64,000 nt of DNA from a bacterium (GTDB lineage Bacteria; Hinthialibacterota; Hinthialibacteria; Hinthialibacterales; Hinthialibacteraceae), in assembly GCA_963662285.2 (NCBI GenBank), contig CAXXMV010000001.1, forward strand, positions 224,001 to 288,000, written 5' to 3'. Position numbers and translations under genes: made by a program. A model generated the notes under the pieces. That model did no database searches, was not told where the DNA came from, and saw only the letters and a program-made list of their open reading frames with translations. Shown piece by piece: positions 1 through 64,000 of the stretch. How positions within the stretch are numbered: position 1 is the stretch's first letter; every line of letters starts with the position of its first letter.

Positions 1-416
1 TGACTAACGGAAATTACCCACATACTGACCCAGGAATAGTGCTTGTATTTGGAGGCGGTTTTGAATATAAACAATCGTGAAATAGTGAGATAGTCTATGA
101 GTTATTCATTTTCTCCTACCGTGGCGATCTTTTTCCAGGCGGTGGATTATTGAGAAGACAATTTTTTCTCGAATGTGGCGACTCTGTTCTCAAAATTCTC
201 TTTGCCAGCAGTAGAAGACGGTCGGTTGTAAATTGAATTCTACTCAGACATCAGAGAACGGCTTGTGCTTCAACAGATGGCGATGAAGGATTGTCCCTTG
301 CTTTTCCGGGGTGTAATGCTTTGTACTTTTCTTCATGAAACTCTCCTGCATTTGAATATCTAACCCAAACCAGAGTAAAATCCATTTCCGATTGAAATGG
401 GACAATTGAATTCTAT

Positions 417-1954
417 GTAACGATTTAGTTGTTTGAAGACAGTGGAGGAGGTAAAGGGGGCAATTGCCCAGTGCGGATAGCGGTTTTCAGGGCGTCCACG
501 ACGGTGTCCACCGGATTGTAGCCGCGGCGTTTGAGTGTGCGAAAAACCGTCATCAGGATCGACTGCGCTTTCGCGCCCGCTTCGCTTTGGTTCCCCTGAA
601 TCGTCTTGCGCATAATCACCGCCGGGCGAATTTCCCGTTCGCCGTGATTGTTGGTGGGAGGAACATCCGGATGGCTCAAAAAGACCAACAGTTCGTCCCA
701 GTATTTTTCCAGGCGCGCGGCGATTCGTTTGACGTCCCGGTCTGCGGATTGAATCAGCATCAAATCAATCAATCGTTCGTGCAGCCGGTCGATGCGCGAT
801 TGAAACATCTGGGGATCGTATCCTTCCCGATGGTACAATCGAAGCGCGTCGCCGAACAACCGCTTCGCTTTCTTGGAAAATTCCTTCCAATCCGCCGACG
901 CGTTGGCTCCATCCACCTTCTTGAATTCGCGCAACAAATGCGCCAGGCAATACTGATGCGTCGAGTCGACGTGCGCGTAACACGCCCAGAAATCGCTCAC
1001 CAGAACGCCCTCGAAGGTCTCCCGAAAAAATTCGAACAGCGCCGGATCGCCCCGGCTGGGATGAATCATGTAAAACGTGGCGTCCTGGTTGGTGAAACAC
1101 CAGAGCCAGTGCGTTTTCCCGTTGACGCGCCAACCGGTTTCGTCCGCATGCAGGACCGCGCTTTCCAGCATTTCATCGATCAATTGCTCGCACCATGGTT
1201 GCAGCCAGTCGGCCAGGCGCTTCCACATGCCGAACAATCCTCCCGGAGAGACGACGGTGTTCAGGTGTTCGCTCAGGAGGTCGACGATCTGCCGGGAGGG
1301 CATTCCCAGTCCATAGTGCCAATGGGCGGACAGGGCCAACGCTCGATTTCCCAGTCGCGCGTTGGGCAGCGCGTCTTCGACTTTGGGCTCCACCAGTTTT
1401 TTGCAGTGCGGGCAATAACTGCGGGGAATTTCGTGCGCGGTGACCTCCGGTTCGATATTCGCCGGGATGTCTTCGATCACGCGGGTTCGTTTGGCTTTCT
1501 CGCTCTGGCAAGGAGTGACGGGACCTCCGCAATCCGGGCATCGTTCCAGCGGAGGATGTTGGACGGTTTTCGTGATATTGGGATTTTTCTTGCGTCCGCT
1601 TCCCGGATGGCCGGGTTTTCGCCCCCGCTTATCCTTTTTTCCCTTTTTATCTTTGGCGGGTTTCTCGTAGGGAGGAACCATCCCGGACGGGGTGCTGGCT
1701 TTCTTGGCCTCTTGGGCCGCCAGAAACTTCTTCAGGCGGAGAGCCTGTTCGAGGATAAGAAACACCGCCGCTTCCGGGTCCTCCTGGACGAGGGCGCGGA
1801 TCGCCTCTTCGTTCAGTGCCCGGACGCCCTCCAGGATTTCCCGGAGGATTCTCTGAGCGGTCTCTCGGTTTCGGTTCATACTACTACTAACTTCGAAACC
1901 GCCTCCGAAGTAACGCTTGGTGTAATTTATTTTTTCAGAAAACTAAATCGTTAC
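417..1954 (-). mobile_element. IS66-family insertion sequence (single-ORF type), 1538 bp
   Basis: Perfect 14-bp TIR GTAACGATTTAGTT (417-430 / 1941-1954); 8-bp TSD AATTCTAT at 409-416 and 1955-1962; GC-rich compared with flanks. Confidence 0.95.
425..1879 (-). CDS. IS66 family transposase (TnpC-like)
   Basis: KPGHPG motif, CPDCG/CPHC Zn finger, HADETGW, LVSD, CLAHLLR and TNNHGEREIR motifs. Confidence 0.95.
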   Translation of the reverse strand: MNRNRETAQRILREILEGVRALNEEAIRALVQEDPEAAVFLILEQALRLKKFLAAQEAKKASTPSGMVPPYEKPAKDKKGKKDKRGRKPGHPGSGRKKNPNITKTVQHPPLERCPDCGGPVTPCQSEKAKRTRVIEDIPANIEPEVTAHEIPRSYCPHCKKLVEPKVEDALPNARLGNRALALSAHWHYGLGMPSRQIVDLLSEHLNTVVSPGGLFGMWKRLADWLQPWCEQLIDEMLESAVLHADETGWRVNGKTHWLWCFTNQDATFYMIHPSRGDPALFEFFRETFEGVLVSDFWACYAHVDSTHQYCLAHLLREFKKVDGANASADWKEFSKKAKRLFGDALRLYHREGYDPQMFQSRIDRLHERLIDLMLIQSADRDVKRIAARLEKYWDELLVFLSHPDVPPTNNHGEREIRPAVIMRKTIQGNQSEAGAKAQSILMTVFRTLKRRGYNPVDTVVDALKTAIRTGQLPPLPPPLSSNN

Positions 1955-2231
1955 AATTCTATTACAACCGATAGCGACTATACTCTGCATTGAGTTATCT
2001 ATGCCCAGTGGAGTACAAAAACGCTATTTGTTCCACTTTTTTTGTTCACGGCAATGGGGTAAATTCATTCCCTTTTACTAAAGACTCATGGAAACTGAAT
2101 ATGGACTTAAAGAGATTGCATCTAATCATTTAGGCTAGACAAGACTAATGTTTGTATGAGAAAATTGGATTTAATGGAGAAGATAAGAAAATTACTCACT
2201 TTAAATAGAGAATTTTGTTAATCAAAAAATA

Positions 2232-2750
2232 ATGAGGGCAAAACCAATGGAATTGAAATCTTTAGTTACAATTAATGAATTCGAAATGCTATCAAGCATT
2301 GATCCTATTCCAAGTAATGGACTGCTTGTGATTCTTTTGATGAGTGAATGGGATACACCTGTTAATCGTTGGTTAAATAGACATGTAAATATATTTGCTG
2401 ATAAAATTAAAGATAATTTATTCATGCCTATCCAAAATAATGAGTTAAGAAAAAAACTTCGTGATTTACTGAATACAACAGAAAATGATGAACCAATTAT
2501 GATATTAACTCCTATACATCCATCTAATTGGGAGACACAACTATCCAACCAAAGAGGTGTACAAATTAGGCTTGGTTATGTTCGTGATGAGAATGAGTTA
2601 ATAAAATTTTTGAAGAAACTAACCGAAATAATTTGCAGTACTTCTGATAACAAATTAGAAGATATTGCCTTTTCATCCAAGGTTCACCGAATTATAAGTT
2701 TTTGTAAAAAAATACCAGTTCTAGGTATTTTAGGAGTAGCATTATCATGA
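2232..2750 (+). CDS. hypothetical protein with hydrophobic C-terminus
   Basis: 172-aa ORF, ATGA overlap with the next gene. Confidence 0.7.
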   Translation: MRAKPMELKSLVTINEFEMLSSIDPIPSNGLLVILLMSEWDTPVNRWLNRHVNIFADKIKDNLFMPIQNNELRKKLRDLLNTTENDEPIMILTPIHPSNWETQLSNQRGVQIRLGYVRDENELIKFLKKLTEIICSTSDNKLEDIAFSSKVHRIISFCKKIPVLGILGVALS

Positions 2751-4213
2751 ATTTGTTTTCTACCACTTTAGGTTCACTTTCCTTTAAAACTTGCACTAGA
2801 AGTATTGGTATTGCTCCTCCTGTAGGTATAAAAGAACATTATTTAAATGCAAACAATAATCCTGAAGGCTTAACTAATTATCTACAAAGAATTCCTGAGC
2901 AAGAAAGAAATATAGCTCTGAAATGGATGATTGTAAACTTTCACGAAGTATCACATTATCACCAACTAATAAGCACTGTTTGTGGTTTACAAGTTTTTGA
3001 AACAATGTCTCGCATTTCATCCATTCTGTTAAATTTTTTCAATCAATCTACTAATTTATCGCTTCCGTTAATTGAAAATAACAATTTACCTGATTGGGCA
3101 GAAGAATTAATGTATACTGAAATGGAACTTGATTATTTATATAATGGAATCCCACCTAAAAGATTATTGATTAATACTGAAAAAGGTGTTCCATATGTTA
3201 AATATGAAATGCTAAATTCCTTATTTTTAATGAAGACAAAAATTGATTATGTAGAACCTGTGTTTTTTAAAGCAAAAAATGGTGGTTTAATACCAATTGG
3301 CTCTAATCATTTTTTTGAGTGTGGCTCTACATTTATGGAAAGGAATTTCGGTGCATGTATTATTGACAAATACACTAATGGTGCAATACCTGGTTATCCA
3401 TTTCCATATCCCGATAAATATTTCCTTTTGGATGATATCGCAAAACAAGAATTTCCTCAAATATATCACAAGAGATATGATATTGTTCTTGAGATAATCG
3501 CATTTTTATTATCTGTGTTAGTAAATCCTGGTGGGACAGATACTACAAGAAAGAACAACAAGAACCATTCGCCTGTAAAACTATTGGATGCTTTATTAAT
3601 CATAAAACTATATATAAAAAATAATGGTTTTAATGATATAGACTATAATTCAATAAGTGAATCGCTTGAAGATTTAGGCTATGCAACAGAGGAAGAATCG
3701 ATTGGTTCTCTTATAAATAATGCTAGTGATATGGTAAATAAAGGTGCTCTGGATTTTCAAACTATAGCAGTTCAAGATTACTACAAACAGCAAATATCTA
3801 TTTTAGAAACCATAAAACCGTCTGATTTGTTCTCTTTCAATTATTATGAAATTTGGAGAAGATTACCAAAGCCACCTTTAACATTTGGTTATAGTGATAA
3901 TATAATACCAAAGAAAATTGTAATTGGTAATGATCTTGAAAGATCTCCAAAATGGTTAAGGTATGTTTTCTTTATTGATATTGCAGAAAAGGCTTTATAT
4001 CAGCATAATATAATATGCCCATTAAAGGAAGGTGATGTTTATTGTCCATTCAAAAACGAAACATGTGGGAATGTACGACAATTAGAAAATTTTAAAATAA
4101 AGAACAATTGCCTATTTGAATATATGATTTCTTTTATGATTAAAAAAGATGTATATGATACATCTAAAGATGCGGAGCATATCGCAAATTTATTATTTGC
4201 AGAGCCACAATAA
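2747..4213 (+). CDS. hypothetical protein, possible zinc metallopeptidase (HExxH) with C-terminal Cys cluster
   Basis: 488-aa ORF; FHEVSHYH motif; four-Cys cluster near the C-terminus. Confidence 0.65.
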   Translation: MNLFSTTLGSLSFKTCTRSIGIAPPVGIKEHYLNANNNPEGLTNYLQRIPEQERNIALKWMIVNFHEVSHYHQLISTVCGLQVFETMSRISSILLNFFNQSTNLSLPLIENNNLPDWAEELMYTEMELDYLYNGIPPKRLLINTEKGVPYVKYEMLNSLFLMKTKIDYVEPVFFKAKNGGLIPIGSNHFFECGSTFMERNFGACIIDKYTNGAIPGYPFPYPDKYFLLDDIAKQEFPQIYHKRYDIVLEIIAFLLSVLVNPGGTDTTRKNNKNHSPVKLLDALLIIKLYIKNNGFNDIDYNSISESLEDLGYATEEESIGSLINNASDMVNKGALDFQTIAVQDYYKQQISILETIKPSDLFSFNYYEIWRRLPKPPLTFGYSDNIIPKKIVIGNDLERSPKWLRYVFFIDIAEKALYQHNIICPLKEGDVYCPFKNETCGNVRQLENFKIKNNCLFEYMISFMIKKDVYDTSKDAEHIANLLFAEPQ

Positions 4214-4622
4214 TTATTTGCTTGATATTCTATTGACAATCTCAAAATATTATTTTGTTCATTTCGATCCTTTTTTATAAGTCAAGTAGCATGTATGATA
4301 ACGTCGATCTATAATGATCTAACGATATTTAATTTTATTGATTGAGTGATGATGTGTATTATTAAATAAATCTTTCAGATCGTGATGGGAAGGTGATCCG
4401 TGTCCTTTTTTAATATGATAAAGGAGATGTAAATCGCCAAATCTATTAGATAGCCGACATTGCAATAAAAAAATATGATTACGGAACAATATTTTACAAA
4501 TCTCTCCCCCTTTTCCCTAAATTCAGTCGCTTACAGGATGAGAATAGTTTTAATTCCAGAACCGAGACCAAGAAATTTGAATCTATTAGCAATTCCGCTT
4601 TGAAACTACTCTATAGTTAATC

Positions 4623-5303
4623 TTATTTTTTAACAAAAATTACATGCTCTCCATTCCAATTTTTGTCAATATAGAAGGGATTGTGGAGAACAAAACTCAC
4701 CGTAGATCGCGAAACACCTGTAAGACGAGCAATCGATCTCAGCGATTTCATGTCTTGGGCAAGTCTGAATATGTGCTCAACAATTGGTCTTGTCTTCTCA
4801 TCTATAACGATCCGCTTGTTCTGCATCCGGTAGCCAAGAGGAGGACGGTTCATAAACTGGCCCTTCTCTTTGGCGAGTTGTACTCCTCGTTTGATTCGTG
4901 CTTGACGAAGTTCCGTTTCGAATTCAGAGAAAACGCTTCTGATTTTGGCAAACGCCTTTTCTGATGGCGATTCTACTTTACATTCATTAACCAGGAATAT
5001 TTCAACACCATGCATGGAGAGATGTGTTGTCAGCCAACCAAACTGGAATAGATCGCGTGAAAGTCGGTCTGATTCAGTCGCGACAATTCCTTTTATAGGC
5101 GTTTTGATGTGATCGATCATATCGACGAGACCGGGACGCTCGAATAATTTCGTCGCACTCATTTTATCCTCAAAGAATTTAATTAATACTAAATCCTTTT
5201 TAGCGCAGAAGCGTTCTATTTCCCGCCGTTGTCCATCGAGAGAATATCCTTTGCCTTGCTCGCCGGTTGAAACGCGGACATAGCCAAAAACGTTTCGATT
5301 TAT
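4623..5303 (-). CDS. serine recombinase (resolvase catalytic domain plus short recombinase domain), probable ATA start
   Basis: Frame extends upstream of the called ORF through GYVRVSTGEQ (catalytic Ser); DRLSR and PPLGY motifs; only ATA at 5303 (overlapping the upstream TAA) or ATT is available before an in-frame TGA. Confidence 0.85.
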   Translation of the reverse strand: MNRNVFGYVRVSTGEQGKGYSLDGQRREIERFCAKKDLVLIKFFEDKMSATKLFERPGLVDMIDHIKTPIKGIVATESDRLSRDLFQFGWLTTHLSMHGVEIFLVNECKVESPSEKAFAKIRSVFSEFETELRQARIKRGVQLAKEKGQFMNRPPLGYRMQNKRIVIDEKTRPIVEHIFRLAQDMKSLRSIARLTGVSRSTVSFVLHNPFYIDKNWNGEHVIFVKK

Positions 5304-5608
5304 TTGCGACTGATCGGTCGTAATACGATATCACCCCGCTCGATGAATATTTCTATGTTGTCTCCCCCCTGGAGACGAACAGCTTTCGCCACTCCCGAGG
5401 GAATCGTAATTGAAAATTGACCGTTACTCCTTTGTTGTCGTAACACAACAACGTTTTGTGAGAGTCGTTTTCCACGCTTGGCCGAAAAATAGAGGATAGA
5501 TTTATCTACCTTGTCCATCATAATATTATGAATGAAATCATTAATAAACTTATCGTTAAACTGTTCAATTTGAAGGCGGTCTAAAAAGTCTACCTTCTTG
5601 GACGCCAT
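5300..5608 (-). CDS. AbrB/MazE/SpoVT-family DNA-binding protein
   Basis: NGQFSITIPSGVAKAVRLQGGDNIEIFIERGDIVLRP swapped-hairpin signature. Confidence 0.8.
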   Translation of the reverse strand: MASKKVDFLDRLQIEQFNDKFINDFIHNIMMDKVDKSILYFSAKRGKRLSQNVVVLRQQRSNGQFSITIPSGVAKAVRLQGGDNIEIFIERGDIVLRPISRK

Positions 5609-5620
5609 AATTGGAAAAGA

Positions 5621-5995
5621 TTATTTGTGGAGGTAGGACGCAATCGGTTTATATTCATCTTTCAGATGGCTATGGGGCCAGAATCCTGTAACTGGGCGAC
5701 ACATCCAAATATTTCCTTTCTTCTCATATTGCCATTCAGGAAAGTCAACGTAATGGGTATCGTTCTTGGAAAAGTGAGAGTTGGTATTTTTAGCTTGTGT
5801 TTCACGTTGGAGATAGAATTTCATTTTGGCCGATAGAAAATCTATGGAATGCTTTTTCCCCAATTCATATATATCCGTGTAATTCTTGCAGTGAAGGAGT
5901 TCTATTCCAAAGCTTTCAGGATAACCATCCCAATGTATCGCGATCAATACCTGATTACTTTCAGTCACAATTGCTCTCGTTCCTATTTTTATCAC
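5621..5995 (-). CDS. hypothetical protein of the HWDGYP family seen on phages/ICEs
   Basis: IHWDGYPE motif; co-oriented in the operon. Confidence 0.65.
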   Translation of the reverse strand: MIKIGTRAIVTESNQVLIAIHWDGYPESFGIELLHCKNYTDIYELGKKHSIDFLSAKMKFYLQRETQAKNTNSHFSKNDTHYVDFPEWQYEKKGNIWMCRPVTGFWPHSHLKDEYKPIASYLHK

Positions 5996-6035
5996 CTTAT
6001 TTTTCTGGAGAAAATTGTATCAAAAAAGAAAAAAA

Positions 6036-6227
6036 TCAAATAAAGTGTTTTGCGGTTATTTCTGCAAGTTCTCGGCTCTGCTTCTCATTAGCGGCTTCGA
6101 AATAAGGAAAGCAGGCAAAGCAATTCCAGAATGCATGACCGAATTCTGAGCTATAGGCTGCTTCCAGATCGTTTCCACAAATACAGGTCTTTGTAAACCT
6201 CACTTTTGCTTCATTTTCTTCTTCCAT
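6036..6227 (-). CDS. small Zn-ribbon-like protein
   Basis: CxC...CxxC; GGAGG RBS upstream. Confidence 0.6.
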   Translation of the reverse strand: MEEENEAKVRFTKTCICGNDLEAAYSSEFGHAFWNCFACFPYFEAANEKQSRELAEITAKHFI

Positions 6228-6291
6228 TTTTTATCCTCCAAGAGACCACATTGCGGCTCTCTCACCCCCAAGAGAGCCGCGATTGCCTCTA

Positions 6292-7104
6292 TCATGTTTC
6301 AATGACGAGGGCGCAGTTTTCAATGGATTGAATAATTGTGGATGCGCATTGCCTGATCCGCTCAAGCCGCTCAAAAAGTGAGTCTTTATTTCCATCCCAG
6401 TTTTTGATGTAATCTGCCGATGACTGGATCGCATCGATGCCAAACCGCTCACAAACAACACAGGCAACAGCATCCGCCTCAAGTTCTTCGATTGGACGAG
6501 GCGTTTTTCCATTATTAAAATGGAGATGAATATGAGCCCATTCATGAATCAGAACCGAGAAATTTTGCCCAGATGTCATTCCTTCTTTGAGTACAATTCG
6601 GTTTTTAGTTGAATAACCGTAGGCGCGTCCCGTTTCCCCATATTCAAATTCAATTCCGTTTGCTTGTATGGAGCTCAGCGCCATCTCAAAAACTTCTTCA
6701 GCATCTCCCTGGGCGCCAGAGAGATATGGAATCTCATCACCGTCAGTTTGGGAATAGTCAAATACATACGCGGGCCTGAATCCAATGACCTTATCTTGTT
6801 CGTCATCTTCATCCGCTTTTTTCTTAAGGCAGGGAGCCAGAATCCGAATTCCTTTTTGGCCTTTGCGGACACACCGATTCAATTTATTCCAGGTCCGAAA
6901 ACCGGCAACTCGGGACGCTTTGGGGAATTGGCTGAATATGAGCAGCTGGTTTCCGATAGAATAATGATGAAATCTCGACATTGCCTTCAGATACTCGATC
7001 ATTTCAGCGGAGTAGCCCTTCTCTAATTGATCCGCGAGTTTATCCAATGTCTCATCAATGGTTTTCTTTGTCTCCGAAATCAGATTTTTTGTTTTTTCAT
7101 TCAA
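6292..7104 (-). CDS. ardC: ArdC-like antirestriction protein (ssDNA-binding N-domain plus zincin domain)
   Basis: YSIGNQLLI, GFRTW, VRKGQKG, VFDYSQT, HEWAH and EELEA motifs; GGAGGTG RBS before TTG at 7104. Confidence 0.85.
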   Translation of the reverse strand: MNEKTKNLISETKKTIDETLDKLADQLEKGYSAEMIEYLKAMSRFHHYSIGNQLLIFSQFPKASRVAGFRTWNKLNRCVRKGQKGIRILAPCLKKKADEDDEQDKVIGFRPAYVFDYSQTDGDEIPYLSGAQGDAEEVFEMALSSIQANGIEFEYGETGRAYGYSTKNRIVLKEGMTSGQNFSVLIHEWAHIHLHFNNGKTPRPIEELEADAVACVVCERFGIDAIQSSADYIKNWDGNKDSLFERLERIRQCASTIIQSIENCALVIET

Positions 7105-7207
7105 ATATTTCACCTCCGGCCAACTGGCCAATTGCTACAAGTTGACGGAGCACAACTCTAAGAAAACCGGAAAGTATAAATAGGAGGAGTATTTTCATCA
7201 CTTCAAA

Positions 7208-7348
7208 ATGGTAAAAAGACACATAAAGCGATTAAAATCAGATTGTTTGAATGATATTGGGATACTTTTAGAGGATATGCGGGAGGTAAAGATGCTCTTG
7301 CACGAGATTAATGCAAAAGTTGAGCATCTAATTTATTTCAAAATCTAA
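7208..7348 (+). CDS. putative small protein (46 aa)
   Basis: Read by eye: MVKRHIKRLKSD...FKI*; TATA-like motif 25 nt upstream. Confidence 0.35.
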   Translation: MVKRHIKRLKSDCLNDIGILLEDMREVKMLLHEINAKVEHLIYFKI

Positions 7349-7375
7349 TGATAGCATTCAATGTATAATATTCGG

Positions 7376-8011
7376 TCATTCATTGAGTTGATCTAATTCT
7401 TTTTTTAATTCCCGTATTTTACGAAATATCTTATCATTTAATTCAGTTGGATAGACAAAATTTTTATATTTTGACAAATCTTCTGTTTTAATTTTACCAT
7501 CAAAAGCGAGTTTAAGAACACGGAAATGAGTAATTGCTATAGATAATAAACTAAGTCCTTTAATATCAACATCCGTCTTTGTAGGGTCAGGTTCATAATA
7601 AAACATTAACTCTTGATCATCAATCAAACCACCTTTGTCTATTATTAGCTGTTCTATGTTGGATTCTACAGAAATGATTTCTTTAAGAATATTACTATCA
7701 TTATCACTTAATCCCCTATGAGTCTCAGTTGTATTATTTATATGAGATTCAAGTATAAACTCTAAAGTTCTAAAATTATTGGGCTTATCAGATTTCAAGA
7801 TTTGATATAATGCTTTTGTTGTGTTTATATAAGACATCAATGGTCCATAAAATTCGTTCAATTGCTGTGAAATTATTTGTCTTTTTTCCCTTATTTTTTG
7901 TTCTTTCAAGCTAGATTGATTGTTCATATATGTTATACGACAAGTAATGAAACCTACAGCAATTACTGAAACAGCTGAAATGATAGCTGGGATAAGTGTA
8001 TTATAATCCAT
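7376..8011 (-). CDS. hypothetical protein with N-terminal transmembrane helix
   Basis: 211-aa ORF directly downstream of dndE; hydrophobic N-terminus. Confidence 0.7.
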   Translation of the reverse strand: MDYNTLIPAIISAVSVIAVGFITCRITYMNNQSSLKEQKIREKRQIISQQLNEFYGPLMSYINTTKALYQILKSDKPNNFRTLEFILESHINNTTETHRGLSDNDSNILKEIISVESNIEQLIIDKGGLIDDQELMFYYEPDPTKTDVDIKGLSLLSIAITHFRVLKLAFDGKIKTEDLSKYKNFVYPTELNDKIFRKIRELKKELDQLNE

Positions 8012-8050
8012 TATAATCTCTCCCTGCGGCTGTGAATCAGATTATTAAAC

Positions 8051-8434
8051 TCAAGGTGTTGCAACTGCAATTCTCATCAAATCCAAAATATTATTCATAT
8101 CTTTCGTACCAAATAAGAAAGAAATCCCGCGATGGACATGCAGTCGGAATTGTTTGCTTAATGTCTCTTCGTCTAACTCAAGCCTATCGCGCCAACAGCG
8201 TTCTTTAAGCAAGGCAAGATACACTGTCTCATACTCGCCTCCAAAAGTTCTCCATGACATTTCGACACCTCCCTCTAAAGGGATTTGGATATCACGTGGA
8301 GGAGAATTATCTGCTAACGATACACAAAACGCCCAGCGACATAGGATGTTCCAATTTTCGATACCAGTACGGCGCTTAAGCATAATCAATTGATCGCGGC
8401 CTTGTTTGGAAATTCGTACAGTTTCTAATGTCAT
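8051..8434 (-). CDS. dndE: DNA sulfur modification protein DndE
   Basis: LKRRTGIENWNILCRWAFCVSL and FRLHVHRGI motifs; synteny. Confidence 0.95.
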   Translation of the reverse strand: MTLETVRISKQGRDQLIMLKRRTGIENWNILCRWAFCVSLADNSPPRDIQIPLEGGVEMSWRTFGGEYETVYLALLKERCWRDRLELDEETLSKQFRLHVHRGISFLFGTKDMNNILDLMRIAVATP

Positions 8435-8445
8435 AAACAGCCTTC

Positions 8446-10422
8446 TTACCAGAAATAGTTTTTCTTGATTGATGATGTCTGTTTGCTTTCATCATACTCC
8501 AGCAAATAAGTATGCCCGATCCACTTTTTCAAATGTTCGTGATATTTATTGTTGATTTCTTCATCAGTAGAAAGTAAAATCACTTGGTGGCTAGCAAATG
8601 GAAAATAGCGTTCAACCAAATGCATCCGGTGCGACGCATCCAATCTCCCAAGAGGTGTATCAATAATCACCGGTATAGGTTTGCCAGATGCCCTCCCCAG
8701 AGCCCATAGCATCGAGATCGCCAAAAGTTGTCGTTCTCCTGCCGATAAATCATCGGCCTTGATTTCTTGGTTGTTACCATTATATAAAGATAAGCAGTAA
8801 TCCTGCGGATCAATCTCAATCTGGTTGATGAATGCCCTCTTGCGTAGTAACTGGTTGTAACTCTCTAATATAAACTTTGATAGTTTCTCTGCATTACGCG
8901 CAATTACTTTTTCTTTAAACACATTCATTGTTTTTTGCAAACGTTGTGAATGTTTGATTACTCTCTCCATATCAGAACGTCCAATTTCAACTTGCCAATT
9001 GTCATTATATTTTTTGTCTAATAGACGTTTCTTTTCATCACGCTCACGACTCAAACGTTCGTAATCTTGGTTGATTTCTTGGTATTGGATATTGAGTTTT
9101 TCTAAGTCTTTTTCTGTTTTGCTTTTCTCTTCCACAATCTGTGCTAAGGCATCCTCATCGGGTACCGCTGCCAGTTTTTGATTATATTGATCAATCGTGC
9201 GTGAAAACCTTTCTGCCTGTTTCAAGATTGATTTCACGTTTTGAGATTCTTGCTGCAATTCTTTTCCTAAAAGCACATCGATTTTGAATTTCGTTTTCTC
9301 ATCGGCATCTAAATACACATTAATCTTAGATGATTGCTCAGTCTTGTTGATGTCTTTCAGCAATTCTTCTTTCACAAGTTTGATCGTCTCTATATCCACC
9401 TTTTCTTTTTTCAATTTACTCAACAAAGATTCTTTTCTATTTGTCAAATGGTTTACCAAAACCTTGGCTTGCTGGGCTTCGAGTTCTTGATCAATTTGTC
9501 TGCGTATATTCTGAAGCAAATTCGAAACCAAGTTTAATGGTAATGCTCCCGAAGCCTTAATTATCAACTGTTTATCCAATTCTTCTTTTTGTTTCTCATT
9601 TTCCTTTTTCTTTTGTTCATACTCATGTCGACACTCATATAACTCGCCACCCTGTTGGGAAAATTTTATATTTAGATCACTCAGGCCTTTTTCAACTCGT
9701 CCTATTTTTGTATTCAAACTAGCCATTTCTTGATATTTGTTTGAAACATCTTTGTCTTTCTTTTCGATTTCTTTTTGCAAAGAATCAATCTCTTGAATTT
9801 CTTTTTGTTGTTTAAGTTTTTTTTGCTTATTCCGTTGCAATATGGCCAAATCAACCTTCAACTGTTCAACCAAATCTACTCCAAACAACGCATTGATCGC
9901 AGTTTGAAACAATTTGTTCGAATGAGTTGATTCTGCTAGCATTTCTATCTGCTCGCCATCAAAAAAGAAAAGATGAGCCAATTGCGTAGGCACAAAACGG
10001 TCAACTTGTTCTTGCCAGGAATCGGAAAAGAAAGACGAATACTCTCCATTTATATAAATATCTAGATTTTCCGATATGCGTGAACTGGATTTGGCAAATG
10101 AACGGCGCAAAGTATAGATTTTTTCTATGCCGTCTTCATAACTGCGGAAGGTCAATTCAACGAAAGCACCAAGTTTGGGATTCACATTTTTATTGATGCG
10201 GTTTTTTAAATACTCCTCATAACCGATATTTTTATTGCGTACTATAGGAGAAAATTTTCCATACAACACAAATTGAATGGCTTCGAGTAATGTGGTCTTA
10301 CCCACACCGTTTAATCCCCCAACCAATACTATTGGTTTTTTTTCTGAAGGTGGAGTTAGGTTCACAGATTGTTCACCGTGAAATATCCCAAAATTAGATA
10401 TAGTAATATTATCTAAGATCAT
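8446..10422 (-). CDS. dndD: DNA sulfur modification protein DndD (SMC-like ABC ATPase)
   Basis: GLNGVGKTT, FFFDGE, coiled coil, LSAGERQ, IIDTPLGRLD, STDEE. Confidence 0.95.
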   Translation of the reverse strand: MILDNITISNFGIFHGEQSVNLTPPSEKKPIVLVGGLNGVGKTTLLEAIQFVLYGKFSPIVRNKNIGYEEYLKNRINKNVNPKLGAFVELTFRSYEDGIEKIYTLRRSFAKSSSRISENLDIYINGEYSSFFSDSWQEQVDRFVPTQLAHLFFFDGEQIEMLAESTHSNKLFQTAINALFGVDLVEQLKVDLAILQRNKQKKLKQQKEIQEIDSLQKEIEKKDKDVSNKYQEMASLNTKIGRVEKGLSDLNIKFSQQGGELYECRHEYEQKKKENEKQKEELDKQLIIKASGALPLNLVSNLLQNIRRQIDQELEAQQAKVLVNHLTNRKESLLSKLKKEKVDIETIKLVKEELLKDINKTEQSSKINVYLDADEKTKFKIDVLLGKELQQESQNVKSILKQAERFSRTIDQYNQKLAAVPDEDALAQIVEEKSKTEKDLEKLNIQYQEINQDYERLSRERDEKKRLLDKKYNDNWQVEIGRSDMERVIKHSQRLQKTMNVFKEKVIARNAEKLSKFILESYNQLLRKRAFINQIEIDPQDYCLSLYNGNNQEIKADDLSAGERQLLAISMLWALGRASGKPIPVIIDTPLGRLDASHRMHLVERYFPFASHQVILLSTDEEINNKYHEHLKKWIGHTYLLEYDESKQTSSIKKNYFW

Positions 10423-11945
10423 GAGGATTTTGCCAAAGAATCAAACAAAGGTGCATCTTTGTCTTCTTGTTTAGTACTGGACTGTTTCCAACTCGCTTTT
10501 AATCGAGCCCGTTCTTTCGCATCATCAACGTCATCATAAAAACATCGTTCAATTATATTTTCCATCTCAATAAATAGCCCTCGACGTGTTGCTAAGGTCC
10601 GGTATCGTCGCTCTGTATCCAAAAGATTTCGTGCAAGTTCAAAATGTAATTCATCTCCGTTGCAGGTTTCTTTCAATAATTCCAAAGTTTCTGCATCAAA
10701 AATAAAATTGTCATCGATTAATTTACCAGGATACTCGTCACCCACAATTCGCTCATAAATTTTAGGAAGAAAATCTTCAATTTCGTGCTTTTCTGCTATC
10801 CAAATACGGCGAATCTCTTCCAACTCTTCCAATGTGATTAATTCAATGGAGCCCACTTCATTTGGCCCGTTTTTCCGAATAAATTGCTGGATTTCCAAGA
10901 CTCGTTCTAACCAATAGGCCCGTGTCTCTTGTTTATAAGGACCCGGAACCAATTGAAATTGGCCGTTTGTATCAGTATATGAAGATACTTGGCCGGTAAT
11001 ACGTCGAAAATCTCGACGTTCGCGATCACGTTTTTTATCTTTTTCTGAACGAAAATCTAATTCATTCCTAAGTTCTAGAAGAGGTGTCATCCATTCTTTT
11101 TCTTCATCATTTTGGATCATCGCATCCATTGATTTATCTTTTTCAACCAGGGTACAAACCCAACATCCAAAGCGGCTATTTCCACAACTTGATGTAGAAT
11201 TATCGACAACTAATGGACATTCACCATCTGCACTGGCTCCTCGGTACATACTCATCAAATCTTTATTATTATGTCCCCATGGATTCTTTATCTGCATCAA
11301 AAAAGTCCAAACATCATCGCTCGACCAGTCTTCTATTGGTGTATAAATGAGTGAATTAGGTAAACTTGAACTAGGTACGAGTCGATCACGTACTGCTTTT
11401 TTACGATGCTCTGCCATTGTACGAGCACGATTGGAACTTTCGGATTTCCTAGTTCCCAACACCAATACTGTTTCACCGTTTTCTTTCACAACATCACGTA
11501 CAAATTTGTTGGATGGATTAATCTTCAAACGCTCAGTGCACCAACGGAACCGGTGTCGAGGGGCAGGATAACCTTTTCCGATTAAATTAACCCAAAACGT
11601 ATCTTCAATGGCAGGCTTTAAAAGTTGGGGTTTAATAGGTAAACCATGTTCATTTGCATTTTTTCCCATTATTAACAATGAATTGCGTACCCATGAAGAA
11701 ACAATAGGATTCTCTACTAAAGTGTCTGTACTTATTGGGTATACAGGTTTTTCACGGTGTTTTTTGGGCAGTTCAGAAATGGCCAACCACACTAATTGCA
11801 AGGTCGCTGTAGAGTCTTTTCCTCCACTGTAACCTACAATCCAAGGAACTTCATCCGATAAATAAAGATCTTGAATTTCACGCTTTAGGAATTCAATCGT
11901 TGAAGAAAATCCACTTTTTGCAAATATAGATAATGGACGATTCAT
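10419..11945 (-). CDS. dndC: DNA phosphorothioation sulfurtransferase DndC (PAPS reductase family)
   Basis: GYSGGKDS PP-loop, RWCTERLKI, CGNSRFGCWVCT. Confidence 0.97.
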   Translation of the reverse strand: MNRPLSIFAKSGFSSTIEFLKREIQDLYLSDEVPWIVGYSGGKDSTATLQLVWLAISELPKKHREKPVYPISTDTLVENPIVSSWVRNSLLIMGKNANEHGLPIKPQLLKPAIEDTFWVNLIGKGYPAPRHRFRWCTERLKINPSNKFVRDVVKENGETVLVLGTRKSESSNRARTMAEHRKKAVRDRLVPSSSLPNSLIYTPIEDWSSDDVWTFLMQIKNPWGHNNKDLMSMYRGASADGECPLVVDNSTSSCGNSRFGCWVCTLVEKDKSMDAMIQNDEEKEWMTPLLELRNELDFRSEKDKKRDRERRDFRRITGQVSSYTDTNGQFQLVPGPYKQETRAYWLERVLEIQQFIRKNGPNEVGSIELITLEELEEIRRIWIAEKHEIEDFLPKIYERIVGDEYPGKLIDDNFIFDAETLELLKETCNGDELHFELARNLLDTERRYRTLATRRGLFIEMENIIERCFYDDVDDAKERARLKASWKQSSTKQEDKDAPLFDSLAKSS

Positions 11946-11949
11946 TTTA

Positions 11950-13047
11950 TTATTTACCGTTATTCTTACTTAGAAACGCAGATTCAAACCGATTTTCCTC
12001 ATCTGTCAAAGGCAAGTTCAACGTCTTTTTAAGGATATTTGTTGTTAAAATCACATTTTGATTTGTATTGGATACGCGGCCTCCATTCATCGCCCGGCCT
12101 TCCCATAATTGATAATTTGAGCGTGACCAATCTATTTTTTTCAATGGGCGTAATTGAGATTTCCATTTTTGGGGATATTTATTCATTAAAAGATTTCCAA
12201 TTACACCAAGAGATTCGAGGATAACACCATGAGAATGAATGAAATCAGTACGTATTTCACCTGAAGTGACTTTTCCATCACGAACGAGTTGCCATTCATT
12301 CATTTGTTTGGCAACCTCTTCCCAGTATTCATTCGCAATAATTGATCCTTCATTAATATCAACTATATCAATATTCGCAAGCAATGCTGATGTCGCCTTA
12401 TAAATGGCGCTTAATGTAAATAGTTTACGTGAACGCTTCGATAAACTGCTTTTCTCCATTTCAACAATATCACGGAACAAATTAGAACGTAGAATCATCA
12501 AGCGGCACAAATTGGCTAAATCATCACGATAATCATATAAAACTCCTAGTGACCGGCTTGGGCGAATCGCATATCGATTTAGATCAGCAAACATTTGCTG
12601 GCATCTTTCTAAACCGATATCCAAGAAAAAAACTACAGCAATTGTTTCTTCTCCTAATTCTGGATTTTCCTCCAATGCTGATTCAATTGCTGCTCGACGG
12701 TGTTGTCCATCATTAATCAGGAATTTTGAATCCATTGGAACATGTAAAACTCCGACTTTCCCACCATCAACTTCAGGATTTAGAGGTGTGAAGACTACAT
12801 CTCCATCAATAGATGCGGTAATTGCTGAGAAAACATAATCATTTGAATTTTTCAGAATATATCGAGTAATATCTGGGATACGGTTTTTATTAAGTGTTCT
12901 CTGAGCTCGGAGTTCGGGCTTTAATTCAATTTCATTGTATAGGAAAATACGAGGGATCAATCGTAATGGGCACATTGAGACATAATATTCACGCTTTGCT
13001 TGAATTCCGCGAATTGCGGGGAAAGTATAGCCGAATCGTGTATCCAT
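11950..13047 (-). CDS. dndB: DNA sulfur modification regulator DndB (DGQHR domain)
   Basis: FPAIRGIQA, RAQR, INDGQHR, QQMFADLN. Confidence 0.95.
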   Translation of the reverse strand: MDTRFGYTFPAIRGIQAKREYYVSMCPLRLIPRIFLYNEIELKPELRAQRTLNKNRIPDITRYILKNSNDYVFSAITASIDGDVVFTPLNPEVDGGKVGVLHVPMDSKFLINDGQHRRAAIESALEENPELGEETIAVVFFLDIGLERCQQMFADLNRYAIRPSRSLGVLYDYRDDLANLCRLMILRSNLFRDIVEMEKSSLSKRSRKLFTLSAIYKATSALLANIDIVDINEGSIIANEYWEEVAKQMNEWQLVRDGKVTSGEIRTDFIHSHGVILESLGVIGNLLMNKYPQKWKSQLRPLKKIDWSRSNYQLWEGRAMNGGRVSNTNQNVILTTNILKKTLNLPLTDEENRFESAFLSKNNGK

Positions 13048-13154
13048 TTGATTTCAATTGAGATATATCATAATTTTAAAATTGAATTTTAATTTCGCTC
13101 TGTCAATATAGAGAGATTTTAGCAAAAGTTTGTGGAGGAATCAACAAACATACG

Positions 13155-14300
13155 TTGATTTATAAGAAAATGCCAATTTATCTAGACTGTAATGCGACAA
13201 CCCCCATTGAACCTCGTGTTTTGGATGAAGTCATTAAGTACATGAAAGATGAATATGGTAACGCCGGTAGCAGAACTCATGAATATGGGACAAGGGCTCA
13301 AAAAGCGGTACAACTAGCTCGCGAACAAGTAGCAAAAGTAGTTGATTCGAAAAAAGATGAGGTGATTTTCACGAGCGGAGCCACCGAAAGCAATAATATT
13401 GCAATTCTTGGTTTGTGTGAGTATGGTCTGAAAAAAGGACATAAGCACATTATAAGTTCTCACATTGAGCATAAAGCCGTACTCGAACCTTTAGAACATC
13501 TTAAGAAAAAGGGATTCGATATTACACTACTCCCTTGTACTCCAGGAGGTTTTGTTGAAGCCGCATGCATTGAGAATGCTTTGCGTGATGATACGCTGCT
13601 AGTTTCGATCATGCATGTAAATAACGAAACGGGAGTCATTCAGCCACTTGATGAGATATGCGAAGTTCTCCTGGATCATCCGGCATTTTTTCACACAGAC
13701 GCAGCGCAAGGTTTCGGAAAAGAAATGAAGATGCTTAAATCTAACCGTATTGACCTCATCTCGATAAGTGGGCATAAAATTTATGCCCCTAAAGGAGTTG
13801 GGGCTCTCATATGCAGACGTCGTAAATATAAACGCCCACCACTTTCTCCTCTTTGTTTTGGAGGAGGGCAGGAAAAAAGTCTTCGTCCAGGTACATTGCC
13901 GGTTCAATTAATTGTTGGATTAGGAGTAGCCTCTGAACTAGCTCAAAAAGAATGGAAAAAACGAGCGGAAAAATGTTCGAAATTCAAGAATGATTTACTT
14001 GAGACTTTGGCTTCTTTGAATCCTACTCTCCATGGAGATCAATCCCGTACATTGCCTCATGTTATAAATCTATCATTCGGCAATATAGATTCCGAAGCAA
14101 TAATGATTGCTCTAAAAGATGTTGTCGCTATCTCAAATGGCTCTGCTTGTACATCAAATAGTTATGATCCTTCACACGTTCTTCTTGCTATGGGATTATC
14201 TGAAGATGAAGCACAAACAGCGACTAGATGGTCCTGGTGTCATAAGACAGATTGCAAAAATCTAGATATATTAAGTCATATTCAATTGTTATTAGAATAG
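13155..14300 (+). CDS. dndA: cysteine desulfurase DndA
   Basis: YLDCNATTP, FTSGATESNN, SGHK (PLP Lys), SNGSACT; divergent from dndB. Confidence 0.95.
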   Translation: MIYKKMPIYLDCNATTPIEPRVLDEVIKYMKDEYGNAGSRTHEYGTRAQKAVQLAREQVAKVVDSKKDEVIFTSGATESNNIAILGLCEYGLKKGHKHIISSHIEHKAVLEPLEHLKKKGFDITLLPCTPGGFVEAACIENALRDDTLLVSIMHVNNETGVIQPLDEICEVLLDHPAFFHTDAAQGFGKEMKMLKSNRIDLISISGHKIYAPKGVGALICRRRKYKRPPLSPLCFGGGQEKSLRPGTLPVQLIVGLGVASELAQKEWKKRAEKCSKFKNDLLETLASLNPTLHGDQSRTLPHVINLSFGNIDSEAIMIALKDVVAISNGSACTSNSYDPSHVLLAMGLSEDEAQTATRWSWCHKTDCKNLDILSHIQLLLE

Positions 14301-14623
14301 AATTTTGTGTTAGTATTACCCTAAAACAATTTCCATAAATGATGGATAGTATCTGTAGATTCGTGAATATGCCTCGATATCAGAATCTATAATGCCAGGT
14401 ATTTTAATATCATTAATATCATTTATTTTGGGTAATTTCGAATTTATTTCACGTAATTCTTTATGAGTAAACATCGGTGCTTTTATTTTGTATGGATCAT
14501 CCTTTTCTCTAACAAAATCAAAATCTTTTATTTTACTCTTTATTATTTTTTCTTTGTCAATTTCATTATAGAAAATCCAACCCAATGTCATCATTTCTGA
14601 TCCATCCGAGTACTTAAAAAATA

Positions 14624-16014
14624 GCCTCTTCAAAAAAATCTGTGGGTGAAATTTGGTTCTGGTAAATCGCCAAGTGTATGATATAAGGCGATTTCCAGCG
14701 CTTTGTAGGTTCGAAAACCGTACGCCATTTTGGTAGTCACTTTGGCCTTGTTGTTTAAGCCTTCCACCACTCCAGAAGAAAACTCCTTTTTCGCCCGAAA
14801 CCAGTTCAAAATCAGTTCGCGATGGTTGCGCAGCATCTTGGCCACTTTCTTCATTGGTTCGATTCGCGAGCGCATGGTTTTAGTACACCACTGATCCATG
14901 AAGCGTCCAGCCCACCATGCTGATTTATATTCCCAGAAAAATTGAAATTCCTCTTTGAGAAGATAACTTCTCACCGTGCGCAGATTATATCGAACCACGT
15001 TGGCTAATTTATCGACCTGCTTGACTGTCAAATTATCCGGGCGTTTCAGAAACCACCAGCGACTTCCTTTTAATACCGGTTCTAATCCCTTGGCCTTCAA
15101 TTCACGGGATTCTCCAGCGCGGACTTGATCTATGGCTTTGTTCATATGAGCCATGATGTGAAACCGATCCAATACATTCAGCGCGCTTTTGGCTTTTTTG
15201 CGAATGACTTTGAGATAAGCTTTCCACATATCACTGCACACAAATTCCAATTTTTTTGAACGCTCTTCCCCGAACCATCTGAAGAATTTCAACAGTGTTT
15301 TGATCTTTCTTTTTTCCCCGATCCACAGCAGCCGTTTGCAATTCTCATTGATTTGATATACCACTGTCACATACTGATGGCCGCCGCCCCATTGCATTTC
15401 ATCGATTCCAATGGCGGTGATTCCTTCCAGGTTCACATGCTGGCGGCCCCATTCTACCGCCCGTTCAACCGAATGAAAAACATTGTACCAACTTGTTTGA
15501 AATGCTTCCGCCACTTGGCTCCAACTCATCCGCTTGGCCCAGCTCGCCAAGAACCATTGATAGATATGCGTTAATTCATGTTTACCATCGGCCCAAGGTA
15601 CCTTTTCAACTTTCACTCCACAGCGGTGACAATTCACGCGGCGCATGGCATAGATCAGGAATACGGTTAATCCCCATATCGGGATAAACTCAAATCGGCG
15701 CGCATCTAATCTGTCATAACCTGATCCTTTTTCTCCGCAGCATGAACATATCGGGCGGCTTTTGACATGAGCACGGACTTTTACCTCTATGGATGTTTTA
15801 CCATTCCATTCACCAAATTTGCTAGAAGCATATACATACCCCTTGATTTTATGAACACGATTGAGGATTCTAATGACATCCATCCGGTTTCCTCCTGGTT
15901 GATGATTTTTCGCTGATTTCATTCTTTCAGGATAAGAGACCGGATGTCTTTTTTATACCTCTACTATTCGAAGTATTTTTGCTATCATTCACCCACAGAT
16001 TTCTTTATAGAACC
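14624..16014 (-). mobile_element. ISL3-family insertion sequence, copy 1 (1391 bp)
   Basis: Imperfect 27-bp TIR with AAATCTGTGGGTGAA core; 8-bp TSD AAAAAATA at 14616-14623 and 16015-16022. Confidence 0.95.
14630..15922 (-). CDS. ISL3 family transposase
   Basis: CSCCG/CHRCG Zn finger, IGIDE, CSDMW, LDRFH, SSGVVEGLNNKAK. Confidence 0.95.
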   Translation of the reverse strand: MKSAKNHQPGGNRMDVIRILNRVHKIKGYVYASSKFGEWNGKTSIEVKVRAHVKSRPICSCCGEKGSGYDRLDARRFEFIPIWGLTVFLIYAMRRVNCHRCGVKVEKVPWADGKHELTHIYQWFLASWAKRMSWSQVAEAFQTSWYNVFHSVERAVEWGRQHVNLEGITAIGIDEMQWGGGHQYVTVVYQINENCKRLLWIGEKRKIKTLLKFFRWFGEERSKKLEFVCSDMWKAYLKVIRKKAKSALNVLDRFHIMAHMNKAIDQVRAGESRELKAKGLEPVLKGSRWWFLKRPDNLTVKQVDKLANVVRYNLRTVRSYLLKEEFQFFWEYKSAWWAGRFMDQWCTKTMRSRIEPMKKVAKMLRNHRELILNWFRAKKEFSSGVVEGLNNKAKVTTKMAYGFRTYKALEIALYHTLGDLPEPNFTHRFF

Positions 16015-16672
16015 AAAAAATAATAACTGTTCATAATAAATTTTCTGCTTTTCTGCAGCATTCCTATTATCAATTGTCTTTTTTAATTGTGTGATTATTA
16101 TCCTTCTATATGTTTGTGATATATTTTCCCCAATTAAATCTATTGGTTTTAGATTAATAGGTACATTTTCTTCGCCAACATTCTTATCAAGCATTTCTTT
16201 TCTATATTTTTTAAGATCATTATTATTCATTCCCTCTTTTCTCATTTGAGCACAATTGACAGTAATAATTAAAAAACCACCACTCAGAATTCGAGTACAA
16301 ATAGTATTTAGATCATTCAATACTTCACTAGTTAATGTAGAATCATAATCAAGCCAAATGAAATAATTCTCTTTTGATATAATTTCTGGAAGAATATCAT
16401 TAGAATTTCCAATTTTTAAATCTATACAATTGAAAGGAATATTAAATTCAAACCTTTCTTTATATTTTTCTTCTTTTTCAATACTCACCATTTCATTTAT
16501 ATTTAATACTTGATGAAAAAGAATAAAATCTTTGAAATAAATAGAACCAAATCCAATATATTTATATTTTGATAAATCATTAAATACATGAAATTCTTTA
16601 AAAATGTCACATATCATTTTTCTCTCAATTACTTTTGATGGTCTAATGGAATAATTAATTCTTCTATATGTA

Positions 16673-18025
16673 CTATTCATCATCTAAACCTTCATAAGTT
16701 ACAAAGTAATCAAAAGTATTCTCACCAACTTCCTTCCACGTACAGGCATGTAAATGATCTTTAACTTTTTGTGCTAAGTCTATCGTTTTTTTATATTGAA
16801 TTGTTTGAAATCGAATTCTTGGAATCTTGGGTTTGATGATATCTGGGAAAATAAATGTATCTGTTGTTTTAGAATTTTCAATGAGCACTTCTTCCTTTGC
16901 ATTATCAATTAGTGCGTTCAATGGATTATCTTCAATTTCATCATTATCAAATTGTTTTTTTTCCTCAGCTCTACGCCTGAGAAATTTAGTAAAAGGTTGA
17001 GTTATGATTATCATTTCTCTTTTTATCGATCTATAGTATTCATTATCGGAGTCAATACCAGTTTTTGTTGTAGTCCAGGGGAGCAATGAAGAATCATCTG
17101 AGTCGAAATAAACCATTCCACGGAAATAGGCAAAATCTGGATGATATTTTGGAGTACCTTCTTCTCCCCAAACAGTCAAATTAGTTTGGTCTGCTCGAAC
17201 CACCATTCTACCATTGCAGAATATATACCATCCCCCATCCTCTTTTTCTCTTCTTGACAAACCAGCATATATCTTCACTTTTACAGGATTTTTTTCTTTA
17301 TCATAAGTGATTTCTCTATGTACAGATTTTAGATCATCCGATTGGATAAATTTCATTGGTTCGTATCCTATCGGAATGGCGTTTAATGTAATGCTTATTC
17401 CATTATTTAAGTTTAAAAGATGGGCGTTTGATATTTCATCAGATAGTCTTTTTATAAAAGTATCAAGTCCAAAACTTTCTGAAACACTAGGGTGGATATC
17501 CGTGATCTCAATAATAGTGCCTTTATCTTTGGAGGAATTATCAATTTCTTCTTTTAATTCACTGAACTCGAAGTGCCAGGAATTAGCATTTTCATTTTTT
17601 TCTTTTAACCATTCATCTAAATCGATATCTATAATAAAATAAGATGAATCTGTAGTAGATTTCACATAATATTTTTTCCCTACTTTGAAAAATGTTCTTT
17701 TCATACCTACGCCAAATTGACCAATTGAAGCATCACTAGGTGGGGCGTCGGGAGGTCTTCCAAAGCGAAAAGCATAATTTCTTGCAATGTCTACTGAAAT
17801 CCCACCACAGTTATCAGATATTTTGAATTTGTTTTGATCTATTTCAATTCGTATCCAAAGCTCATTGAAGTTCTTTACTTCATTAATTCTTCTTGCTCCA
17901 TCAACAGAATTATCTACTAAATCAATAATAGATCTAATAAGAGGGGCATCACGCGTTAACATATAAATAAAGAATTCTTTAGTAGGAGATGCATTTATTT
18001 TTTTGTTTTGAATATTTTCGGACAT
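16673..18025 (-). CDS. GHKL (HATPase_c/MORC-like) ATPase
   Basis: DLVDNSVD, DNCGG, GQFGVGMK and KGT boxes; ATG overlaps the upstream TGA (TGATG). Confidence 0.85.
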   Translation of the reverse strand: MSENIQNKKINASPTKEFFIYMLTRDAPLIRSIIDLVDNSVDGARRINEVKNFNELWIRIEIDQNKFKISDNCGGISVDIARNYAFRFGRPPDAPPSDASIGQFGVGMKRTFFKVGKKYYVKSTTDSSYFIIDIDLDEWLKEKNENANSWHFEFSELKEEIDNSSKDKGTIIEITDIHPSVSESFGLDTFIKRLSDEISNAHLLNLNNGISITLNAIPIGYEPMKFIQSDDLKSVHREITYDKEKNPVKVKIYAGLSRREKEDGGWYIFCNGRMVVRADQTNLTVWGEEGTPKYHPDFAYFRGMVYFDSDDSSLLPWTTTKTGIDSDNEYYRSIKREMIIITQPFTKFLRRRAEEKKQFDNDEIEDNPLNALIDNAKEEVLIENSKTTDTFIFPDIIKPKIPRIRFQTIQYKKTIDLAQKVKDHLHACTWKEVGENTFDYFVTYEGLDDE

Positions 18026-19512
18026 CACGAAGGATTCCCCATATCTCGCCAAAACTGTCGAACTTTTCCTAAACTCACATCATTTTTTAATCGTAAAGAT
18101 GCTTCACCAAATTGCAGTTTTTGATGTAATGCTTTACCAATGATCTGCTTTTGTTGTCTTTCACTTAAAGTCTCCGGGGAGAAGTGGATTCCACATGTTG
18201 CGAGTTCTGCAAAATTTGTCGCATTATTACCAGAAGTTACAAAGGCATCTGCATCCTGAGAAGCAAGCCAAACTGGAAATCCCCATGATCTACCTTGCCT
18301 GGCAAGTTTTCCCAATAATCCAGCCTTGCCTTCCTTCGGAAGCAAATGATGGGCCTCATCAACAAATAGAATCATCTTTAAAGGTTGTACATTGTTTGTA
18401 ATGGGGAGATTTTGATTGAATTTATTCATAAGAAAATTAAGGATTAACGCAACAACCAAACTCTTTGTGTCATTATCATTTCCAAAATCCTTAAAATCAA
18501 TCACAAGTGAATCTTTAAAAAATTCTTCATGGCTTGCAGAGGTGAAAGACGAAGCGAATAAATTCAAATCGACAATTTTCTTAATAATCGAATACTCAAC
18601 TCCTGTTGCTCCATTTGATTCAAGTTCATCTAATAGCCTAATAAAATCAGGCGGATTGATACGTTGATAGGCATCTGCAATTGTTCTTTCCTGTTTTGCG
18701 CCTAATTGATGAGCATAAGCGCGTATAAGAGAAGCAATTTCGTATGAAATTTGTGCATTAGCAGATGGATTTGGACTATAGATTAATGGATTAATCGGCA
18801 AATCTTGTTGGATGAGACGAATATATTTAGCATTTGTTATTTTGAAAAAATTATTGCGGTTTTCTTTTTGTTGGGAATTCGTGGGATCATTTTCAAGTTC
18901 ACCTTTTAAATCAAAGAAAACAAACCTAAGTCCCTGATTCGCTACCTGAGCGAGAAGATCAAGTGCAAGTTGACTCTTGCCTGTCCCTGGCTTTCCCGAT
19001 ATAACTAACAATCCGTTTTGACCGGGATCGTTTATTATCCAAGGTTCACTGCTTTGAAATAATTTCAATTCTACGGGATGATTCACAATGGGCATCGATT
19101 TAATACCCTCTTTGGTTTTTCTGGTGATTTCTATATCATCCCCGATTAGATCTAGAATTTTTGTAACAAAAAGAGTTTGATCATTTGAAGATTCTTCCCA
19201 GATTTGTTGTAACAACATGCATCCATATTCAAAATGTCTTCGGAATTCTCTTTTATAACTTGATTCATCGAGTGTGTAACCTGCCCGATAATTCAATGTT
19301 GCTTGAACGATGTCTCTCAAATCATCACCAACAACGGTTTCATCGTTTAACTCTTTTCCTTGTTGATTCTTTGGTTCATATTCCTTTGGTACACCTTGTC
19401 CTAATGCAAGAAATAAACCGGCCCGGCCTAAAACAGCTTTATTCCTGGCTCCAACTCTGGCGTGTACTGATTCAATAAATGATTCTGTTTCAGAACTTGG
19501 GTGAAATCTCAT
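18025..19512 (-). CDS. DndE-like N-terminal domain fused to a HerA/FtsK-family ATPase
   Basis: Walker A GKPGTGKS, Walker B FVDEAH, RQGRSWG, LASQ; N-terminus resembles DndE (LGRAGLFLAL...ELN...FRRHFEYG). Confidence 0.75.
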   Translation of the reverse strand: MRFHPSSETESFIESVHARVGARNKAVLGRAGLFLALGQGVPKEYEPKNQQGKELNDETVVGDDLRDIVQATLNYRAGYTLDESSYKREFRRHFEYGCMLLQQIWEESSNDQTLFVTKILDLIGDDIEITRKTKEGIKSMPIVNHPVELKLFQSSEPWIINDPGQNGLLVISGKPGTGKSQLALDLLAQVANQGLRFVFFDLKGELENDPTNSQQKENRNNFFKITNAKYIRLIQQDLPINPLIYSPNPSANAQISYEIASLIRAYAHQLGAKQERTIADAYQRINPPDFIRLLDELESNGATGVEYSIIKKIVDLNLFASSFTSASHEEFFKDSLVIDFKDFGNDNDTKSLVVALILNFLMNKFNQNLPITNNVQPLKMILFVDEAHHLLPKEGKAGLLGKLARQGRSWGFPVWLASQDADAFVTSGNNATNFAELATCGIHFSPETLSERQQKQIIGKALHQKLQFGEASLRLKNDVSLGKVRQFWRDMGNPS

Positions 19513-21572
19513 AATCTTTTTCCAAAATAATCATTCTTAAGTGATACTGTATAAAATTGACTTGCTTGCTCACCCTGCGGCTCTAGTGTATAAACACGGG
19601 CTAAGTTTCCCATGATTGAATCATATAATGGGCCTTGAGGATCTATTTCAGAATTAGTTGCCAACATAATTGATTGATGTCCGCAAAGATACAATTTCTT
19701 CAAGACTGATCGCCGGATTTCTTGATCTAAACGACCTAGAGGTGTATCAATCACTAACGGTGGAACTAATCTGGCAAGTCTTCTTAATGCCTCATTGAAA
19801 GCCAATGCTCGAACTTGTCTTTGTCCAGCTGATGTATTAGCATCCTCCCAAGAGATCTTATTTCCATTTTGTCGCATAAGATAACAGTTCCAGTTATTAT
19901 CAAATTCCATATTCGAAAATTCTAATTGTCTATCGGTAATATCAATCCAAAGATCGCCAACCATTTCACTAATATCACTACGAAGTTGAATGGCAGCTTG
20001 TTGCTGGATATCTTCCACTGATTCTCGAAAACGAATAGCATGGGTTGTCAGACTTGCTCCTTTTTGCGCTTTTTCAACAACCCGGCGTTGATTCTCTTCT
20101 TCTCTTTTTAGTTCTTTAATTTTGTTTTCAAGGATTTTGATCTCAGACGGAATTTGTGATAATTTCGTCTGCCATTCCTCAATTTGTTTTCGAAGATTTT
20201 TTATCTGTTCTCTTATTTCCCCGCTTCGCTCGTAATCAGATTCATTTTTTCTTTTATGTTTAAACCATAAGTCCAAGTCATTTATTTCTAAACTCTTACT
20301 TTCAATATCTTTCGTTAAATCTGAGAGTGATTTAATTGAAAGAGTGCTATGTAGTAATTGCTGTCGAATTTGTGCACTTGAATCAATACGCTTTACAGCA
20401 AATACACGATCTGACATACCGTCAGGCGGGGGGTGAAATATACTGCGAAGAGCTTTATCTAATCGTTCTGTGTAAAAATTGAGCGTCTCTTCAGTAAGAG
20501 AGTATTCTTGAGGAATATTTTGAAAAACATCGGATTTTATTTGAGGTATTTTGGGCTCAACTGTAGCCTTGCTTCTTTCCCATTCATTTCGCTTTTCTTC
20601 TTTCAATAAATAATCATGTAATTCGTTCCTTAAATCTCCCAATAAAGCTATCGGCAAATTCGTTTCCCATGATGCGGCCAGTTCCGATTCAAGCTGATTT
20701 CTTGCAGCTTTAATTTCAGCATATTTTTTCCTATTTTCTTCCAATTCGTCAGGATCAATTTCCCCGAGTGTTCTTAATTCTTCTTCTTTTTTAGCTAATT
20801 CAGATTCTAAGTCACGAAGTTGTTCTTTATATTCATTTTCTTCATACTGTTTTGACTGAAGTTCGCCTTGATATTTACTAATCTCTGAAGATATATCACT
20901 TAGTTTCTTTGATTCATCTGCCAGCGCTTTCGATTTAAACTGTTGTGGAATTTTATTTCTAATTAATTTTCTCAATTCATTAGCAAGTTCTTCATAAGTC
21001 CATAATCCGAGGATCCGACTGATTCCATCAATTATATCACGATCTCTTAAGTGTAAACTCTGGCTTCTTTCTGCGTCAAAGAAAAAGAATCTTGCTAAAT
21101 GTCTTGGTAATAATGAATCTCTTAATTTTTGAATTCTTGTATCGTCATGGACTGTTTCTTCTGGAGTTGCAACATGGGATTCCCATCTTGGATGAGAATT
21201 AGGTCTATGATGAATTTTTCTGATAAAGGTAAATTTTCTTTTTCCATCAACATTTGGATCATTTTGTACGATTTCTATCTCAAGACTAGATAAATTATGC
21301 CCTTCAGATTCTGCTTTACGATTAAGTGATTTATCAAATCTGAAACCAGATGAATTTGGATCAGATTTTTCGATGTTTGTTAAATCATGAACACCAGTTT
21401 CTCCAACAACTGCAAGATAGATAGCACGTAACAGATGTGTTTTTCCTGATCCATTTTTTCCTCCAACAAGAATACCACATCTATCTTCGACAGGATGCAG
21501 ATCAAAGGTCACACGACCGTAAAAAGGGCCGAAATTTTCAACTGTTAGACGATCAATATAAACTTCGGCCAT
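19509..21572 (-). CDS. second DndD-like SMC/ABC ATPase
   Basis: GKNGSGKT, FFFFDAE, long coiled coil, SAGQRQ, VIDTPLGRLD. Confidence 0.85.
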   Translation of the reverse strand: MAEVYIDRLTVENFGPFYGRVTFDLHPVEDRCGILVGGKNGSGKTHLLRAIYLAVVGETGVHDLTNIEKSDPNSSGFRFDKSLNRKAESEGHNLSSLEIEIVQNDPNVDGKRKFTFIRKIHHRPNSHPRWESHVATPEETVHDDTRIQKLRDSLLPRHLARFFFFDAERSQSLHLRDRDIIDGISRILGLWTYEELANELRKLIRNKIPQQFKSKALADESKKLSDISSEISKYQGELQSKQYEENEYKEQLRDLESELAKKEEELRTLGEIDPDELEENRKKYAEIKAARNQLESELAASWETNLPIALLGDLRNELHDYLLKEEKRNEWERSKATVEPKIPQIKSDVFQNIPQEYSLTEETLNFYTERLDKALRSIFHPPPDGMSDRVFAVKRIDSSAQIRQQLLHSTLSIKSLSDLTKDIESKSLEINDLDLWFKHKRKNESDYERSGEIREQIKNLRKQIEEWQTKLSQIPSEIKILENKIKELKREEENQRRVVEKAQKGASLTTHAIRFRESVEDIQQQAAIQLRSDISEMVGDLWIDITDRQLEFSNMEFDNNWNCYLMRQNGNKISWEDANTSAGQRQVRALAFNEALRRLARLVPPLVIDTPLGRLDQEIRRSVLKKLYLCGHQSIMLATNSEIDPQGPLYDSIMGNLARVYTLEPQGEQASQFYTVSLKNDYFGKRL

Positions 21573-21574
21573 GA

Positions 21575-21820
21575 TTAATCCATGCTTTCTTTCATGTTAA
21601 GATTAAAATCATCAGTAATAATATTAAGTAATTCATCTTGCAAACCAACTGCTCTATGACTATCCCCATATTGTTCAACCAAACCAAGGAGTTGCCTTAA
21701 GGTTTTAGAAGACACGCTCTTTTCGGTGCAGATTTTCTCTTGCAATTGATTTAATTTTTCCATATGTTTTGATTGGTTCATTTTGATATATAAATTACAC
21801 CTAATTATTTTTTGAGGCAT
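21575..21820 (-). CDS. small helical hypothetical protein heading the ATPase operon (true start may be downstream)
   Basis: Ends 2 nt before the DndD-like gene. Confidence 0.6.
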   Translation of the reverse strand: MPQKIIRCNLYIKMNQSKHMEKLNQLQEKICTEKSVSSKTLRQLLGLVEQYGDSHRAVGLQDELLNIITDDFNLNMKESMD

Positions 21821-22043
21821 TTTGCAACGGTTTTATTTCTTTCAAATCATCCAATTTACCAGTTATTTCTAAAAGAGATGCATATTTTGTAATTTTCTCA
21901 TATCTAAACTTTTGTTGTCAACCTTCAATACCGAATAGTGCTTTTTTTGTTAAGGGTTCTTATGTGATCTATAACTAGCAGAAATATATAGATTTATGAA
22001 CTTGTATTAATCGTATTATCTTCAATATAGCAAACAATTCCTT

Positions 22044-22070
22044 AAAAAAAGGGGAATCTTTCATCCCCTT
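22044..22070 (-). terminator. Rho-independent terminator
   Basis: AAGGGGA...TCCCCTT stem with a T-tract on the minus strand after the 22091 ORF. Confidence 0.6.
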
Positions 22071-22090
22071 CAAAGCATGAAATGACATTT

Positions 22091-22438
22091 CTATCGCAAA
22101 TACAGATAATACCAGCGCCGTTTTGGCTTGTGGATCTCTCGTTCACGCTGAATCCGTTGCCGTTCAAGTTCAGTGAGCTTACGCCCAATCTCTTCAGTCG
22201 TTTCTTCTTGGGATACGGCTCGATAGACAGCCACGCTCTTGAAGATTACCGGTTGATACTTGGCTTCGACGATATCGATGAGTTCGAGTATTGCGGCTCC
22301 AATGCGGGCGGCTTTGACGTGCTCTTGTAGATCGTTGAAATTGCTGTCAAAGATCGATTGCTCGGTAAGGATGTCGCGGAGGCCGGGGCCTACGTTGCGG
22401 TTCGATTTGCTGATTGTATTGTTTCCGTTGTTATTCAT
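22091..22438 (-). CDS. hypothetical protein
   Basis: AAGGA RBS before ATG at 22438 (MNNNGNN...). Confidence 0.6.
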   Translation of the reverse strand: MNNNGNNTISKSNRNVGPGLRDILTEQSIFDSNFNDLQEHVKAARIGAAILELIDIVEAKYQPVIFKSVAVYRAVSQEETTEEIGRKLTELERQRIQREREIHKPKRRWYYLYLR

Positions 22439-22460
22439 GGACTTGTTCCTTTCAATTGAT

Positions 22461-22931
22461 TTAGGCTTCTTGCCAGACCGATCCGGAATTGATTCCGGGG
22501 GAGATGGCGTGAGCTGCTGCGGTGAGGGTTCGATAGACAGTTCCGTTGAACAGAATCGATCGACCTTCCATACGTTTGTTCGATGGATCGTCCACAATGA
22601 CGGCCTCAAAGGTCTGGCCTCGGTAGGTGGTTTGGATTTTCGATCCGACTGGAGGGATTTCCAGCGGCTTGCGGGTATGTTCGGGAATGAACTGAGCGTC
22701 GCCCGAACGGTTAACTTGATTCTTTGTTTGTTTCTCCTTTCTTTCTGGGATTGGATTTTGTTGAGTTGCTACATTACTGTTGGCGTTTTGATTTGAGCGT
22801 TCAGAAACTTGGCTCTGAATGTGCTTTTCCTGGGCTCTCATACAATCTGTTTGAATCCCGCATGAAGCGCATTCCGGCGCGAGGGGATCAAACAGGGCGA
22901 AACAATGCGGATTATGGACAGACGTATCCAT
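22461..22931 (-). CDS. Zn-finger plus RAMA/DUF4357-like domain protein
   Basis: N-terminal C...CxxC...C; C-terminal FNGTVYRTLTAAAHAI...NSGSVW. Confidence 0.6.
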   Translation of the reverse strand: MDTSVHNPHCFALFDPLAPECASCGIQTDCMRAQEKHIQSQVSERSNQNANSNVATQQNPIPERKEKQTKNQVNRSGDAQFIPEHTRKPLEIPPVGSKIQTTYRGQTFEAVIVDDPSNKRMEGRSILFNGTVYRTLTAAAHAISPGINSGSVWQEA

Positions 22932-22967
22932 AATGGATTCTCCTTTCGGTTTGATTTTGATTTATGC

Positions 22968-24860
22968 TTATTGGCGTTTTTGGCGTAGGAGTTCCGAAAA
23001 CTTGGCGTAGAACGCTTTGGGGAGTTCCGGTAGGTTTTGAACGACGACATGTTCTTTGAAGAATCGCTTGACGTATTCAGTCTGGATGCCGATCGCCACG
23101 CACTCGATTCCCGCCTTCTCGCATTTCAGCAGGTTGTCTTCGAGATGCCGGATGACGGTTTGCAGCATGGTTGGATTGCCGCTGTAGGGCTCGCCATCGG
23201 TCAGGATCAGGATGATCTTTCTGGTCTCTTTTCTTATGACGATCCGCTTAGCAGTAAAAAGGATGGCGTCATCGATGGGGGTGTACTCTAGGGCGTTCAT
23301 GGAGGGAATGCGCGGTTTGAGTAACCGGAACGGTTCATCGAACGCCTTGAAAATGGAATAGACGCACGGGAATATCCTGGCATAGAGTTTGGAGAGTTCC
23401 TGTATATCCATGCCGGTTTCTTTTTGCAACCTGGGAAACGTCCGCTTAGCCGGTTCGGTTGTAAAGCCGATTACCTCCGAGGGGACGCGCAGCTGGTTGA
23501 GCGTTTCGGCGAACAGTATGGCGACCTGGCGGGCGAGTTGAATCCGGGCTCCGTTCATCGATCCGGAAAGATCGATAAGCAGCGACACGGCTACGGAGTC
23601 CGATTCACATTCCTTGATCTGCCGAAATACCTTGTTCGATCCTTGGTTGAGCAGAGCGTAGAGTCTTTTGCAATTGATCTGGCCTTCTTCCTGCTCGCTC
23701 ACCCAGAATCGGGTATCTCGGGATCGCAACGTGCGTATCAATTGTTGCCGAAGAGATCCAACATGGGGCCGAACGGCGTTACTCAGGTTCTGAAAGGTCT
23801 CACCGTTATCCCGCATTGGCGGTACAACGACTTTGTCCAGCGATGGATCGTATACCCGGTAGGGGCGATTGACGCTCTGACTCAGTTCATCCTGGAGATG
23901 GTCCTTGATGTTTTGCTGGAGCTCGAATGGATGCCCGTTTGACGTGTATTGCCCTGAAAACGCCTGGTCCATGGCGCTTTGATTCTGATCTCCAGAGTTG
24001 CCTGGTTGATTGCTGTTCGAGCTCGAATCGGCGCTTTCCGATACATCTTCATGCTGATCTCCAGGATTTTCAGAAATATCTGGTTTATTCTCAGAATCAT
24101 CTGCTTTATCACCAGAATCATTATCTTCACTCGGTGTATCGTTTTGTGAGGATTGCTGGTTCTTACTGGGATTTTGTTGATCGTCATCACCGGAATTGGA
24201 TTGCGACGATGAATCCGGCTTTCCTTGTGAATAATTTGAAGGTTGTTGATCGCTGGATGGCTGATCTGCTTGTTCTGCCTGATGCTTTAGACGTTTTAAA
24301 ATACCCTCCGCCATATTGCAGGCTTCATCGGTCGTATTGAGGGATTTAAATTGCTCCGCTTCACGGCTGAACTGTTTCACTAATAGGCAGGCGTCTTGGC
24401 CATACTGATCGTAGGAAATATCCATTCCGGCCAGGAAAAGAGCACAGAGGAACCGAACGGGCAATGGCATTTGATCGATTGGGTGTTTCTCAGTTATCTT
24501 ATCAATGCTGTGCATGATGTTTTGCCGCGAGCCGGGGTATTCTTTCTGCATGGCGTAATTGACGCGGACGTCTTCGATGACATTGAGCAGATCAAATCCA
24601 AATTCGCCCCATTTCTGCTTGAATCCTTTCATGCGGCCATTGAAGTCGCTGTATAGGATATGGGCGGTCTCGTGATCGAGCTCGCCGCGAATCAGTGTCC
24701 AAAGCGACTCCGAAATGCTATCCGGAAGCGCCGGCAGCCAGATGGTGCGGCCATCGGTCTTGCATTCATTGGCTTTGCATCGAACGGTGATGTTGTATTT
24801 ATGGGACAATATCCGCCCGACGCGCTCCAAGGTTGTTTCTAAGCCATTGAGATTTCTCAT
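22968..24860 (-). CDS. CobT-like VWA-domain protein
   Basis: N-terminal HETAH; acidic low-complexity linker; MIDAS DLSGSM and LTDGEP. Confidence 0.85.
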   Translation of the reverse strand: MRNLNGLETTLERVGRILSHKYNITVRCKANECKTDGRTIWLPALPDSISESLWTLIRGELDHETAHILYSDFNGRMKGFKQKWGEFGFDLLNVIEDVRVNYAMQKEYPGSRQNIMHSIDKITEKHPIDQMPLPVRFLCALFLAGMDISYDQYGQDACLLVKQFSREAEQFKSLNTTDEACNMAEGILKRLKHQAEQADQPSSDQQPSNYSQGKPDSSSQSNSGDDDQQNPSKNQQSSQNDTPSEDNDSGDKADDSENKPDISENPGDQHEDVSESADSSSNSNQPGNSGDQNQSAMDQAFSGQYTSNGHPFELQQNIKDHLQDELSQSVNRPYRVYDPSLDKVVVPPMRDNGETFQNLSNAVRPHVGSLRQQLIRTLRSRDTRFWVSEQEEGQINCKRLYALLNQGSNKVFRQIKECESDSVAVSLLIDLSGSMNGARIQLARQVAILFAETLNQLRVPSEVIGFTTEPAKRTFPRLQKETGMDIQELSKLYARIFPCVYSIFKAFDEPFRLLKPRIPSMNALEYTPIDDAILFTAKRIVIRKETRKIILILTDGEPYSGNPTMLQTVIRHLEDNLLKCEKAGIECVAIGIQTEYVKRFFKEHVVVQNLPELPKAFYAKFSELLRQKRQ

Positions 24861-25954
24861 GATTGATTGGCTCCTTTCGGTGGATTTGAGCTCATCAGGT
24901 CTCCCAGATGCCGCTGGGCAATCTCTTGGACTACTCGCCGGTCATCCCGAGAGAGTTTGTTGAGAACGGTGAGTTCAAGAGCTTTTGCGAGGTTGCCGAG
25001 GTGATCGTATTTCCTGGCGAATGCGAGTAATCGTCTTGTGGAAAAACTGCAATAACACTCCTCGCGCTCCGCCGCTTCTCTTACCTGGCGTGCACATTTA
25101 ACGAACCGACGTATTTCGGTCTTTTTGAGTTTGGATATTTTCTTGGCCAGAATTTCGGTTTCGGTCTTCTCATCCGGGTAATCCAAGTAAATAACCGTTG
25201 CAAACCGGTACTTGAAAGCCTCATTGAGGATTTGTGTTCCGGTATAGAGCCCGGATTCATCCCCGTTGCCGATGGTATTGGCGGTGGCGATGATGCGAAA
25301 ATCGGGATGGGGAGCTACGACCTCTCCGTCCTTTTCGAGGAGCACCAATTTACCGCATTCTTCGAGTACGCTTTGAAGTACGAACAGGATTTGCGGTAAT
25401 GCGGCATCGATCTCATCGAGAAGCAACCAATCGCCGTTTTTCATGGCGGTTGGCAGGATGCCTTCGCTGTAGACCATCTCTTTTCCGCGCACCGTCCAGC
25501 GGCCCAGGAAATCAGACACCGTGGTTTCACCATTCAGGTTGCAGCGGCGTAAGGGGGTATTGGACTGGGCAGCGAGCTGCATGACCAGGGAGGATTTCCC
25601 CGTGCCAGTCGCTCCGACGATCATGACGTGTTCTTTATGATTGATGGATTGGATCAGATAGGCTGCTTCGGGAGGGAATTGATAGTGCAGATCGAGGTTA
25701 GGCACTATGGGGCTGGCCCCATTTCTTTTTCTCAGAACCGCATCGTGAATGCGAAATTCTTCGCTGGCTTGAACCGGCGTTCGTGTGACGGTTTTTCCGG
25801 ATTGGATCTGGCTGAGCAGTTCAGGAGCAACCAATGGCGCGCCTGGATACTGAGTCAGGTACTCTTGAGCTGCAAGATTGTGTTGTTCACCAAGGTGGCC
25901 ATACAAGGCGCCTTGGATCGATTCTCCACAGAGTTGACAGGTAACAGTGTTCAT
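24857..25954 (-). CDS. MoxR/CbbQ/CobS-like AAA+ ATPase with N-terminal Zn finger
   Basis: CQLC...HL...H; GATGTGKS, LLLDEID, IATANT. Confidence 0.9.
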   Translation of the reverse strand: MNTVTCQLCGESIQGALYGHLGEQHNLAAQEYLTQYPGAPLVAPELLSQIQSGKTVTRTPVQASEEFRIHDAVLRKRNGASPIVPNLDLHYQFPPEAAYLIQSINHKEHVMIVGATGTGKSSLVMQLAAQSNTPLRRCNLNGETTVSDFLGRWTVRGKEMVYSEGILPTAMKNGDWLLLDEIDAALPQILFVLQSVLEECGKLVLLEKDGEVVAPHPDFRIIATANTIGNGDESGLYTGTQILNEAFKYRFATVIYLDYPDEKTETEILAKKISKLKKTEIRRFVKCARQVREAAEREECYCSFSTRRLLAFARKYDHLGNLAKALELTVLNKLSRDDRRVVQEIAQRHLGDLMSSNPPKGANQS

Positions 25955-25977
25955 AACGATATTCCTTTCTTTAAAAT

Positions 25978-26000
25978 AAAAAATCCCGGCCAGTGCCGGG
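25978..26000 (-). terminator. putative Rho-independent terminator
   Basis: CCCGGC-CAGT-GCCGGG hairpin with a T-tract on the minus strand. Confidence 0.5.
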
Positions 26001-26058
26001 TTCGTACTAACTTGTGGGCGTAATGCCCTATGTCTTGTTTTCGATGAGCGGTTTCAGA

Positions 26059-26295
26059 TCATGTGATCTGAATTCCCGGATCGGAAAAATCCCGTTCGCA
26101 TTGTTTGCAGTAGAGATACTCCGATACTGGATCGATGCCGTCATCAACGGTTTCGATTTCCTCTTCCGCCCAGATCAAGCCTTGTTCGTCTTGATAGAGA
26201 TTTCGGTAGAGGCTGGAGGGAAGCACGACGCAGAGCTGAATTCGCTTTACGTCTTGGTTCCCACAATGCGGGCATTGGATTTCTTTGATACACAT
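26059..26295 (-). CDS. small Zn-ribbon protein
   Basis: CPHC...CKQC. Confidence 0.65.
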   Translation of the reverse strand: MCIKEIQCPHCGNQDVKRIQLCVVLPSSLYRNLYQDEQGLIWAEEEIETVDDGIDPVSEYLYCKQCERDFSDPGIQIT

Positions 26296-26355
26296 GGCGT
26301 TGTTCCTTTCTTTACGTTGAATGGATAAATCTTGAGGTTTTTAGGTGGGATGGAC

Positions 26356-26778
26356 TTACTGGTTATTCCAGATGGCGACAACACAGGGATTGCCTTCATC
26401 ATCCGGTTCGGTTTCTTTGAGGAGTTCTTCCTCGGTGAGGTTGTCGATATCGTAATCCCTTACGCGGATCGTTATTCCATCGGGAATGTGTTGGATATCC
26501 TGAATGACGCCGCCGCGAACGATAACGGTTATCGGCTCAAATTCTTGGACAAATATCTTCTTGATGGCTCTACCGCCAATCATTGCTATGCCTTCAGATT
26601 GCAAGGAGGCAATGATTTCCTGCTTGTCTTCTTCATCATAAACGTAGAACTCTGCGAGCTCGCGAAACGCTTGCTCTCGCTCGTTACCGCTTTTAGCGTT
26701 GAATACGAACGAATCCAGATATTCATGCTCTCCATCGACGATGGTGTATTGAACTTGCATTGGTTTTGTTTGGTTCAT
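26356..26778 (-). CDS. acidic hypothetical protein
   Basis: 140-aa ORF, GAGGTGA RBS. Confidence 0.65.
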   Translation of the reverse strand: MNQTKPMQVQYTIVDGEHEYLDSFVFNAKSGNEREQAFRELAEFYVYDEEDKQEIIASLQSEGIAMIGGRAIKKIFVQEFEPITVIVRGGVIQDIQHIPDGITIRVRDYDIDNLTEEELLKETEPDDEGNPCVVAIWNNQ

Positions 26779-26792
26779 GGTTTCATCACCTC

Positions 26793-27044
26793 TTAGTAAT
26801 CGCTAGGAAAGAGGATCGTGAATAGGTCAGATCCTTGAGGCCCAGCGCCCTCATCCAATATTCCCCATAGAGTTTTTTCCCCGATTTCAACCGACCACAA
26901 ATTAGGGTTATCCGGATCGGGTGTTTTCATTTTCTCCATGAGTTCGGTGAAAGCCGCATAGATCTCCTCGGGAGTCAATTCGCTTTTGACATGTTGTGTG
27001 ATTACCGTGTGCATTTTGTTTCTTTGGTTTGCTGGTTGAATCAT
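26793..27044 (-). CDS. hypothetical protein (TILFPSDY C-terminus, plasmid/ICE type)
   Basis: GGAGG RBS; C-terminal motif. Confidence 0.6.
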   Translation of the reverse strand: MIQPANQRNKMHTVITQHVKSELTPEEIYAAFTELMEKMKTPDPDNPNLWSVEIGEKTLWGILDEGAGPQGSDLFTILFPSDY

Positions 27045-27123
27045 GGTATTACCTCCAAATTTTTTATTGCATGGACCGACAGGTCAGAATTTTCCTGGCG
27101 AGTCCAAGCTGATTGGTTGATAC

Positions 27124-27147
27124 AAAAAAAGCCCGACAGTATTGGGC
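27124..27147 (-). terminator. putative Rho-independent terminator
   Basis: GCCC...GGGC stem plus a 7-T tract on the minus strand, downstream of the HerA gene. Confidence 0.45.
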
Positions 27148-27326
27148 CGATCTATTCAAAACAGGCGTTTCCGCCTTTGAGAATCCTGATTCCGCTTTAT
27201 GGGATTGTTTTTTGAGTCGGATAGAGAATTCGAACTATTAAAAGCTCGGGTCAGATTCCAGATCGTCTGGAATAGATGGGGTTAGGTGCTGAAATCACCG
27301 GAAACAGACTTGCGCCCGTATCCGGC

Positions 27327-29384
27327 TCATTCAGCGGTGGGTTTTTGTTCTGGAAAGGATGCCTTGCGGCATGGATCACTTTCCGATTTTTTATGTCTTA
27401 TAACATCGGCGCAATGTCCGATGAATATGTTTGGATGTTCGGCTTGTAGTTTGGTAAGCCTTGCATGAATGTGATAGGTCGCTTCCGCATCAGTTCCGAG
27501 TACGTATATTCGCTCGTATCCTGCTTCCAAATTTTTCGAAACATTCTTTATATAATCGGATTTTGCGGACTCGATTTCGACGGGTATCTTTTCATTGTCT
27601 TTCATGATCATGAGATCGACATAATTCCCCGATGGTAATTGGTATTCTGGGATGACAGTGTATCCCTGTTTTTGAAAGTACTCCTTGACTTTGCTTCGCC
27701 AGTACTCATGAACCAGTCCGGGATTCCTTTTTGCATTTTGTTTTGAATCATTGACATCAAGCAAAACCACCTTGCCCTGATGGGTCAGTATATCAACAGG
27801 CTTGATGATGCCTCTTGCTTGCAATTCTTCTTTAATTAAATTTCCTTTTCTTCTACTTAGCGATAGTCGCTTGTACCTTTGTACTACTCCAGTTAGTGGA
27901 TTTTTCCGCACATCCTCTAGAAAAGCCTTTTCCATCTCCGATAAAGGCTTTTCCCATGCCTTTCTATCACTTGGCGATTCCTGCGAAACCGGTATGGAAA
28001 CGCCTTCAAAGGTCTGATTCTGGCTGGAATGGCCGGAATAGGCCTGCATATAGTCTTGGATGAACTGATCAGTTATGACTTTGTGTTTTTGCATGATGTG
28101 GGGAACAACGATCAAAAATGGTTTGGTCCAACGGCCTTGCAATTTGACAATCGCTTGCCCCACCTCTAACCGGTTGAGATATTGTTTCTGTTCTCCATCG
28201 AACATGAGATAGGATGACGATGCATTGACGTCTTCACGTGATTTGAGATTCATTGAAAAGGTGCAATACGTATTTCCAATTGCTTGTAATGAGGTTTGCG
28301 AGGGGTGCTGATCCACCAAAACGATTGCCTCACCCAGTTCACGAATTTCACGCAGGAGTAGATCGGTTGTACCTTCGCTACTCCCCGTGGTTTGCTTTTT
28401 GAGTAAGTGATGTGCTTCTTCGATGAATATGGCGTGGCGAAACTCGTCACGGGTTTCGTTTTTGGCTAGGCGGTAATGGTGAATCCACAAAAGTAGAGAT
28501 TCAATGAAGAATATCTTATCCGTTGAGGTCAGGGAATCGAGTTCCAGGATCACCGGTTTGTCCAAGATATCCGCCACAGAAGCGTTCGATTGCGTGGTGA
28601 GAACTTCACCCATTGCACCAAACGATAAGGCGGAAAGGGCACGTTGGGTGGATGCCATCCAGTTAGCCGCTCTCCCCTTAACGCTCATGTCTTGAATGAC
28701 TTGTACGAGATCTTGCATGGTGGGATACTGCTCGACATCGCCCGCATAAACGCCGCTTTCACGGTAGAGTTTATCGAGTCCCTGCTGGAGTAAAAACATG
28801 ACGCCCTCGCCAACGAATGTGGCTTTAGCCAAAATTTCAATCAGTTTTTTGAGCCATGCTGTTGGTTCGGTTTTTGGGGGAGGGATGAAGGGATTGAAGT
28901 GGAATGGAACAAGGTTGTTTCCAACCGTGTAGATCATTACGGGGAAATCACTGTTTTCTGTGATAATGCTGCGGTAATTGCGTTTCCAGTCAAAGATCAA
29001 AAACGGCTTTTTCTTTTGCAGCAAGTTGGCGATTAGCATGTAGACAAGGTTTGTTTTGCCACTACCGCTCCTTCCGAATACAGCCAGATGCTGCACCCAT
29101 TCTTTCTCCCGTAAACCAAACTCATCCCGTATTTGTCCATTGTATAAAACGCATCCCACGGGATACTCACCCTGGATCAAATCATTGGGTGGCGGCGGCA
29201 ATAAGATTCCTTCGTCATCAACTCGACGGCGAAGTGATTCAATGTACAGTTGCTCCACCATGCTCTCAATTTCACGCTTGCCTTCTGCATCCTCGATCTT
29301 ATACGCTCTCCAAAGTCGATCAATAATTTCTCCATAGATAGGTTTGAGGGCTTTCAAAGTTTCTTCATTGAGGATAACGATCAC
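27327..29384 (-). CDS. HerA/DUF87-family ATPase with C-terminal wHTH and PD-(D/E)xK-like domains
   Basis: HLAVFGRSGSGKT, IFDWK, IEEAH, REIRELGE, VDQ; C-terminus HEYW...E...VDL...VEIE. Confidence 0.85.
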   Translation of the reverse strand: MIVILNEETLKALKPIYGEIIDRLWRAYKIEDAEGKREIESMVEQLYIESLRRRVDDEGILLPPPPNDLIQGEYPVGCVLYNGQIRDEFGLREKEWVQHLAVFGRSGSGKTNLVYMLIANLLQKKKPFLIFDWKRNYRSIITENSDFPVMIYTVGNNLVPFHFNPFIPPPKTEPTAWLKKLIEILAKATFVGEGVMFLLQQGLDKLYRESGVYAGDVEQYPTMQDLVQVIQDMSVKGRAANWMASTQRALSALSFGAMGEVLTTQSNASVADILDKPVILELDSLTSTDKIFFIESLLLWIHHYRLAKNETRDEFRHAIFIEEAHHLLKKQTTGSSEGTTDLLLREIRELGEAIVLVDQHPSQTSLQAIGNTYCTFSMNLKSREDVNASSSYLMFDGEQKQYLNRLEVGQAIVKLQGRWTKPFLIVVPHIMQKHKVITDQFIQDYMQAYSGHSSQNQTFEGVSIPVSQESPSDRKAWEKPLSEMEKAFLEDVRKNPLTGVVQRYKRLSLSRRKGNLIKEELQARGIIKPVDILTHQGKVVLLDVNDSKQNAKRNPGLVHEYWRSKVKEYFQKQGYTVIPEYQLPSGNYVDLMIMKDNEKIPVEIESAKSDYIKNVSKNLEAGYERIYVLGTDAEATYHIHARLTKLQAEHPNIFIGHCADVIRHKKSESDPCRKASFPEQKPTAE

Positions 29385-29386
29385 CT

Positions 29387-29860
29387 TTAAGGTATACGTG
29401 ACTGTAAAACATAAGGTTCTATTAATGCATTACGCCGTTTCACCGATTCTGCCGATTCCATATTGGAAAGAAGGTCTTTCGAGAGATTGTGAACATCCTG
29501 CCAAAACGACAATTGCCCTTGACGATCCTCACGTGATAAAGCAATTAGGTTTTGTTCCAAACTCCATCGCATTGAATCCCTGGCCTGATTAATCCCAAAC
29601 GGCTCATCATCGAACTGAATTAGATGATTGCGAACACGCTGTACATCATATTGTCGTGAACGGGATTGTTCCCTTTCAAGAGAAACTCTTGTTAAAAGAG
29701 CCTTAGCCGTATGGTCCAATAAGCGATCAGACTGACCGATTTTCTCATGATGAAGAATACTTAAGGGATCGAAATCACTTTTTGGATATGAGTGTTGCTG
29801 TTCTGTTTTTGCTGGAAGGGATATATTCATATACCAAGGAGGGTTGGAGGAGTTTTCCAT
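29387..29860 (-). CDS. hypothetical coiled-coil protein
   Basis: 157-aa ORF closely coupled to the HerA gene; GGTGA RBS. Confidence 0.65.
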   Translation of the reverse strand: MENSSNPPWYMNISLPAKTEQQHSYPKSDFDPLSILHHEKIGQSDRLLDHTAKALLTRVSLEREQSRSRQYDVQRVRNHLIQFDDEPFGINQARDSMRWSLEQNLIALSREDRQGQLSFWQDVHNLSKDLLSNMESAESVKRRNALIEPYVLQSRIP

Positions 29861-29884
29861 TACTTATCACCACTGATAAGTAAT
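29859..29884. promoter_or_regulatory. perfect 11-bp inverted repeat over the RBS/start (candidate operator)
   Basis: ATTACTTATCA-ccac-TGATAAGTAAT. Confidence 0.5.
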
Positions 29885-29917
29885 AGTTCTACTCCTATAT
29901 AAATGTTTCGAAAAAAA

Positions 29918-30181
29918 TTAAGACTCAAACTCACTGCTGAAATTTTTTTTCTCGGTATCGACCTGTGTCAGATACATGTATGCACTTTGCAAGGCGGCAA
30001 TCATTTTGGGTATTTCATTGATGTCCAAACTATTGGAATTTTTCCACTCATCTCCATCCTTATAACGCTTTGCGAAGTTTACTTTCTTGATTACATAGTT
30101 TTTTTCATTTTTATTGACCGTGTTGGCAAAAATTGCACAACGGCATGTTCCATGCTGGAATACTTTTTCTGGACTTGTCAT
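29918..30181 (-). CDS. small conserved protein, possibly ssDNA-binding
   Basis: AIFAN...RYKDGDEWKNSNSL...IPK pattern; GAGGTGA RBS. Confidence 0.65.
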   Translation of the reverse strand: MTSPEKVFQHGTCRCAIFANTVNKNEKNYVIKKVNFAKRYKDGDEWKNSNSLDINEIPKMIAALQSAYMYLTQVDTEKKNFSSEFES

Positions 30182-30197
30182 TTCATATCACCTCATA

Positions 30198-30233
30198 TGG
30201 TTTTTGTTACTTATATAACAGGAACAAAAACCA
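30198..30233. promoter_or_regulatory. 11-bp inverted repeat flanking a TTATATAA box
   Basis: TGGTTTTTGTT...TTATATAA...AACAAAAACCA. Confidence 0.45.
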
Positions 30234-30351
30234 GAGTAAACTTAATTGTTCATAAAAATGTTTAGGTTAAAGAGCAAAGAAATAATGCCGTAATAAAAAA
30301 AGAAAAAAGCAGAATGGATAATATATGAAGACTGATCATTTGAAATAGAAT

Positions 30352-30957
30352 TCATTGGATAGAATTGAGGGATGAATTTCCTGGAATTTCAATAAGAATA
30401 TCACCAACACTATGAAGTCCATTTGAAGAGTCGTAGATCATTCCTTGATATACAATGGTGCTTTTTGGCGGTTCTAAAAGTTGATCGGGACCTCGGCTTA
30501 CTAAAATGCAACCGGGAGTTTTTATTTGCTTATTTCGGATTAATGAGAATAACTCAGATTTTCTTATCGATTCAAAACAGGTTGTTCCTTCATAGTAGTC
30601 GATAAAAGGATCGATAAAGGCGTTTTGGGTCATATTCAATCCAAAACTATATCGGAAAAAATAACGGGCTTGGCAATCATTCCTGAGGGATATAGAAACA
30701 TCTTTTCCTTTCGATGAATCATAACGAATGTCTTCCGGATAAATTTGATGGTCTGCGTAAAACCGCATGTACTCGTAGGAAATTGTCTTGCTTTTCATAA
30801 AAACAGTGGAGAGATTTGCTCGAATCAGAGCGTGTTGTAAACAAGGGTAAGAGATCAAGGCAAGCGTAGATAGAATCGCGATCGAAATCAACAATTCATT
30901 CAACGTAAACGCGTTGTTTTGTTTTCCGTATGCTGTTGTTTGATCCAGGCTTTCCAT
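30352..30957 (-). CDS. prepilin-type N-terminal cleavage/methylation protein (pseudopilin-like)
   Basis: AFTLNELLISIAIL; SRGPD; YDSSNGLHSVGDI. Confidence 0.8.
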   Translation of the reverse strand: MESLDQTTAYGKQNNAFTLNELLISIAILSTLALISYPCLQHALIRANLSTVFMKSKTISYEYMRFYADHQIYPEDIRYDSSKGKDVSISLRNDCQARYFFRYSFGLNMTQNAFIDPFIDYYEGTTCFESIRKSELFSLIRNKQIKTPGCILVSRGPDQLLEPPKSTIVYQGMIYDSSNGLHSVGDILIEIPGNSSLNSIQ

Positions 30958-31027
30958 GTATCACACACCAAGAAATAAGTTAATTTACCACCTTATTCCC
31001 TTTAGTGTCAACATGAAAATCCGTTTG

Positions 31028-31777
31028 TCAATTAGTATTAAACGCTTTTGTCCATGGGGTGTAAGCCGTATCGGGCCACCATTGGCGATGGGGAGTTGTC
31101 ATGGATTTATCTTCTATCGCATTCGAATTAATGTCAGCTTCATACCCGGATTCGATAATCCGTTCAACATTATTCAAGGATACAGCAACGGAACCATCAA
31201 AGACTTGGATATTGTTTTTATCGGGTGAAACTTCTAAGTCGAAGATCGTTCCGATCGGCTGGATAATCCCCAATGGCGTGTGAAAAGATATTTCAGAGGA
31301 GCCGTTCCCTGAATGATTATAATGTAGACGGCCTTTAGAGACAGAGATTCTTTTTCTGGAATCGTAAGTAATACGGCTCTGTTTATCGAGAATGATGAAT
31401 GTTGTATCTGAAAGAGATAATTTGACTTGATTCTCCATCGTTTCCAGAGTATCACCTAGAGAAAAACGCTTGTTATTCTCTCCTAAAACTCCCGCGCGGC
31501 CATTTAAGTCAATTTCTCCATTTCCAGCCAATAAATGGATTTCACCGCTCGAATTGGGATAAATATATAGAAACCATCCTGCAGTGAGCAGTATAATGAG
31601 AAAAGAAGCCAATACAGCCGTTCGTCTCATCCAATAGTGGTTGCTATTCAACGAATTGGAACCGCGTATTTTTCTTAGAACGTACATTTCTAAATCTCTT
31701 GAAGAGATTTTATTGCTTAATTCTTCAGGCAATTGATTTTTTAAAAAATCATCCACATCGGGAGGGAGATTATTCAT
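31028..31777 (-). CDS. FecR-family anti-sigma factor
   Basis: TM helix; TPLGIIQPIGTIF and VFDGSV FecR motifs; coupled to the sigma gene. Confidence 0.85.
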   Translation of the reverse strand: MNNLPPDVDDFLKNQLPEELSNKISSRDLEMYVLRKIRGSNSLNSNHYWMRRTAVLASFLIILLTAGWFLYIYPNSSGEIHLLAGNGEIDLNGRAGVLGENNKRFSLGDTLETMENQVKLSLSDTTFIILDKQSRITYDSRKRISVSKGRLHYNHSGNGSSEISFHTPLGIIQPIGTIFDLEVSPDKNNIQVFDGSVAVSLNNVERIIESGYEADINSNAIEDKSMTTPHRQWWPDTAYTPWTKAFNTN

Positions 31778-32331
31778 GATTTAACACTCCATTTGCGGTA
31801 AAATTTTTCTTTTAGCCGACCCCTGGCGCGTTTCAAACGGCTTCGTACGGCATCTTCAGTCATCGCCATAATGTCCATGATTTCCTCGATTCGAAACTCT
31901 TCAACATAATATAGAGTCAGTATGCTCTGATCTCTCTTTGAAAGAGTTTGAAATTCATTAAAAGCCATGTTGCTCCTTTCCTGTTGATAACAATGATCAT
32001 AAGGCGTTTTCACTTTGTTATCATGGTGATTTTTAAGCATGAATAAACGATGGATTCTTGCTTTTCGTATATAAGATACGGTTAAATTATGCGCGATTCG
32101 GTATAAAAGCCCTTTCAAATTGGTTATCTCTCTTCCTTTTGTTGCATAATTTTCCCAGAAAACAACAAAAGTTTCTTGAACAATTTCATCGATTTCGTCT
32201 GCTGCATCAATCTGAACTGCTACAAACGTTTTCAGGGCGTGCTGATAGCACTGGATAACCTGTTTTAGAGCATATTCCGTGTCAAATCTCGACAAATTGT
32301 CCAGTTCAATATTCAAAATGAGTAATCCCAT
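31774..32331 (-). CDS. ECF RNA polymerase sigma factor
   Basis: EIVQETF, LYRIAHN; region 4 AVRSRLKRAR. Confidence 0.92.
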   Translation of the reverse strand: MGLLILNIELDNLSRFDTEYALKQVIQCYQHALKTFVAVQIDAADEIDEIVQETFVVFWENYATKGREITNLKGLLYRIAHNLTVSYIRKARIHRLFMLKNHHDNKVKTPYDHCYQQERSNMAFNEFQTLSKRDQSILTLYYVEEFRIEEIMDIMAMTEDAVRSRLKRARGRLKEKFYRKWSVKS

Positions 32332-32373
32332 CTAGCGATAATGACTAAAATATCAATTTTCCACATAAAATAC

Positions 32374-32405
32374 ATCGAACTTATCTATAAAATTGGCCAA
32401 AAAAA
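32374..32405 (-). promoter_or_regulatory. candidate ECF promoter (autoregulatory)
   Basis: TGGCCAATTTT-N10-TCGAT; same motif and spacing at 35597 and 39185. Confidence 0.6.
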
Positions 32406-32411
32406 TACACT

Positions 32412-33854
32412 TCAATGATTCATCCAATCATGGATTGCAGAAGGAATCGGTGTTGGTTTTGGGAATTCTGGATCGTAAAAGAACAATCGATTTAATTTGT
32501 ATTCATCATTTTCTGTTACGAAAATAATATCTCCATATCCATTGCCGTTACTATCTCCTAAAATAGGACGTCCAGAGATGCGTCCAGGAATCTTGAACCT
32601 TGAAGGGAAAATGAGCGGGTCTAAGTTTTCGTTTAAAAAATGAATATAATCGGAATCATTAACAGTTTGAATCACCGCCAAATCCGGCCCTGGTTCAGAA
32701 AACAGTAAAATACTCCCAATAAGAGTGTTGGATTCTTGGATCGTAAATATCCGGCCACGATTCTGTGATATATCCAATCGATATAGGTTACCCTCTCCGT
32801 CAAGAAGCACGATTTCACTCTCCATATCATCATCTAATTCAGGTACGGCTAAATCGACGCAATCCCCCTCAAGTTCTATTTCCTGGAGTAAACGTCCATT
32901 GAAAGCAGAAAAAACAGTAACAGAAGGTGGAATATAGAGAGAAGGATTTTTCCGTGCTTTCGTTCCAGCGATAATCAAAGTTTCCTCATAATCAGATTGT
33001 CCTATCGCTAAACGGGATAATTCGAGATTTGGATTGATCGGAATCGACCATAATTCTTCTGGAGATAACGTTTCAGCATTAAGCCTGTATGAGTGAATGT
33101 ACGATAAATCGCTTTCTGCGGTTGATTGGATAATGGGATTTGAAGCAATATACGCATACCAGGATTCATCAAACTCGTCCCATATGAAAGCCATTAAACG
33201 AGTCGTAGAGGTTCCTGGAAATTCAATCTTCCTCGAAGAGGAGGATTTTCGATCGTAAACGGATAGAACGCCTTTAAGTGAGTCAACTGCTCCATAACAT
33301 AAGAATTCTTGATTCCCATCTGAATCAATATCGATAGCCGCACAAATTTTCTCATTGAGTATGCTTTGAGATGAATCAAAATTCCAAATAAATTGTTTTG
33401 TTAAGTAACTGTAGATAAAATGCCTTGAATGGCCATTCTCATTGATGACCGAGAAAAGAATCTCTTTAACCGAATCACCATCAATATCTGCTAATGAAGC
33501 GAGATAGACGGCTTCATTTGTCTCTCGGACGACGGGTACAGTCTCAATTGAATGATTGTTAAAGTCAATAATGAGAATTCCTGAACCATCGCTTTTTTGA
33601 ACAACAATTTCTTGTAAGCCGTTATGGTTTAAATCGCCGCAAATAAGATTTTCGATATCGGAAGGGATCGGTATCGATTCTATATCAATGATTTTTTGGA
33701 TCGTGCGGTCCTTGTTGTCTAGATGTACGAAAGCGTTGGCCTTTAAATTAGCGTATGGATATGACCAATCGTTGTTTCCATAAAGTGGAAACGAAAAGAA
33801 AATACATATAAAGACAAATAGAATTGAATTTCTCAATGGATTAACGCCTGCCAA
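32412..33854 (-). CDS. secreted FG-GAP/VCBS-like repeat protein
   Basis: Signal peptide; repeated DxDxDG..EI motifs. Confidence 0.8.
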   Translation of the reverse strand: MAGVNPLRNSILFVFICIFFSFPLYGNNDWSYPYANLKANAFVHLDNKDRTIQKIIDIESIPIPSDIENLICGDLNHNGLQEIVVQKSDGSGILIIDFNNHSIETVPVVRETNEAVYLASLADIDGDSVKEILFSVINENGHSRHFIYSYLTKQFIWNFDSSQSILNEKICAAIDIDSDGNQEFLCYGAVDSLKGVLSVYDRKSSSSRKIEFPGTSTTRLMAFIWDEFDESWYAYIASNPIIQSTAESDLSYIHSYRLNAETLSPEELWSIPINPNLELSRLAIGQSDYEETLIIAGTKARKNPSLYIPPSVTVFSAFNGRLLQEIELEGDCVDLAVPELDDDMESEIVLLDGEGNLYRLDISQNRGRIFTIQESNTLIGSILLFSEPGPDLAVIQTVNDSDYIHFLNENLDPLIFPSRFKIPGRISGRPILGDSNGNGYGDIIFVTENDEYKLNRLFFYDPEFPKPTPIPSAIHDWMNH

Positions 33855-33949
33855 TTTACTTATTTGATCTTATAATTATATCGCAAATGGAACGCGAGTT
33901 GGGCATTAAATATACAGCGATTTGAATGTAGAATTCAATCGCAAGTATA

Positions 33950-35530
33950 TTGGGGATAAGGAGAAATATCAAAAGAATGAAGAAACGGTCATTGAGTTTC
34001 CTGGTTGAAATATTGTTTGTTTTGGTATTCGTTGGAATAAATCAAATCAATTCATCTGCTCAATCGTGGCCATTCCGCAATGGGGATTCTTCCAATACGA
34101 GGAATTTCCAAACAGTAAAGCCTCTGCTTGTGGGAGATAAGATAACAGCAAAGAAACTTCTTCTTCCATGGGAAATTCAAGGTTTTTTATTATCCGGTGA
34201 TGTAGATGGAACGGGCCGAATCAGCCTCGTATCGTCATTTCAATCTCCACCTTCCGTTGCGATCTATGATCCCATCTCGCTCGCATCGCGTTTAATTCCG
34301 ATTAGTGAGAATCCTTATACGAATGATTACGTATCTCCATACAATCTACTGGATACGGACGGGGAGCCTGGATTGGAAATCCTGACAGTTATCACGCCTA
34401 ATTCCGTTCCATCTTATGGGGAAGGAGTTCCGACTCTATACCAAGTGGTTTCAGGGAAGCAAAATCTCGTACTCAACCAATTCATGGGCATGGTGGGTGA
34501 AGATCAAAATGGAGACGGTGTATGGAGCGGCCGGGAAAGCCCTGAACTTATGTTTGTGGATGAAAAAGGAAAGGTAAAAATCCTTGCGCATATCGATGCA
34601 GGGCATGAAGATTACAAACCTCGGGCCATAAATATTTATGATGTTGAGTCGGGAAAAATTGACGCTCAATTTCACATGGCGACTCCACCAACAGGCATCT
34701 CATTCTTTCAAGATCCTTCATTAGGCAAATATATCTTTACGGCTCCCCTGACACCCGATAATTGGATTCGAGTCAATGGTGAAAAGATAATTGATTCTGA
34801 AGGTAATTACATTAATGTGAGCGAGGACCTGGATGGGCTTACTGTCTCAGACAAGGAAGCCTATGACGTCTGCTTGAAATTAGAAACGGATTCGGAGCAA
34901 GCATATTCACTAGATCTTCAGTGGTATTTAAAGCGGGGCGAATATATGTCGGGCTCATCATTGATTTCCCGGACAGAGGATAATCGCCTTGTTGTTATAT
35001 CCTGGGATACAATGATCCGCTCCTACGATGCGATTTCACCTGGAGGAATTCATGTTTACGACCTCAAAACCGGTGAAATCGTTAAGGAGTTTTATTTAGG
35101 TGAAGAAATCTCTTTTAGAGATGTGTTAAAGATAAATAATTCAAACACTCTTTATGGATTCCATCTTGAAGAAAAATCAGTCACTAAATTCGACTTAGAT
35201 GAAGAAGGACCAAGCAAAACAATTGATTTTAACGATGAACCAACAGTAACGCTTTCCGCATTAGGGGTAGCTGATATGGATGGAGACGGCTCAATTGAAA
35301 TATTGATTGCAAAAAAGAAACCGGAAGAAACCGTAATGTTCGTCTATGATGAAAACCTTGTTGAAAAAGACTCTTTAAACGTTCCTCCCTTCAATCAATA
35401 CTGCTTCGCCGATGCAAACCTGGACGGACTCCCTGAGATTTACATGCTCGATCAAATTAATAATAAAGAACTTACGGTTGTTGAATATGAATCTTCGTCT
35501 TTCGTCAGTGATTACATAAAATACGATTAA
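33950..35530 (+). CDS. secreted FG-GAP/VCBS-like repeat protein
   Basis: Signal peptide; DVDGTG, DTDGEPG, DMDGDG, DANLDG. Confidence 0.8.
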   Translation: MGIRRNIKRMKKRSLSFLVEILFVLVFVGINQINSSAQSWPFRNGDSSNTRNFQTVKPLLVGDKITAKKLLLPWEIQGFLLSGDVDGTGRISLVSSFQSPPSVAIYDPISLASRLIPISENPYTNDYVSPYNLLDTDGEPGLEILTVITPNSVPSYGEGVPTLYQVVSGKQNLVLNQFMGMVGEDQNGDGVWSGRESPELMFVDEKGKVKILAHIDAGHEDYKPRAINIYDVESGKIDAQFHMATPPTGISFFQDPSLGKYIFTAPLTPDNWIRVNGEKIIDSEGNYINVSEDLDGLTVSDKEAYDVCLKLETDSEQAYSLDLQWYLKRGEYMSGSSLISRTEDNRLVVISWDTMIRSYDAISPGGIHVYDLKTGEIVKEFYLGEEISFRDVLKINNSNTLYGFHLEEKSVTKFDLDEEGPSKTIDFNDEPTVTLSALGVADMDGDGSIEILIAKKKPEETVMFVYDENLVEKDSLNVPPFNQYCFADANLDGLPEIYMLDQINNKELTVVEYESSSFVSDYIKYD

Positions 35531-35559
35531 TATACGCAATTTTGACATAGATAGAATTC

Positions 35560-35597
35560 TCGCTTGCTTATTTTTTCATGAGCAAGCGATTTTTTTT
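35560..35597 (+). terminator. Rho-independent terminator
   Basis: TCGCTTGCT...AGCAAGCGA stem plus T-tract. Confidence 0.7.
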
Positions 35598-35622
35598 GGC
35601 CAATTTTTCGGGAATATTCGAT
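35592..35622 (+). promoter_or_regulatory. candidate ECF promoter
   Basis: TGGCCAATTTT-N10-TCGAT upstream of the WD40 gene. Confidence 0.6.
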
Positions 35623-35668
35623 TTTATTAAAAAAACATTGGGTTGCTATATAAAATTCTACCTATTTT

Positions 35669-38600
35669 TTGGAGAAAAAAATGTGTAACAGGATTCTTGT
35701 GTTATTATGTGTTTTTTTAAATTGTAGTTATTCGTCAGAATATTATTCTTATGGGCCTCCAGTAAAGTTCCCATCATCAAGTCATAATGATTCAATAAAT
35801 TCTGTTAATTATTCTCCAGATGGAAATTTTGTAATTACAGGAAGTGAAGATAAAACCGCTATTTTATGGGAAATCTCTACTGGAAGAGTAATACATACTT
35901 TTTCTGGGCATAAAGAAAGAATCAATTCAGTCGCTTTTTCACCTGATGGACAGACAGTATTCACAGGTAGTGATGATACAATAAAAAAATGGGATGTATT
36001 AACTGGAAAAGAAATTCAAACGTTAGAGTTAAATAAATGGATTCAAACTTTTTCACCGCAGGGTAGTCAGTTTTTAACAGGTCGTTATTCTGAAAATTTG
36101 GAAATCTGGGATTCATTGTCCAATAGTAAAATTGCATCTTTTGATGCTTCTTTAGATGGGTTTGGTCATACAATCTATACAGCTGCTTTTTTACCAAATG
36201 AAAAACAAATAGCATTTGTTAGTGAAAATAGTCATGGGGGAATAGTAAGATTTTGGAATATTGACACCAATAGTGAAATTTGTACTTTCTATCCTGCTTC
36301 TTATGCGCACAATGAAACCATAACCGATATTGCGTTCTCTTCTGATAGCAAAAAAATCATTACAGGGAGTGATGATCAAACAGCAAAAATATTGGATATT
36401 GAAACGAATGAAATTGGTAATATATTTATGAGAGAAAAATTGACTCTAATTGGACATAGTGAGCCAATAACATCTGTTGGTCTTTCACCGGACGGAAAAT
36501 ATGCTCTTACAGGGAGTCAACACTACGCAAAATTATGGGATGCAATAACTGGTGAAGAATTACATACATTTCATGGATATGAGTTTAAATCAATTATTTT
36601 TGGTAAAAATGGAAACAGTGTTTTAGTAGGAAATGAAAATACCGCATTCTTATTGGACTTAGATTCAAAAAAGAAGATTCAAGTATTTGGTGCTGATGCA
36701 TATTCAGAAGTAATATCACCTAGTGGTGAATTCATTGTATCATTTGGAAATTATTCAACAAGACTTTGGGAGATTGAGACTGGTTCCGTAATACGAATTT
36801 TTTCTGGGCATAATGATGGTGTGTATTCAGCAGCATTTTCACCGGATGGTAATCACATTTTAACAGGGAGTTATGATGATACAGCAAAATTGTGGGATGT
36901 AACCTCTGGTACAGAAATTCGAACATTTACTGGGCATAACGATGATATTCGATCTGTCGCTTTTTCTCCAGATGGTAATAAAATATTAACAGGAAGTTGG
37001 GATAAAACAGCAAAGTTATGGGATGTTTCCTCTGGCAACGAATTACAATCTTTCTCTGGTCATACTGATGGCATAACATCGGTAGATTTTTCTCCTGATG
37101 GAAAACAAATTGCAACAGGAAGTTGGGATAAAACAGCGAAATTATGGGATCTGGCTACCGGAAAAGAAATATTCACGTTCCAAGGTCATAACAAGTATAT
37201 AGATTCTGTAGAATTCTCTCCAGATGGGAATTATTTATTAACTGCAAGTGGAGATAGGTCAGCAAAATTGTGGGATATATCTACTGGAATAGAATTATTA
37301 ACCATATCAGGTTGTGATGGGAAAGCTACATTTTCACCGGATGGAGAAAAAATTTTGACACAGGATGGTAAACTTTGGAAAGCATCTACTGGTTGTAAAT
37401 TTGGATCTAGATTAGGATCTTATCCCTATGGCGGTGAATTCTCACCTGATGGGAATTATATTATTGCCACTTCACAGTACCAAGTCTTATTATGGGATAT
37501 TTCAACATATGGTAATGAACAAAAATCCATTGGAGGTAATAATAGTTATATATACACAGTTGCATATTCATCCGATGGAAAGCGTGTGGCAACAGGAGGA
37601 TATGATAATAGAGCAATAGTATGGGATGTGGAAGCAGGATCTGTGTTATGCGAATATTCAGATAAAGGATACATCAATTCGTTATCATTTTCTCCAGATA
37701 GTGAACAATTATTGATAGGTAGTGAAGATGGAACTGTCAAATTGTTAGATGCAATAACTGGTAAAGAATTGTATCGCTATCAAGATATTGATGACCCAGT
37801 CAATTCTGTTGCATTTTCACCAGATGGAACAAAAGTATTGGTAGGCAGTGATGATAATACAGCAATAATGTGGGATGTAAATACTGGTTTAAGACTGCAT
37901 ACTTTTTCTGGTCATGAGGGAACTGTGCATTCAGTTATATTTTCGCCAGATAGCAATTATATACTAACTGGGAGTGAAGATGGAACAGCAAAATTGTGGG
38001 ATATAGTATCTGGATTGAACATAAAAACGTTTATTGGTCATGAAAGTGGTGTTACATCTGTTGCCTTTTCTCCAGATCGTAAACAAATTGTAACCGGAAG
38101 TTGGGATGATACTGCAAAATTATGGGATGTGATTACAGGTAATGTATTAAAAACTTTCTCAGGACATAAAAGTAATGTGAATTCAGTCGCTTTTTCTCCA
38201 AATGGTAAATATATTCTCACAGGGAGTTGGGATTACACCGCAAAATTATGGGATATAAACACAGGAATGGAACTCCAGGAATTCTCGGGACATACAGCTG
38301 AAATAAAGTCAGTTGCATTTTCTCCTGATGGAAATAGTGTCCTAACGGGCAGCAGGGATTTTTCGGCAAAGTTATGGGATGTAAATACAGGAGAAGAATT
38401 AAAAACATTCTCAGGGCAAAAACTTGAAATCTCATTACTTTCTTTTTCAAATGATAGCAGCATTTTGTTTTCTAGTGATTTTAGTACAGCAAAATTATGG
38501 GATGTAAACACAGGAGGGGAGTTATATACATTTAACAATTTTCATAATAATGAAGGAATGTCATTAGATGGAAGTAGAATTTTACAAAAGACTCCGGAGG

Positions 38601-39034
38601 GTACGATTAACATGCTGGATTCGACAACAAATGAGGTTCTACATGTATTTTCTGATCCAGAAAAAGTACATAATTCTACAATTTTATCACCTGATGGTAC
38701 AAGAATATTAACAATAGACGGTAAATATAAAGATGCCATAACAGATGAAATTTTATTCTCTATTCCTGCTTTTTCATCTGCTTCTTTTTATCCAAAAGGT
38801 GAAGCATTCTTAACTAGTCACACTATTATGGCAAAATTATGGAATATGTATAACGGAGAGGAACTCCTTACTTATACAGGGTTTTACTCAACGGGTAATG
38901 CTCTTGCATTTTCTCAAGATGGAAAATTATTAGCAACTTCAGATAAGCGTAGGATTGTTCTTTGGGAGTTAAATGGATGGATTCAAGAAATCACACCTCC
39001 AGATACAAAAATAGATGATTGGGCAATATATTAA
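35669..39034 (+). CDS. secreted WD40-repeat protein
   Basis: Many GH...SVAFSPDG...TGSxD.TAKLWD repeats; N-terminal signal-like segment. Confidence 0.95.
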   Translation: MEKKMCNRILVLLCVFLNCSYSSEYYSYGPPVKFPSSSHNDSINSVNYSPDGNFVITGSEDKTAILWEISTGRVIHTFSGHKERINSVAFSPDGQTVFTGSDDTIKKWDVLTGKEIQTLELNKWIQTFSPQGSQFLTGRYSENLEIWDSLSNSKIASFDASLDGFGHTIYTAAFLPNEKQIAFVSENSHGGIVRFWNIDTNSEICTFYPASYAHNETITDIAFSSDSKKIITGSDDQTAKILDIETNEIGNIFMREKLTLIGHSEPITSVGLSPDGKYALTGSQHYAKLWDAITGEELHTFHGYEFKSIIFGKNGNSVLVGNENTAFLLDLDSKKKIQVFGADAYSEVISPSGEFIVSFGNYSTRLWEIETGSVIRIFSGHNDGVYSAAFSPDGNHILTGSYDDTAKLWDVTSGTEIRTFTGHNDDIRSVAFSPDGNKILTGSWDKTAKLWDVSSGNELQSFSGHTDGITSVDFSPDGKQIATGSWDKTAKLWDLATGKEIFTFQGHNKYIDSVEFSPDGNYLLTASGDRSAKLWDISTGIELLTISGCDGKATFSPDGEKILTQDGKLWKASTGCKFGSRLGSYPYGGEFSPDGNYIIATSQYQVLLWDISTYGNEQKSIGGNNSYIYTVAYSSDGKRVATGGYDNRAIVWDVEAGSVLCEYSDKGYINSLSFSPDSEQLLIGSEDGTVKLLDAITGKELYRYQDIDDPVNSVAFSPDGTKVLVGSDDNTAIMWDVNTGLRLHTFSGHEGTVHSVIFSPDSNYILTGSEDGTAKLWDIVSGLNIKTFIGHESGVTSVAFSPDRKQIVTGSWDDTAKLWDVITGNVLKTFSGHKSNVNSVAFSPNGKYILTGSWDYTAKLWDINTGMELQEFSGHTAEIKSVAFSPDGNSVLTGSRDFSAKLWDVNTGEELKTFSGQKLEISLLSFSNDSSILFSSDFSTAKLWDVNTGGELYTFNNFHNNEGMSLDGSRILQKTPEGTINMLDSTTNEVLHVFSDPEKVHNSTILSPDGTRILTIDGKYKDAITDEILFSIPAFSSASFYPKGEAFLTSHTIMAKLWNMYNGEELLTYTGFYSTGNALAFSQDGKLLATSDKRRIVLWELNGWIQEITPPDTKIDDWAIY

Positions 39035-39179
39035 TATACAACTAAAAACAGAATATTAATCGAAATCTAATTAGATTTAGCGTCATATCTCACATTTTTT
39101 CTCCAATCAAATATTAATGGATTAATCATTTATCCATCAAACCGGCCCAATTTAAAAATTTAGGCATTATTTTTATTTT

Positions 39180-39210
39180 TTTTTTGACCGATTTTGATTT
39201 GGTTGTCGAT
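39180..39210 (+). promoter_or_regulatory. candidate ECF promoter
   Basis: TGACCGATTTT-N10-TCGAT upstream of the 39293 gene. Confidence 0.55.
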
Positions 39211-39292
39211 ATAAACATCAAGGTGGTTTGTTTTGTGTGGCGCATCTTGTTGTTTGATTGTATCAACATTCTGAGAAATATGGAGTTAGGTC

Positions 39293-40429
39293 ATGAAAAA
39301 GAGCATATTTGTGTTTGGTTTGGTTTTGGTCTGCGGTATGAATTTTGCTTTTAGCGAGTCGGCATCGTTCTTTCGCGGTGAGAGTGATGGCAGCGATGGG
39401 GAATTGATTGTCACTGAAGACACTTCTGTTCCATTGCCCGAAGACGGCGTGTTGAATTATACAAGGATCGAGGTACAAGAAGGCGCAACTCTCACATTCA
39501 CTCCAAACGCAAAAAACACCGGTGTTGTTCTCCTTTCCCAGGATGATGTGATTATTAATGGCGTTATCAGTGTTTCTGCAATCAGTTCAGAAACACCTGG
39601 ACCCGGCGGATTTCATGGACCGTATCAAGTCGGTGAACATTGGATGCCAAGCGATGGTCTTTTTGGTTTTAAAGGAAAAAGTTCATTTGCTAGTAATCAA
39701 TCATATAAGTATATTGATCCATACTTGATTTCACTTGTAGGTGGCTCTGGCTATAATACTACACATATCACAACACTGTACTATTCTGGTGAATATGACA
39801 ATTATAGTGGGGGCGGCAGTCTGATAATCCAAGCACTAGACAAAATTGTTCTGACTGGATCAACACAGTCTTATCCAGCTAGAAATCATTATAATCATCC
39901 TAGTGTTGATAATTATCGCGGTACACTCCGATTGATAGCAGACATTGTCGAAGGAAACGGATCGATATATGCAGCATATGCCAGAATTGAAGCCAACGAA
40001 ATATCGACAGGATTAAACGTTGACACAAAACCGTGGCTTTCTGATGATTCAACCGCCTATACAACAGGAAAACCCACATTGCCCATCTACATCAAAAACC
40101 GTCCGGAAATCTGGATTGAAAGCGTGTCTGGTAATTCGGTTTCAGCCGGTAAAAAGTCTCAATGGGGCGATATTGCGGATATCACGTTGCCTACCGACAA
40201 CAACCAGGTCGAGATAAACGTCAGAGCCAAGAACCTGCAAGCGCAGTTTATTGATGACACTACCGCCTACGTGCGGATCATGCCTCAGGATGAAGATTAT
40301 TACGCCGAACAGGTCACTTTGACCGATGCCGGAAACGGTGAAGCCACCGGTTCGGTTACGGTTGAACTGGATATCAGCAAGCAATACCTGTTTGCCGCAT
40401 ACATACTCGCCACTCATCTGACAGAGTAG
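39293..40429 (+). CDS. secreted Gly-rich hypothetical protein
   Basis: Signal peptide; SDGSDG, GPGGF and GGGS motifs. Confidence 0.75.
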   Translation: MKKSIFVFGLVLVCGMNFAFSESASFFRGESDGSDGELIVTEDTSVPLPEDGVLNYTRIEVQEGATLTFTPNAKNTGVVLLSQDDVIINGVISVSAISSETPGPGGFHGPYQVGEHWMPSDGLFGFKGKSSFASNQSYKYIDPYLISLVGGSGYNTTHITTLYYSGEYDNYSGGGSLIIQALDKIVLTGSTQSYPARNHYNHPSVDNYRGTLRLIADIVEGNGSIYAAYARIEANEISTGLNVDTKPWLSDDSTAYTTGKPTLPIYIKNRPEIWIESVSGNSVSAGKKSQWGDIADITLPTDNNQVEINVRAKNLQAQFIDDTTAYVRIMPQDEDYYAEQVTLTDAGNGEATGSVTVELDISKQYLFAAYILATHLTE

Positions 40430-40455
40430 ACGGCCCGCTGAATAAAAACAGCAGA

Positions 40456-43400
40456 TTGCTAGAGGAGGCGGCAGTGTCTGAGTATATGCGGAAATATACA
40501 TGGTTAGAGCTTGCAGTTTATTGGCTGCTGCTCGTGATGCCCGTACCGGTTCCCGCTCAGGAAACCGGTTCTGAATATCTGATTCCAGAAGATTCAGTAT
40601 TCGATCCAAATACGGAATACGGTCCATTCTGGAGTACAAACAGGGTCAGTACGATTTTCTCCGATCATACGGATACCATTGAGCAAGATGTAACATTCGG
40701 TCCCTTCTGGGGGAGCAACCGAATTGGAGTGATCTTTTCCGATCATGCAGATACCATTGCGCAAGACATTACATTTGGCCCATTCTGGGGGAATAACCGG
40801 ATCGGCATATCTTTCTCCGACACCACCGATGAGATTTCGGAAGACATCGACTTTGGCCCGTTTTGGGGAAACAACCGCGTCAGTCTGACTTTCTCGGATG
40901 TCACCGATACGATCACGGAAGACCTTGAGTTCGGCCCGTTTTGGGGAAACAACCGCGTCAGTCTGACTTTCTCGGATGTCACCGATACGATCACGGAAGA
41001 CCTTGAGTTCGGCCCCTTCTGGGGGAGTAACCGAATATCGTTTAAATTTCAAGACCAACTCCCACCAGAGACAGATATATTAAGACCGGTTTCTGGAACT
41101 ATAATTTACAATCCAAAATATCGATTTGAATGGATCGGGAATGATGATACGACTCCCACTGTCGATCTACAGTATTCCTATCGTCTTGATGACCAAAATT
41201 GGAGTGATTTTTCATTAAATACGTCAACAAATTCAAATGATCTAACTGAAGGTGAACACACCTTCGAGGTAAAAGCCAAAGATCTTGATAATAAGGAAGA
41301 TCCGACTCCGGCAATCGTTGATTTTAACATAGACCTAAGTGCGCCAATCATCACCAATATCGAGATCAATCCTCTTCAAACAAATTGTACGATTACTTTT
41401 AGTACAGATGAACCATCAAAAGCATTAATACAATATGGCATTGATTCAAACACGAACCTTTTAATATCTTCAACCAATGAATGGAAAACAGAGCATACGA
41501 TAACGATCTCAGGATTGGAGATGGTAACGGCTTATACTTACACCATCGAAATCTGGGATCAAGGAAATCATAGAAACATAACTCAAGAAGGAATATTTGA
41601 AACAAAAGGCGCACCGGATCTTGTGGTTACGGGCGTAATGTTTGATACAGATATGGTCTGGCAAGAAGGAACGCTTAGTCTTGAATGGACAATACTTAAT
41701 CAAGGTGTTGAAACTGCCGGAGGGGAAAGACTCGATGCAATCTGTCTTTCTAATGACAAAAATATTGGAGAGGATGTATTAATTGCGGAAGTGAGTCAAG
41801 TTGATTCTATCGCTCCAGGAGAAACAAAAACATTCTCATCAAATATTAATATATCAAATGATGAATTAAATGATGGTATCTATTTTCTTGTCGTGACAAC
41901 AGATGTGTCTAACAAAATATTTGAAGGAGGCAATGAAAGCAATAATAGTTTTATCAATTCAAATTACATAATTCTTAGAGAATACGAAGCAATTATTACA
42001 AGGTGCGATGTAGATATCGCTCCAGCAGGCTCTCCTGTAACTCTCCATGGTGAAGCGTTAAGATTATCAGATGGTGAACTTGCTCCGAACGTACCAGTTC
42101 AAGTCGCTATATCCGTTAGGGGGATTTCTCGTGTTTCAGAAACCATAACGGACACGAATGGAGAGTTCGAACTTGTTTTCACTCCTCTTTCAATGGAAGC
42201 AGGCCGATATCAAGCATTTGCCAAACACCCCTTCGATCTAAATAAAAACGAATCAGAAGTAGAGTTTTCGCTCGTTGGGATGAAGGCAAGTCCAAACCAA
42301 GTGCAATATAATCTCATAACAGGGATCCCTCTCTCAGCCACTTTAGAACTTTCAAACCTGGGTGATGTTCCATTACAAAATATCCAAAAAGAAATTCGTG
42401 CAACGTCTAATGGGATAAGTTTAGATATTCAATTTCCTGCAGAATTGAATGGTTTAGAAATTACATCTATTCCTTTTGTCATTGAGGCAATGGATGATGT
42501 AACTGAAAATTCAACAATTAATATATCGCTTACGAGCATTGAAGGCGCTACTGAATTAGTTGAAATTGAAACACATGTTACTCCCTCTCAGCCAAAATTA
42601 GTAAACTATCCGGGCGTTTTGAATATAGGGATGATTCGAGGCAGTCAAAAATTTGTTGAATGTGAACTTACTAATAGTGGTGGGGCTCCTGCTGAAAATG
42701 TCCGTATTGAATTACCTCAATCAAATTTACAAGATTGGTTAAAGTTAGCTTCTCCAGATACTTTCTCAATGATCGAACCTGGTGAAACCAAAAAGATTAT
42801 CGTAGCGCTTCGTCCACCCGATGACATGATACTTGGACCATATCAAGGAGAGATTATTGTTCATTATGATCTAAATAAATGGATTCAAATACCTTTTAAC
42901 TTTATCTCGGTTTCTGATAGCAAAGGAGATTTGAGAGTCAATGTTGTGGATGAATACACGGTTTTTGGTGAAAGTGCTCCACGCGTGATTGATGCTACAG
43001 TTACTTTGATGAATCCAGCTGATAGCACAACAATATTGGCAACCAGTAATTCGAATGGTACAGCATTAATAGAGGATGTAACAGAAGCTTTCTATTATAT
43101 AGATGTTGAGGCTGATAGGCACTATTCCATAACAAGATTGCCACTCGAACTTTCTGCGGGTATTGTTAATGAAGCAACGGTATTCTTGAATCGTGAACTC
43201 ATAACATACCGTTTCAATGTCGAACCAGCAGAGATTGAAGATAAATACAATATATCCATAGAAACAGTCTTTGAAACAAACGTACTTGCCCCCGTAGTCA
43301 CAATAGATCCACCCATAGGTAGGATTATACTTTTCGATGATCAACCTACAACGATCAATTTTAATATAACCAATCACGGACTGATAGATGCTGAGAATAC

Positions 43401-44235
43401 TTACTTGAATTTCCCCGTAGATTCATATTTTACAGTTACACCTCTGGTTGAAGATATTGGTGTAATACCTGCTGGGCAAACAATAACAGTTCCTGTGCGT
43501 GTGGAAAAAAGTCATGAGACGAGTTTAAATCTAGCATCACAGAAAAGATTGTCTTCAATTGATAGAATTGATGAAGATATTTTTGATAAAGGTCCATGCG
43601 AAAAATCTATATCAGGTAAAGTGGTTTATGATTATGTTTGTGTTGGAACAACATGGGTGGAAATCCCTATACCGATTTATGTTTTTGAAATGCTCGAAGA
43701 AATAATCAAAGCTGGTATTTGTACTGCAGATCTTACAATATGTGTTGGAGCATTATCAACACCTGGATCTCAATTTGTTGCTTTACCATTTTGTATAAGA
43801 GGTACTGAATGTTTGTGTAAGTATATGAGTGCTATGACACAAGAATATTCATGTTGTTGGTGCCATATCATCGGATTAAGTACAATTGTTAATGGCAAGA
43901 AAACTAAAATTAATGGCTGGGAAGAAGACCTTTCTCATCCAACAACCGATCCAGGTGAGAAAGCATTAGATTTTATAAAAGTAACTGAAGCGGTAGAATG
44001 CATAAATGATGCCATAAACAAAAATCCTCCTACACCCTCTCAGAAAGAAAAGGAGAGGGAAAAGGGAAATAGAATAAATCGTAGTGGAAGCAGAATTGGC
44101 AGTGGTGGTTCTGTCTATTACTCAAATACATATTTTAGACAAAGTTATGTTCAAGGACCACATAACGGAAAAGGCGGTTATGTATGGCAATCAAAATGCG
44201 GTCCAAAACCCAAATCAACTGACTCACAGAATTGA
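40456..44235 (+). CDS. large secreted multidomain protein (26-aa repeats, Ig/FN3-like, CARDB, Cys-rich C-terminus)
   Basis: Signal peptide; DPTPA; PDLVV...ESNN CARDB pattern; Cys-rich tail. Confidence 0.85.
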   Translation: MLEEAAVSEYMRKYTWLELAVYWLLLVMPVPVPAQETGSEYLIPEDSVFDPNTEYGPFWSTNRVSTIFSDHTDTIEQDVTFGPFWGSNRIGVIFSDHADTIAQDITFGPFWGNNRIGISFSDTTDEISEDIDFGPFWGNNRVSLTFSDVTDTITEDLEFGPFWGNNRVSLTFSDVTDTITEDLEFGPFWGSNRISFKFQDQLPPETDILRPVSGTIIYNPKYRFEWIGNDDTTPTVDLQYSYRLDDQNWSDFSLNTSTNSNDLTEGEHTFEVKAKDLDNKEDPTPAIVDFNIDLSAPIITNIEINPLQTNCTITFSTDEPSKALIQYGIDSNTNLLISSTNEWKTEHTITISGLEMVTAYTYTIEIWDQGNHRNITQEGIFETKGAPDLVVTGVMFDTDMVWQEGTLSLEWTILNQGVETAGGERLDAICLSNDKNIGEDVLIAEVSQVDSIAPGETKTFSSNINISNDELNDGIYFLVVTTDVSNKIFEGGNESNNSFINSNYIILREYEAIITRCDVDIAPAGSPVTLHGEALRLSDGELAPNVPVQVAISVRGISRVSETITDTNGEFELVFTPLSMEAGRYQAFAKHPFDLNKNESEVEFSLVGMKASPNQVQYNLITGIPLSATLELSNLGDVPLQNIQKEIRATSNGISLDIQFPAELNGLEITSIPFVIEAMDDVTENSTINISLTSIEGATELVEIETHVTPSQPKLVNYPGVLNIGMIRGSQKFVECELTNSGGAPAENVRIELPQSNLQDWLKLASPDTFSMIEPGETKKIIVALRPPDDMILGPYQGEIIVHYDLNKWIQIPFNFISVSDSKGDLRVNVVDEYTVFGESAPRVIDATVTLMNPADSTTILATSNSNGTALIEDVTEAFYYIDVEADRHYSITRLPLELSAGIVNEATVFLNRELITYRFNVEPAEIEDKYNISIETVFETNVLAPVVTIDPPIGRIILFDDQPTTINFNITNHGLIDAENTYLNFPVDSYFTVTPLVEDIGVIPAGQTITVPVRVEKSHETSLNLASQKRLSSIDRIDEDIFDKGPCEKSISGKVVYDYVCVGTTWVEIPIPIYVFEMLEEIIKAGICTADLTICVGALSTPGSQFVALPFCIRGTECLCKYMSAMTQEYSCCWCHIIGLSTIVNGKKTKINGWEEDLSHPTTDPGEKALDFIKVTEAVECINDAINKNPPTPSQKEKEREKGNRINRSGSRIGSGGSVYYSNTYFRQSYVQGPHNGKGGYVWQSKCGPKPKSTDSQN
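40594..41055 (+). repeat. six in-frame 78-bp tandem repeats (GPFWGxNR core)
   Basis: GPFW codons start at 40621, 40699, 40777, 40855, 40933 and 41011. Confidence 0.9.
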
Positions 44236-44270
44236 ATTTCTTTGATTTATTAGGAATTAGAGGAACTAAA

Positions 44271-46766
44271 ATGAGAAAATTATGTATATTTTTAATATTA
44301 TTTGCGTCTCTTGAGTTCTTATTATACGATTCGATAATTGCGCAGGACGATGATCTCAAAGAAGGGATTTGCGCAAAAATACGGTTGCGAATCGAACAAG
44401 AGGCAGTAATGACAAAGTCCGCATTCAAAGCAACACTAGAAATTTTCAATAACGCGCCTTATCCAATTACAAATATCTTTACTGACTTGTCAATTGATGA
44501 TGCAACTGGAGAGGAAAGTACTTACAAATTTCTTATTAGCCCAAATCATAATAAAAATATACAAACTATTGATAGTTCCGGTGTAATTAATCCAAGCGAA
44601 AATGCTATTATAGAGTGGTTGATAATTCCGAATAAAGAGGCAGCGATTAATGGCCCTGCTAGATATAATATAAGCGGTATCCTTGAATATTATGATCAAG
44701 ACGTATTAGTATCAATTCCTCTTTTACCAGCAGCGATTTGGGTTTTTCCATCTGCAGAATTAGATGTTCATTATTTTCAAGAAAAATATGTCTATTCAGA
44801 CGATCCTTTTACAGAGGATATAATTGAGCCATCCACTCCTTTTTCTCTCGGTCTTTTAATCAATAATGTAGGTAAGGGGAATGCAAACAATGTAAGAATA
44901 TTTTCCTCACAACCGAAGATAATAGATAATGAACGAGGATTAATTATTGACTTTAAAATAATTGATACGCAAGTTGGTTTGGAGCCAGTATCACCTTCTT
45001 TGACAGTCGATTTTGGCGATATTTTGGCAGGCAAGTCTGCTGTTGCTCGGTGGAGAATGACTTCAACATTATCCGGAGAATTTACCGAATATCAGGCGAA
45101 AGTTGAACATGAAGACTATTTAGGAGAACCACAGATCACCAGCATAGATATACACGAATTAATCCATGTAATGCGAATGGATACGCCTGAGTCAGATTTA
45201 TTGCAAGATTATTTAGTGAATGATGTCACTAGTGATAATTTACCAGATATAATTTATTCAAGTAATGGCGCAGTGTATCCGGTAAATGTTGCAAGCAATA
45301 TACTGATAAACGAGTTAAAAAATCAATTATTTTCCGAGATATCTGTAGAATCAACCGTAACGGATGGCTGGATTTATCTTAAGATAGATACACCTGGAAA
45401 ATCTTATAAACTTACTAGGGTAATTCGCTCAGATGGTAAAGAAATCTTGTTAAGTGATAATGCCTGGGTTACTAATCGCGTCATACGTTTAAACGGACAA
45501 ACACCTTATCAAGAAAATCTTGCACATATTGTTGATTACAACAGTACTGGTTCTTATGAACTTTATTTCGAAAATATTGAAATAGTAGGACCAACACCAA
45601 CGCCAACAATTACTCCAACACCAACATTAACCCAAACACCTTTACCAAAACCAGCAATAAATATTTTTGACAGCGCATCTGAAAAAAGTGTTGTCATTGA
45701 ATGGGATATGCCGAACGTTTTGAAGGATGGTGAACATTTTGTTGATTCACATATATATGTCACAATTAATGATGCAACGGAAACTGTATTTTTGGGAAAT
45801 ACTCGTAATGGTTATGACACATCGTTTGAATGGTTTAAGAATAATCCACTGCTTCACGATTCATTTAGAGAAGGTCCAGATTTTTCACAAAATTACTCTT
45901 ATTCATTTTTTTCAATAATCGAAAGTATTGATGATTATAATAATTCTAAAATGAAACATGAAGGCCCCTTTAATACAATTGCAAGATATAAGTTTTCAAA
46001 CCAATATGAAATAGAGGATGTTGATTATGATGATCCTGAAAATCGCTCTATTGTGATTAGTTGGGATATTAATCCAAATTTATTTAATGGTTACATAATA
46101 GATAATTATGCAGTATATGTAAAATCGAATACTCAAAATATGCTCGAATTATTAGGGTATTCTGGAGATAGCAGAACAAACTATTTTATATGGGATACGA
46201 AAAATAAATATGTAATAAATAAATTCAAGGATGGCCCTCAATTTTATAGTATTTATCTCTTTTATGTAAAACCAATTTTTACGAAAGATCCACAACCAGA
46301 ATTTGGACCATATGCAAGTGAAACAAGTATTAAAGTTGAACCAATACTAATAATCACTGATTCAATCGAGTCATACGATGATATATCCGGCAAAGTCTAT
46401 ATTGAAGATGGCAGTGATAAGGAATTAATTTTGAGATGGAACTTCAACGAAAACGAATTAGACTTTGAAAATGTTCAAGATTATCACATTTATGTATCAG
46501 AAAACAACGAAAACTCTTACCAATATTTAGGAAGACCAAACATCAAAGAAAATAGAAAGAATGGATATGTGATATGGAATAAAGTATCTTCATCATATAT
46601 TAGCAAGGAATATATTAACGGCCCTCAATTTAATAAAAAATATTTCTTTGAGTTGTATCCTATGACAAAAAATGGTCAAATTCCTTATTATGGCCCATAT
46701 AAAGCAAACGGATCAATCACATATAATGAAAAATCAACGGATGTAAAAAATTGGGAAATATATTAA
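44271..46766 (+). CDS. secreted protein with PT linker and three C-terminal internal repeats
   Basis: Signal peptide from ATG 44271; GICAKIRLRIEQE; PTPTPT linker. Confidence 0.85.
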   Translation: MRKLCIFLILFASLEFLLYDSIIAQDDDLKEGICAKIRLRIEQEAVMTKSAFKATLEIFNNAPYPITNIFTDLSIDDATGEESTYKFLISPNHNKNIQTIDSSGVINPSENAIIEWLIIPNKEAAINGPARYNISGILEYYDQDVLVSIPLLPAAIWVFPSAELDVHYFQEKYVYSDDPFTEDIIEPSTPFSLGLLINNVGKGNANNVRIFSSQPKIIDNERGLIIDFKIIDTQVGLEPVSPSLTVDFGDILAGKSAVARWRMTSTLSGEFTEYQAKVEHEDYLGEPQITSIDIHELIHVMRMDTPESDLLQDYLVNDVTSDNLPDIIYSSNGAVYPVNVASNILINELKNQLFSEISVESTVTDGWIYLKIDTPGKSYKLTRVIRSDGKEILLSDNAWVTNRVIRLNGQTPYQENLAHIVDYNSTGSYELYFENIEIVGPTPTPTITPTPTLTQTPLPKPAINIFDSASEKSVVIEWDMPNVLKDGEHFVDSHIYVTINDATETVFLGNTRNGYDTSFEWFKNNPLLHDSFREGPDFSQNYSYSFFSIIESIDDYNNSKMKHEGPFNTIARYKFSNQYEIEDVDYDDPENRSIVISWDINPNLFNGYIIDNYAVYVKSNTQNMLELLGYSGDSRTNYFIWDTKNKYVINKFKDGPQFYSIYLFYVKPIFTKDPQPEFGPYASETSIKVEPILIITDSIESYDDISGKVYIEDGSDKELILRWNFNENELDFENVQDYHIYVSENNENSYQYLGRPNIKENRKNGYVIWNKVSSSYISKEYINGPQFNKKYFFELYPMTKNGQIPYYGPYKANGSITYNEKSTDVKNWEIY

Positions 46767-46778
46767 AATATTGAAGCG

Positions 46779-46985
46779 TGAGAAAACTTCCGATGGAACT
46801 CACATGTGTCTTTTGTATATCTTAATCCAAATTCGTTATCATCACTCCAGAATGAAAAGAAAATTAGTTATAAATCAACTTCGCCTTATATCGCAATAGA
46901 GAGAACGCTATTCGCATAGTTCGATTCGATTCACGTTAGCAATTAACATACAATAAAAAAATAATTTCCATCGGAAATTTACTCA
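46779..46985. other. putative Orc1/Cdc6-type replication origin (inverted ORB-like boxes around an AT-rich spacer)
   Basis: 22-bp inverted repeat, 19/22 match (46779-46800 / 46964-46985), core TTCCATCGGAA; archaeal ORB core is TTCCAGTGGAA. Confidence 0.45.
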
Positions 46986-47044
46986 AACCTCCAAGGCATA
47001 TCTCATTCGTAAAGTATTTATAACAAAACTTTTACGAAAAGGAA

Positions 47045-48232
47045 ATGTCACCGCAGCCTGTTTTCCCCCGATTTAATGTCCGCTCGGATTTCTTCTCACA
47101 AATTCTTGATCCGTTTGGTATGATCGATTTCGCATCCGTTTATTCACGGCACAATCAAATAGTCGATTTCATTCTCTTTTCCATACTCTTTATTGGAATC
47201 AGCCGTGTAACACTTACCAAACACTTTAATGGAGCCGGAGGAAAATTGCTGTCTGTTGGAACCGGTATCGTTCTTTCCCTGGCATTAGTGATTATGCAAG
47301 ATCAAATGGGATTTTCACTACTAACCTTTGCCCCGTTTGCCGTATTCCTTCTTTGCATTCTTATGATCTTGATGCTCTTTGTTGTACTCAACTCATTTGG
47401 TATGCAAACCAAGATATCTTTATCGATCTCGTATATTGCAATATACACCTGTCTTCGTGCGTTTGTACCATCATTCTTCGATTGGCTAACCTGGAACGTT
47501 TCATTTGTCGCAGGGATTATGACTATCGCACTAATCATCTCCATTGGAATCATCTTATTTGCGATCATGCCCAAATCCAACCAATCGACATCGTTTGGAG
47601 ATCAGGCAATGAAAATCGCACCAGAACTTTTCCCGAAGATGCAAGAAGCATCTAATTTGATCGATTCATCCAACAATCTCAGCAACCAGATCGATATTTC
47701 AGAACGTGATGTTTTCAAACGCTTAAAGCAAATTCGAAAATTTCTACCCACATTAATGCAGACCGAAGGAGGCCAGGCAGAACTCTTGCAAGCCATACGG
47801 GAGATTAAATTAGAGAACAACGAGATCGTTTCCAAATTAAGCAAGATGAGCGAAATAAACAAAGCCATCGAGTCAGAAGACGTCCAAGTTTTCCAAAAGT
47901 TATTCGGTATGATGAATAAAGTACCCAATAATCAGATGTCAAAAGCGGTCAAGGCATTAAAAGGAGCAAAGCAACGCCTTAATTTGGAATCCGTCATCGC
48001 GAGTTTAGAAAAACGAATCGATGAGATAACAAATAAATTTTCGAAACTCATCGACATCTTGTTCAATGCCGTCCAAAACCGCGATATCAACACCGCCAAA
48101 AGAGCGATTGATGCCGCCATCCAAATGGAAAAAACTCTGCAGCGCATCATCAAGCCTCTGGAAGCGATCGAAAGTAGCCTTAAAGCCTCATACAATAGAG
48201 CCATCAGAATGACGACACCTAAAAAACGCTAA
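47045..48232 (+). CDS. membrane protein (about 5 TM helices plus C-terminal coiled coil)
   Basis: Hydrophobic N-terminal half, helical C-terminal half. Confidence 0.8.
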   Translation: MSPQPVFPRFNVRSDFFSQILDPFGMIDFASVYSRHNQIVDFILFSILFIGISRVTLTKHFNGAGGKLLSVGTGIVLSLALVIMQDQMGFSLLTFAPFAVFLLCILMILMLFVVLNSFGMQTKISLSISYIAIYTCLRAFVPSFFDWLTWNVSFVAGIMTIALIISIGIILFAIMPKSNQSTSFGDQAMKIAPELFPKMQEASNLIDSSNNLSNQIDISERDVFKRLKQIRKFLPTLMQTEGGQAELLQAIREIKLENNEIVSKLSKMSEINKAIESEDVQVFQKLFGMMNKVPNNQMSKAVKALKGAKQRLNLESVIASLEKRIDEITNKFSKLIDILFNAVQNRDINTAKRAIDAAIQMEKTLQRIIKPLEAIESSLKASYNRAIRMTTPKKR

Positions 48233-48351
48233 TCATCATGTTGTTCTGGATCAAAATCCTGCATAAGATGCTCTTGTTGTTCACGCCATATATCCGTAAT
48301 TGTAAAATCTCCTCTCAGCAAAAAAGTGCGATGTTCTTGTTTTTCTTTCAT
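48229..48351 (-). CDS. putative small protein (40 aa)
   Basis: MKEKQEHRTF...HDD*; BRE/TATA-like motif 20 nt upstream. Confidence 0.3.
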   Translation of the reverse strand: MKEKQEHRTFLLRGDFTITDIWREQQEHLMQDFDPEQHDD

Positions 48352-48390
48352 TCCGATTCAATTGAGATTGGTATATAAGAACCTTTCGAT

Positions 48391-49653
48391 TTAAGAAAGC
48401 CCGATCAACCGCTTCAAACGATCAAGAATTCTTTCGGTCAAATCTTGATCATTCGAATTATAAATCTCCCGGCTTTTGCCATATCTCCCATGGCTCACAA
48501 CACGTGTGTTTATGAGCGAGTACAAATCAAATGAGGAAATAATATCGGAGAAGCGCCTCTGGCTGATTGGTCGAATTTTGATGGTATTCGCCAAACGTTG
48601 ATATTGCTCGAAAACCTCTCCTGTATGAACGCGATTATTGTTTTTAAGCAAAAGCGAATAACAAGCCGCAAGGGAAATTTTCTGCTGTAAGGGAAGTGAC
48701 TCTGCTAGAGACATCGCCTTTTCATATTCAAGTGCTTTTTCCGCCTCTTCAACCTCACTTACAGTCAGATTGCCCCCTGCTCGTTCGGCTAAATACGATG
48801 ACTTCATCAAAAGTTCAATCGCTTTCCTTGCATCCCCGGAATCTTTTGACGACACTGCGGCAATACGAGCGATAGCGGCTTCATCAACTCGGCTTTGATC
48901 GAGCGCTTTGGCTATCCGTAATTCCAAAATCTGACGAATTTCAAGCGCATGATATGGATTAAAGATAATATCGTTTTTCTTCAAACAGGATTTTGTGCGG
49001 GCATCTAACGAATTCTCCCAATTCAGTCGATTTGTCGAGAAGATATAGATCAACCGGACTCGAACCTGACGCGGAAGACTTTTAACGATGAAGGTCATAA
49101 ACACATCACGATCTACTGATATAGAATCGATCTCATCAAGAAAAAGGATCAATGTTCCTTGTCGCTCATTCAAATAATCGCGGATGCGAGACTGCATAAG
49201 TTCAATGGGAATCCCTTTGAAATACGAGCGCCCCTGCCCAATGCTGATCGCAATCCGGTTCAAACCAGCAAATGCTGTAGTGGATTGAGACAAATCGACA
49301 TAATAATAATCAAGTGGAATCGATTCACGATCAGCGATAAATTTTATAGTTTCCAAGAGAGTGGTAATGGATACTGTTTTTCCTGATCCTGTCACTCCGA
49401 TTGTCAAAAGATGGCTAGGTGTCCGATTATTCAGACAAGGACTGAGATGTTCAGATAATGCTTTGAGTTCGCACTCTCTTACATCACGCGAGAAGATTTC
49501 AGTTAACACCTTAGACCGTTCATCGTCAGGGAGAGCCTCATCATCGAGATAATCCGCATTTAGGATTAACGGTTTTCGATCCTTCGGCAACCGACAAGCG
49601 TTTATAAACGATTCAACACGGTTTTCTTTTCCATGAGCAATTTCCTCGGACAT
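48391..49653 (-). CDS. cdc6: Orc1/Cdc6-family AAA+ replication initiator
   Basis: GVTGSGKT, LFLDEID, FNPY...ILELR, GDARKAIELL, C-terminal wHTH (TGEVFEQY...SQRRF...GRYG). Confidence 0.9.
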   Translation of the reverse strand: MSEEIAHGKENRVESFINACRLPKDRKPLILNADYLDDEALPDDERSKVLTEIFSRDVRECELKALSEHLSPCLNNRTPSHLLTIGVTGSGKTVSITTLLETIKFIADRESIPLDYYYVDLSQSTTAFAGLNRIAISIGQGRSYFKGIPIELMQSRIRDYLNERQGTLILFLDEIDSISVDRDVFMTFIVKSLPRQVRVRLIYIFSTNRLNWENSLDARTKSCLKKNDIIFNPYHALEIRQILELRIAKALDQSRVDEAAIARIAAVSSKDSGDARKAIELLMKSSYLAERAGGNLTVSEVEEAEKALEYEKAMSLAESLPLQQKISLAACYSLLLKNNNRVHTGEVFEQYQRLANTIKIRPISQRRFSDIISSFDLYSLINTRVVSHGRYGKSREIYNSNDQDLTERILDRLKRLIGLS

Positions 49654-49710
49654 GAAATAGAAGAAATAATGGGAATATATAAATGTTATGCAATTTAAGA
49701 GAAGATTAAA

Positions 49711-51009
49711 TTATAACCATAATAAAATATCCTCATCGGAATATTGACTTTTCCTTTCTTTAAAAATTGGTTTTTCGATTAATTCATTTCGAGACTTAAC
49801 TTCACTAAAACGAGGAAGAAACCATTTGATATAGTAGGAATAATTAATTTCAGGATTAAGGATCTTAATAGAAGCCTTTGTTACTTTACCTTCTTTATCT
49901 TCTTCAAAGTCTAAAGGAGCATATCTTTTTTCAATTTTTTCTCTTTCATCTGGTAATAGTTGTCTATTCTTTTTAACATTAAATTCAGGATTTAGCATAA
50001 AATAACCATCCATGCATTCGATACTTAGCTCAACTAAATCAGTCTTGTTCACAATTTTAATATTTGTCATTTCATATGGATCTGTATAATTAAGATAAAA
50101 AGGTGGTTTGTTAGAACGGTCACGTGACTTATTGATCCTTGCTATATCATCGAAAAAATCGCTATAAAGGAAAAATAATTTTTCACATGATTCTTCAAGC
50201 TTAATCGTTAATGGACTGTCATCCCTTGTTAATGGTTGATCGAGTTTAAAGGCATATTTGACTAAATCTGGACCGTTGATAACATTTTTAATCTCAACTT
50301 TTTGTATTTTTGCATGTGGAAGAAAAGAAAAGTTATTTAATTGCAAGTTATAAAAACATGAAGGTCGTTGATCGCCTCTTCCTGTGAACAACTTATCAAA
50401 AGCATTTAAAGGTTCAGTATCTGTATAAATAACATATTTTCTAAAAATCTTCACTGAGCCATCTGGATATATTTTCCATAGATAAGAAATACATGAAAAA
50501 CAGCCGTGCGCGTTCCCGTAAGCAATACTCGATTCCGGTATTATATCTTTACCAATTATACCAATTTCTTTAACACACTCTTCAAGGATATATCTTCCAT
50601 TTTTATTCTTTTTAGTATTTATAAAACGTACATTGAAGGGTCGTTGATATTTAGTATCTAAATCTATTGTTATTTTTTCAACTTTATTTATATATGTATA
50701 AATTCGATTAAATTTTGAATTATTTCGGCTAAGATTAGTATCATAAATTTTCCATATATCATTATCTAAATTATCTAATTCCAAATCACTGATGTCAGGA
50801 TTTTTGGATTTGTATAATTCTTTCACCTTTTCTGTTTTGCATTGGGTTATTAACCAATTTATGAAATTATCCCATGTAATATTTCCTTTCTTTTCAAAAA
50901 TTTCTACAGAAAAATCTAATAGCATCAATTCTAAGAAATCTAATTTTTTTATAAAGCCAGAAGATTCCAATATTAATTTTGCATCAAAAGTGCTCGACTT
51001 GTTATTCAT
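49711..51009 (-). CDS. hypothetical protein
   Basis: 432-aa AT-rich ORF; no recognised motif. Confidence 0.7.
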   Translation of the reverse strand: MNNKSSTFDAKLILESSGFIKKLDFLELMLLDFSVEIFEKKGNITWDNFINWLITQCKTEKVKELYKSKNPDISDLELDNLDNDIWKIYDTNLSRNNSKFNRIYTYINKVEKITIDLDTKYQRPFNVRFINTKKNKNGRYILEECVKEIGIIGKDIIPESSIAYGNAHGCFSCISYLWKIYPDGSVKIFRKYVIYTDTEPLNAFDKLFTGRGDQRPSCFYNLQLNNFSFLPHAKIQKVEIKNVINGPDLVKYAFKLDQPLTRDDSPLTIKLEESCEKLFFLYSDFFDDIARINKSRDRSNKPPFYLNYTDPYEMTNIKIVNKTDLVELSIECMDGYFMLNPEFNVKKNRQLLPDEREKIEKRYAPLDFEEDKEGKVTKASIKILNPEINYSYYIKWFLPRFSEVKSRNELIEKPIFKERKSQYSDEDILLWL

Positions 51010-51307
51010 AATTTATTATCTCCTATAAAACCCCGCTCCAATTATTCGACTGAACTTCCTTTGAACTTCACGTGAACTTAAAATTAATAATATCAATACG
51101 TTATATTGAAAAAAAACGAAAAGATGTTTCACTATAATACAACAGAAAACAAAAGAATGTACAGAGCACTAACGAAAAGGAAAAAAGGAAAATGAGAACT
51201 TTTAATAACTCCTCTCAAGACATAGAAAAATACACGGTTTTCATTCTAGCAACCACAGCAACAAGCATGATCGAAATCGAATTTTGGTTGGAACAGATAA
51301 ATTTTCT

Positions 51308-52698
51308 GCCTCTTCAAAAAAATCTGTGGGTGAAATTTGGTTCTGGTAAATCGCCAAGTGTATGATATAAGGCGATTTCCAGCGCTTTGTAGGTTCGAAA
51401 ACCGTACGCCATTTTGGTAGTCACTTTGGCCTTGTTGTTTAAGCCTTCCACCACTCCAGAAGAAAACTCCTTTTTCGCCCGAAACCAGTTCAAAATCAGT
51501 TCGCGATGGTTGCGCAGCATCTTGGCCACTTTCTTCATTGGTTCGATTCGCGAGCGCATGGTTTTAGTACACCACTGATCCATGAAGCGTCCAGCCCACC
51601 ATGCTGATTTATATTCCCAGAAAAATTGAAATTCCTCTTTGAGAAGATAACTTCTCACCGTGCGCAGATTATATCGAACCACGTTGGCTAATTTATCGAC
51701 CTGCTTGACTGTCAAATTATCCGGGCGTTTCAGAAACCACCAGCGACTTCCTTTTAATACCGGTTCTAATCCCTTGGCCTTCAATTCACGGGATTCTCCA
51801 GCGCGGACTTGATCTATGGCTTTGTTCATATGAGCCATGATGTGAAACCGATCCAATACATTCAGCGCGCTTTTGGCTTTTTTGCGAATGACTTTGAGAT
51901 AAGCTTTCCACATATCACTGCACACAAATTCCAATTTTTTTGAACGCTCTTCCCCGAACCATCTGAAGAATTTCAACAGTGTTTTGATCTTTCTTTTTTC
52001 CCCGATCCACAGCAGCCGTTTGCAATTCTCATTGATTTGATATACCACTGTCACATACTGATGGCCGCCGCCCCATTGCATTTCATCGATTCCAATGGCG
52101 GTGATTCCTTCCAGGTTCACATGCTGGCGGCCCCATTCTACCGCCCGTTCAACCGAATGAAAAACATTGTACCAACTTGTTTGAAATGCTTCCGCCACTT
52201 GGCTCCAACTCATCCGCTTGGCCCAGCTCGCCAAGAACCATTGATAGATATGCGTTAATTCATGTTTACCATCGGCCCAAGGTACCTTTTCAACTTTCAC
52301 TCCACAGCGGTGACAATTCACGCGGCGCATGGCATAGATCAGGAATACGGTTAATCCCCATATCGGGATAAACTCAAATCGGCGCGCATCTAATCTGTCA
52401 TAACCTGATCCTTTTTCTCCGCAGCATGAACATATCGGGCGGCTTTTGACATGAGCACGGACTTTTACCTCTATGGATGTTTTACCATTCCATTCACCAA
52501 ATTTGCTAGAAGCATATACATACCCCTTGATTTTATGAACACGATTGAGGATTCTAATGACATCCATCCGGTTTCCTCCTGGTTGATGATTTTTCGCTGA
52601 TTTCATTCTTTCAGGATAAGAGACCGGATGTCTTTTTTATACCTCTACTATTCGAAGTATTTTTGCTATCATTCACCCACAGATTTCTTTATAGAACC
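51308..52698 (-). mobile_element. ISL3-family insertion sequence, copy 2 (1391 bp)
   Basis: Appears identical to copy 1; 8-bp TSD AATTTTCT at 51300-51307 and 52699-52706. Confidence 0.95.
51314..52606 (-). CDS. ISL3 family transposase
   Basis: Protein identical to 14630..15922. Confidence 0.95.
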   Translation of the reverse strand: MKSAKNHQPGGNRMDVIRILNRVHKIKGYVYASSKFGEWNGKTSIEVKVRAHVKSRPICSCCGEKGSGYDRLDARRFEFIPIWGLTVFLIYAMRRVNCHRCGVKVEKVPWADGKHELTHIYQWFLASWAKRMSWSQVAEAFQTSWYNVFHSVERAVEWGRQHVNLEGITAIGIDEMQWGGGHQYVTVVYQINENCKRLLWIGEKRKIKTLLKFFRWFGEERSKKLEFVCSDMWKAYLKVIRKKAKSALNVLDRFHIMAHMNKAIDQVRAGESRELKAKGLEPVLKGSRWWFLKRPDNLTVKQVDKLANVVRYNLRTVRSYLLKEEFQFFWEYKSAWWAGRFMDQWCTKTMRSRIEPMKKVAKMLRNHRELILNWFRAKKEFSSGVVEGLNNKAKVTTKMAYGFRTYKALEIALYHTLGDLPEPNFTHRFF

Positions 52699-52771
52699 AA
52701 TTTTCTTATTCAAACCTTAACAAGAAAACAAAAAAGCATGAAATAAAAAAGACTGAAAAGGAGAAAAAGCG

Positions 52772-53134
52772 ATGACACATAAACAACTAATCAGCGAAAT
52801 GAACGACGTGATTGAGGCAATCATTTGGTTTATCACAGGCGGATTAATCGACGGTCGCGATTATGAGGGAGCAGTCACAAGTCTTTGTTTGAAATTTGCC
52901 TGTCTTAACGAAGCTTTCTGGCGCCGAAAAGTACGATTATTCAAGTTCATCCTTGAATGTGTTAATGAGATTGCAGAAAAAAAACAATTGAAAAATATAA
53001 ACAAAGAACAAGTTGTGTTATCGCTTTTCAAAAAAGAATTCAATCGCGATGCAGAAAATTTGCCATTGTGGGTGATAGACATTTATATTGGTAAATTAAT
53101 AAAAGAACAACAAAGGGAGAATAAAAATGGCTGA
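52772..53134 (+). CDS. hypothetical protein
   Basis: AAGGAG RBS; 120 aa. Confidence 0.65.
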   Translation: MTHKQLISEMNDVIEAIIWFITGGLIDGRDYEGAVTSLCLKFACLNEAFWRRKVRLFKFILECVNEIAEKKQLKNINKEQVVLSLFKKEFNRDAENLPLWVIDIYIGKLIKEQQRENKNG

Positions 53135-53867
53135 TTCAAACAACTTTAACTATTATAAATTAGGTAAAAAGGTCTTTGACGAAAGCGTGGATAAGATAGC
53201 CAATACGCTTCAGAAAAAGAACAATAACTACGTCGATGATGAAGAGAATAAAGAGTTAATTAAGATTCTATCAGAAAAGAATACGGAAGCCATTTTGGAA
53301 CTAATCAAAATGTCCGTTCCTCAATTAGAACTCGACGAGAAATACAAGACTGAAGAGGACCTGTGCCAATCTATTGAAAAATTATCTACAATTCTTGTAA
53401 AAACAATGTCTGGGAATTTCAATTCTTTAGCCAATATGAAAGAAAACGTTCAGAAAGCATCTAGAAAAGATATTTTTCCAACTTCACACAAATCTTTACA
53501 ACAGATGTTTGAAGAAGGGCACGAAATCAAGGATGAAAAAACAAGGATAAATATAGGTGAGACAGAAAATGAAAAACTAGAAATTGATGTGATGACGTGT
53601 GAAATTTCAAAACGACTCACGCTCCGAACGAAAAAAATCTTTCACCAACTAGTAGAGGAAATCAAAACAATGTCTAAGCGTGAATTCGAGGAATTCGTTA
53701 CTTCAAAAAATTCCTGCGGAAAAAACATTCTCTTAGATAAGGGAATCGTGACAGAAAAGTGGGTGGCAAATTACACTATGACGCAAATCAGAAGAACCGC
53801 CAAGGATTATCTTAATGGATTAGGTGGCATACGAATAATTGACGATAATCGTGGTGGTGATCGTTGA
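53127..53867 (+). CDS. hypothetical protein
   Basis: GGAG RBS; overlaps the previous ORF; 246 aa. Confidence 0.7.
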   Translation: MADSNNFNYYKLGKKVFDESVDKIANTLQKKNNNYVDDEENKELIKILSEKNTEAILELIKMSVPQLELDEKYKTEEDLCQSIEKLSTILVKTMSGNFNSLANMKENVQKASRKDIFPTSHKSLQQMFEEGHEIKDEKTRINIGETENEKLEIDVMTCEISKRLTLRTKKIFHQLVEEIKTMSKREFEEFVTSKNSCGKNILLDKGIVTEKWVANYTMTQIRRTAKDYLNGLGGIRIIDDNRGGDR

Positions 53868-53916
53868 ATAGAAAGGAAAAGAAAACACCAGAAAGAAAAA
53901 GAATTTATAAAACATG

Positions 53917-53938
53917 CATGACAAAACCATGACAAAAC
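53917..53938. repeat. tandem direct repeat CATGACAAAAC x2 (candidate integrase arm sites)
   Basis: Seen in sequence next to the att scar. Confidence 0.55.
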
Positions 53939-53940
53939 AA

Positions 53941-53974
53941 AAAGACTTACGAAAACTCAGTTTCGTAAGTCTTT
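53941..53974. terminator. hairpin/terminator downstream of the tRNA fragment
   Basis: AAAGACTTACGAAA-actcag-TTTCGTAAGTCTTT, 14-bp stem. Confidence 0.7.
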
Positions 53975-53984
53975 ATTTTTCAGT

Positions 53985-54029
53985 GAGCGGGAGACGGGGT
54001 TCGAACCCGCGACCCTCAGCTTGGGAAGC
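53985..54029 (-). mobile_element. att site: 3' half of tRNA-Gly(CCC), truncated at the anticodon arm
   Basis: Minus strand GCTTCCCAAGCTGAGGGTCGCGGGTTCGAACCCCGTCTCCCGCTC; T-arm and acceptor 3' strand present; D-arm and 5' strand absent. Confidence 0.85.
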
Positions 54030-54089
54030 GTAGGTATAGGATTTGCAAGTTGTTTTTTATGAGAAGGTTATATTTGGTGTAAATGGTGA

Positions 54090-54110
54090 AGTACACAAAA
54101 TAGTACACAA
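54090..54110. repeat. direct repeat AGTACACAA x2 (candidate integrase arm sites)
   Basis: 54090-54098 and 54102-54110. Confidence 0.55.
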
Positions 54111-54354
54111 TCGACCTTGAATGTGGTGAGTTTTTCTAATATGTGATCATCTATATATTGCAGTAAGGTATGGTTTTGTCAATCATTTTCTTCACTATTG
54201 AGAACTCGCACGACGTTCTCGGCTAATCTTAATTAAAAAAATCCGGGGATTCCCTAGTCTCGATTTCTTAACCAGACCCCCCGGCCTTTATATCGACCGG
54301 AGTCCCACTTAAGTGTTCGGTCGGCCTGTTGTGTTTTGAGGAATATAGTTTGGC

Positions 54355-54906
54355 CTATTTTAATACGTCCAAGTTCAGGGTGTTGCTGCGGGCGGCTTTA
54401 AGGACGCCTTGGACTCCGTACATTTCTTCCAATACTTTGAAATTCCTAAGGCCGTTTGCGTAGAGACCGCTGGTTCCTGTGGTTTCACGGTATTCTGCAT
54501 TGGGAGTGATATCGTGGAGTTCGCAGACTTTGCAGCATACCCATTCGGCGAAGCCTTCGCGGCGCTGCCAGTTTCCCCCGCAAAATCCTTCCATGAATTG
54601 CCAGGCGTGCGCGTATTCATGGGAAATGGTGGAAAATAGAGAATCGCGGCTCAGCCCTTTCTGCACGTAAATCACGATCCTGTTCCGTTCATCCAAGCAG
54701 GCTCCATTCGCGCGCATGCTCTTGCCGTGATCGCGTTGGCACATTTGATTGAGTTGTCGTGAGGAAACAACCTCGATGTCAACCGGTTTGGAAGGACGAA
54801 AAGAAAACAGTAAATCCAGATCGTCAACGATTGTATCCATTATTTCTTCGACGGTATGTTGAGCATAAGGGTGTCCTTCATAATCCACCCCGGAATGCAT
54901 GCGCAC
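54355..54906 (-). CDS. zincin-like HExxH protein (DA1-like); possibly a pseudogene starting at 55020 with an in-frame TGA at 54946-54948
   Basis: SHEYAHAW...EGFAEW; upstream in-frame TM segment separated by TGA. Confidence 0.65.
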   Translation of the reverse strand: MRMHSGVDYEGHPYAQHTVEEIMDTIVDDLDLLFSFRPSKPVDIEVVSSRQLNQMCQRDHGKSMRANGACLDERNRIVIYVQKGLSRDSLFSTISHEYAHAWQFMEGFCGGNWQRREGFAEWVCCKVCELHDITPNAEYRETTGTSGLYANGLRNFKVLEEMYGVQGVLKAARSNTLNLDVLK

Positions 54907-55045
54907 TGCGGCTCTGAACCGGGAAACACCGGTTGATATCCGCTGTCACTCATGTAGGAGCAATGGAATCAAAACCACGGCTCCCGCAATGCATACTCCA
55001 TGTATGAAGAAATCACTCATAGCATCAATTCCGGCAGAACCAGTT

Positions 55046-56020
55046 TCATTTTACCGGCCAGAACCTTCGGCTTTCGCTTACCAGCCCCGGCCCGGTTATT
55101 TTGTCTTTGTCCGGCATCCGGTTTTTACGGTTGGATGCGCGGCGCGGGAATATGCCTTTGGACTCCTCACGGTATTCTTGGATCGTCCTTGAACGGGCCA
55201 ACTCGAATGGTGAGAAGATATCTTTCTCACGAGGAGTGCGGGAGAACGCCAACCGAAAACCGATGTTGTTGTTCCTGTTGTCAGGATTGTTCCTGTTGCG
55301 ATTGGCCGAGCGGCAGTTCCTGGCGTTGTTGTTCCAGCTGCCGCCCCGTTTGACACGGTTCGAGCCTTCTCCCTTACCTGTAGGATCGTATTGATGTCCG
55401 CTTAGATAACTGTCATACCAATCCTGGCACCATTCCCAGACATTGCCGCTCATATCGAATAGCCCAAAGCCGTTCGGTTCCTTTGTCCCGATTTCGTGAG
55501 TCCGGCTACCGGAATTTCCAGAATACCAGGCATAGTCTCCGATTTGGCTGTAATTCGAATCTTCGTCCCAATAAAACGCCATAGTGGTTCCCATGCGGCA
55601 GGCGTATTCCCACTCCGACTCGGTTGGCAAACGGAACGTTCTATATCCCATCTCATTCAACTTCTGAATGAAGGTCTGAGAATCATTCCAGGATACTTGT
55701 TCGATGGATTGGCTGTCACCACTGAAATAGGATGGTTTATTCCTCTTAACCGCATATCATTGACTCTGAGTGACCTCATATATTCCGATATAGAAATCGT
55801 TGGTCAAAGTAACATCATGCTGTGTTTCATCCGAGCCCCGGTTCTTCTCTGTACTTGGCGATCCCATGATGAATGTTCCTGCCGGAATTTTGACCATAAC
55901 CAATTCTTTCGCTCTCTCGGGGAGATCGAGGGGGACGGTGTAGATTTCGTCAGTGAAATTTGAATTGTTTGGTGTGAGAGTGACAACGGGAATTGGAGTA
56001 ACCGTCTGTGTGGGTGTAGG
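55046..56020 (-). pseudogene. FGE-sulfatase/CLec-domain gene with a nonsense codon, ending in a DGR TR-like segment
   Basis: IPAGTFIMGS, EVTQSQ*(TGA 55757-55759), RLPTESEWEYACR, DMSGNVWEW, RGGSW...GFR. Confidence 0.85.
55238..55366 (-). repeat. DGR template-repeat-like sequence
   Basis: 11 AAC and 2 AAT codons in about 43 codons (NNNARNCRSANRNRNNPDNRNNNIGFR). Confidence 0.75.
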
Positions 56021-56544
56021 CTATACATTACCGCCTGAAATGTCTTCTTATGAGAATGGAATGTTATCCGGACCGCTCTCCAGTGCTTCCAGGTTATCCA
56101 AATAGACCGTCAGCGGATCAGTTTCGCTGGTATTGATTATATGCACGATGCCCTGGAATCCAGTAGAGGGGGGCAAGAAGAAATCGGCGATGCGGTCATA
56201 ACGGCTTACGAAATCTGATGGATTTTTGGGGGTGATAGTCAGACATAAGCATATCTACAGAAGCGAGATAAAGTGATGCGTGCAGGGCGCTCAGTCGGAC
56301 CAAGCAGCGTAAGAGGGCGCATGTAAATAGTATTGGTTAAGATCATTGCTACTTGCTCCTGTAGAAGCAGTGATAATCATCCCACGGCCATCAGTTGCAC
56401 TATCAAATGCGCTATCTGTTGGGATACCGCCGAACGAAACATCCGTCATAGGATAATCACCGAAACCGGTACTGTTGTTTTCACGCTGACTAGAGCGTAT
56501 CTGGGATTTTAGTGCATAGGTCAGGAATTTTTTTAATGATACGA

Positions 56545-58029
56545 TCACCGTGCTTTGGCTACACGTTCAACTTGTTCGAGATATTTTTGAATATTGTCCC
56601 GGGGTTGAATTAACTGCGCGCGGCGGAGGAGCGGTAACGCTTCGGCATATTTTCCTTGTCCAACCAATAACTGCGCGTGCCGGACTTTCGCATCGGCTTC
56701 ATATTTCTCGATATTAGCGGCACGTTCGAAATAGAACACGGCTTTTTCCATATCCCCGGTACGGCTGCTGTGCTGTCCCAGCAAGATGAGCGCTTCACCG
56801 TCCAGAGGATCCAGTTCTACAATTTCTTCGAGAACACGGACTTCTTCATCGCCAGAACCATCCGCGACAACAAGACGGGCTTGCAATTTCAACAGGTCTT
56901 TACGGGCATTGGTTTCAAGTTTGTCACTATAAACTTTCTGAATGTGTTCGATCAGTTTCCGGGTTTCTTTCAGAGCGCCCCGGGCAATTAGGATTTTGGC
57001 CGAGCGGACTGCCCGGTCCGGACTTACATCGGGATTGAGATCCATCACGCGGATATAGGTTTGTACCGCCATTTCGTAGAGTTCTTCGTTGATATATATG
57101 TCTCCCAGCATGTTCAGGCTGTCGGCTGTCGATTTTCCAAGTTGATCGATAATCTCGTAGTTCTCAGCGGCATCGAGAGGTTTCTTCAATCCGATATATG
57201 CATTGGCCTGTAACAGCCAAAGATCCGCCCGGTCCGGATTGCTTTCTAGCAATCGATCGCAGAGGGCGGCCGCTTCCGAATACCGGCCCTGTTTAAAGAA
57301 ACTTCGCACAAGCCCCATTTTCCAATCCATCGTAACGGGATCGAGCAAAATAGCCATCCGGTAAGCGGATTCGGCAGCCAGGAAATTTTGTACCGAGGAA
57401 TAGGCATAGCCCAATAATCCATACGTCACCGCATCGTTTCCCCCCAGTTCGATAACGCGGGTCAAGGCGGGAATCGACTCTTCAAACTCACCCTGGCGGA
57501 TATGGATCAATCCCAGGTTTTTGCATGCGCGGCGGAATTTCGGAAACTTTGTTAACGCGGTTTTGTAAACTTCCGCCGCTTCTTTGAGTTTGTCCTGTTG
57601 AAAATAGATGTTCGCCAGAGTGAAGTCAAACACCGCGCTGGCGGCCTCATTACGGGATTTTACCAGCAGGGCGGCGGCTTCATCCATTTTATCTGACGAA
57701 ATCAAATCCAGAACTTTTTGCATTTGTTCGCGTTCGTCAACTGTTATTCTTGGTTCGATCTCTGTTTCGGCGATGTAACTTTCCGCAAACCGTTTTTGAA
57801 AACCCGGATCGTTCCATATCTTTAACTCCGCATCCGTTAAACGCACTTGGTTGGCTGAAACAGGAATTGCCGAATCCGGAGTATCTGCCGTGAAACCGGG
57901 AATGGAAGAATATAGCACAATCAAGAACAACGGAACTGAAATAAAATTGGTTGCTTTGAACGCAGTAAAATGTCTCATAGTGAAGTACCATTCATTGAAT
58001 TTAGCGATAGTAGAATCTGGGCGTTTCAC
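56545..58029 (-). CDS. tetratricopeptide repeat protein (TtpD-like)
   Basis: Multiple TPR motifs; last gene of the TonB operon. Confidence 0.9.
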   Translation of the reverse strand: MKRPDSTIAKFNEWYFTMRHFTAFKATNFISVPLFLIVLYSSIPGFTADTPDSAIPVSANQVRLTDAELKIWNDPGFQKRFAESYIAETEIEPRITVDEREQMQKVLDLISSDKMDEAAALLVKSRNEAASAVFDFTLANIYFQQDKLKEAAEVYKTALTKFPKFRRACKNLGLIHIRQGEFEESIPALTRVIELGGNDAVTYGLLGYAYSSVQNFLAAESAYRMAILLDPVTMDWKMGLVRSFFKQGRYSEAAALCDRLLESNPDRADLWLLQANAYIGLKKPLDAAENYEIIDQLGKSTADSLNMLGDIYINEELYEMAVQTYIRVMDLNPDVSPDRAVRSAKILIARGALKETRKLIEHIQKVYSDKLETNARKDLLKLQARLVVADGSGDEEVRVLEEIVELDPLDGEALILLGQHSSRTGDMEKAVFYFERAANIEKYEADAKVRHAQLLVGQGKYAEALPLLRRAQLIQPRDNIQKYLEQVERVAKAR

Positions 58030-58062
58030 CCGCTAAATAGAGATATAAATTCTCTTTATTTC

Positions 58063-58734
58063 TTATCCTTTAGGGAAAGTGATGGGGACTCGCATGCGGA
58101 AACGCACCGGTTGTCCGTTCTTTTTACCCGGTTCGAATTTCCAGGCTTTCACGGCGTTCAGCGCGGGCCGTTCAAAAACCGGATCGGTTGTATTTTGCAC
58201 TTTTGGATTTTCCACCCGGCCATTCTGGTTTACAATGAAAACAACGTACACTTTTCCCGGCGCTTTTTTTCTGATTTCATTTGTAAATACCGGACTGGCT
58301 TGATAAATCACCCGTGGTTTCTGATCGAGATCAGCAATCGAAAACAAATCATCAACATCTTTAGTGCCCGATACAGCGGTGTTCAGTTGCACGGTGAAAT
58401 CACCGCCCATCCAGCCATCGCTCACACTTGGATTCAGCGCCAGTTCAAGTTGCGAAAGATCGAGCGGAGGCGCGTCCTCCATCAACTGGGGCGGTTCTTC
58501 TTCCGGTTCGGGCTCTTCCTCCGGTTCCGGCTCGGGAGGCGTATCCGGCGCGTCCAGTTTGGCCGTATCCATTGTTTGTACAATCAGATCGGCGGTTGGC
58601 GGCTTGGTCAGAGTCTGCATGAGCGGCAAGACCAGAAAAAAGAGCAGTGTTAATCCAATTGCACCGGTAATCACCGCCAAACGATGGAACAGCTCTTTAA
58701 TCAACCTAAACGAGGTATGTTTCTTATGTATCAT
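58063..58734 (-). CDS. tonB: energy transducer TonB
   Basis: TM anchor, EP-rich linker, C-terminal WKFEPG. Confidence 0.92.
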   Translation of the reverse strand: MIHKKHTSFRLIKELFHRLAVITGAIGLTLLFFLVLPLMQTLTKPPTADLIVQTMDTAKLDAPDTPPEPEPEEEPEPEEEPPQLMEDAPPLDLSQLELALNPSVSDGWMGGDFTVQLNTAVSGTKDVDDLFSIADLDQKPRVIYQASPVFTNEIRKKAPGKVYVVFIVNQNGRVENPKVQNTTDPVFERPALNAVKAWKFEPGKKNGQPVRFRMRVPITFPKG

Positions 58735-58752
58735 AATAGAGGAGATGGAATT

Positions 58753-59160
58753 TTATGTTTTTCTTGTTGCCACACTCACTTTAAGAGCACCACCGAGTTT
58801 GGCTTCGTCAATAATACGAACCAGGATACCAGACAGCGCATTTGTATCGGCCTGCACGATGACGGGAATATCTTCTTTTTGAAGCATGCGTTTCACGAGT
58901 GGCTGCACACCGCTTACACCAATTTCCCGTCCGCCGTAAACAACCTCGCCTTTTTCGGTAATCGCGATAAGAATGCTATTTTTTTCGAGTTGGACCGATG
59001 AAGCCGCCTGAGGTTTATCCACTTCAACACCGGTATTCTTAACGAATGTGGTTGTTACGATAAAGAAAATGAGAAGAATAAACACACAGTCCATCAGAGG
59101 AGAAATGTCGATTCCCGCCTCATTGCCGCTATCGGAGGTTAAGTCTTTAAAACGTCCCAT
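58753..59160 (-). CDS. exbD: biopolymer transporter ExbD
   Basis: IDISPLMDCVFILLIFFIVTT. Confidence 0.95.
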   Translation of the reverse strand: MGRFKDLTSDSGNEAGIDISPLMDCVFILLIFFIVTTTFVKNTGVEVDKPQAASSVQLEKNSILIAITEKGEVVYGGREIGVSGVQPLVKRMLQKEDIPVIVQADTNALSGILVRIIDEAKLGGALKVSVATRKT

Positions 59161-59184
59161 GATTTATTGCCATCCTTTGAATGA

Positions 59185-59832
59185 TTATGCTGCTGTCTTT
59201 TTCTTATAAAGTTTTTTATACAATTTCTGCGTGCATACCGTTTCAAGATGCGCTAGAAACTTTTTGTACCGTTCCAGTTTCCGCGCTAGATGATATTGTA
59301 AAAAAAGCCCCGGCAACGCCATAACCAATCCGGTTTCGGTTGTTATCAGCGCTTCCGAGATCCCTTCGGCAACAAGCCCCATCGTCTCCTCTCCTCCCGA
59401 ACCGTGGGCAAGAGCGGCAAACGTGGCCAGCATTCCCGTTACCGTTCCAAGCAATCCAATCAGGGGAGCCGCACTGACACAAATTTTCATGACACGCAAA
59501 TCGCGTTCAAAGGGAGTGATTTCCGTTGACCGCAGTTCTTCAAAAAAGACTGATGAATCTTTCAGGGATTTGGCCCCCGTGACAAAATCCAGCAACTCGC
59601 CAACCGGGCCTTTCCGCGCTTTTGGATGATTGATCCAATGCCGCCATTTTTTTTCACGCACCCGGGTAAATCCTTTTCCAGAAAGCCGAAGATGAACATG
59701 CACACCCAAACCGAACATCACCATGGCGATGGCCGCAATCGCAATCATCGCCCATCCGCCGGATACCCATATCTCGATAGCCTGCTGCCATAATTCCGTC
59801 AGGTATTCTGTTATAGTATTGATACGGCTCAT
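59185..59832 (-). CDS. exbB: MotA/TolQ/ExbB proton channel protein
   Basis: APLIGLLGTVTGM; GISEALITT. Confidence 0.92.
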   Translation of the reverse strand: MSRINTITEYLTELWQQAIEIWVSGGWAMIAIAAIAMVMFGLGVHVHLRLSGKGFTRVREKKWRHWINHPKARKGPVGELLDFVTGAKSLKDSSVFFEELRSTEITPFERDLRVMKICVSAAPLIGLLGTVTGMLATFAALAHGSGGEETMGLVAEGISEALITTETGLVMALPGLFLQYHLARKLERYKKFLAHLETVCTQKLYKKLYKKKTAA

Positions 59833-59846
59833 GATCCGGTTACCAA

Positions 59847-61472
59847 TTATTTATCGTTCCCATTTGAGACGCTGCTTCCGCCCGGTGTGATTTGACTGAC
59901 TAATTGGCCGACTTGATTGAGAACGGGCATACTCTCCAGATCAAGTTTCGGATAAACCGGTCCCGGATTTTCGGATTCTTCATCATCCACAACCGGTAAC
60001 TGAGATTGTTCCTGCTTCTTGGGCAAGCGCTCTGATGGATTCTTCTCCGGATATTCACGGTACGGTGTTTTTCCGATTTGATTGATCAAAGACACGGCGG
60101 CTTGTTCCATCTGATTGATAACGCCTTTCGCTTTCCGTGAAAGAAAAGCATGCAGTAAAAGAGATGGAATCGCTACAATCAAACCGAATTCCGTTGTTAT
60201 AAGCGCCTCGGAAATTCCTCCGGATAGAGTTTTTACATCTCCCGAACCAAAGACGGTAATCAGTTTGAAGGTATTGATGATCCCGGTGACAGTACCCAGC
60301 AGTCCAAGTAACGGAGCGGATGCGGCACTGATGGCAATAAAGGGAAGAAAACTGTCCAGTTTCAGACGGGCGGCCAAAACTCGTTCGTACATGATTTCTT
60401 CAATCAATTCGCGCGGTTCCTTGAGATGTTCGACACCGGCCTGCAGCATTCTGCCAACCGGGCCTTTGATTGCTTTGGCATTTTCTACAGCGGCCTTTTT
60501 ATCATGTGTTGCGATTGCGTCAAGCAGCGCTTGAATGCGTTTTTGAGACGGTTTGCGTATAAACAACATCCCCAGCCATTTAAACAAAGCCACAAGGAAG
60601 GCCGCGCCGGCCAAGGCAAAGATCGGGTACATAACCACACCGCCTTTTTTGACATGGGCGAGAAAGGATTCCTGGGTTTCTTCAATTTTATGCGCATTGC
60701 CGAGGGTTGGATCGAGAAGAAAAGCGCCACCGTTACCTGAAATCAATTGAGCCGCAACATCTGCATCTTCAGGCGCGCCAAAAGGAATCACTGCCGGTTC
60801 CAGCGATCCCAGGCGTTGTTCAGCCGTTCCTATAATTTCACCGTCGTTGGACTGAAAAAGCGCGGCCGGACCTGCCAATACAAACGTTCCCGGTTTTACA
60901 ATTCCATTGGGATCGACCGCCGTGCCTTCAAAACGGGCTCCTCCCAACGCATCGTCCAACCGCTCAATGGCTGTTTCAAGAAGACCGGCTTGTGCCTTGA
61001 AAACTTCCTGCCCGGAGAGATTGCTGTTTTCTGTCGCTAATTTCGCTGCCATCAAGGGTTCTTGATAACGGCCCACCTCCGCGATATGCAGGCGGGATTC
61101 AAAATTACGGACATAATCACTCAGTAAATTAGTCAGGTAGGATGATTCTTGCTGACGGGATTTAATTTCCGTTCGCAGATTGCTTAAATCGAGAGCCCGG
61201 CTATCCAGCAGGCGGGTCGTATCTTGATATTTCTGGCGAACATCGGTGAGTTCCTTCTCTAACTCACTCAGTTTGCGGCTTAGCGGAATCGTTTCCCGGG
61301 CGGCTTGTTCGCGCAACTGATTGAGTTCGGCGACACTCTCAACGAGCCTTTGCTGGAATGATTGAGCGGCCTCCCCAAATGCATTTTCATTGGATTGGGC
61401 CGCATCTTGCGCGCTTGCCGTAAACGCAATGATGAGAGAGCCAAGCAGGATAAGTATTGTTTCTGTTTTCAT
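59847..61472 (-). CDS. TtpC-like long MotA/TolQ/ExbB protein
   Basis: Signal peptide, coiled coil, LDPT, PLLGLLGTVTG, GISEALITT. Confidence 0.88.
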   Translation of the reverse strand: MKTETILILLGSLIIAFTASAQDAAQSNENAFGEAAQSFQQRLVESVAELNQLREQAARETIPLSRKLSELEKELTDVRQKYQDTTRLLDSRALDLSNLRTEIKSRQQESSYLTNLLSDYVRNFESRLHIAEVGRYQEPLMAAKLATENSNLSGQEVFKAQAGLLETAIERLDDALGGARFEGTAVDPNGIVKPGTFVLAGPAALFQSNDGEIIGTAEQRLGSLEPAVIPFGAPEDADVAAQLISGNGGAFLLDPTLGNAHKIEETQESFLAHVKKGGVVMYPIFALAGAAFLVALFKWLGMLFIRKPSQKRIQALLDAIATHDKKAAVENAKAIKGPVGRMLQAGVEHLKEPRELIEEIMYERVLAARLKLDSFLPFIAISAASAPLLGLLGTVTGIINTFKLITVFGSGDVKTLSGGISEALITTEFGLIVAIPSLLLHAFLSRKAKGVINQMEQAAVSLINQIGKTPYREYPEKNPSERLPKKQEQSQLPVVDDEESENPGPVYPKLDLESMPVLNQVGQLVSQITPGGSSVSNGNDK

Positions 61473-61488
61473 GATAATCCCGTGTTAT

Positions 61489-62334
61489 TTATTTGATTTC
61501 GATGGGCAACCGGACAAAAGAGGCTACTTGTTCGTTTTTCAAAATAGAAATGGCCTTCGCGATTTCCCCGGCGGCATCGTTTGCGGGTTTCCATGCCCAA
61601 CCCTCTTCTGAAACGGTTCCTATTCCCGCAATCGTTCCATTTGCACCAGAGTAGTACCCCTGCCCGAGACCGAGATAGAGCGCGGTCACTTCCGCGGATG
61701 TGCCATCCGGCAACATACGTACCTCGCTGACAATCCGGATGTCCCGGTTGAATTTACCGATCTCATTGAGAATCCCGACAACATTTTGGAAACGTTCAGA
61801 AATTGTGAGTTTGGTTTCTTCCGCGCGGTCCGGCAAACGTTGGCTCAGAGGTTTGATATGCTCCCGAATAGGATCGGGAAGCCGTGTCAATAATTTTATT
61901 GTGTTCTCTTCCAACGAAGTACAGACGCCAACGAGCTCGATGGAAACCTCTTTAAGCAAATCGTTCTCTTGAATCAAATCAGCCCGCTTTTTATCGGCTT
62001 CCGCAATGCTCTTTTCCGCATCGGTAATCTTTTCCAGAAGTGATTGAATCTCCCGCCGGACCAATTCTATTCTCTCATTGAGCATTTCCTTGGATAGTTC
62101 CAGGTCACGCTTTTCCTTCGAAATAACGCGCTGAGTCTCCACCCATTTTTCCAATGCGGTACGAGTCTCTTCAATCGTCCCGGCGGTTTTGTCATCCGTT
62201 ACAGCCGCGCAAGGTATAAAAACAACCATCCAGACAAGAAAGACCGCTCCTGCCAACAGACGGTGATGAATGATTTCAAGCGATAGAATCCAGCGTGCAG
62301 CCCGGTATTCCCCATCTTGTGTTATACGTTTCAT
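61489..62334 (-). CDS. DUF3450-family (TtpB-like) protein
   Basis: Coiled coil, SERFQ, LYLGLG, C-terminal LPI; position upstream of ttpC. Confidence 0.8.
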   Translation of the reverse strand: MKRITQDGEYRAARWILSLEIIHHRLLAGAVFLVWMVVFIPCAAVTDDKTAGTIEETRTALEKWVETQRVISKEKRDLELSKEMLNERIELVRREIQSLLEKITDAEKSIAEADKKRADLIQENDLLKEVSIELVGVCTSLEENTIKLLTRLPDPIREHIKPLSQRLPDRAEETKLTISERFQNVVGILNEIGKFNRDIRIVSEVRMLPDGTSAEVTALYLGLGQGYYSGANGTIAGIGTVSEEGWAWKPANDAAGEIAKAISILKNEQVASFVRLPIEIK

Positions 62335-62669
62335 AATCCGGTGATCCTTTTTATCATTACTATTGGTTATCTGTTTTCATCGCGACAAAATGCATGTCTT
62401 TCATTGTGAACACGGCATACATGAACATGTATAATGTATCCATTAAATATAAGGATTCTGTTAGTGATATGTTTTTCTATTGTTACCTGCAGATTAGCGG
62501 AGAAGGTCTGATTTTTTTTTCTATACAATACTTGCTCACACAATCTACAATCAATCCGAATCACAACAACCTATTCATCTCATTTTGGTTACTATCTATT
62601 CAGATACTCTGTATATAGCAGCTGGTCATTTGGGCATTCCATTATGTTAGTTTTGTGTTAAGGAACTGT

Positions 62670-64000
62670 TTAGAAAGTTGCACTCACGGATAGCGAAAAC
62701 TCAATCCCTTTTTTATAGGATGTTTTCAAAACATCACCACCGATGTATTCGGAACGGTAAACGGATTCAATGGCGGGATTGAGTAAATTCTTGGCTTGAA
62801 ACTTGAGTTTCCAGTTCTTTCCAAAACTTTGAGTTGCGCTTAGATTGAGTGTTCCATACTCGGTCTCATAAACACTGGGTACGAACTTGCCATCCGCCTG
62901 ACCGGCGCCAGCCACCAGCGTGTCTCCCCGCACGGTATAAAAAAGACCGGCTTGTGTACCTTTCATTCCCAAATCCGTCAGGTCGTACATGAGAAAGAAA
63001 TTGTAGAGATATTCGGGCGCATTGGTCATATCTCTTGTAGGCATGGGAGCCATGATATTCGGTTCTTTCAACTGTGCGGCTTCGAAATCCGGAAGCGTCA
63101 CTTCGGAATCAATAAATGTTGCATTGGCCCCAATTGAAAGGCCATTGAGTGTATCCCAAATTTGCCCCATTTTCTGACGGATTTCGATCTCGTACCCGCT
63201 CAGTTTCCCTTCGGGATAGTTCACCGGCGTTGTATAACCAAAATCGGCGATCCGTTGCACGTATTCGATTGGATCCTGGATGTCTTTATAGAAAAAGGAT
63301 AAGGAAATCAATCCTCCTTCATAGGGTGTATAATCAGTCCGGATATCGTAGTTCTTCAAGGCGCTCATCTTAAGGAATGGATTACCGATAAACACATCTC
63401 CGCCCAGAAATTCCTGCTGCTGAATCGGCGTGAGTTCCTTGAACGTCTGACGGGCAATCGTTTGGCTGTACGAACCATGCAGTTTGATTTGATCGATGGG
63501 CGTCATAACAAATCCCAGTGAAGGCAGCATGTCGTTTTGTGTATAGTCGACATCTGCTTGCCCCGGTTTCAATTCAACCGAACCGGGAGATCCAGGCGGA
63601 ATCCAGGTCACCTCGTCCTCCGGAAAATTCTCGATGCCGATATCCGTCTTTTCGTGCCGGACTCCGCCGATGAACTTGAATCTCGAGTTCAATGGTAAAT
63701 CCGTCATATAATACCAGGCCGTAATATCCTGTTCGCCCTTGTAATCCACATCGATTTCGGCGGCCGTTACAGGATGATTTTCCGACGGGAAAACACCACT
63801 CCAATAGTCATCCCAATAACTTTCGCATTGAGCGCTGTTATCATTGAAATTACTAAAGGAATCCTGATTGTACTGACGGTCAACCCGGTCGCTGAAATGC
63901 CCGAATTTCAGATATCCCTTATCTCCGGTCCATTGTTCGAACGGGAATTTCAGATCGAAATAATATTGATTGCTATCCTCGGATATATCTTTCCAGATTC
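62670..64000 (-). CDS. TonB-dependent receptor (C-terminal part; continues beyond the window)
   Basis: Frame open to the window edge; YSQTIARQTF, GNPFL, KNLLN; terminal Phe. Confidence 0.92.
   Translation of the reverse strand, partial: IWKDISEDSNQYYFDLKFPFEQWTGDKGYLKFGHFSDRVDRQYNQDSFSNFNDNSAQCESYWDDYWSGVFPSENHPVTAAEIDVDYKGEQDITAWYYMTDLPLNSRFKFIGGVRHEKTDIGIENFPEDEVTWIPPGSPGSVELKPGQADVDYTQNDMLPSLGFVMTPIDQIKLHGSYSQTIARQTFKELTPIQQQEFLGGDVFIGNPFLKMSALKNYDIRTDYTPYEGGLISLSFFYKDIQDPIEYVQRIADFGYTTPVNYPEGKLSGYEIEIRQKMGQIWDTLNGLSIGANATFIDSEVTLPDFEAAQLKEPNIMAPMPTRDMTNAPEYLYNFFLMYDLTDLGMKGTQAGLFYTVRGDTLVAGAGQADGKFVPSVYETEYGTLNLSATQSFGKNWKLKFQAKNLLNPAIESVYRSEYIGGDVLKTSYKKGIEFSLSVSATF

What the first reader, a model, noticed from the sequence alone, without database searches (positions are those of the whole stretch)
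4623..49690. Integrated element with an archaeal-type backbone (Orc1/Cdc6, HerA, AbrB, serine recombinase) in a Gram-negative bacterium
Seen: an intact Orc1/Cdc6 gene (48391-49653), a HerA-nuclease fusion, a multi-TM protein, AbrB, ArdC and a small serine recombinase. These are interleaved with clearly bacterial cargo (ECF/FecR, dnd). Known: Orc1/Cdc6 initiators are typical of archaeal chromosomes and archaeal integrative elements, whereas bacteria use DnaA or Rep proteins. Inference: this is a family of integrative elements of archaeal ancestry now living in bacteria and carrying host-type cargo. No VirB-type T4SS, canonical relaxase or phage structural genes were recognised, so its mode of transfer is unexplained.
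Basis: partly seen in the sequence, partly recalled or inferred. Interest (0 to 1): 0.85.

Follow-up and report, generated by a model that had tools for sequence, protein, structure and literature searches.

The report
Bacterial mobile island with archaeal-type replication origin
This is most of a 72-kb mobile island, inserted next to a glycine tRNA fragment in a Gram-negative bacterium, that carries an initiator protein and origin-like DNA boxes of the kind archaea use to start DNA replication.

Summary
The island is larger than reported. It is a 72,359-bp element (C1:205621-277979; window up to 53979). It is bounded by 48-53-nt direct repeats of the 3' end of tRNA-Gly(CCC). A tyrosine integrase lies 196 nt from the far repeat, outside the window. 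A diverged second copy in the same genome sits at tRNA-Lys with the same repeat/integrase layout. Further copies occur in 4 other genomes of the order (5 of 26 including this one). The backbone recurs with different cargo, so the family is real. The Orc1/Cdc6 is canonical (NCBIfam TIGR02928 above cut-off; Aeropyrum ORC1 1e-46). It belongs to a clade whose named members are all bacterial, about 30% identical to archaeal proteins. Inverted pairs of ORB-like boxes (TTCCANNGGAA core) lie beside it. In the 7.29-Mb genome the only sites above 23 bits are in the two elements. Only this replication module looks archaeal; ArdC, MoxR/VWA, ECF/FecR, resolvase and integrase are bacterial types. No relaxase, VirB4 or coupling protein was found in the whole genome. 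Two paralogous HerA-wHTH-nuclease ATPases are the only candidate DNA movers. The window's small serine recombinase has lost its start codon.

The parts
1..415 (.). Interior of the element continuing leftwards out of the window. The element's left end is at C1:205621, that is 18,379 bases before window base 1. The out-of-window part holds, from the end inwards: the att repeat C1:205568-205620, a tyrosine integrase (C1:205816-206943), an Hsp70/actin-like gene split by an IS, a second HerA-wHTH-nuclease paralog (C1:214625-216598), DUF5131 and a DUF3987 helicase-like gene (C1:222261-223406).
416..1955 (-). IS66-family insertion sequence (transposase 425-1879) with 22-nt terminal inverted repeats; multi-copy in the genome.
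   Evidence: (I7)
2232..4213 (+). Two ORFs (172 and 488 aa), 30% GC, no family, not shared with sister elements: cargo of unknown function.
4623..5303 (-). Small serine recombinase (resolvase type, C-terminal HTH). The catalytic N-terminus is encoded, but the start codon is ATA where the sister copy has ATG. It is probably inactive or poorly translated.
5300..5608 (-). AbrB/MazE (SpoVT-AbrB) DNA-binding protein. It always lies directly upstream of the resolvase in the G000 and G002 copies.
5621..5995 (-). Conserved 124-aa backbone protein (70% identical in the C8 copy), no family.
6292..7131 (-). ArdC-like protein (ArdC N-terminal domain plus zincin metallopeptidase), backbone. Present in all 6 fetched copies long enough to show it.
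7376..21820 (-). Cargo block 1, DNA phosphorothioation. It holds dndE, dndD, dndC and dndB (8051-13047), dndA/IscS (13155-14300, + strand), and a Pbe-like module. That module comprises a Methyltransf_35 gene split by ISL3, HATPase_c_3, a DndE-HerA/FtsK fusion, a DndD/PbeC-like ABC ATPase and Sp-DndD. The block is absent from the sister elements.
14624..16016 (-). ISL3-family IS, copy 1, flanked by an 8-bp target duplication; interrupts the Methyltransf_35 gene.
22091..27044 (-). Backbone block. It holds a conserved ORF at 22091-22609, a DUF2924-like protein (22461-22931), a CobT-like VWA protein (22968-24860) and a MoxR/CobS-like AAA_5 ATPase (24857-25954). Small conserved ORFs lie at 26059-26295, 26356-26778 and 26793-27044. 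GC is 49% against about 36% around it. Identity to the C8 copy is 94% and 79% for the two large proteins.
27327..29384 (-). HerA/FtsK-superfamily ATPase fused to a wHTH and a PD-(D/E)xK-like nuclease domain (685 aa), backbone.
29387..30181 (-). Two small backbone proteins. The 157-aa one (29387-29860) always lies just upstream of HerA, also in Desulfarculaceae locus L006. The 87-aa one (29918-30181) is conserved in all copies.
30352..35530 (.). A pilin-like (N_methyl) protein, FecR, an ECF sigma factor and two FG-GAP proteins. This module is shared with the three G011 copies (27-38% identity), so it is semi-backbone rather than private cargo.
35669..46766 (+). Cargo block 2: a 1121-aa WD40 protein (15 repeats), a 378-aa secreted protein, a 1259-aa CARDB/NEW3 protein and an 844-aa fn3 protein.
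46778..46986 (.). Putative replication origin: two 22-nt ORB-like boxes in inverted orientation (46778-46799 on -, 46965-46986 on +). The core is TTCCATCGGAA. The boxes flank a 165-nt spacer of 30% GC.
   Evidence: archaeal ORB motifs read in PMC1904270 and PMC4164010
47045..48232 (+). Membrane protein with an N-terminal helical TM bundle and a C-terminal coiled coil of about 200 aa. It lies next to Cdc6 and the boxes in every copy, also in Thermodesulfobacteriota loci L004 and L005. No family matched.
48391..49653 (-). Canonical Orc1/Cdc6 AAA+ protein (420 aa) with Walker A, Walker B, the GDAR sensor-2 motif, a lid and a C-terminal winged helix. No inserted domain.
49711..51009 (-). 432-aa ORF, no family and no homolog in sister elements: cargo of unknown function.
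51308..52700 (-). ISL3-family IS, copy 2, identical to copy 1 and with its own 8-bp target duplication.
52772..53867 (+). Two ORFs (120 and 246 aa) at the element's right end, with only weak MraZ/AbrB-like similarity.
53980..54027 (-). Right att repeat: 48 nt identical in register to the 3' part of tRNA-Gly(CCC), running from the anticodon loop to the acceptor end. It is followed (53935-53980) by a terminator-like hairpin. The GC step from about 36% to 48% falls here.
   Evidence: (I10)

Best explanation
The window holds the right-hand 54 kb of a 72.4-kb integrative mobile element. The element entered a tRNA-Gly(CCC)-derived site through its own tyrosine integrase (shown by anatomy). Its backbone carries a replication module of archaeal type: a canonical Orc1/Cdc6 AAA+ protein next to an inverted pair of ORB-like boxes around an AT-rich spacer. 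I infer that after excision the circle replicates from this origin. Orc1/Cdc6 would bind the boxes and recruit a helicase. The candidate is the element's own DUF3987 helicase-like protein, since no MCM lies in the element. The rest of the backbone serves maintenance and establishment (inferred). The AbrB protein and the resolvase would give regulation and multimer resolution, although the resolvase is crippled in this copy. The ArdC-like protein would act against restriction in a new host. The MoxR/VWA pair has an unknown role. Transfer is the weakest step. The genome has no relaxase, VirB4 or coupling protein, so I propose that the two paralogous HerA-wHTH-nuclease ATPases pump or process double-stranded element DNA. 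The membrane/coiled-coil protein beside the origin may tether it. Between the backbone blocks the element carries cargo: a complete dnd system with a Pbe-like module, giant WD40/CARDB surface proteins, and IS elements.
For: Integration. The intact tRNA-Gly(CCC) lies at C1:299180-299252. Direct repeats of its 3' 43-53 nt lie at C1:277980-278027 (window 53980-54027), C1:205568-205620 and C1:183091-183133; these are the only 4 exact matches of the 30-nt core in the genome. A Phage_integrase protein (2.5e-31) lies 196 nt from the repeat at 205568. The sister element has the same layout: tRNA-Lys, a 45-nt repeat 165 kb away, and an integrase 236 nt from it.
Family. 12 window proteins have colinear homologs at C8:1178514-1274510. 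10 more from the out-of-window part match C8:1274716-1301645 and G002. Copies occur in 5 of 26 genomes of the order and 5 of 35 of the phylum, and in 3 of 401 sampled Thermodesulfobacteriota, often in several copies.
Orc1/Cdc6. TIGR02928 scores above its cut-off. Alignment to Aeropyrum ORC1 is full-length. The catalytic motifs are invariant in 20 sequences.
Origin. TTCCANNGGAA boxes lie beside Cdc6 or the membrane protein in the window, C8, G011, G008, L004 and L005. In a matrix scan of the 7.29-Mb genome, only 4 sites exceed 23 bits, and all are in the two elements. C8:1181193 (28.6 bits) was not used to build the matrix. Further unused sites lie next to Cdc6 in G007 (27.8 bits), L006 (19.0), L004 (19.3) and G002 (18.9). 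The core matches published archaeal ORB motifs.
Helicase candidate. The DUF3987 protein matches PHROG helicase/primase families.
Assembly. Independent contigs of runs X1 and X2 cover 44001-51336 without a difference.
Against: No excised circle, empty site or replication intermediate was seen. The runs are contigs only and break at the tRNA repeat. The right repeat (window 53980) is a fragment, not the intact tRNA. The 21 kb between it and the intact tRNA includes the TonB cluster, which is syntenic core in 26 of 26 genomes of the order. The insertion history is therefore not the textbook one. No flanking repeats were found for the G002 and G011 copies. The boxes could be operators for Cdc6 as a regulator rather than an origin. 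In the two G000 copies they lie upstream of the membrane-protein gene, about 2.7 kb from the Cdc6 start. The spacer's 30% GC is only slightly below the island's mean. A published analysis reads HerA/FtsK plus Orc/CDC6 neighbourhoods as defence systems (PMC10853773). Nothing shows how an archaeal-type initiator would work with bacterial replisome parts. The resolvase has lost its start codon and two backbone or cargo genes are split by IS elements, so this copy may be decaying.
Confidence: 0.7

Rival explanations
1. The Cdc6, the HerA-wHTH-nuclease ATPases and perhaps the MoxR/VWA pair form an anti-invader 'HerA/FtsK capture' defence system. It rides on an ordinary tRNA-integrated island. Cdc6 would localise the complex on DNA, and HerA would reel in and cut foreign DNA. 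The boxes would be regulatory or self-marking sites.
For: PMC10853773 (passages and section 22 read) describes mobile neighbourhoods that combine Orc/CDC6, HerA/FtsK, a wHTH and an active REase, and argues for defence. The HerA here is fused to a wHTH and a REase-like domain. Foldseek's top hits include DndH-C and the SIR2-HerA defence complexes. The island is rich in defence cargo (dnd/Pbe). In L004 a SIR2-HerA pair lies 5 kb from Cdc6.
Against: The defining feature of that class, an inactive REase inserted between the AAA+ core and the wHTH of Cdc6, is absent. The protein is 420 aa and aligns without a break to TIGR02928 (20-364 of 366) and to 2v1u. PADLOC gives no specific hit for Cdc6, HerA, MoxR or VWA. 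Cdc6 and HerA are not an operon: they lie 19 kb apart in the window and about 10 kb apart in G011. Highly specific ORB-like inverted pairs beside Cdc6 fit an origin better. The genes travel with ArdC, an integrase and a helicase-like gene.
Confidence: 0.18
2. One reading: the whole backbone descends from an archaeal integrative element that crossed into bacteria and then picked up bacterial cargo.
For: Orc1/Cdc6 with ORB-type boxes is the archaeal way of starting replication. All 425 plasmid records matching the Cdc6 have identity below 60%, and the 30 best rows are all haloarchaeal. The nearest labelled non-bacterial relatives are Acidilobus and Micrarchaeota proteins. The best NCBIfam hit of HerA is the crenarchaeal CedD, at 3e-21 but far below its cut-off.
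Against: The Cdc6 lies in a 57-row clade (support 98) whose labelled members are all bacterial, about 30% identical to archaeal sequences. Its position relative to archaeal groups is unresolved (support 52, midpoint root). The HerA family has more than 1887 members; the few named ones are bacterial MAGs. ArdC, ECF/FecR, MoxR/VWA, the resolvase and the tRNA-targeting tyrosine integrase are typical bacterial families. No archaeal locus with the same gene set was found; the only archaeal locus fetched, L008, shares Cdc6 alone.
Confidence: 0.07
3. A decaying prophage or phage satellite. The integrase, the DUF3987 primase-helicase-like gene, DUF5131, ArdC and the HerA-type ATPase (as packaging motor) would be remnants of a virus that uses a helper for particles.
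For: An integrase at a tRNA, DUF3987 and DUF5131 are common in P4-like satellites and prophages (Pfam names, PHROG helicase/primase; the link to satellites is recalled). HerA has a weak PHROG terminase hit (5.6e-9 over 42 residues of the P-loop).
Against: No capsid, portal, tail or terminase family was found among the 19 different proteins scanned against PHROGs. The 23-kb G011 core lacks the DUF3987/DUF5131 part. Many ORFs remain unassigned, so this is not excluded.
Confidence: 0.05

Closest known systems
Archaeal Orc1/Cdc6 with ORB-box origins (chromosomal oriC and haloarchaeal plasmid replicons)
   Same: The domain architecture and catalytic motifs match, with full-length similarity to solved Aeropyrum and Sulfolobus Orc1. 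The gene lies beside inverted boxes whose core TTCCA-NN-GGAA(A) matches the published Pyrococcus mini-ORB and the Ori-Finder 2 motifs.
   Different: The host is a bacterium. The protein is only about 26-31% identical to archaeal ones. The 3' half of the box (consensus roughly ATCTTCTCAC) differs from the archaeal G-string. No MCM lies in the element. Replication function is inferred, not shown.
HerA/FtsK-Orc/CDC6 'capture' neighbourhoods (Nucleic Acids Res 2024, PMC10853773)
   Same: Co-occurrence of an Orc/CDC6-family ATPase, a HerA/FtsK ATPase, a wHTH and a REase-fold nuclease in mobile gene neighbourhoods.
   Different: The Cdc6 has no inactive-REase insert. The genes are not one operon. 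ORB-like boxes, an integrase, ArdC and a helicase-like gene accompany them. That paper's supplementary locus lists could not be read, so overlap with its data set cannot be excluded.
tRNA-targeting tyrosine-integrase genomic islands, ICEs and IMEs
   Same: An integrase next to a direct repeat of a tRNA 3' end, tandem accretion at one tRNA, deviant GC, and cargo of defence and surface genes.
   Different: No relaxase, VirB4 or coupling protein in the element or the whole genome. The replication module is Orc1/Cdc6 rather than Rep, DnaA-like or primase-only.
DNA transfer by HerA/FtsK-type pumps: crenarchaeal Ced system (CedB/CedD) and actinomycete TraB elements
   Same: Works-like only. There are two paralogous HerA-clade ATPases, as CedB and CedD are paralogs (PMC11868833, passages read). 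The best NCBIfam hit of HerA is CedD. Transfer without a relaxase is known for FtsK-like TraB (recalled).
   Different: The CedD score of 75.7 bits is far below its cut-off of 600. The ATPases here have no TM segment, but carry a wHTH and a nuclease. No CedA/VirB6-like channel was identified: the membrane protein gave a poor model (pLDDT 64.5) and was not fold-searched.

Membership tests
Orc1/Cdc6 replication initiators | Score above the curated family threshold over the full length | tested here: met
   TIGR02928 scores 242.2 bits against a cut-off of 181.3, residues 59-397 on profile 20-364 of 366. The same family is over its cut-off in 3 of 14 control genomes.
Orc1/Cdc6 replication initiators | AAA+ motifs (Walker A GxxGxGKT, Walker B DE, sensor-2 GDAR) and a C-terminal winged helix | tested here: met
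   G86, G89, G91, K92, D173, N208 and G273-D274-A275-R276 are invariant in 20 sequences. Cdc6_lid and Cdc6_C match. The assignment of motif names to these residues is from general knowledge.
Orc1/Cdc6 replication initiators | Gene adjacent to an origin with ORB repeats | tested here: met
   Inverted ORB-like boxes lie within 2.9 kb in the window and the C8 copy. They lie within 35-350 nt of the Cdc6 start in G011, G008, G007, L004, L005 and L006.
Orc1/Cdc6 replication initiators | Binds the origin and initiates replication | not testable with these tools
   Needs EMSA or ChIP and a replicon assay.
HerA/FtsK-Orc/CDC6 capture defence systems (PMC10853773) | Inactive REase inserted between the AAA+ core and the wHTH of the Orc/CDC6 protein | tested here: not met
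   The protein is 420 aa, with unbroken alignments to TIGR02928 and 2v1u.
HerA/FtsK-Orc/CDC6 capture defence systems (PMC10853773) | HerA/FtsK ATPase, a wHTH and an active REase in the neighbourhood | tested here: met
   All three lie in one polypeptide (27327-29384) and in its paralog. Nuclease activity is inferred from conserved acidic and lysine residues.
Integrative conjugative element (ICE) | Integrase and att repeats | tested here: met
Integrative conjugative element (ICE) | Relaxase | tested here: not met
   PF03432, PF08751 and PF13814 give 0 matches in the whole genome, which is 92.5% complete. MOBH, MOBV, MOBT and other relaxase families were not searched.
Integrative conjugative element (ICE) | VirB4-type ATPase and type IV coupling protein | tested here: not met
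   TIGR00929 gives no match over its cut-off; its best hits are the two HerA genes at 34 and 21 bits. PF02534 gives 0 matches.
Prophage | Virion and packaging genes | tested here: inconclusive
   None was found among the 19 different proteins scanned against PHROGs. Many ORFs were not scanned.
Small serine recombinase (resolvase/invertase) | Catalytic N-terminal domain with the active-site serine, plus a C-terminal HTH, in an intact gene | tested here: inconclusive
   The domains are present, but the start codon is ATA instead of ATG.
Dnd DNA phosphorothioation system | dndA, B, C, D and E all present | tested here: met
   DndE 1.1e-42, DndB 2.6e-139, PAPS_reduct (DndC), AAA_23 (DndD) and Aminotran_5 (DndA).

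The most novel reading that the evidence does not exclude
This would be a family of bacterial integrative elements that replicate as episomes with a genuine archaeal-style initiator and origin. Orc1/Cdc6 would bind ORB boxes and load a non-MCM helicase. The elements would move between diderm cells without a relaxase or a type IV secretion system. A pair of HerA-wHTH-nuclease pumps and an origin-linked membrane/coiled-coil protein would do the transfer. That would be a third route of DNA transfer in bacteria, related in logic to archaeal Ced and actinomycete TraB.
Probability: 0.2. Interest if true: 0.9.

Novelty: new variant of a known kind. Interest (0 to 1): 0.72.

Why it matters
Bacterial replicons are thought to start replication with DnaA or Rep-type initiators; Orc1/Cdc6 with ORB boxes is the hallmark of archaea. 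A self-contained Orc1/ORB module, conserved on mobile elements in at least two bacterial phyla, would give a natural test of how portable that initiation system is. One could ask which helicase it loads in a bacterial cell. It could also supply a new class of replicon for poorly tractable bacteria. The lack of any known transfer machinery, despite clear spread within and between genomes, points to a transfer route not yet described for Gram-negative bacteria. It also cautions against reading every Orc/Cdc6-HerA neighbourhood as a defence system.

Tried and rejected
Chimeric assembly. Logan contigs of runs X1 and X2 reproduce 44001-51336 and 55415-64000 exactly and break only at the ISL3 copy and the tRNA repeat. 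These runs may be the source sample, so this is not fully independent. No RNA holder was listed.

Excision evidence. Only contigs were on hand. The loose ends at 54024-54029 look like 5' halves of tRNA genes and say nothing about excision.

Empty site. The right flank from 56545 on is syntenic in 26 of 26 genomes of the order. The left flank gave only IS and tRNA-fragment matches. G002 also has a tRNA-Gly 3' fragment 880 nt after the TPR gene, and its sequence beyond is not syntenic with C1 left of 183091. No clean empty site was obtained.

att repeats for G002 and G011 copies. No tRNA genes and no flanking repeats of 14 nt or more were found. The ends of the G011 core are sharp but without recognisable repeats.

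Rfam gave no match in the window or L040. ARAGORN found no tRNA in the window.

Membrane/coiled-coil protein. The word-index search found only the protein itself. The AF2 model from 7 sequences was poor (pLDDT 64.5, pTM 0.36), so I did not fold-search it.

The 657-aa paralog and the DUF3987 protein gave nothing significant against PDB sequences. The global Foldseek search of HerA did not resolve the C-terminal nuclease domain.

PF00493 (MCM) matches are unspecific, since the family rings in all 14 controls, and none lies in either element.

Literature. Searches found no paper describing bacterial integrative elements with Orc1/Cdc6 and ORB-like boxes. I read passages of PMC12839542, PMC11868833, PMC10853773 (also section 22), PMC3914693, 10.1101/2024.09.03.610885, PMC12680538, PMC1904270 and PMC4164010. 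I read no supplements, and Supplementary Data S1 of PMC10853773 may list such loci.

The ECF/FecR block as pure cargo was rejected. The serine recombinase as integrase was rejected in favour of the tyrosine integrase.

Full report
What is in the window. The genome (G000, 7.29 Mb, 8 contigs, 44% GC) shows a low-GC stretch (30-40%) from about 2000 to 54000. It holds one 49%-GC block at 22000-27000. These are Orc1/Cdc6 (48391-49653), a HerA-type ATPase of 685 aa (27327-29384), a membrane protein (47045-48232), AbrB (5300-5608), ArdC (6292-7131) and a resolvase-type serine recombinase (4623-5162). Also confirmed are ECF sigma/FecR (31028-32331) and a full dndABCDE set with a Pbe-like module (8051-21820). 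A TonB/ExbB/ExbD cluster on the right flank fits a diderm host.

The element is bigger than reported, and its integration is classical. Searching the flanks in relatives exposed a conserved 50-75-nt stretch left of the window. It proved to be the 3' half of a tRNA. The intact tRNA-Gly(CCC) lies at C1:299180-299252. Its 3' 43-53 nt recur as direct repeats at C1:277980-278027 (window 53980-54027, exactly at the GC step), at C1:205568-205620 and at C1:183091-183133. These four are the only exact matches of the 30-nt core in the genome. A tyrosine integrase (Phage_integrase 2.5e-31) starts 196 nt from the repeat at 205568. The segment between the two repeats is 72,359 bp, and the window holds its right 54 kb.

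The 18 kb outside the window belongs to the same element. Its integrase-proximal genes have colinear homologs in the sister elements. They are an Hsp70/actin-like gene split by an IS, a 657-aa protein, DUF5131 and a DUF3987 helicase/primase-like gene. The 657-aa protein is a full-length paralog of the HerA-wHTH-nuclease fusion (hhalign 99.6% over 581 columns).

The sister element on contig C8 repeats the layout with another tRNA. tRNA-Lys(CTT) lies at C8:1302351-1302424. A 45-nt repeat of its 3' end lies at C8:1137417-1137461, with an integrase 236 nt from that repeat.

One oddity remains. The window's right repeat is a fragment. The 21 kb between it and the intact tRNA includes the TonB cluster, which is syntenic core in all 26 genomes of the order. 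G002 has a similar tRNA-Gly fragment 880 nt after the same TPR gene. My reading is that the element used an old relic att site. This is inference.

A real family. Twelve window proteins have homologs, in the same order, at C8:1178514-1274510 (37-94% identity). The same set recurs in G002, in three G011 copies that share 90-93% DNA identity over a 23-kb core, and partly in G007 and G008. A fourth Cdc6 hit in G011 lies on a contig whose flanks were not compared. The dnd/Pbe block and the WD40/CARDB block are private to the window copy. The ECF/FecR/FG-GAP/pilin-like block is shared with G011. The Cdc6 is found in 5 of 26 genomes of the order and 5 of 35 of the phylum. It is found in 3 of 401 sampled Thermodesulfobacteriota genomes, in several copies in two of them. 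Patchy, multi-copy and cargo-swapping behaviour is that of a mobile element. Logan contigs of two runs reproduce 44001-51336, bridging the cargo, box region, membrane protein and Cdc6. These runs may come from the source sample.

The Orc1/Cdc6 and its boxes. The protein passes the curated TIGR02928 threshold. It aligns end to end with solved Aeropyrum and Sulfolobus Orc1 proteins (9.9e-47 and 1e-38), and it keeps Walker A, Walker B and sensor-2 residues. Of 1.84 billion cluster representatives, 2563 match at E up to 0.001 and 130 at up to 1e-30; only a handful exceed 35% identity. In a FastTree of 183 rows the window protein falls in a 57-row clade (support 98). All labelled members of that clade are bacterial: this phylum, Desulfatiglandales, NaphS2 and Desulfarculaceae. 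Its position among the archaeal sequences is unresolved (support 52, midpoint root). Labelled outgroup clusters include Acidilobus and Micrarchaeota. In PLSDB, 425 plasmid records match, all below 60% identity, and the 30 best rows (26-30%) are all haloarchaeal.

Next to the gene I found inverted repeats with the core TTCCANNGGAA. A 22-nt matrix built from 12 sites was scanned over the whole genome. Only four sites exceed 23 bits: window 46778 and 46965, and C8:1181193 and 1181383. One of them was not used for training. Each pair is inverted, 187-190 nt apart, around a 30-31% GC spacer. Unused sites also lie beside Cdc6 in G007 (27.8 bits), L006, L004 and G002. About four sites of 18 bits or more lie elsewhere in the 7.29 Mb. 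The core equals the Pyrococcus mini-ORB TTCCAGTGGAACT (PMC1904270, passage) and fits the Ori-Finder 2 ORB expressions (PMC4164010, passage). This is the strongest argument that the protein acts as an origin binder here.

The membrane/coiled-coil protein accompanies Cdc6 and the boxes in every copy, including the Thermodesulfobacteriota loci L004 and L005.

The other backbone genes are not archaeal in type. The HerA fusion has at least 1887 relatives; the few named ones are Gammaproteobacteria, Ignavibacteriota, Marinimicrobia and Hydrogenedentota MAGs. Its model (pLDDT 82) matches HerA, DndH-C, SIR2-HerA and VirB4 structures. Its C-terminus has a wHTH and a restriction-endonuclease-like fold with invariant acidic residues. 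PADLOC gives nothing specific for Cdc6, HerA, MoxR or VWA.

Transfer. The whole genome has no VirB4 over the cut-off, no PF03432, PF08751 or PF13814 relaxase, and no PF02534 coupling protein. None of the 19 different proteins scanned against PHROGs matched a virion family. The two HerA-nuclease paralogs are the only candidate DNA motors. The Ced system, with its paralogous CedB and CedD (PMC11868833), is an analogy, not a membership.

Rival reading. PMC10853773 interprets Orc/CDC6-HerA/FtsK-REase-wHTH neighbourhoods as defence. Its defining Cdc6 feature, an inserted inactive REase, is absent here. The genes are not one operon, and the origin-like boxes fit replication better. I keep this rival at about 0.18.

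State of this copy. The resolvase start codon is ATA where the sister copy has ATG overlapping the AbrB stop. An ISL3 copy splits the Methyltransf_35 gene, a Transposase_29 IS splits the Hsp70-like gene, and an IS66 element sits at 416-1955. The element may be partly decayed.

The Atlas could not read these proteins. Supplementary files of papers were not consulted.

Noticed in passing
window 53980-64000 and C1:288001-299252 (L053): The TonB/ExbB/TPR cluster, syntenic in 26 of 26 genomes of the order, lies between the intact tRNA-Gly(CCC) and the first repeat of its 3' end. A second integrase (C1:297928-298983) lies next to the intact tRNA. G002 has a 27-46-nt tRNA-Gly fragment 880 nt after the same TPR gene. 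This points to an old relic att site or a rearrangement.
   Followed up: partly
C1:183091-205567 (L054, L040): A third repeat of the tRNA-Gly 3' end bounds a further 22-kb segment left of the element. No integrase homologous to the element's integrase was found in it. A 44%-identical HerA gene lies at C1:175787-177118, beyond that segment.
   Followed up: no
window 22000-27000: The MoxR/CobS-like and CobT/VWA genes have 49% GC inside a 36% GC island. They are 94% and 79% identical to the C8 copy, while neighbouring backbone genes are 55-70% identical. This suggests recent exchange or gene conversion of this block between elements.
   Followed up: no
window 14624-16016 and 51308-52700: There are two identical 1393-nt ISL3-family copies, each with its own 8-bp target duplication. 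The transposase gives 16 tblastn hits across the genome. Short-read depth on the IS is about 7 times that of its flanks.
   Followed up: partly
G000:C2:1506786-1507016 (L003): A third Cdc6 remnant: 77 codons, 57% identical, with two in-frame stops. No ORB-like site lies nearby. It looks like a trace of a lost element.
   Followed up: partly
L004:1730-4791 and L004:14488-15420: In a Desulfatiglandales genome the Cdc6/membrane-protein pair lies between a SIR2_2 plus HerA pair (a known defence pairing) and a Replic_Relax-family protein. In Desulfarculaceae locus L006 a tyrosine integrase follows the 169-aa plus HerA-like pair.
   Followed up: partly
window 55496-55963: A 155-aa ORF belongs to a family with 13 tblastn hits in this genome and many DNA matches in relatives. 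It sits between the att repeat and the TPR gene.
   Followed up: no
L031:680-2235 (G011 C110:40680-42235): Three ORFs (137, 151 and 257 aa; the last has zinc-ribbon-like CxxC pairs) lie inside the G011 core between the small conserved ORFs and Cdc6. They have no counterpart in the window copy.
   Followed up: no
C8:1137462-1178513: In the sister element, 40 kb of mostly 52-56% GC DNA lie between the integrase and Cdc6. They were not annotated. The 165-kb region bounded by the tRNA-Lys repeats may be a composite of more than one element.
   Followed up: no
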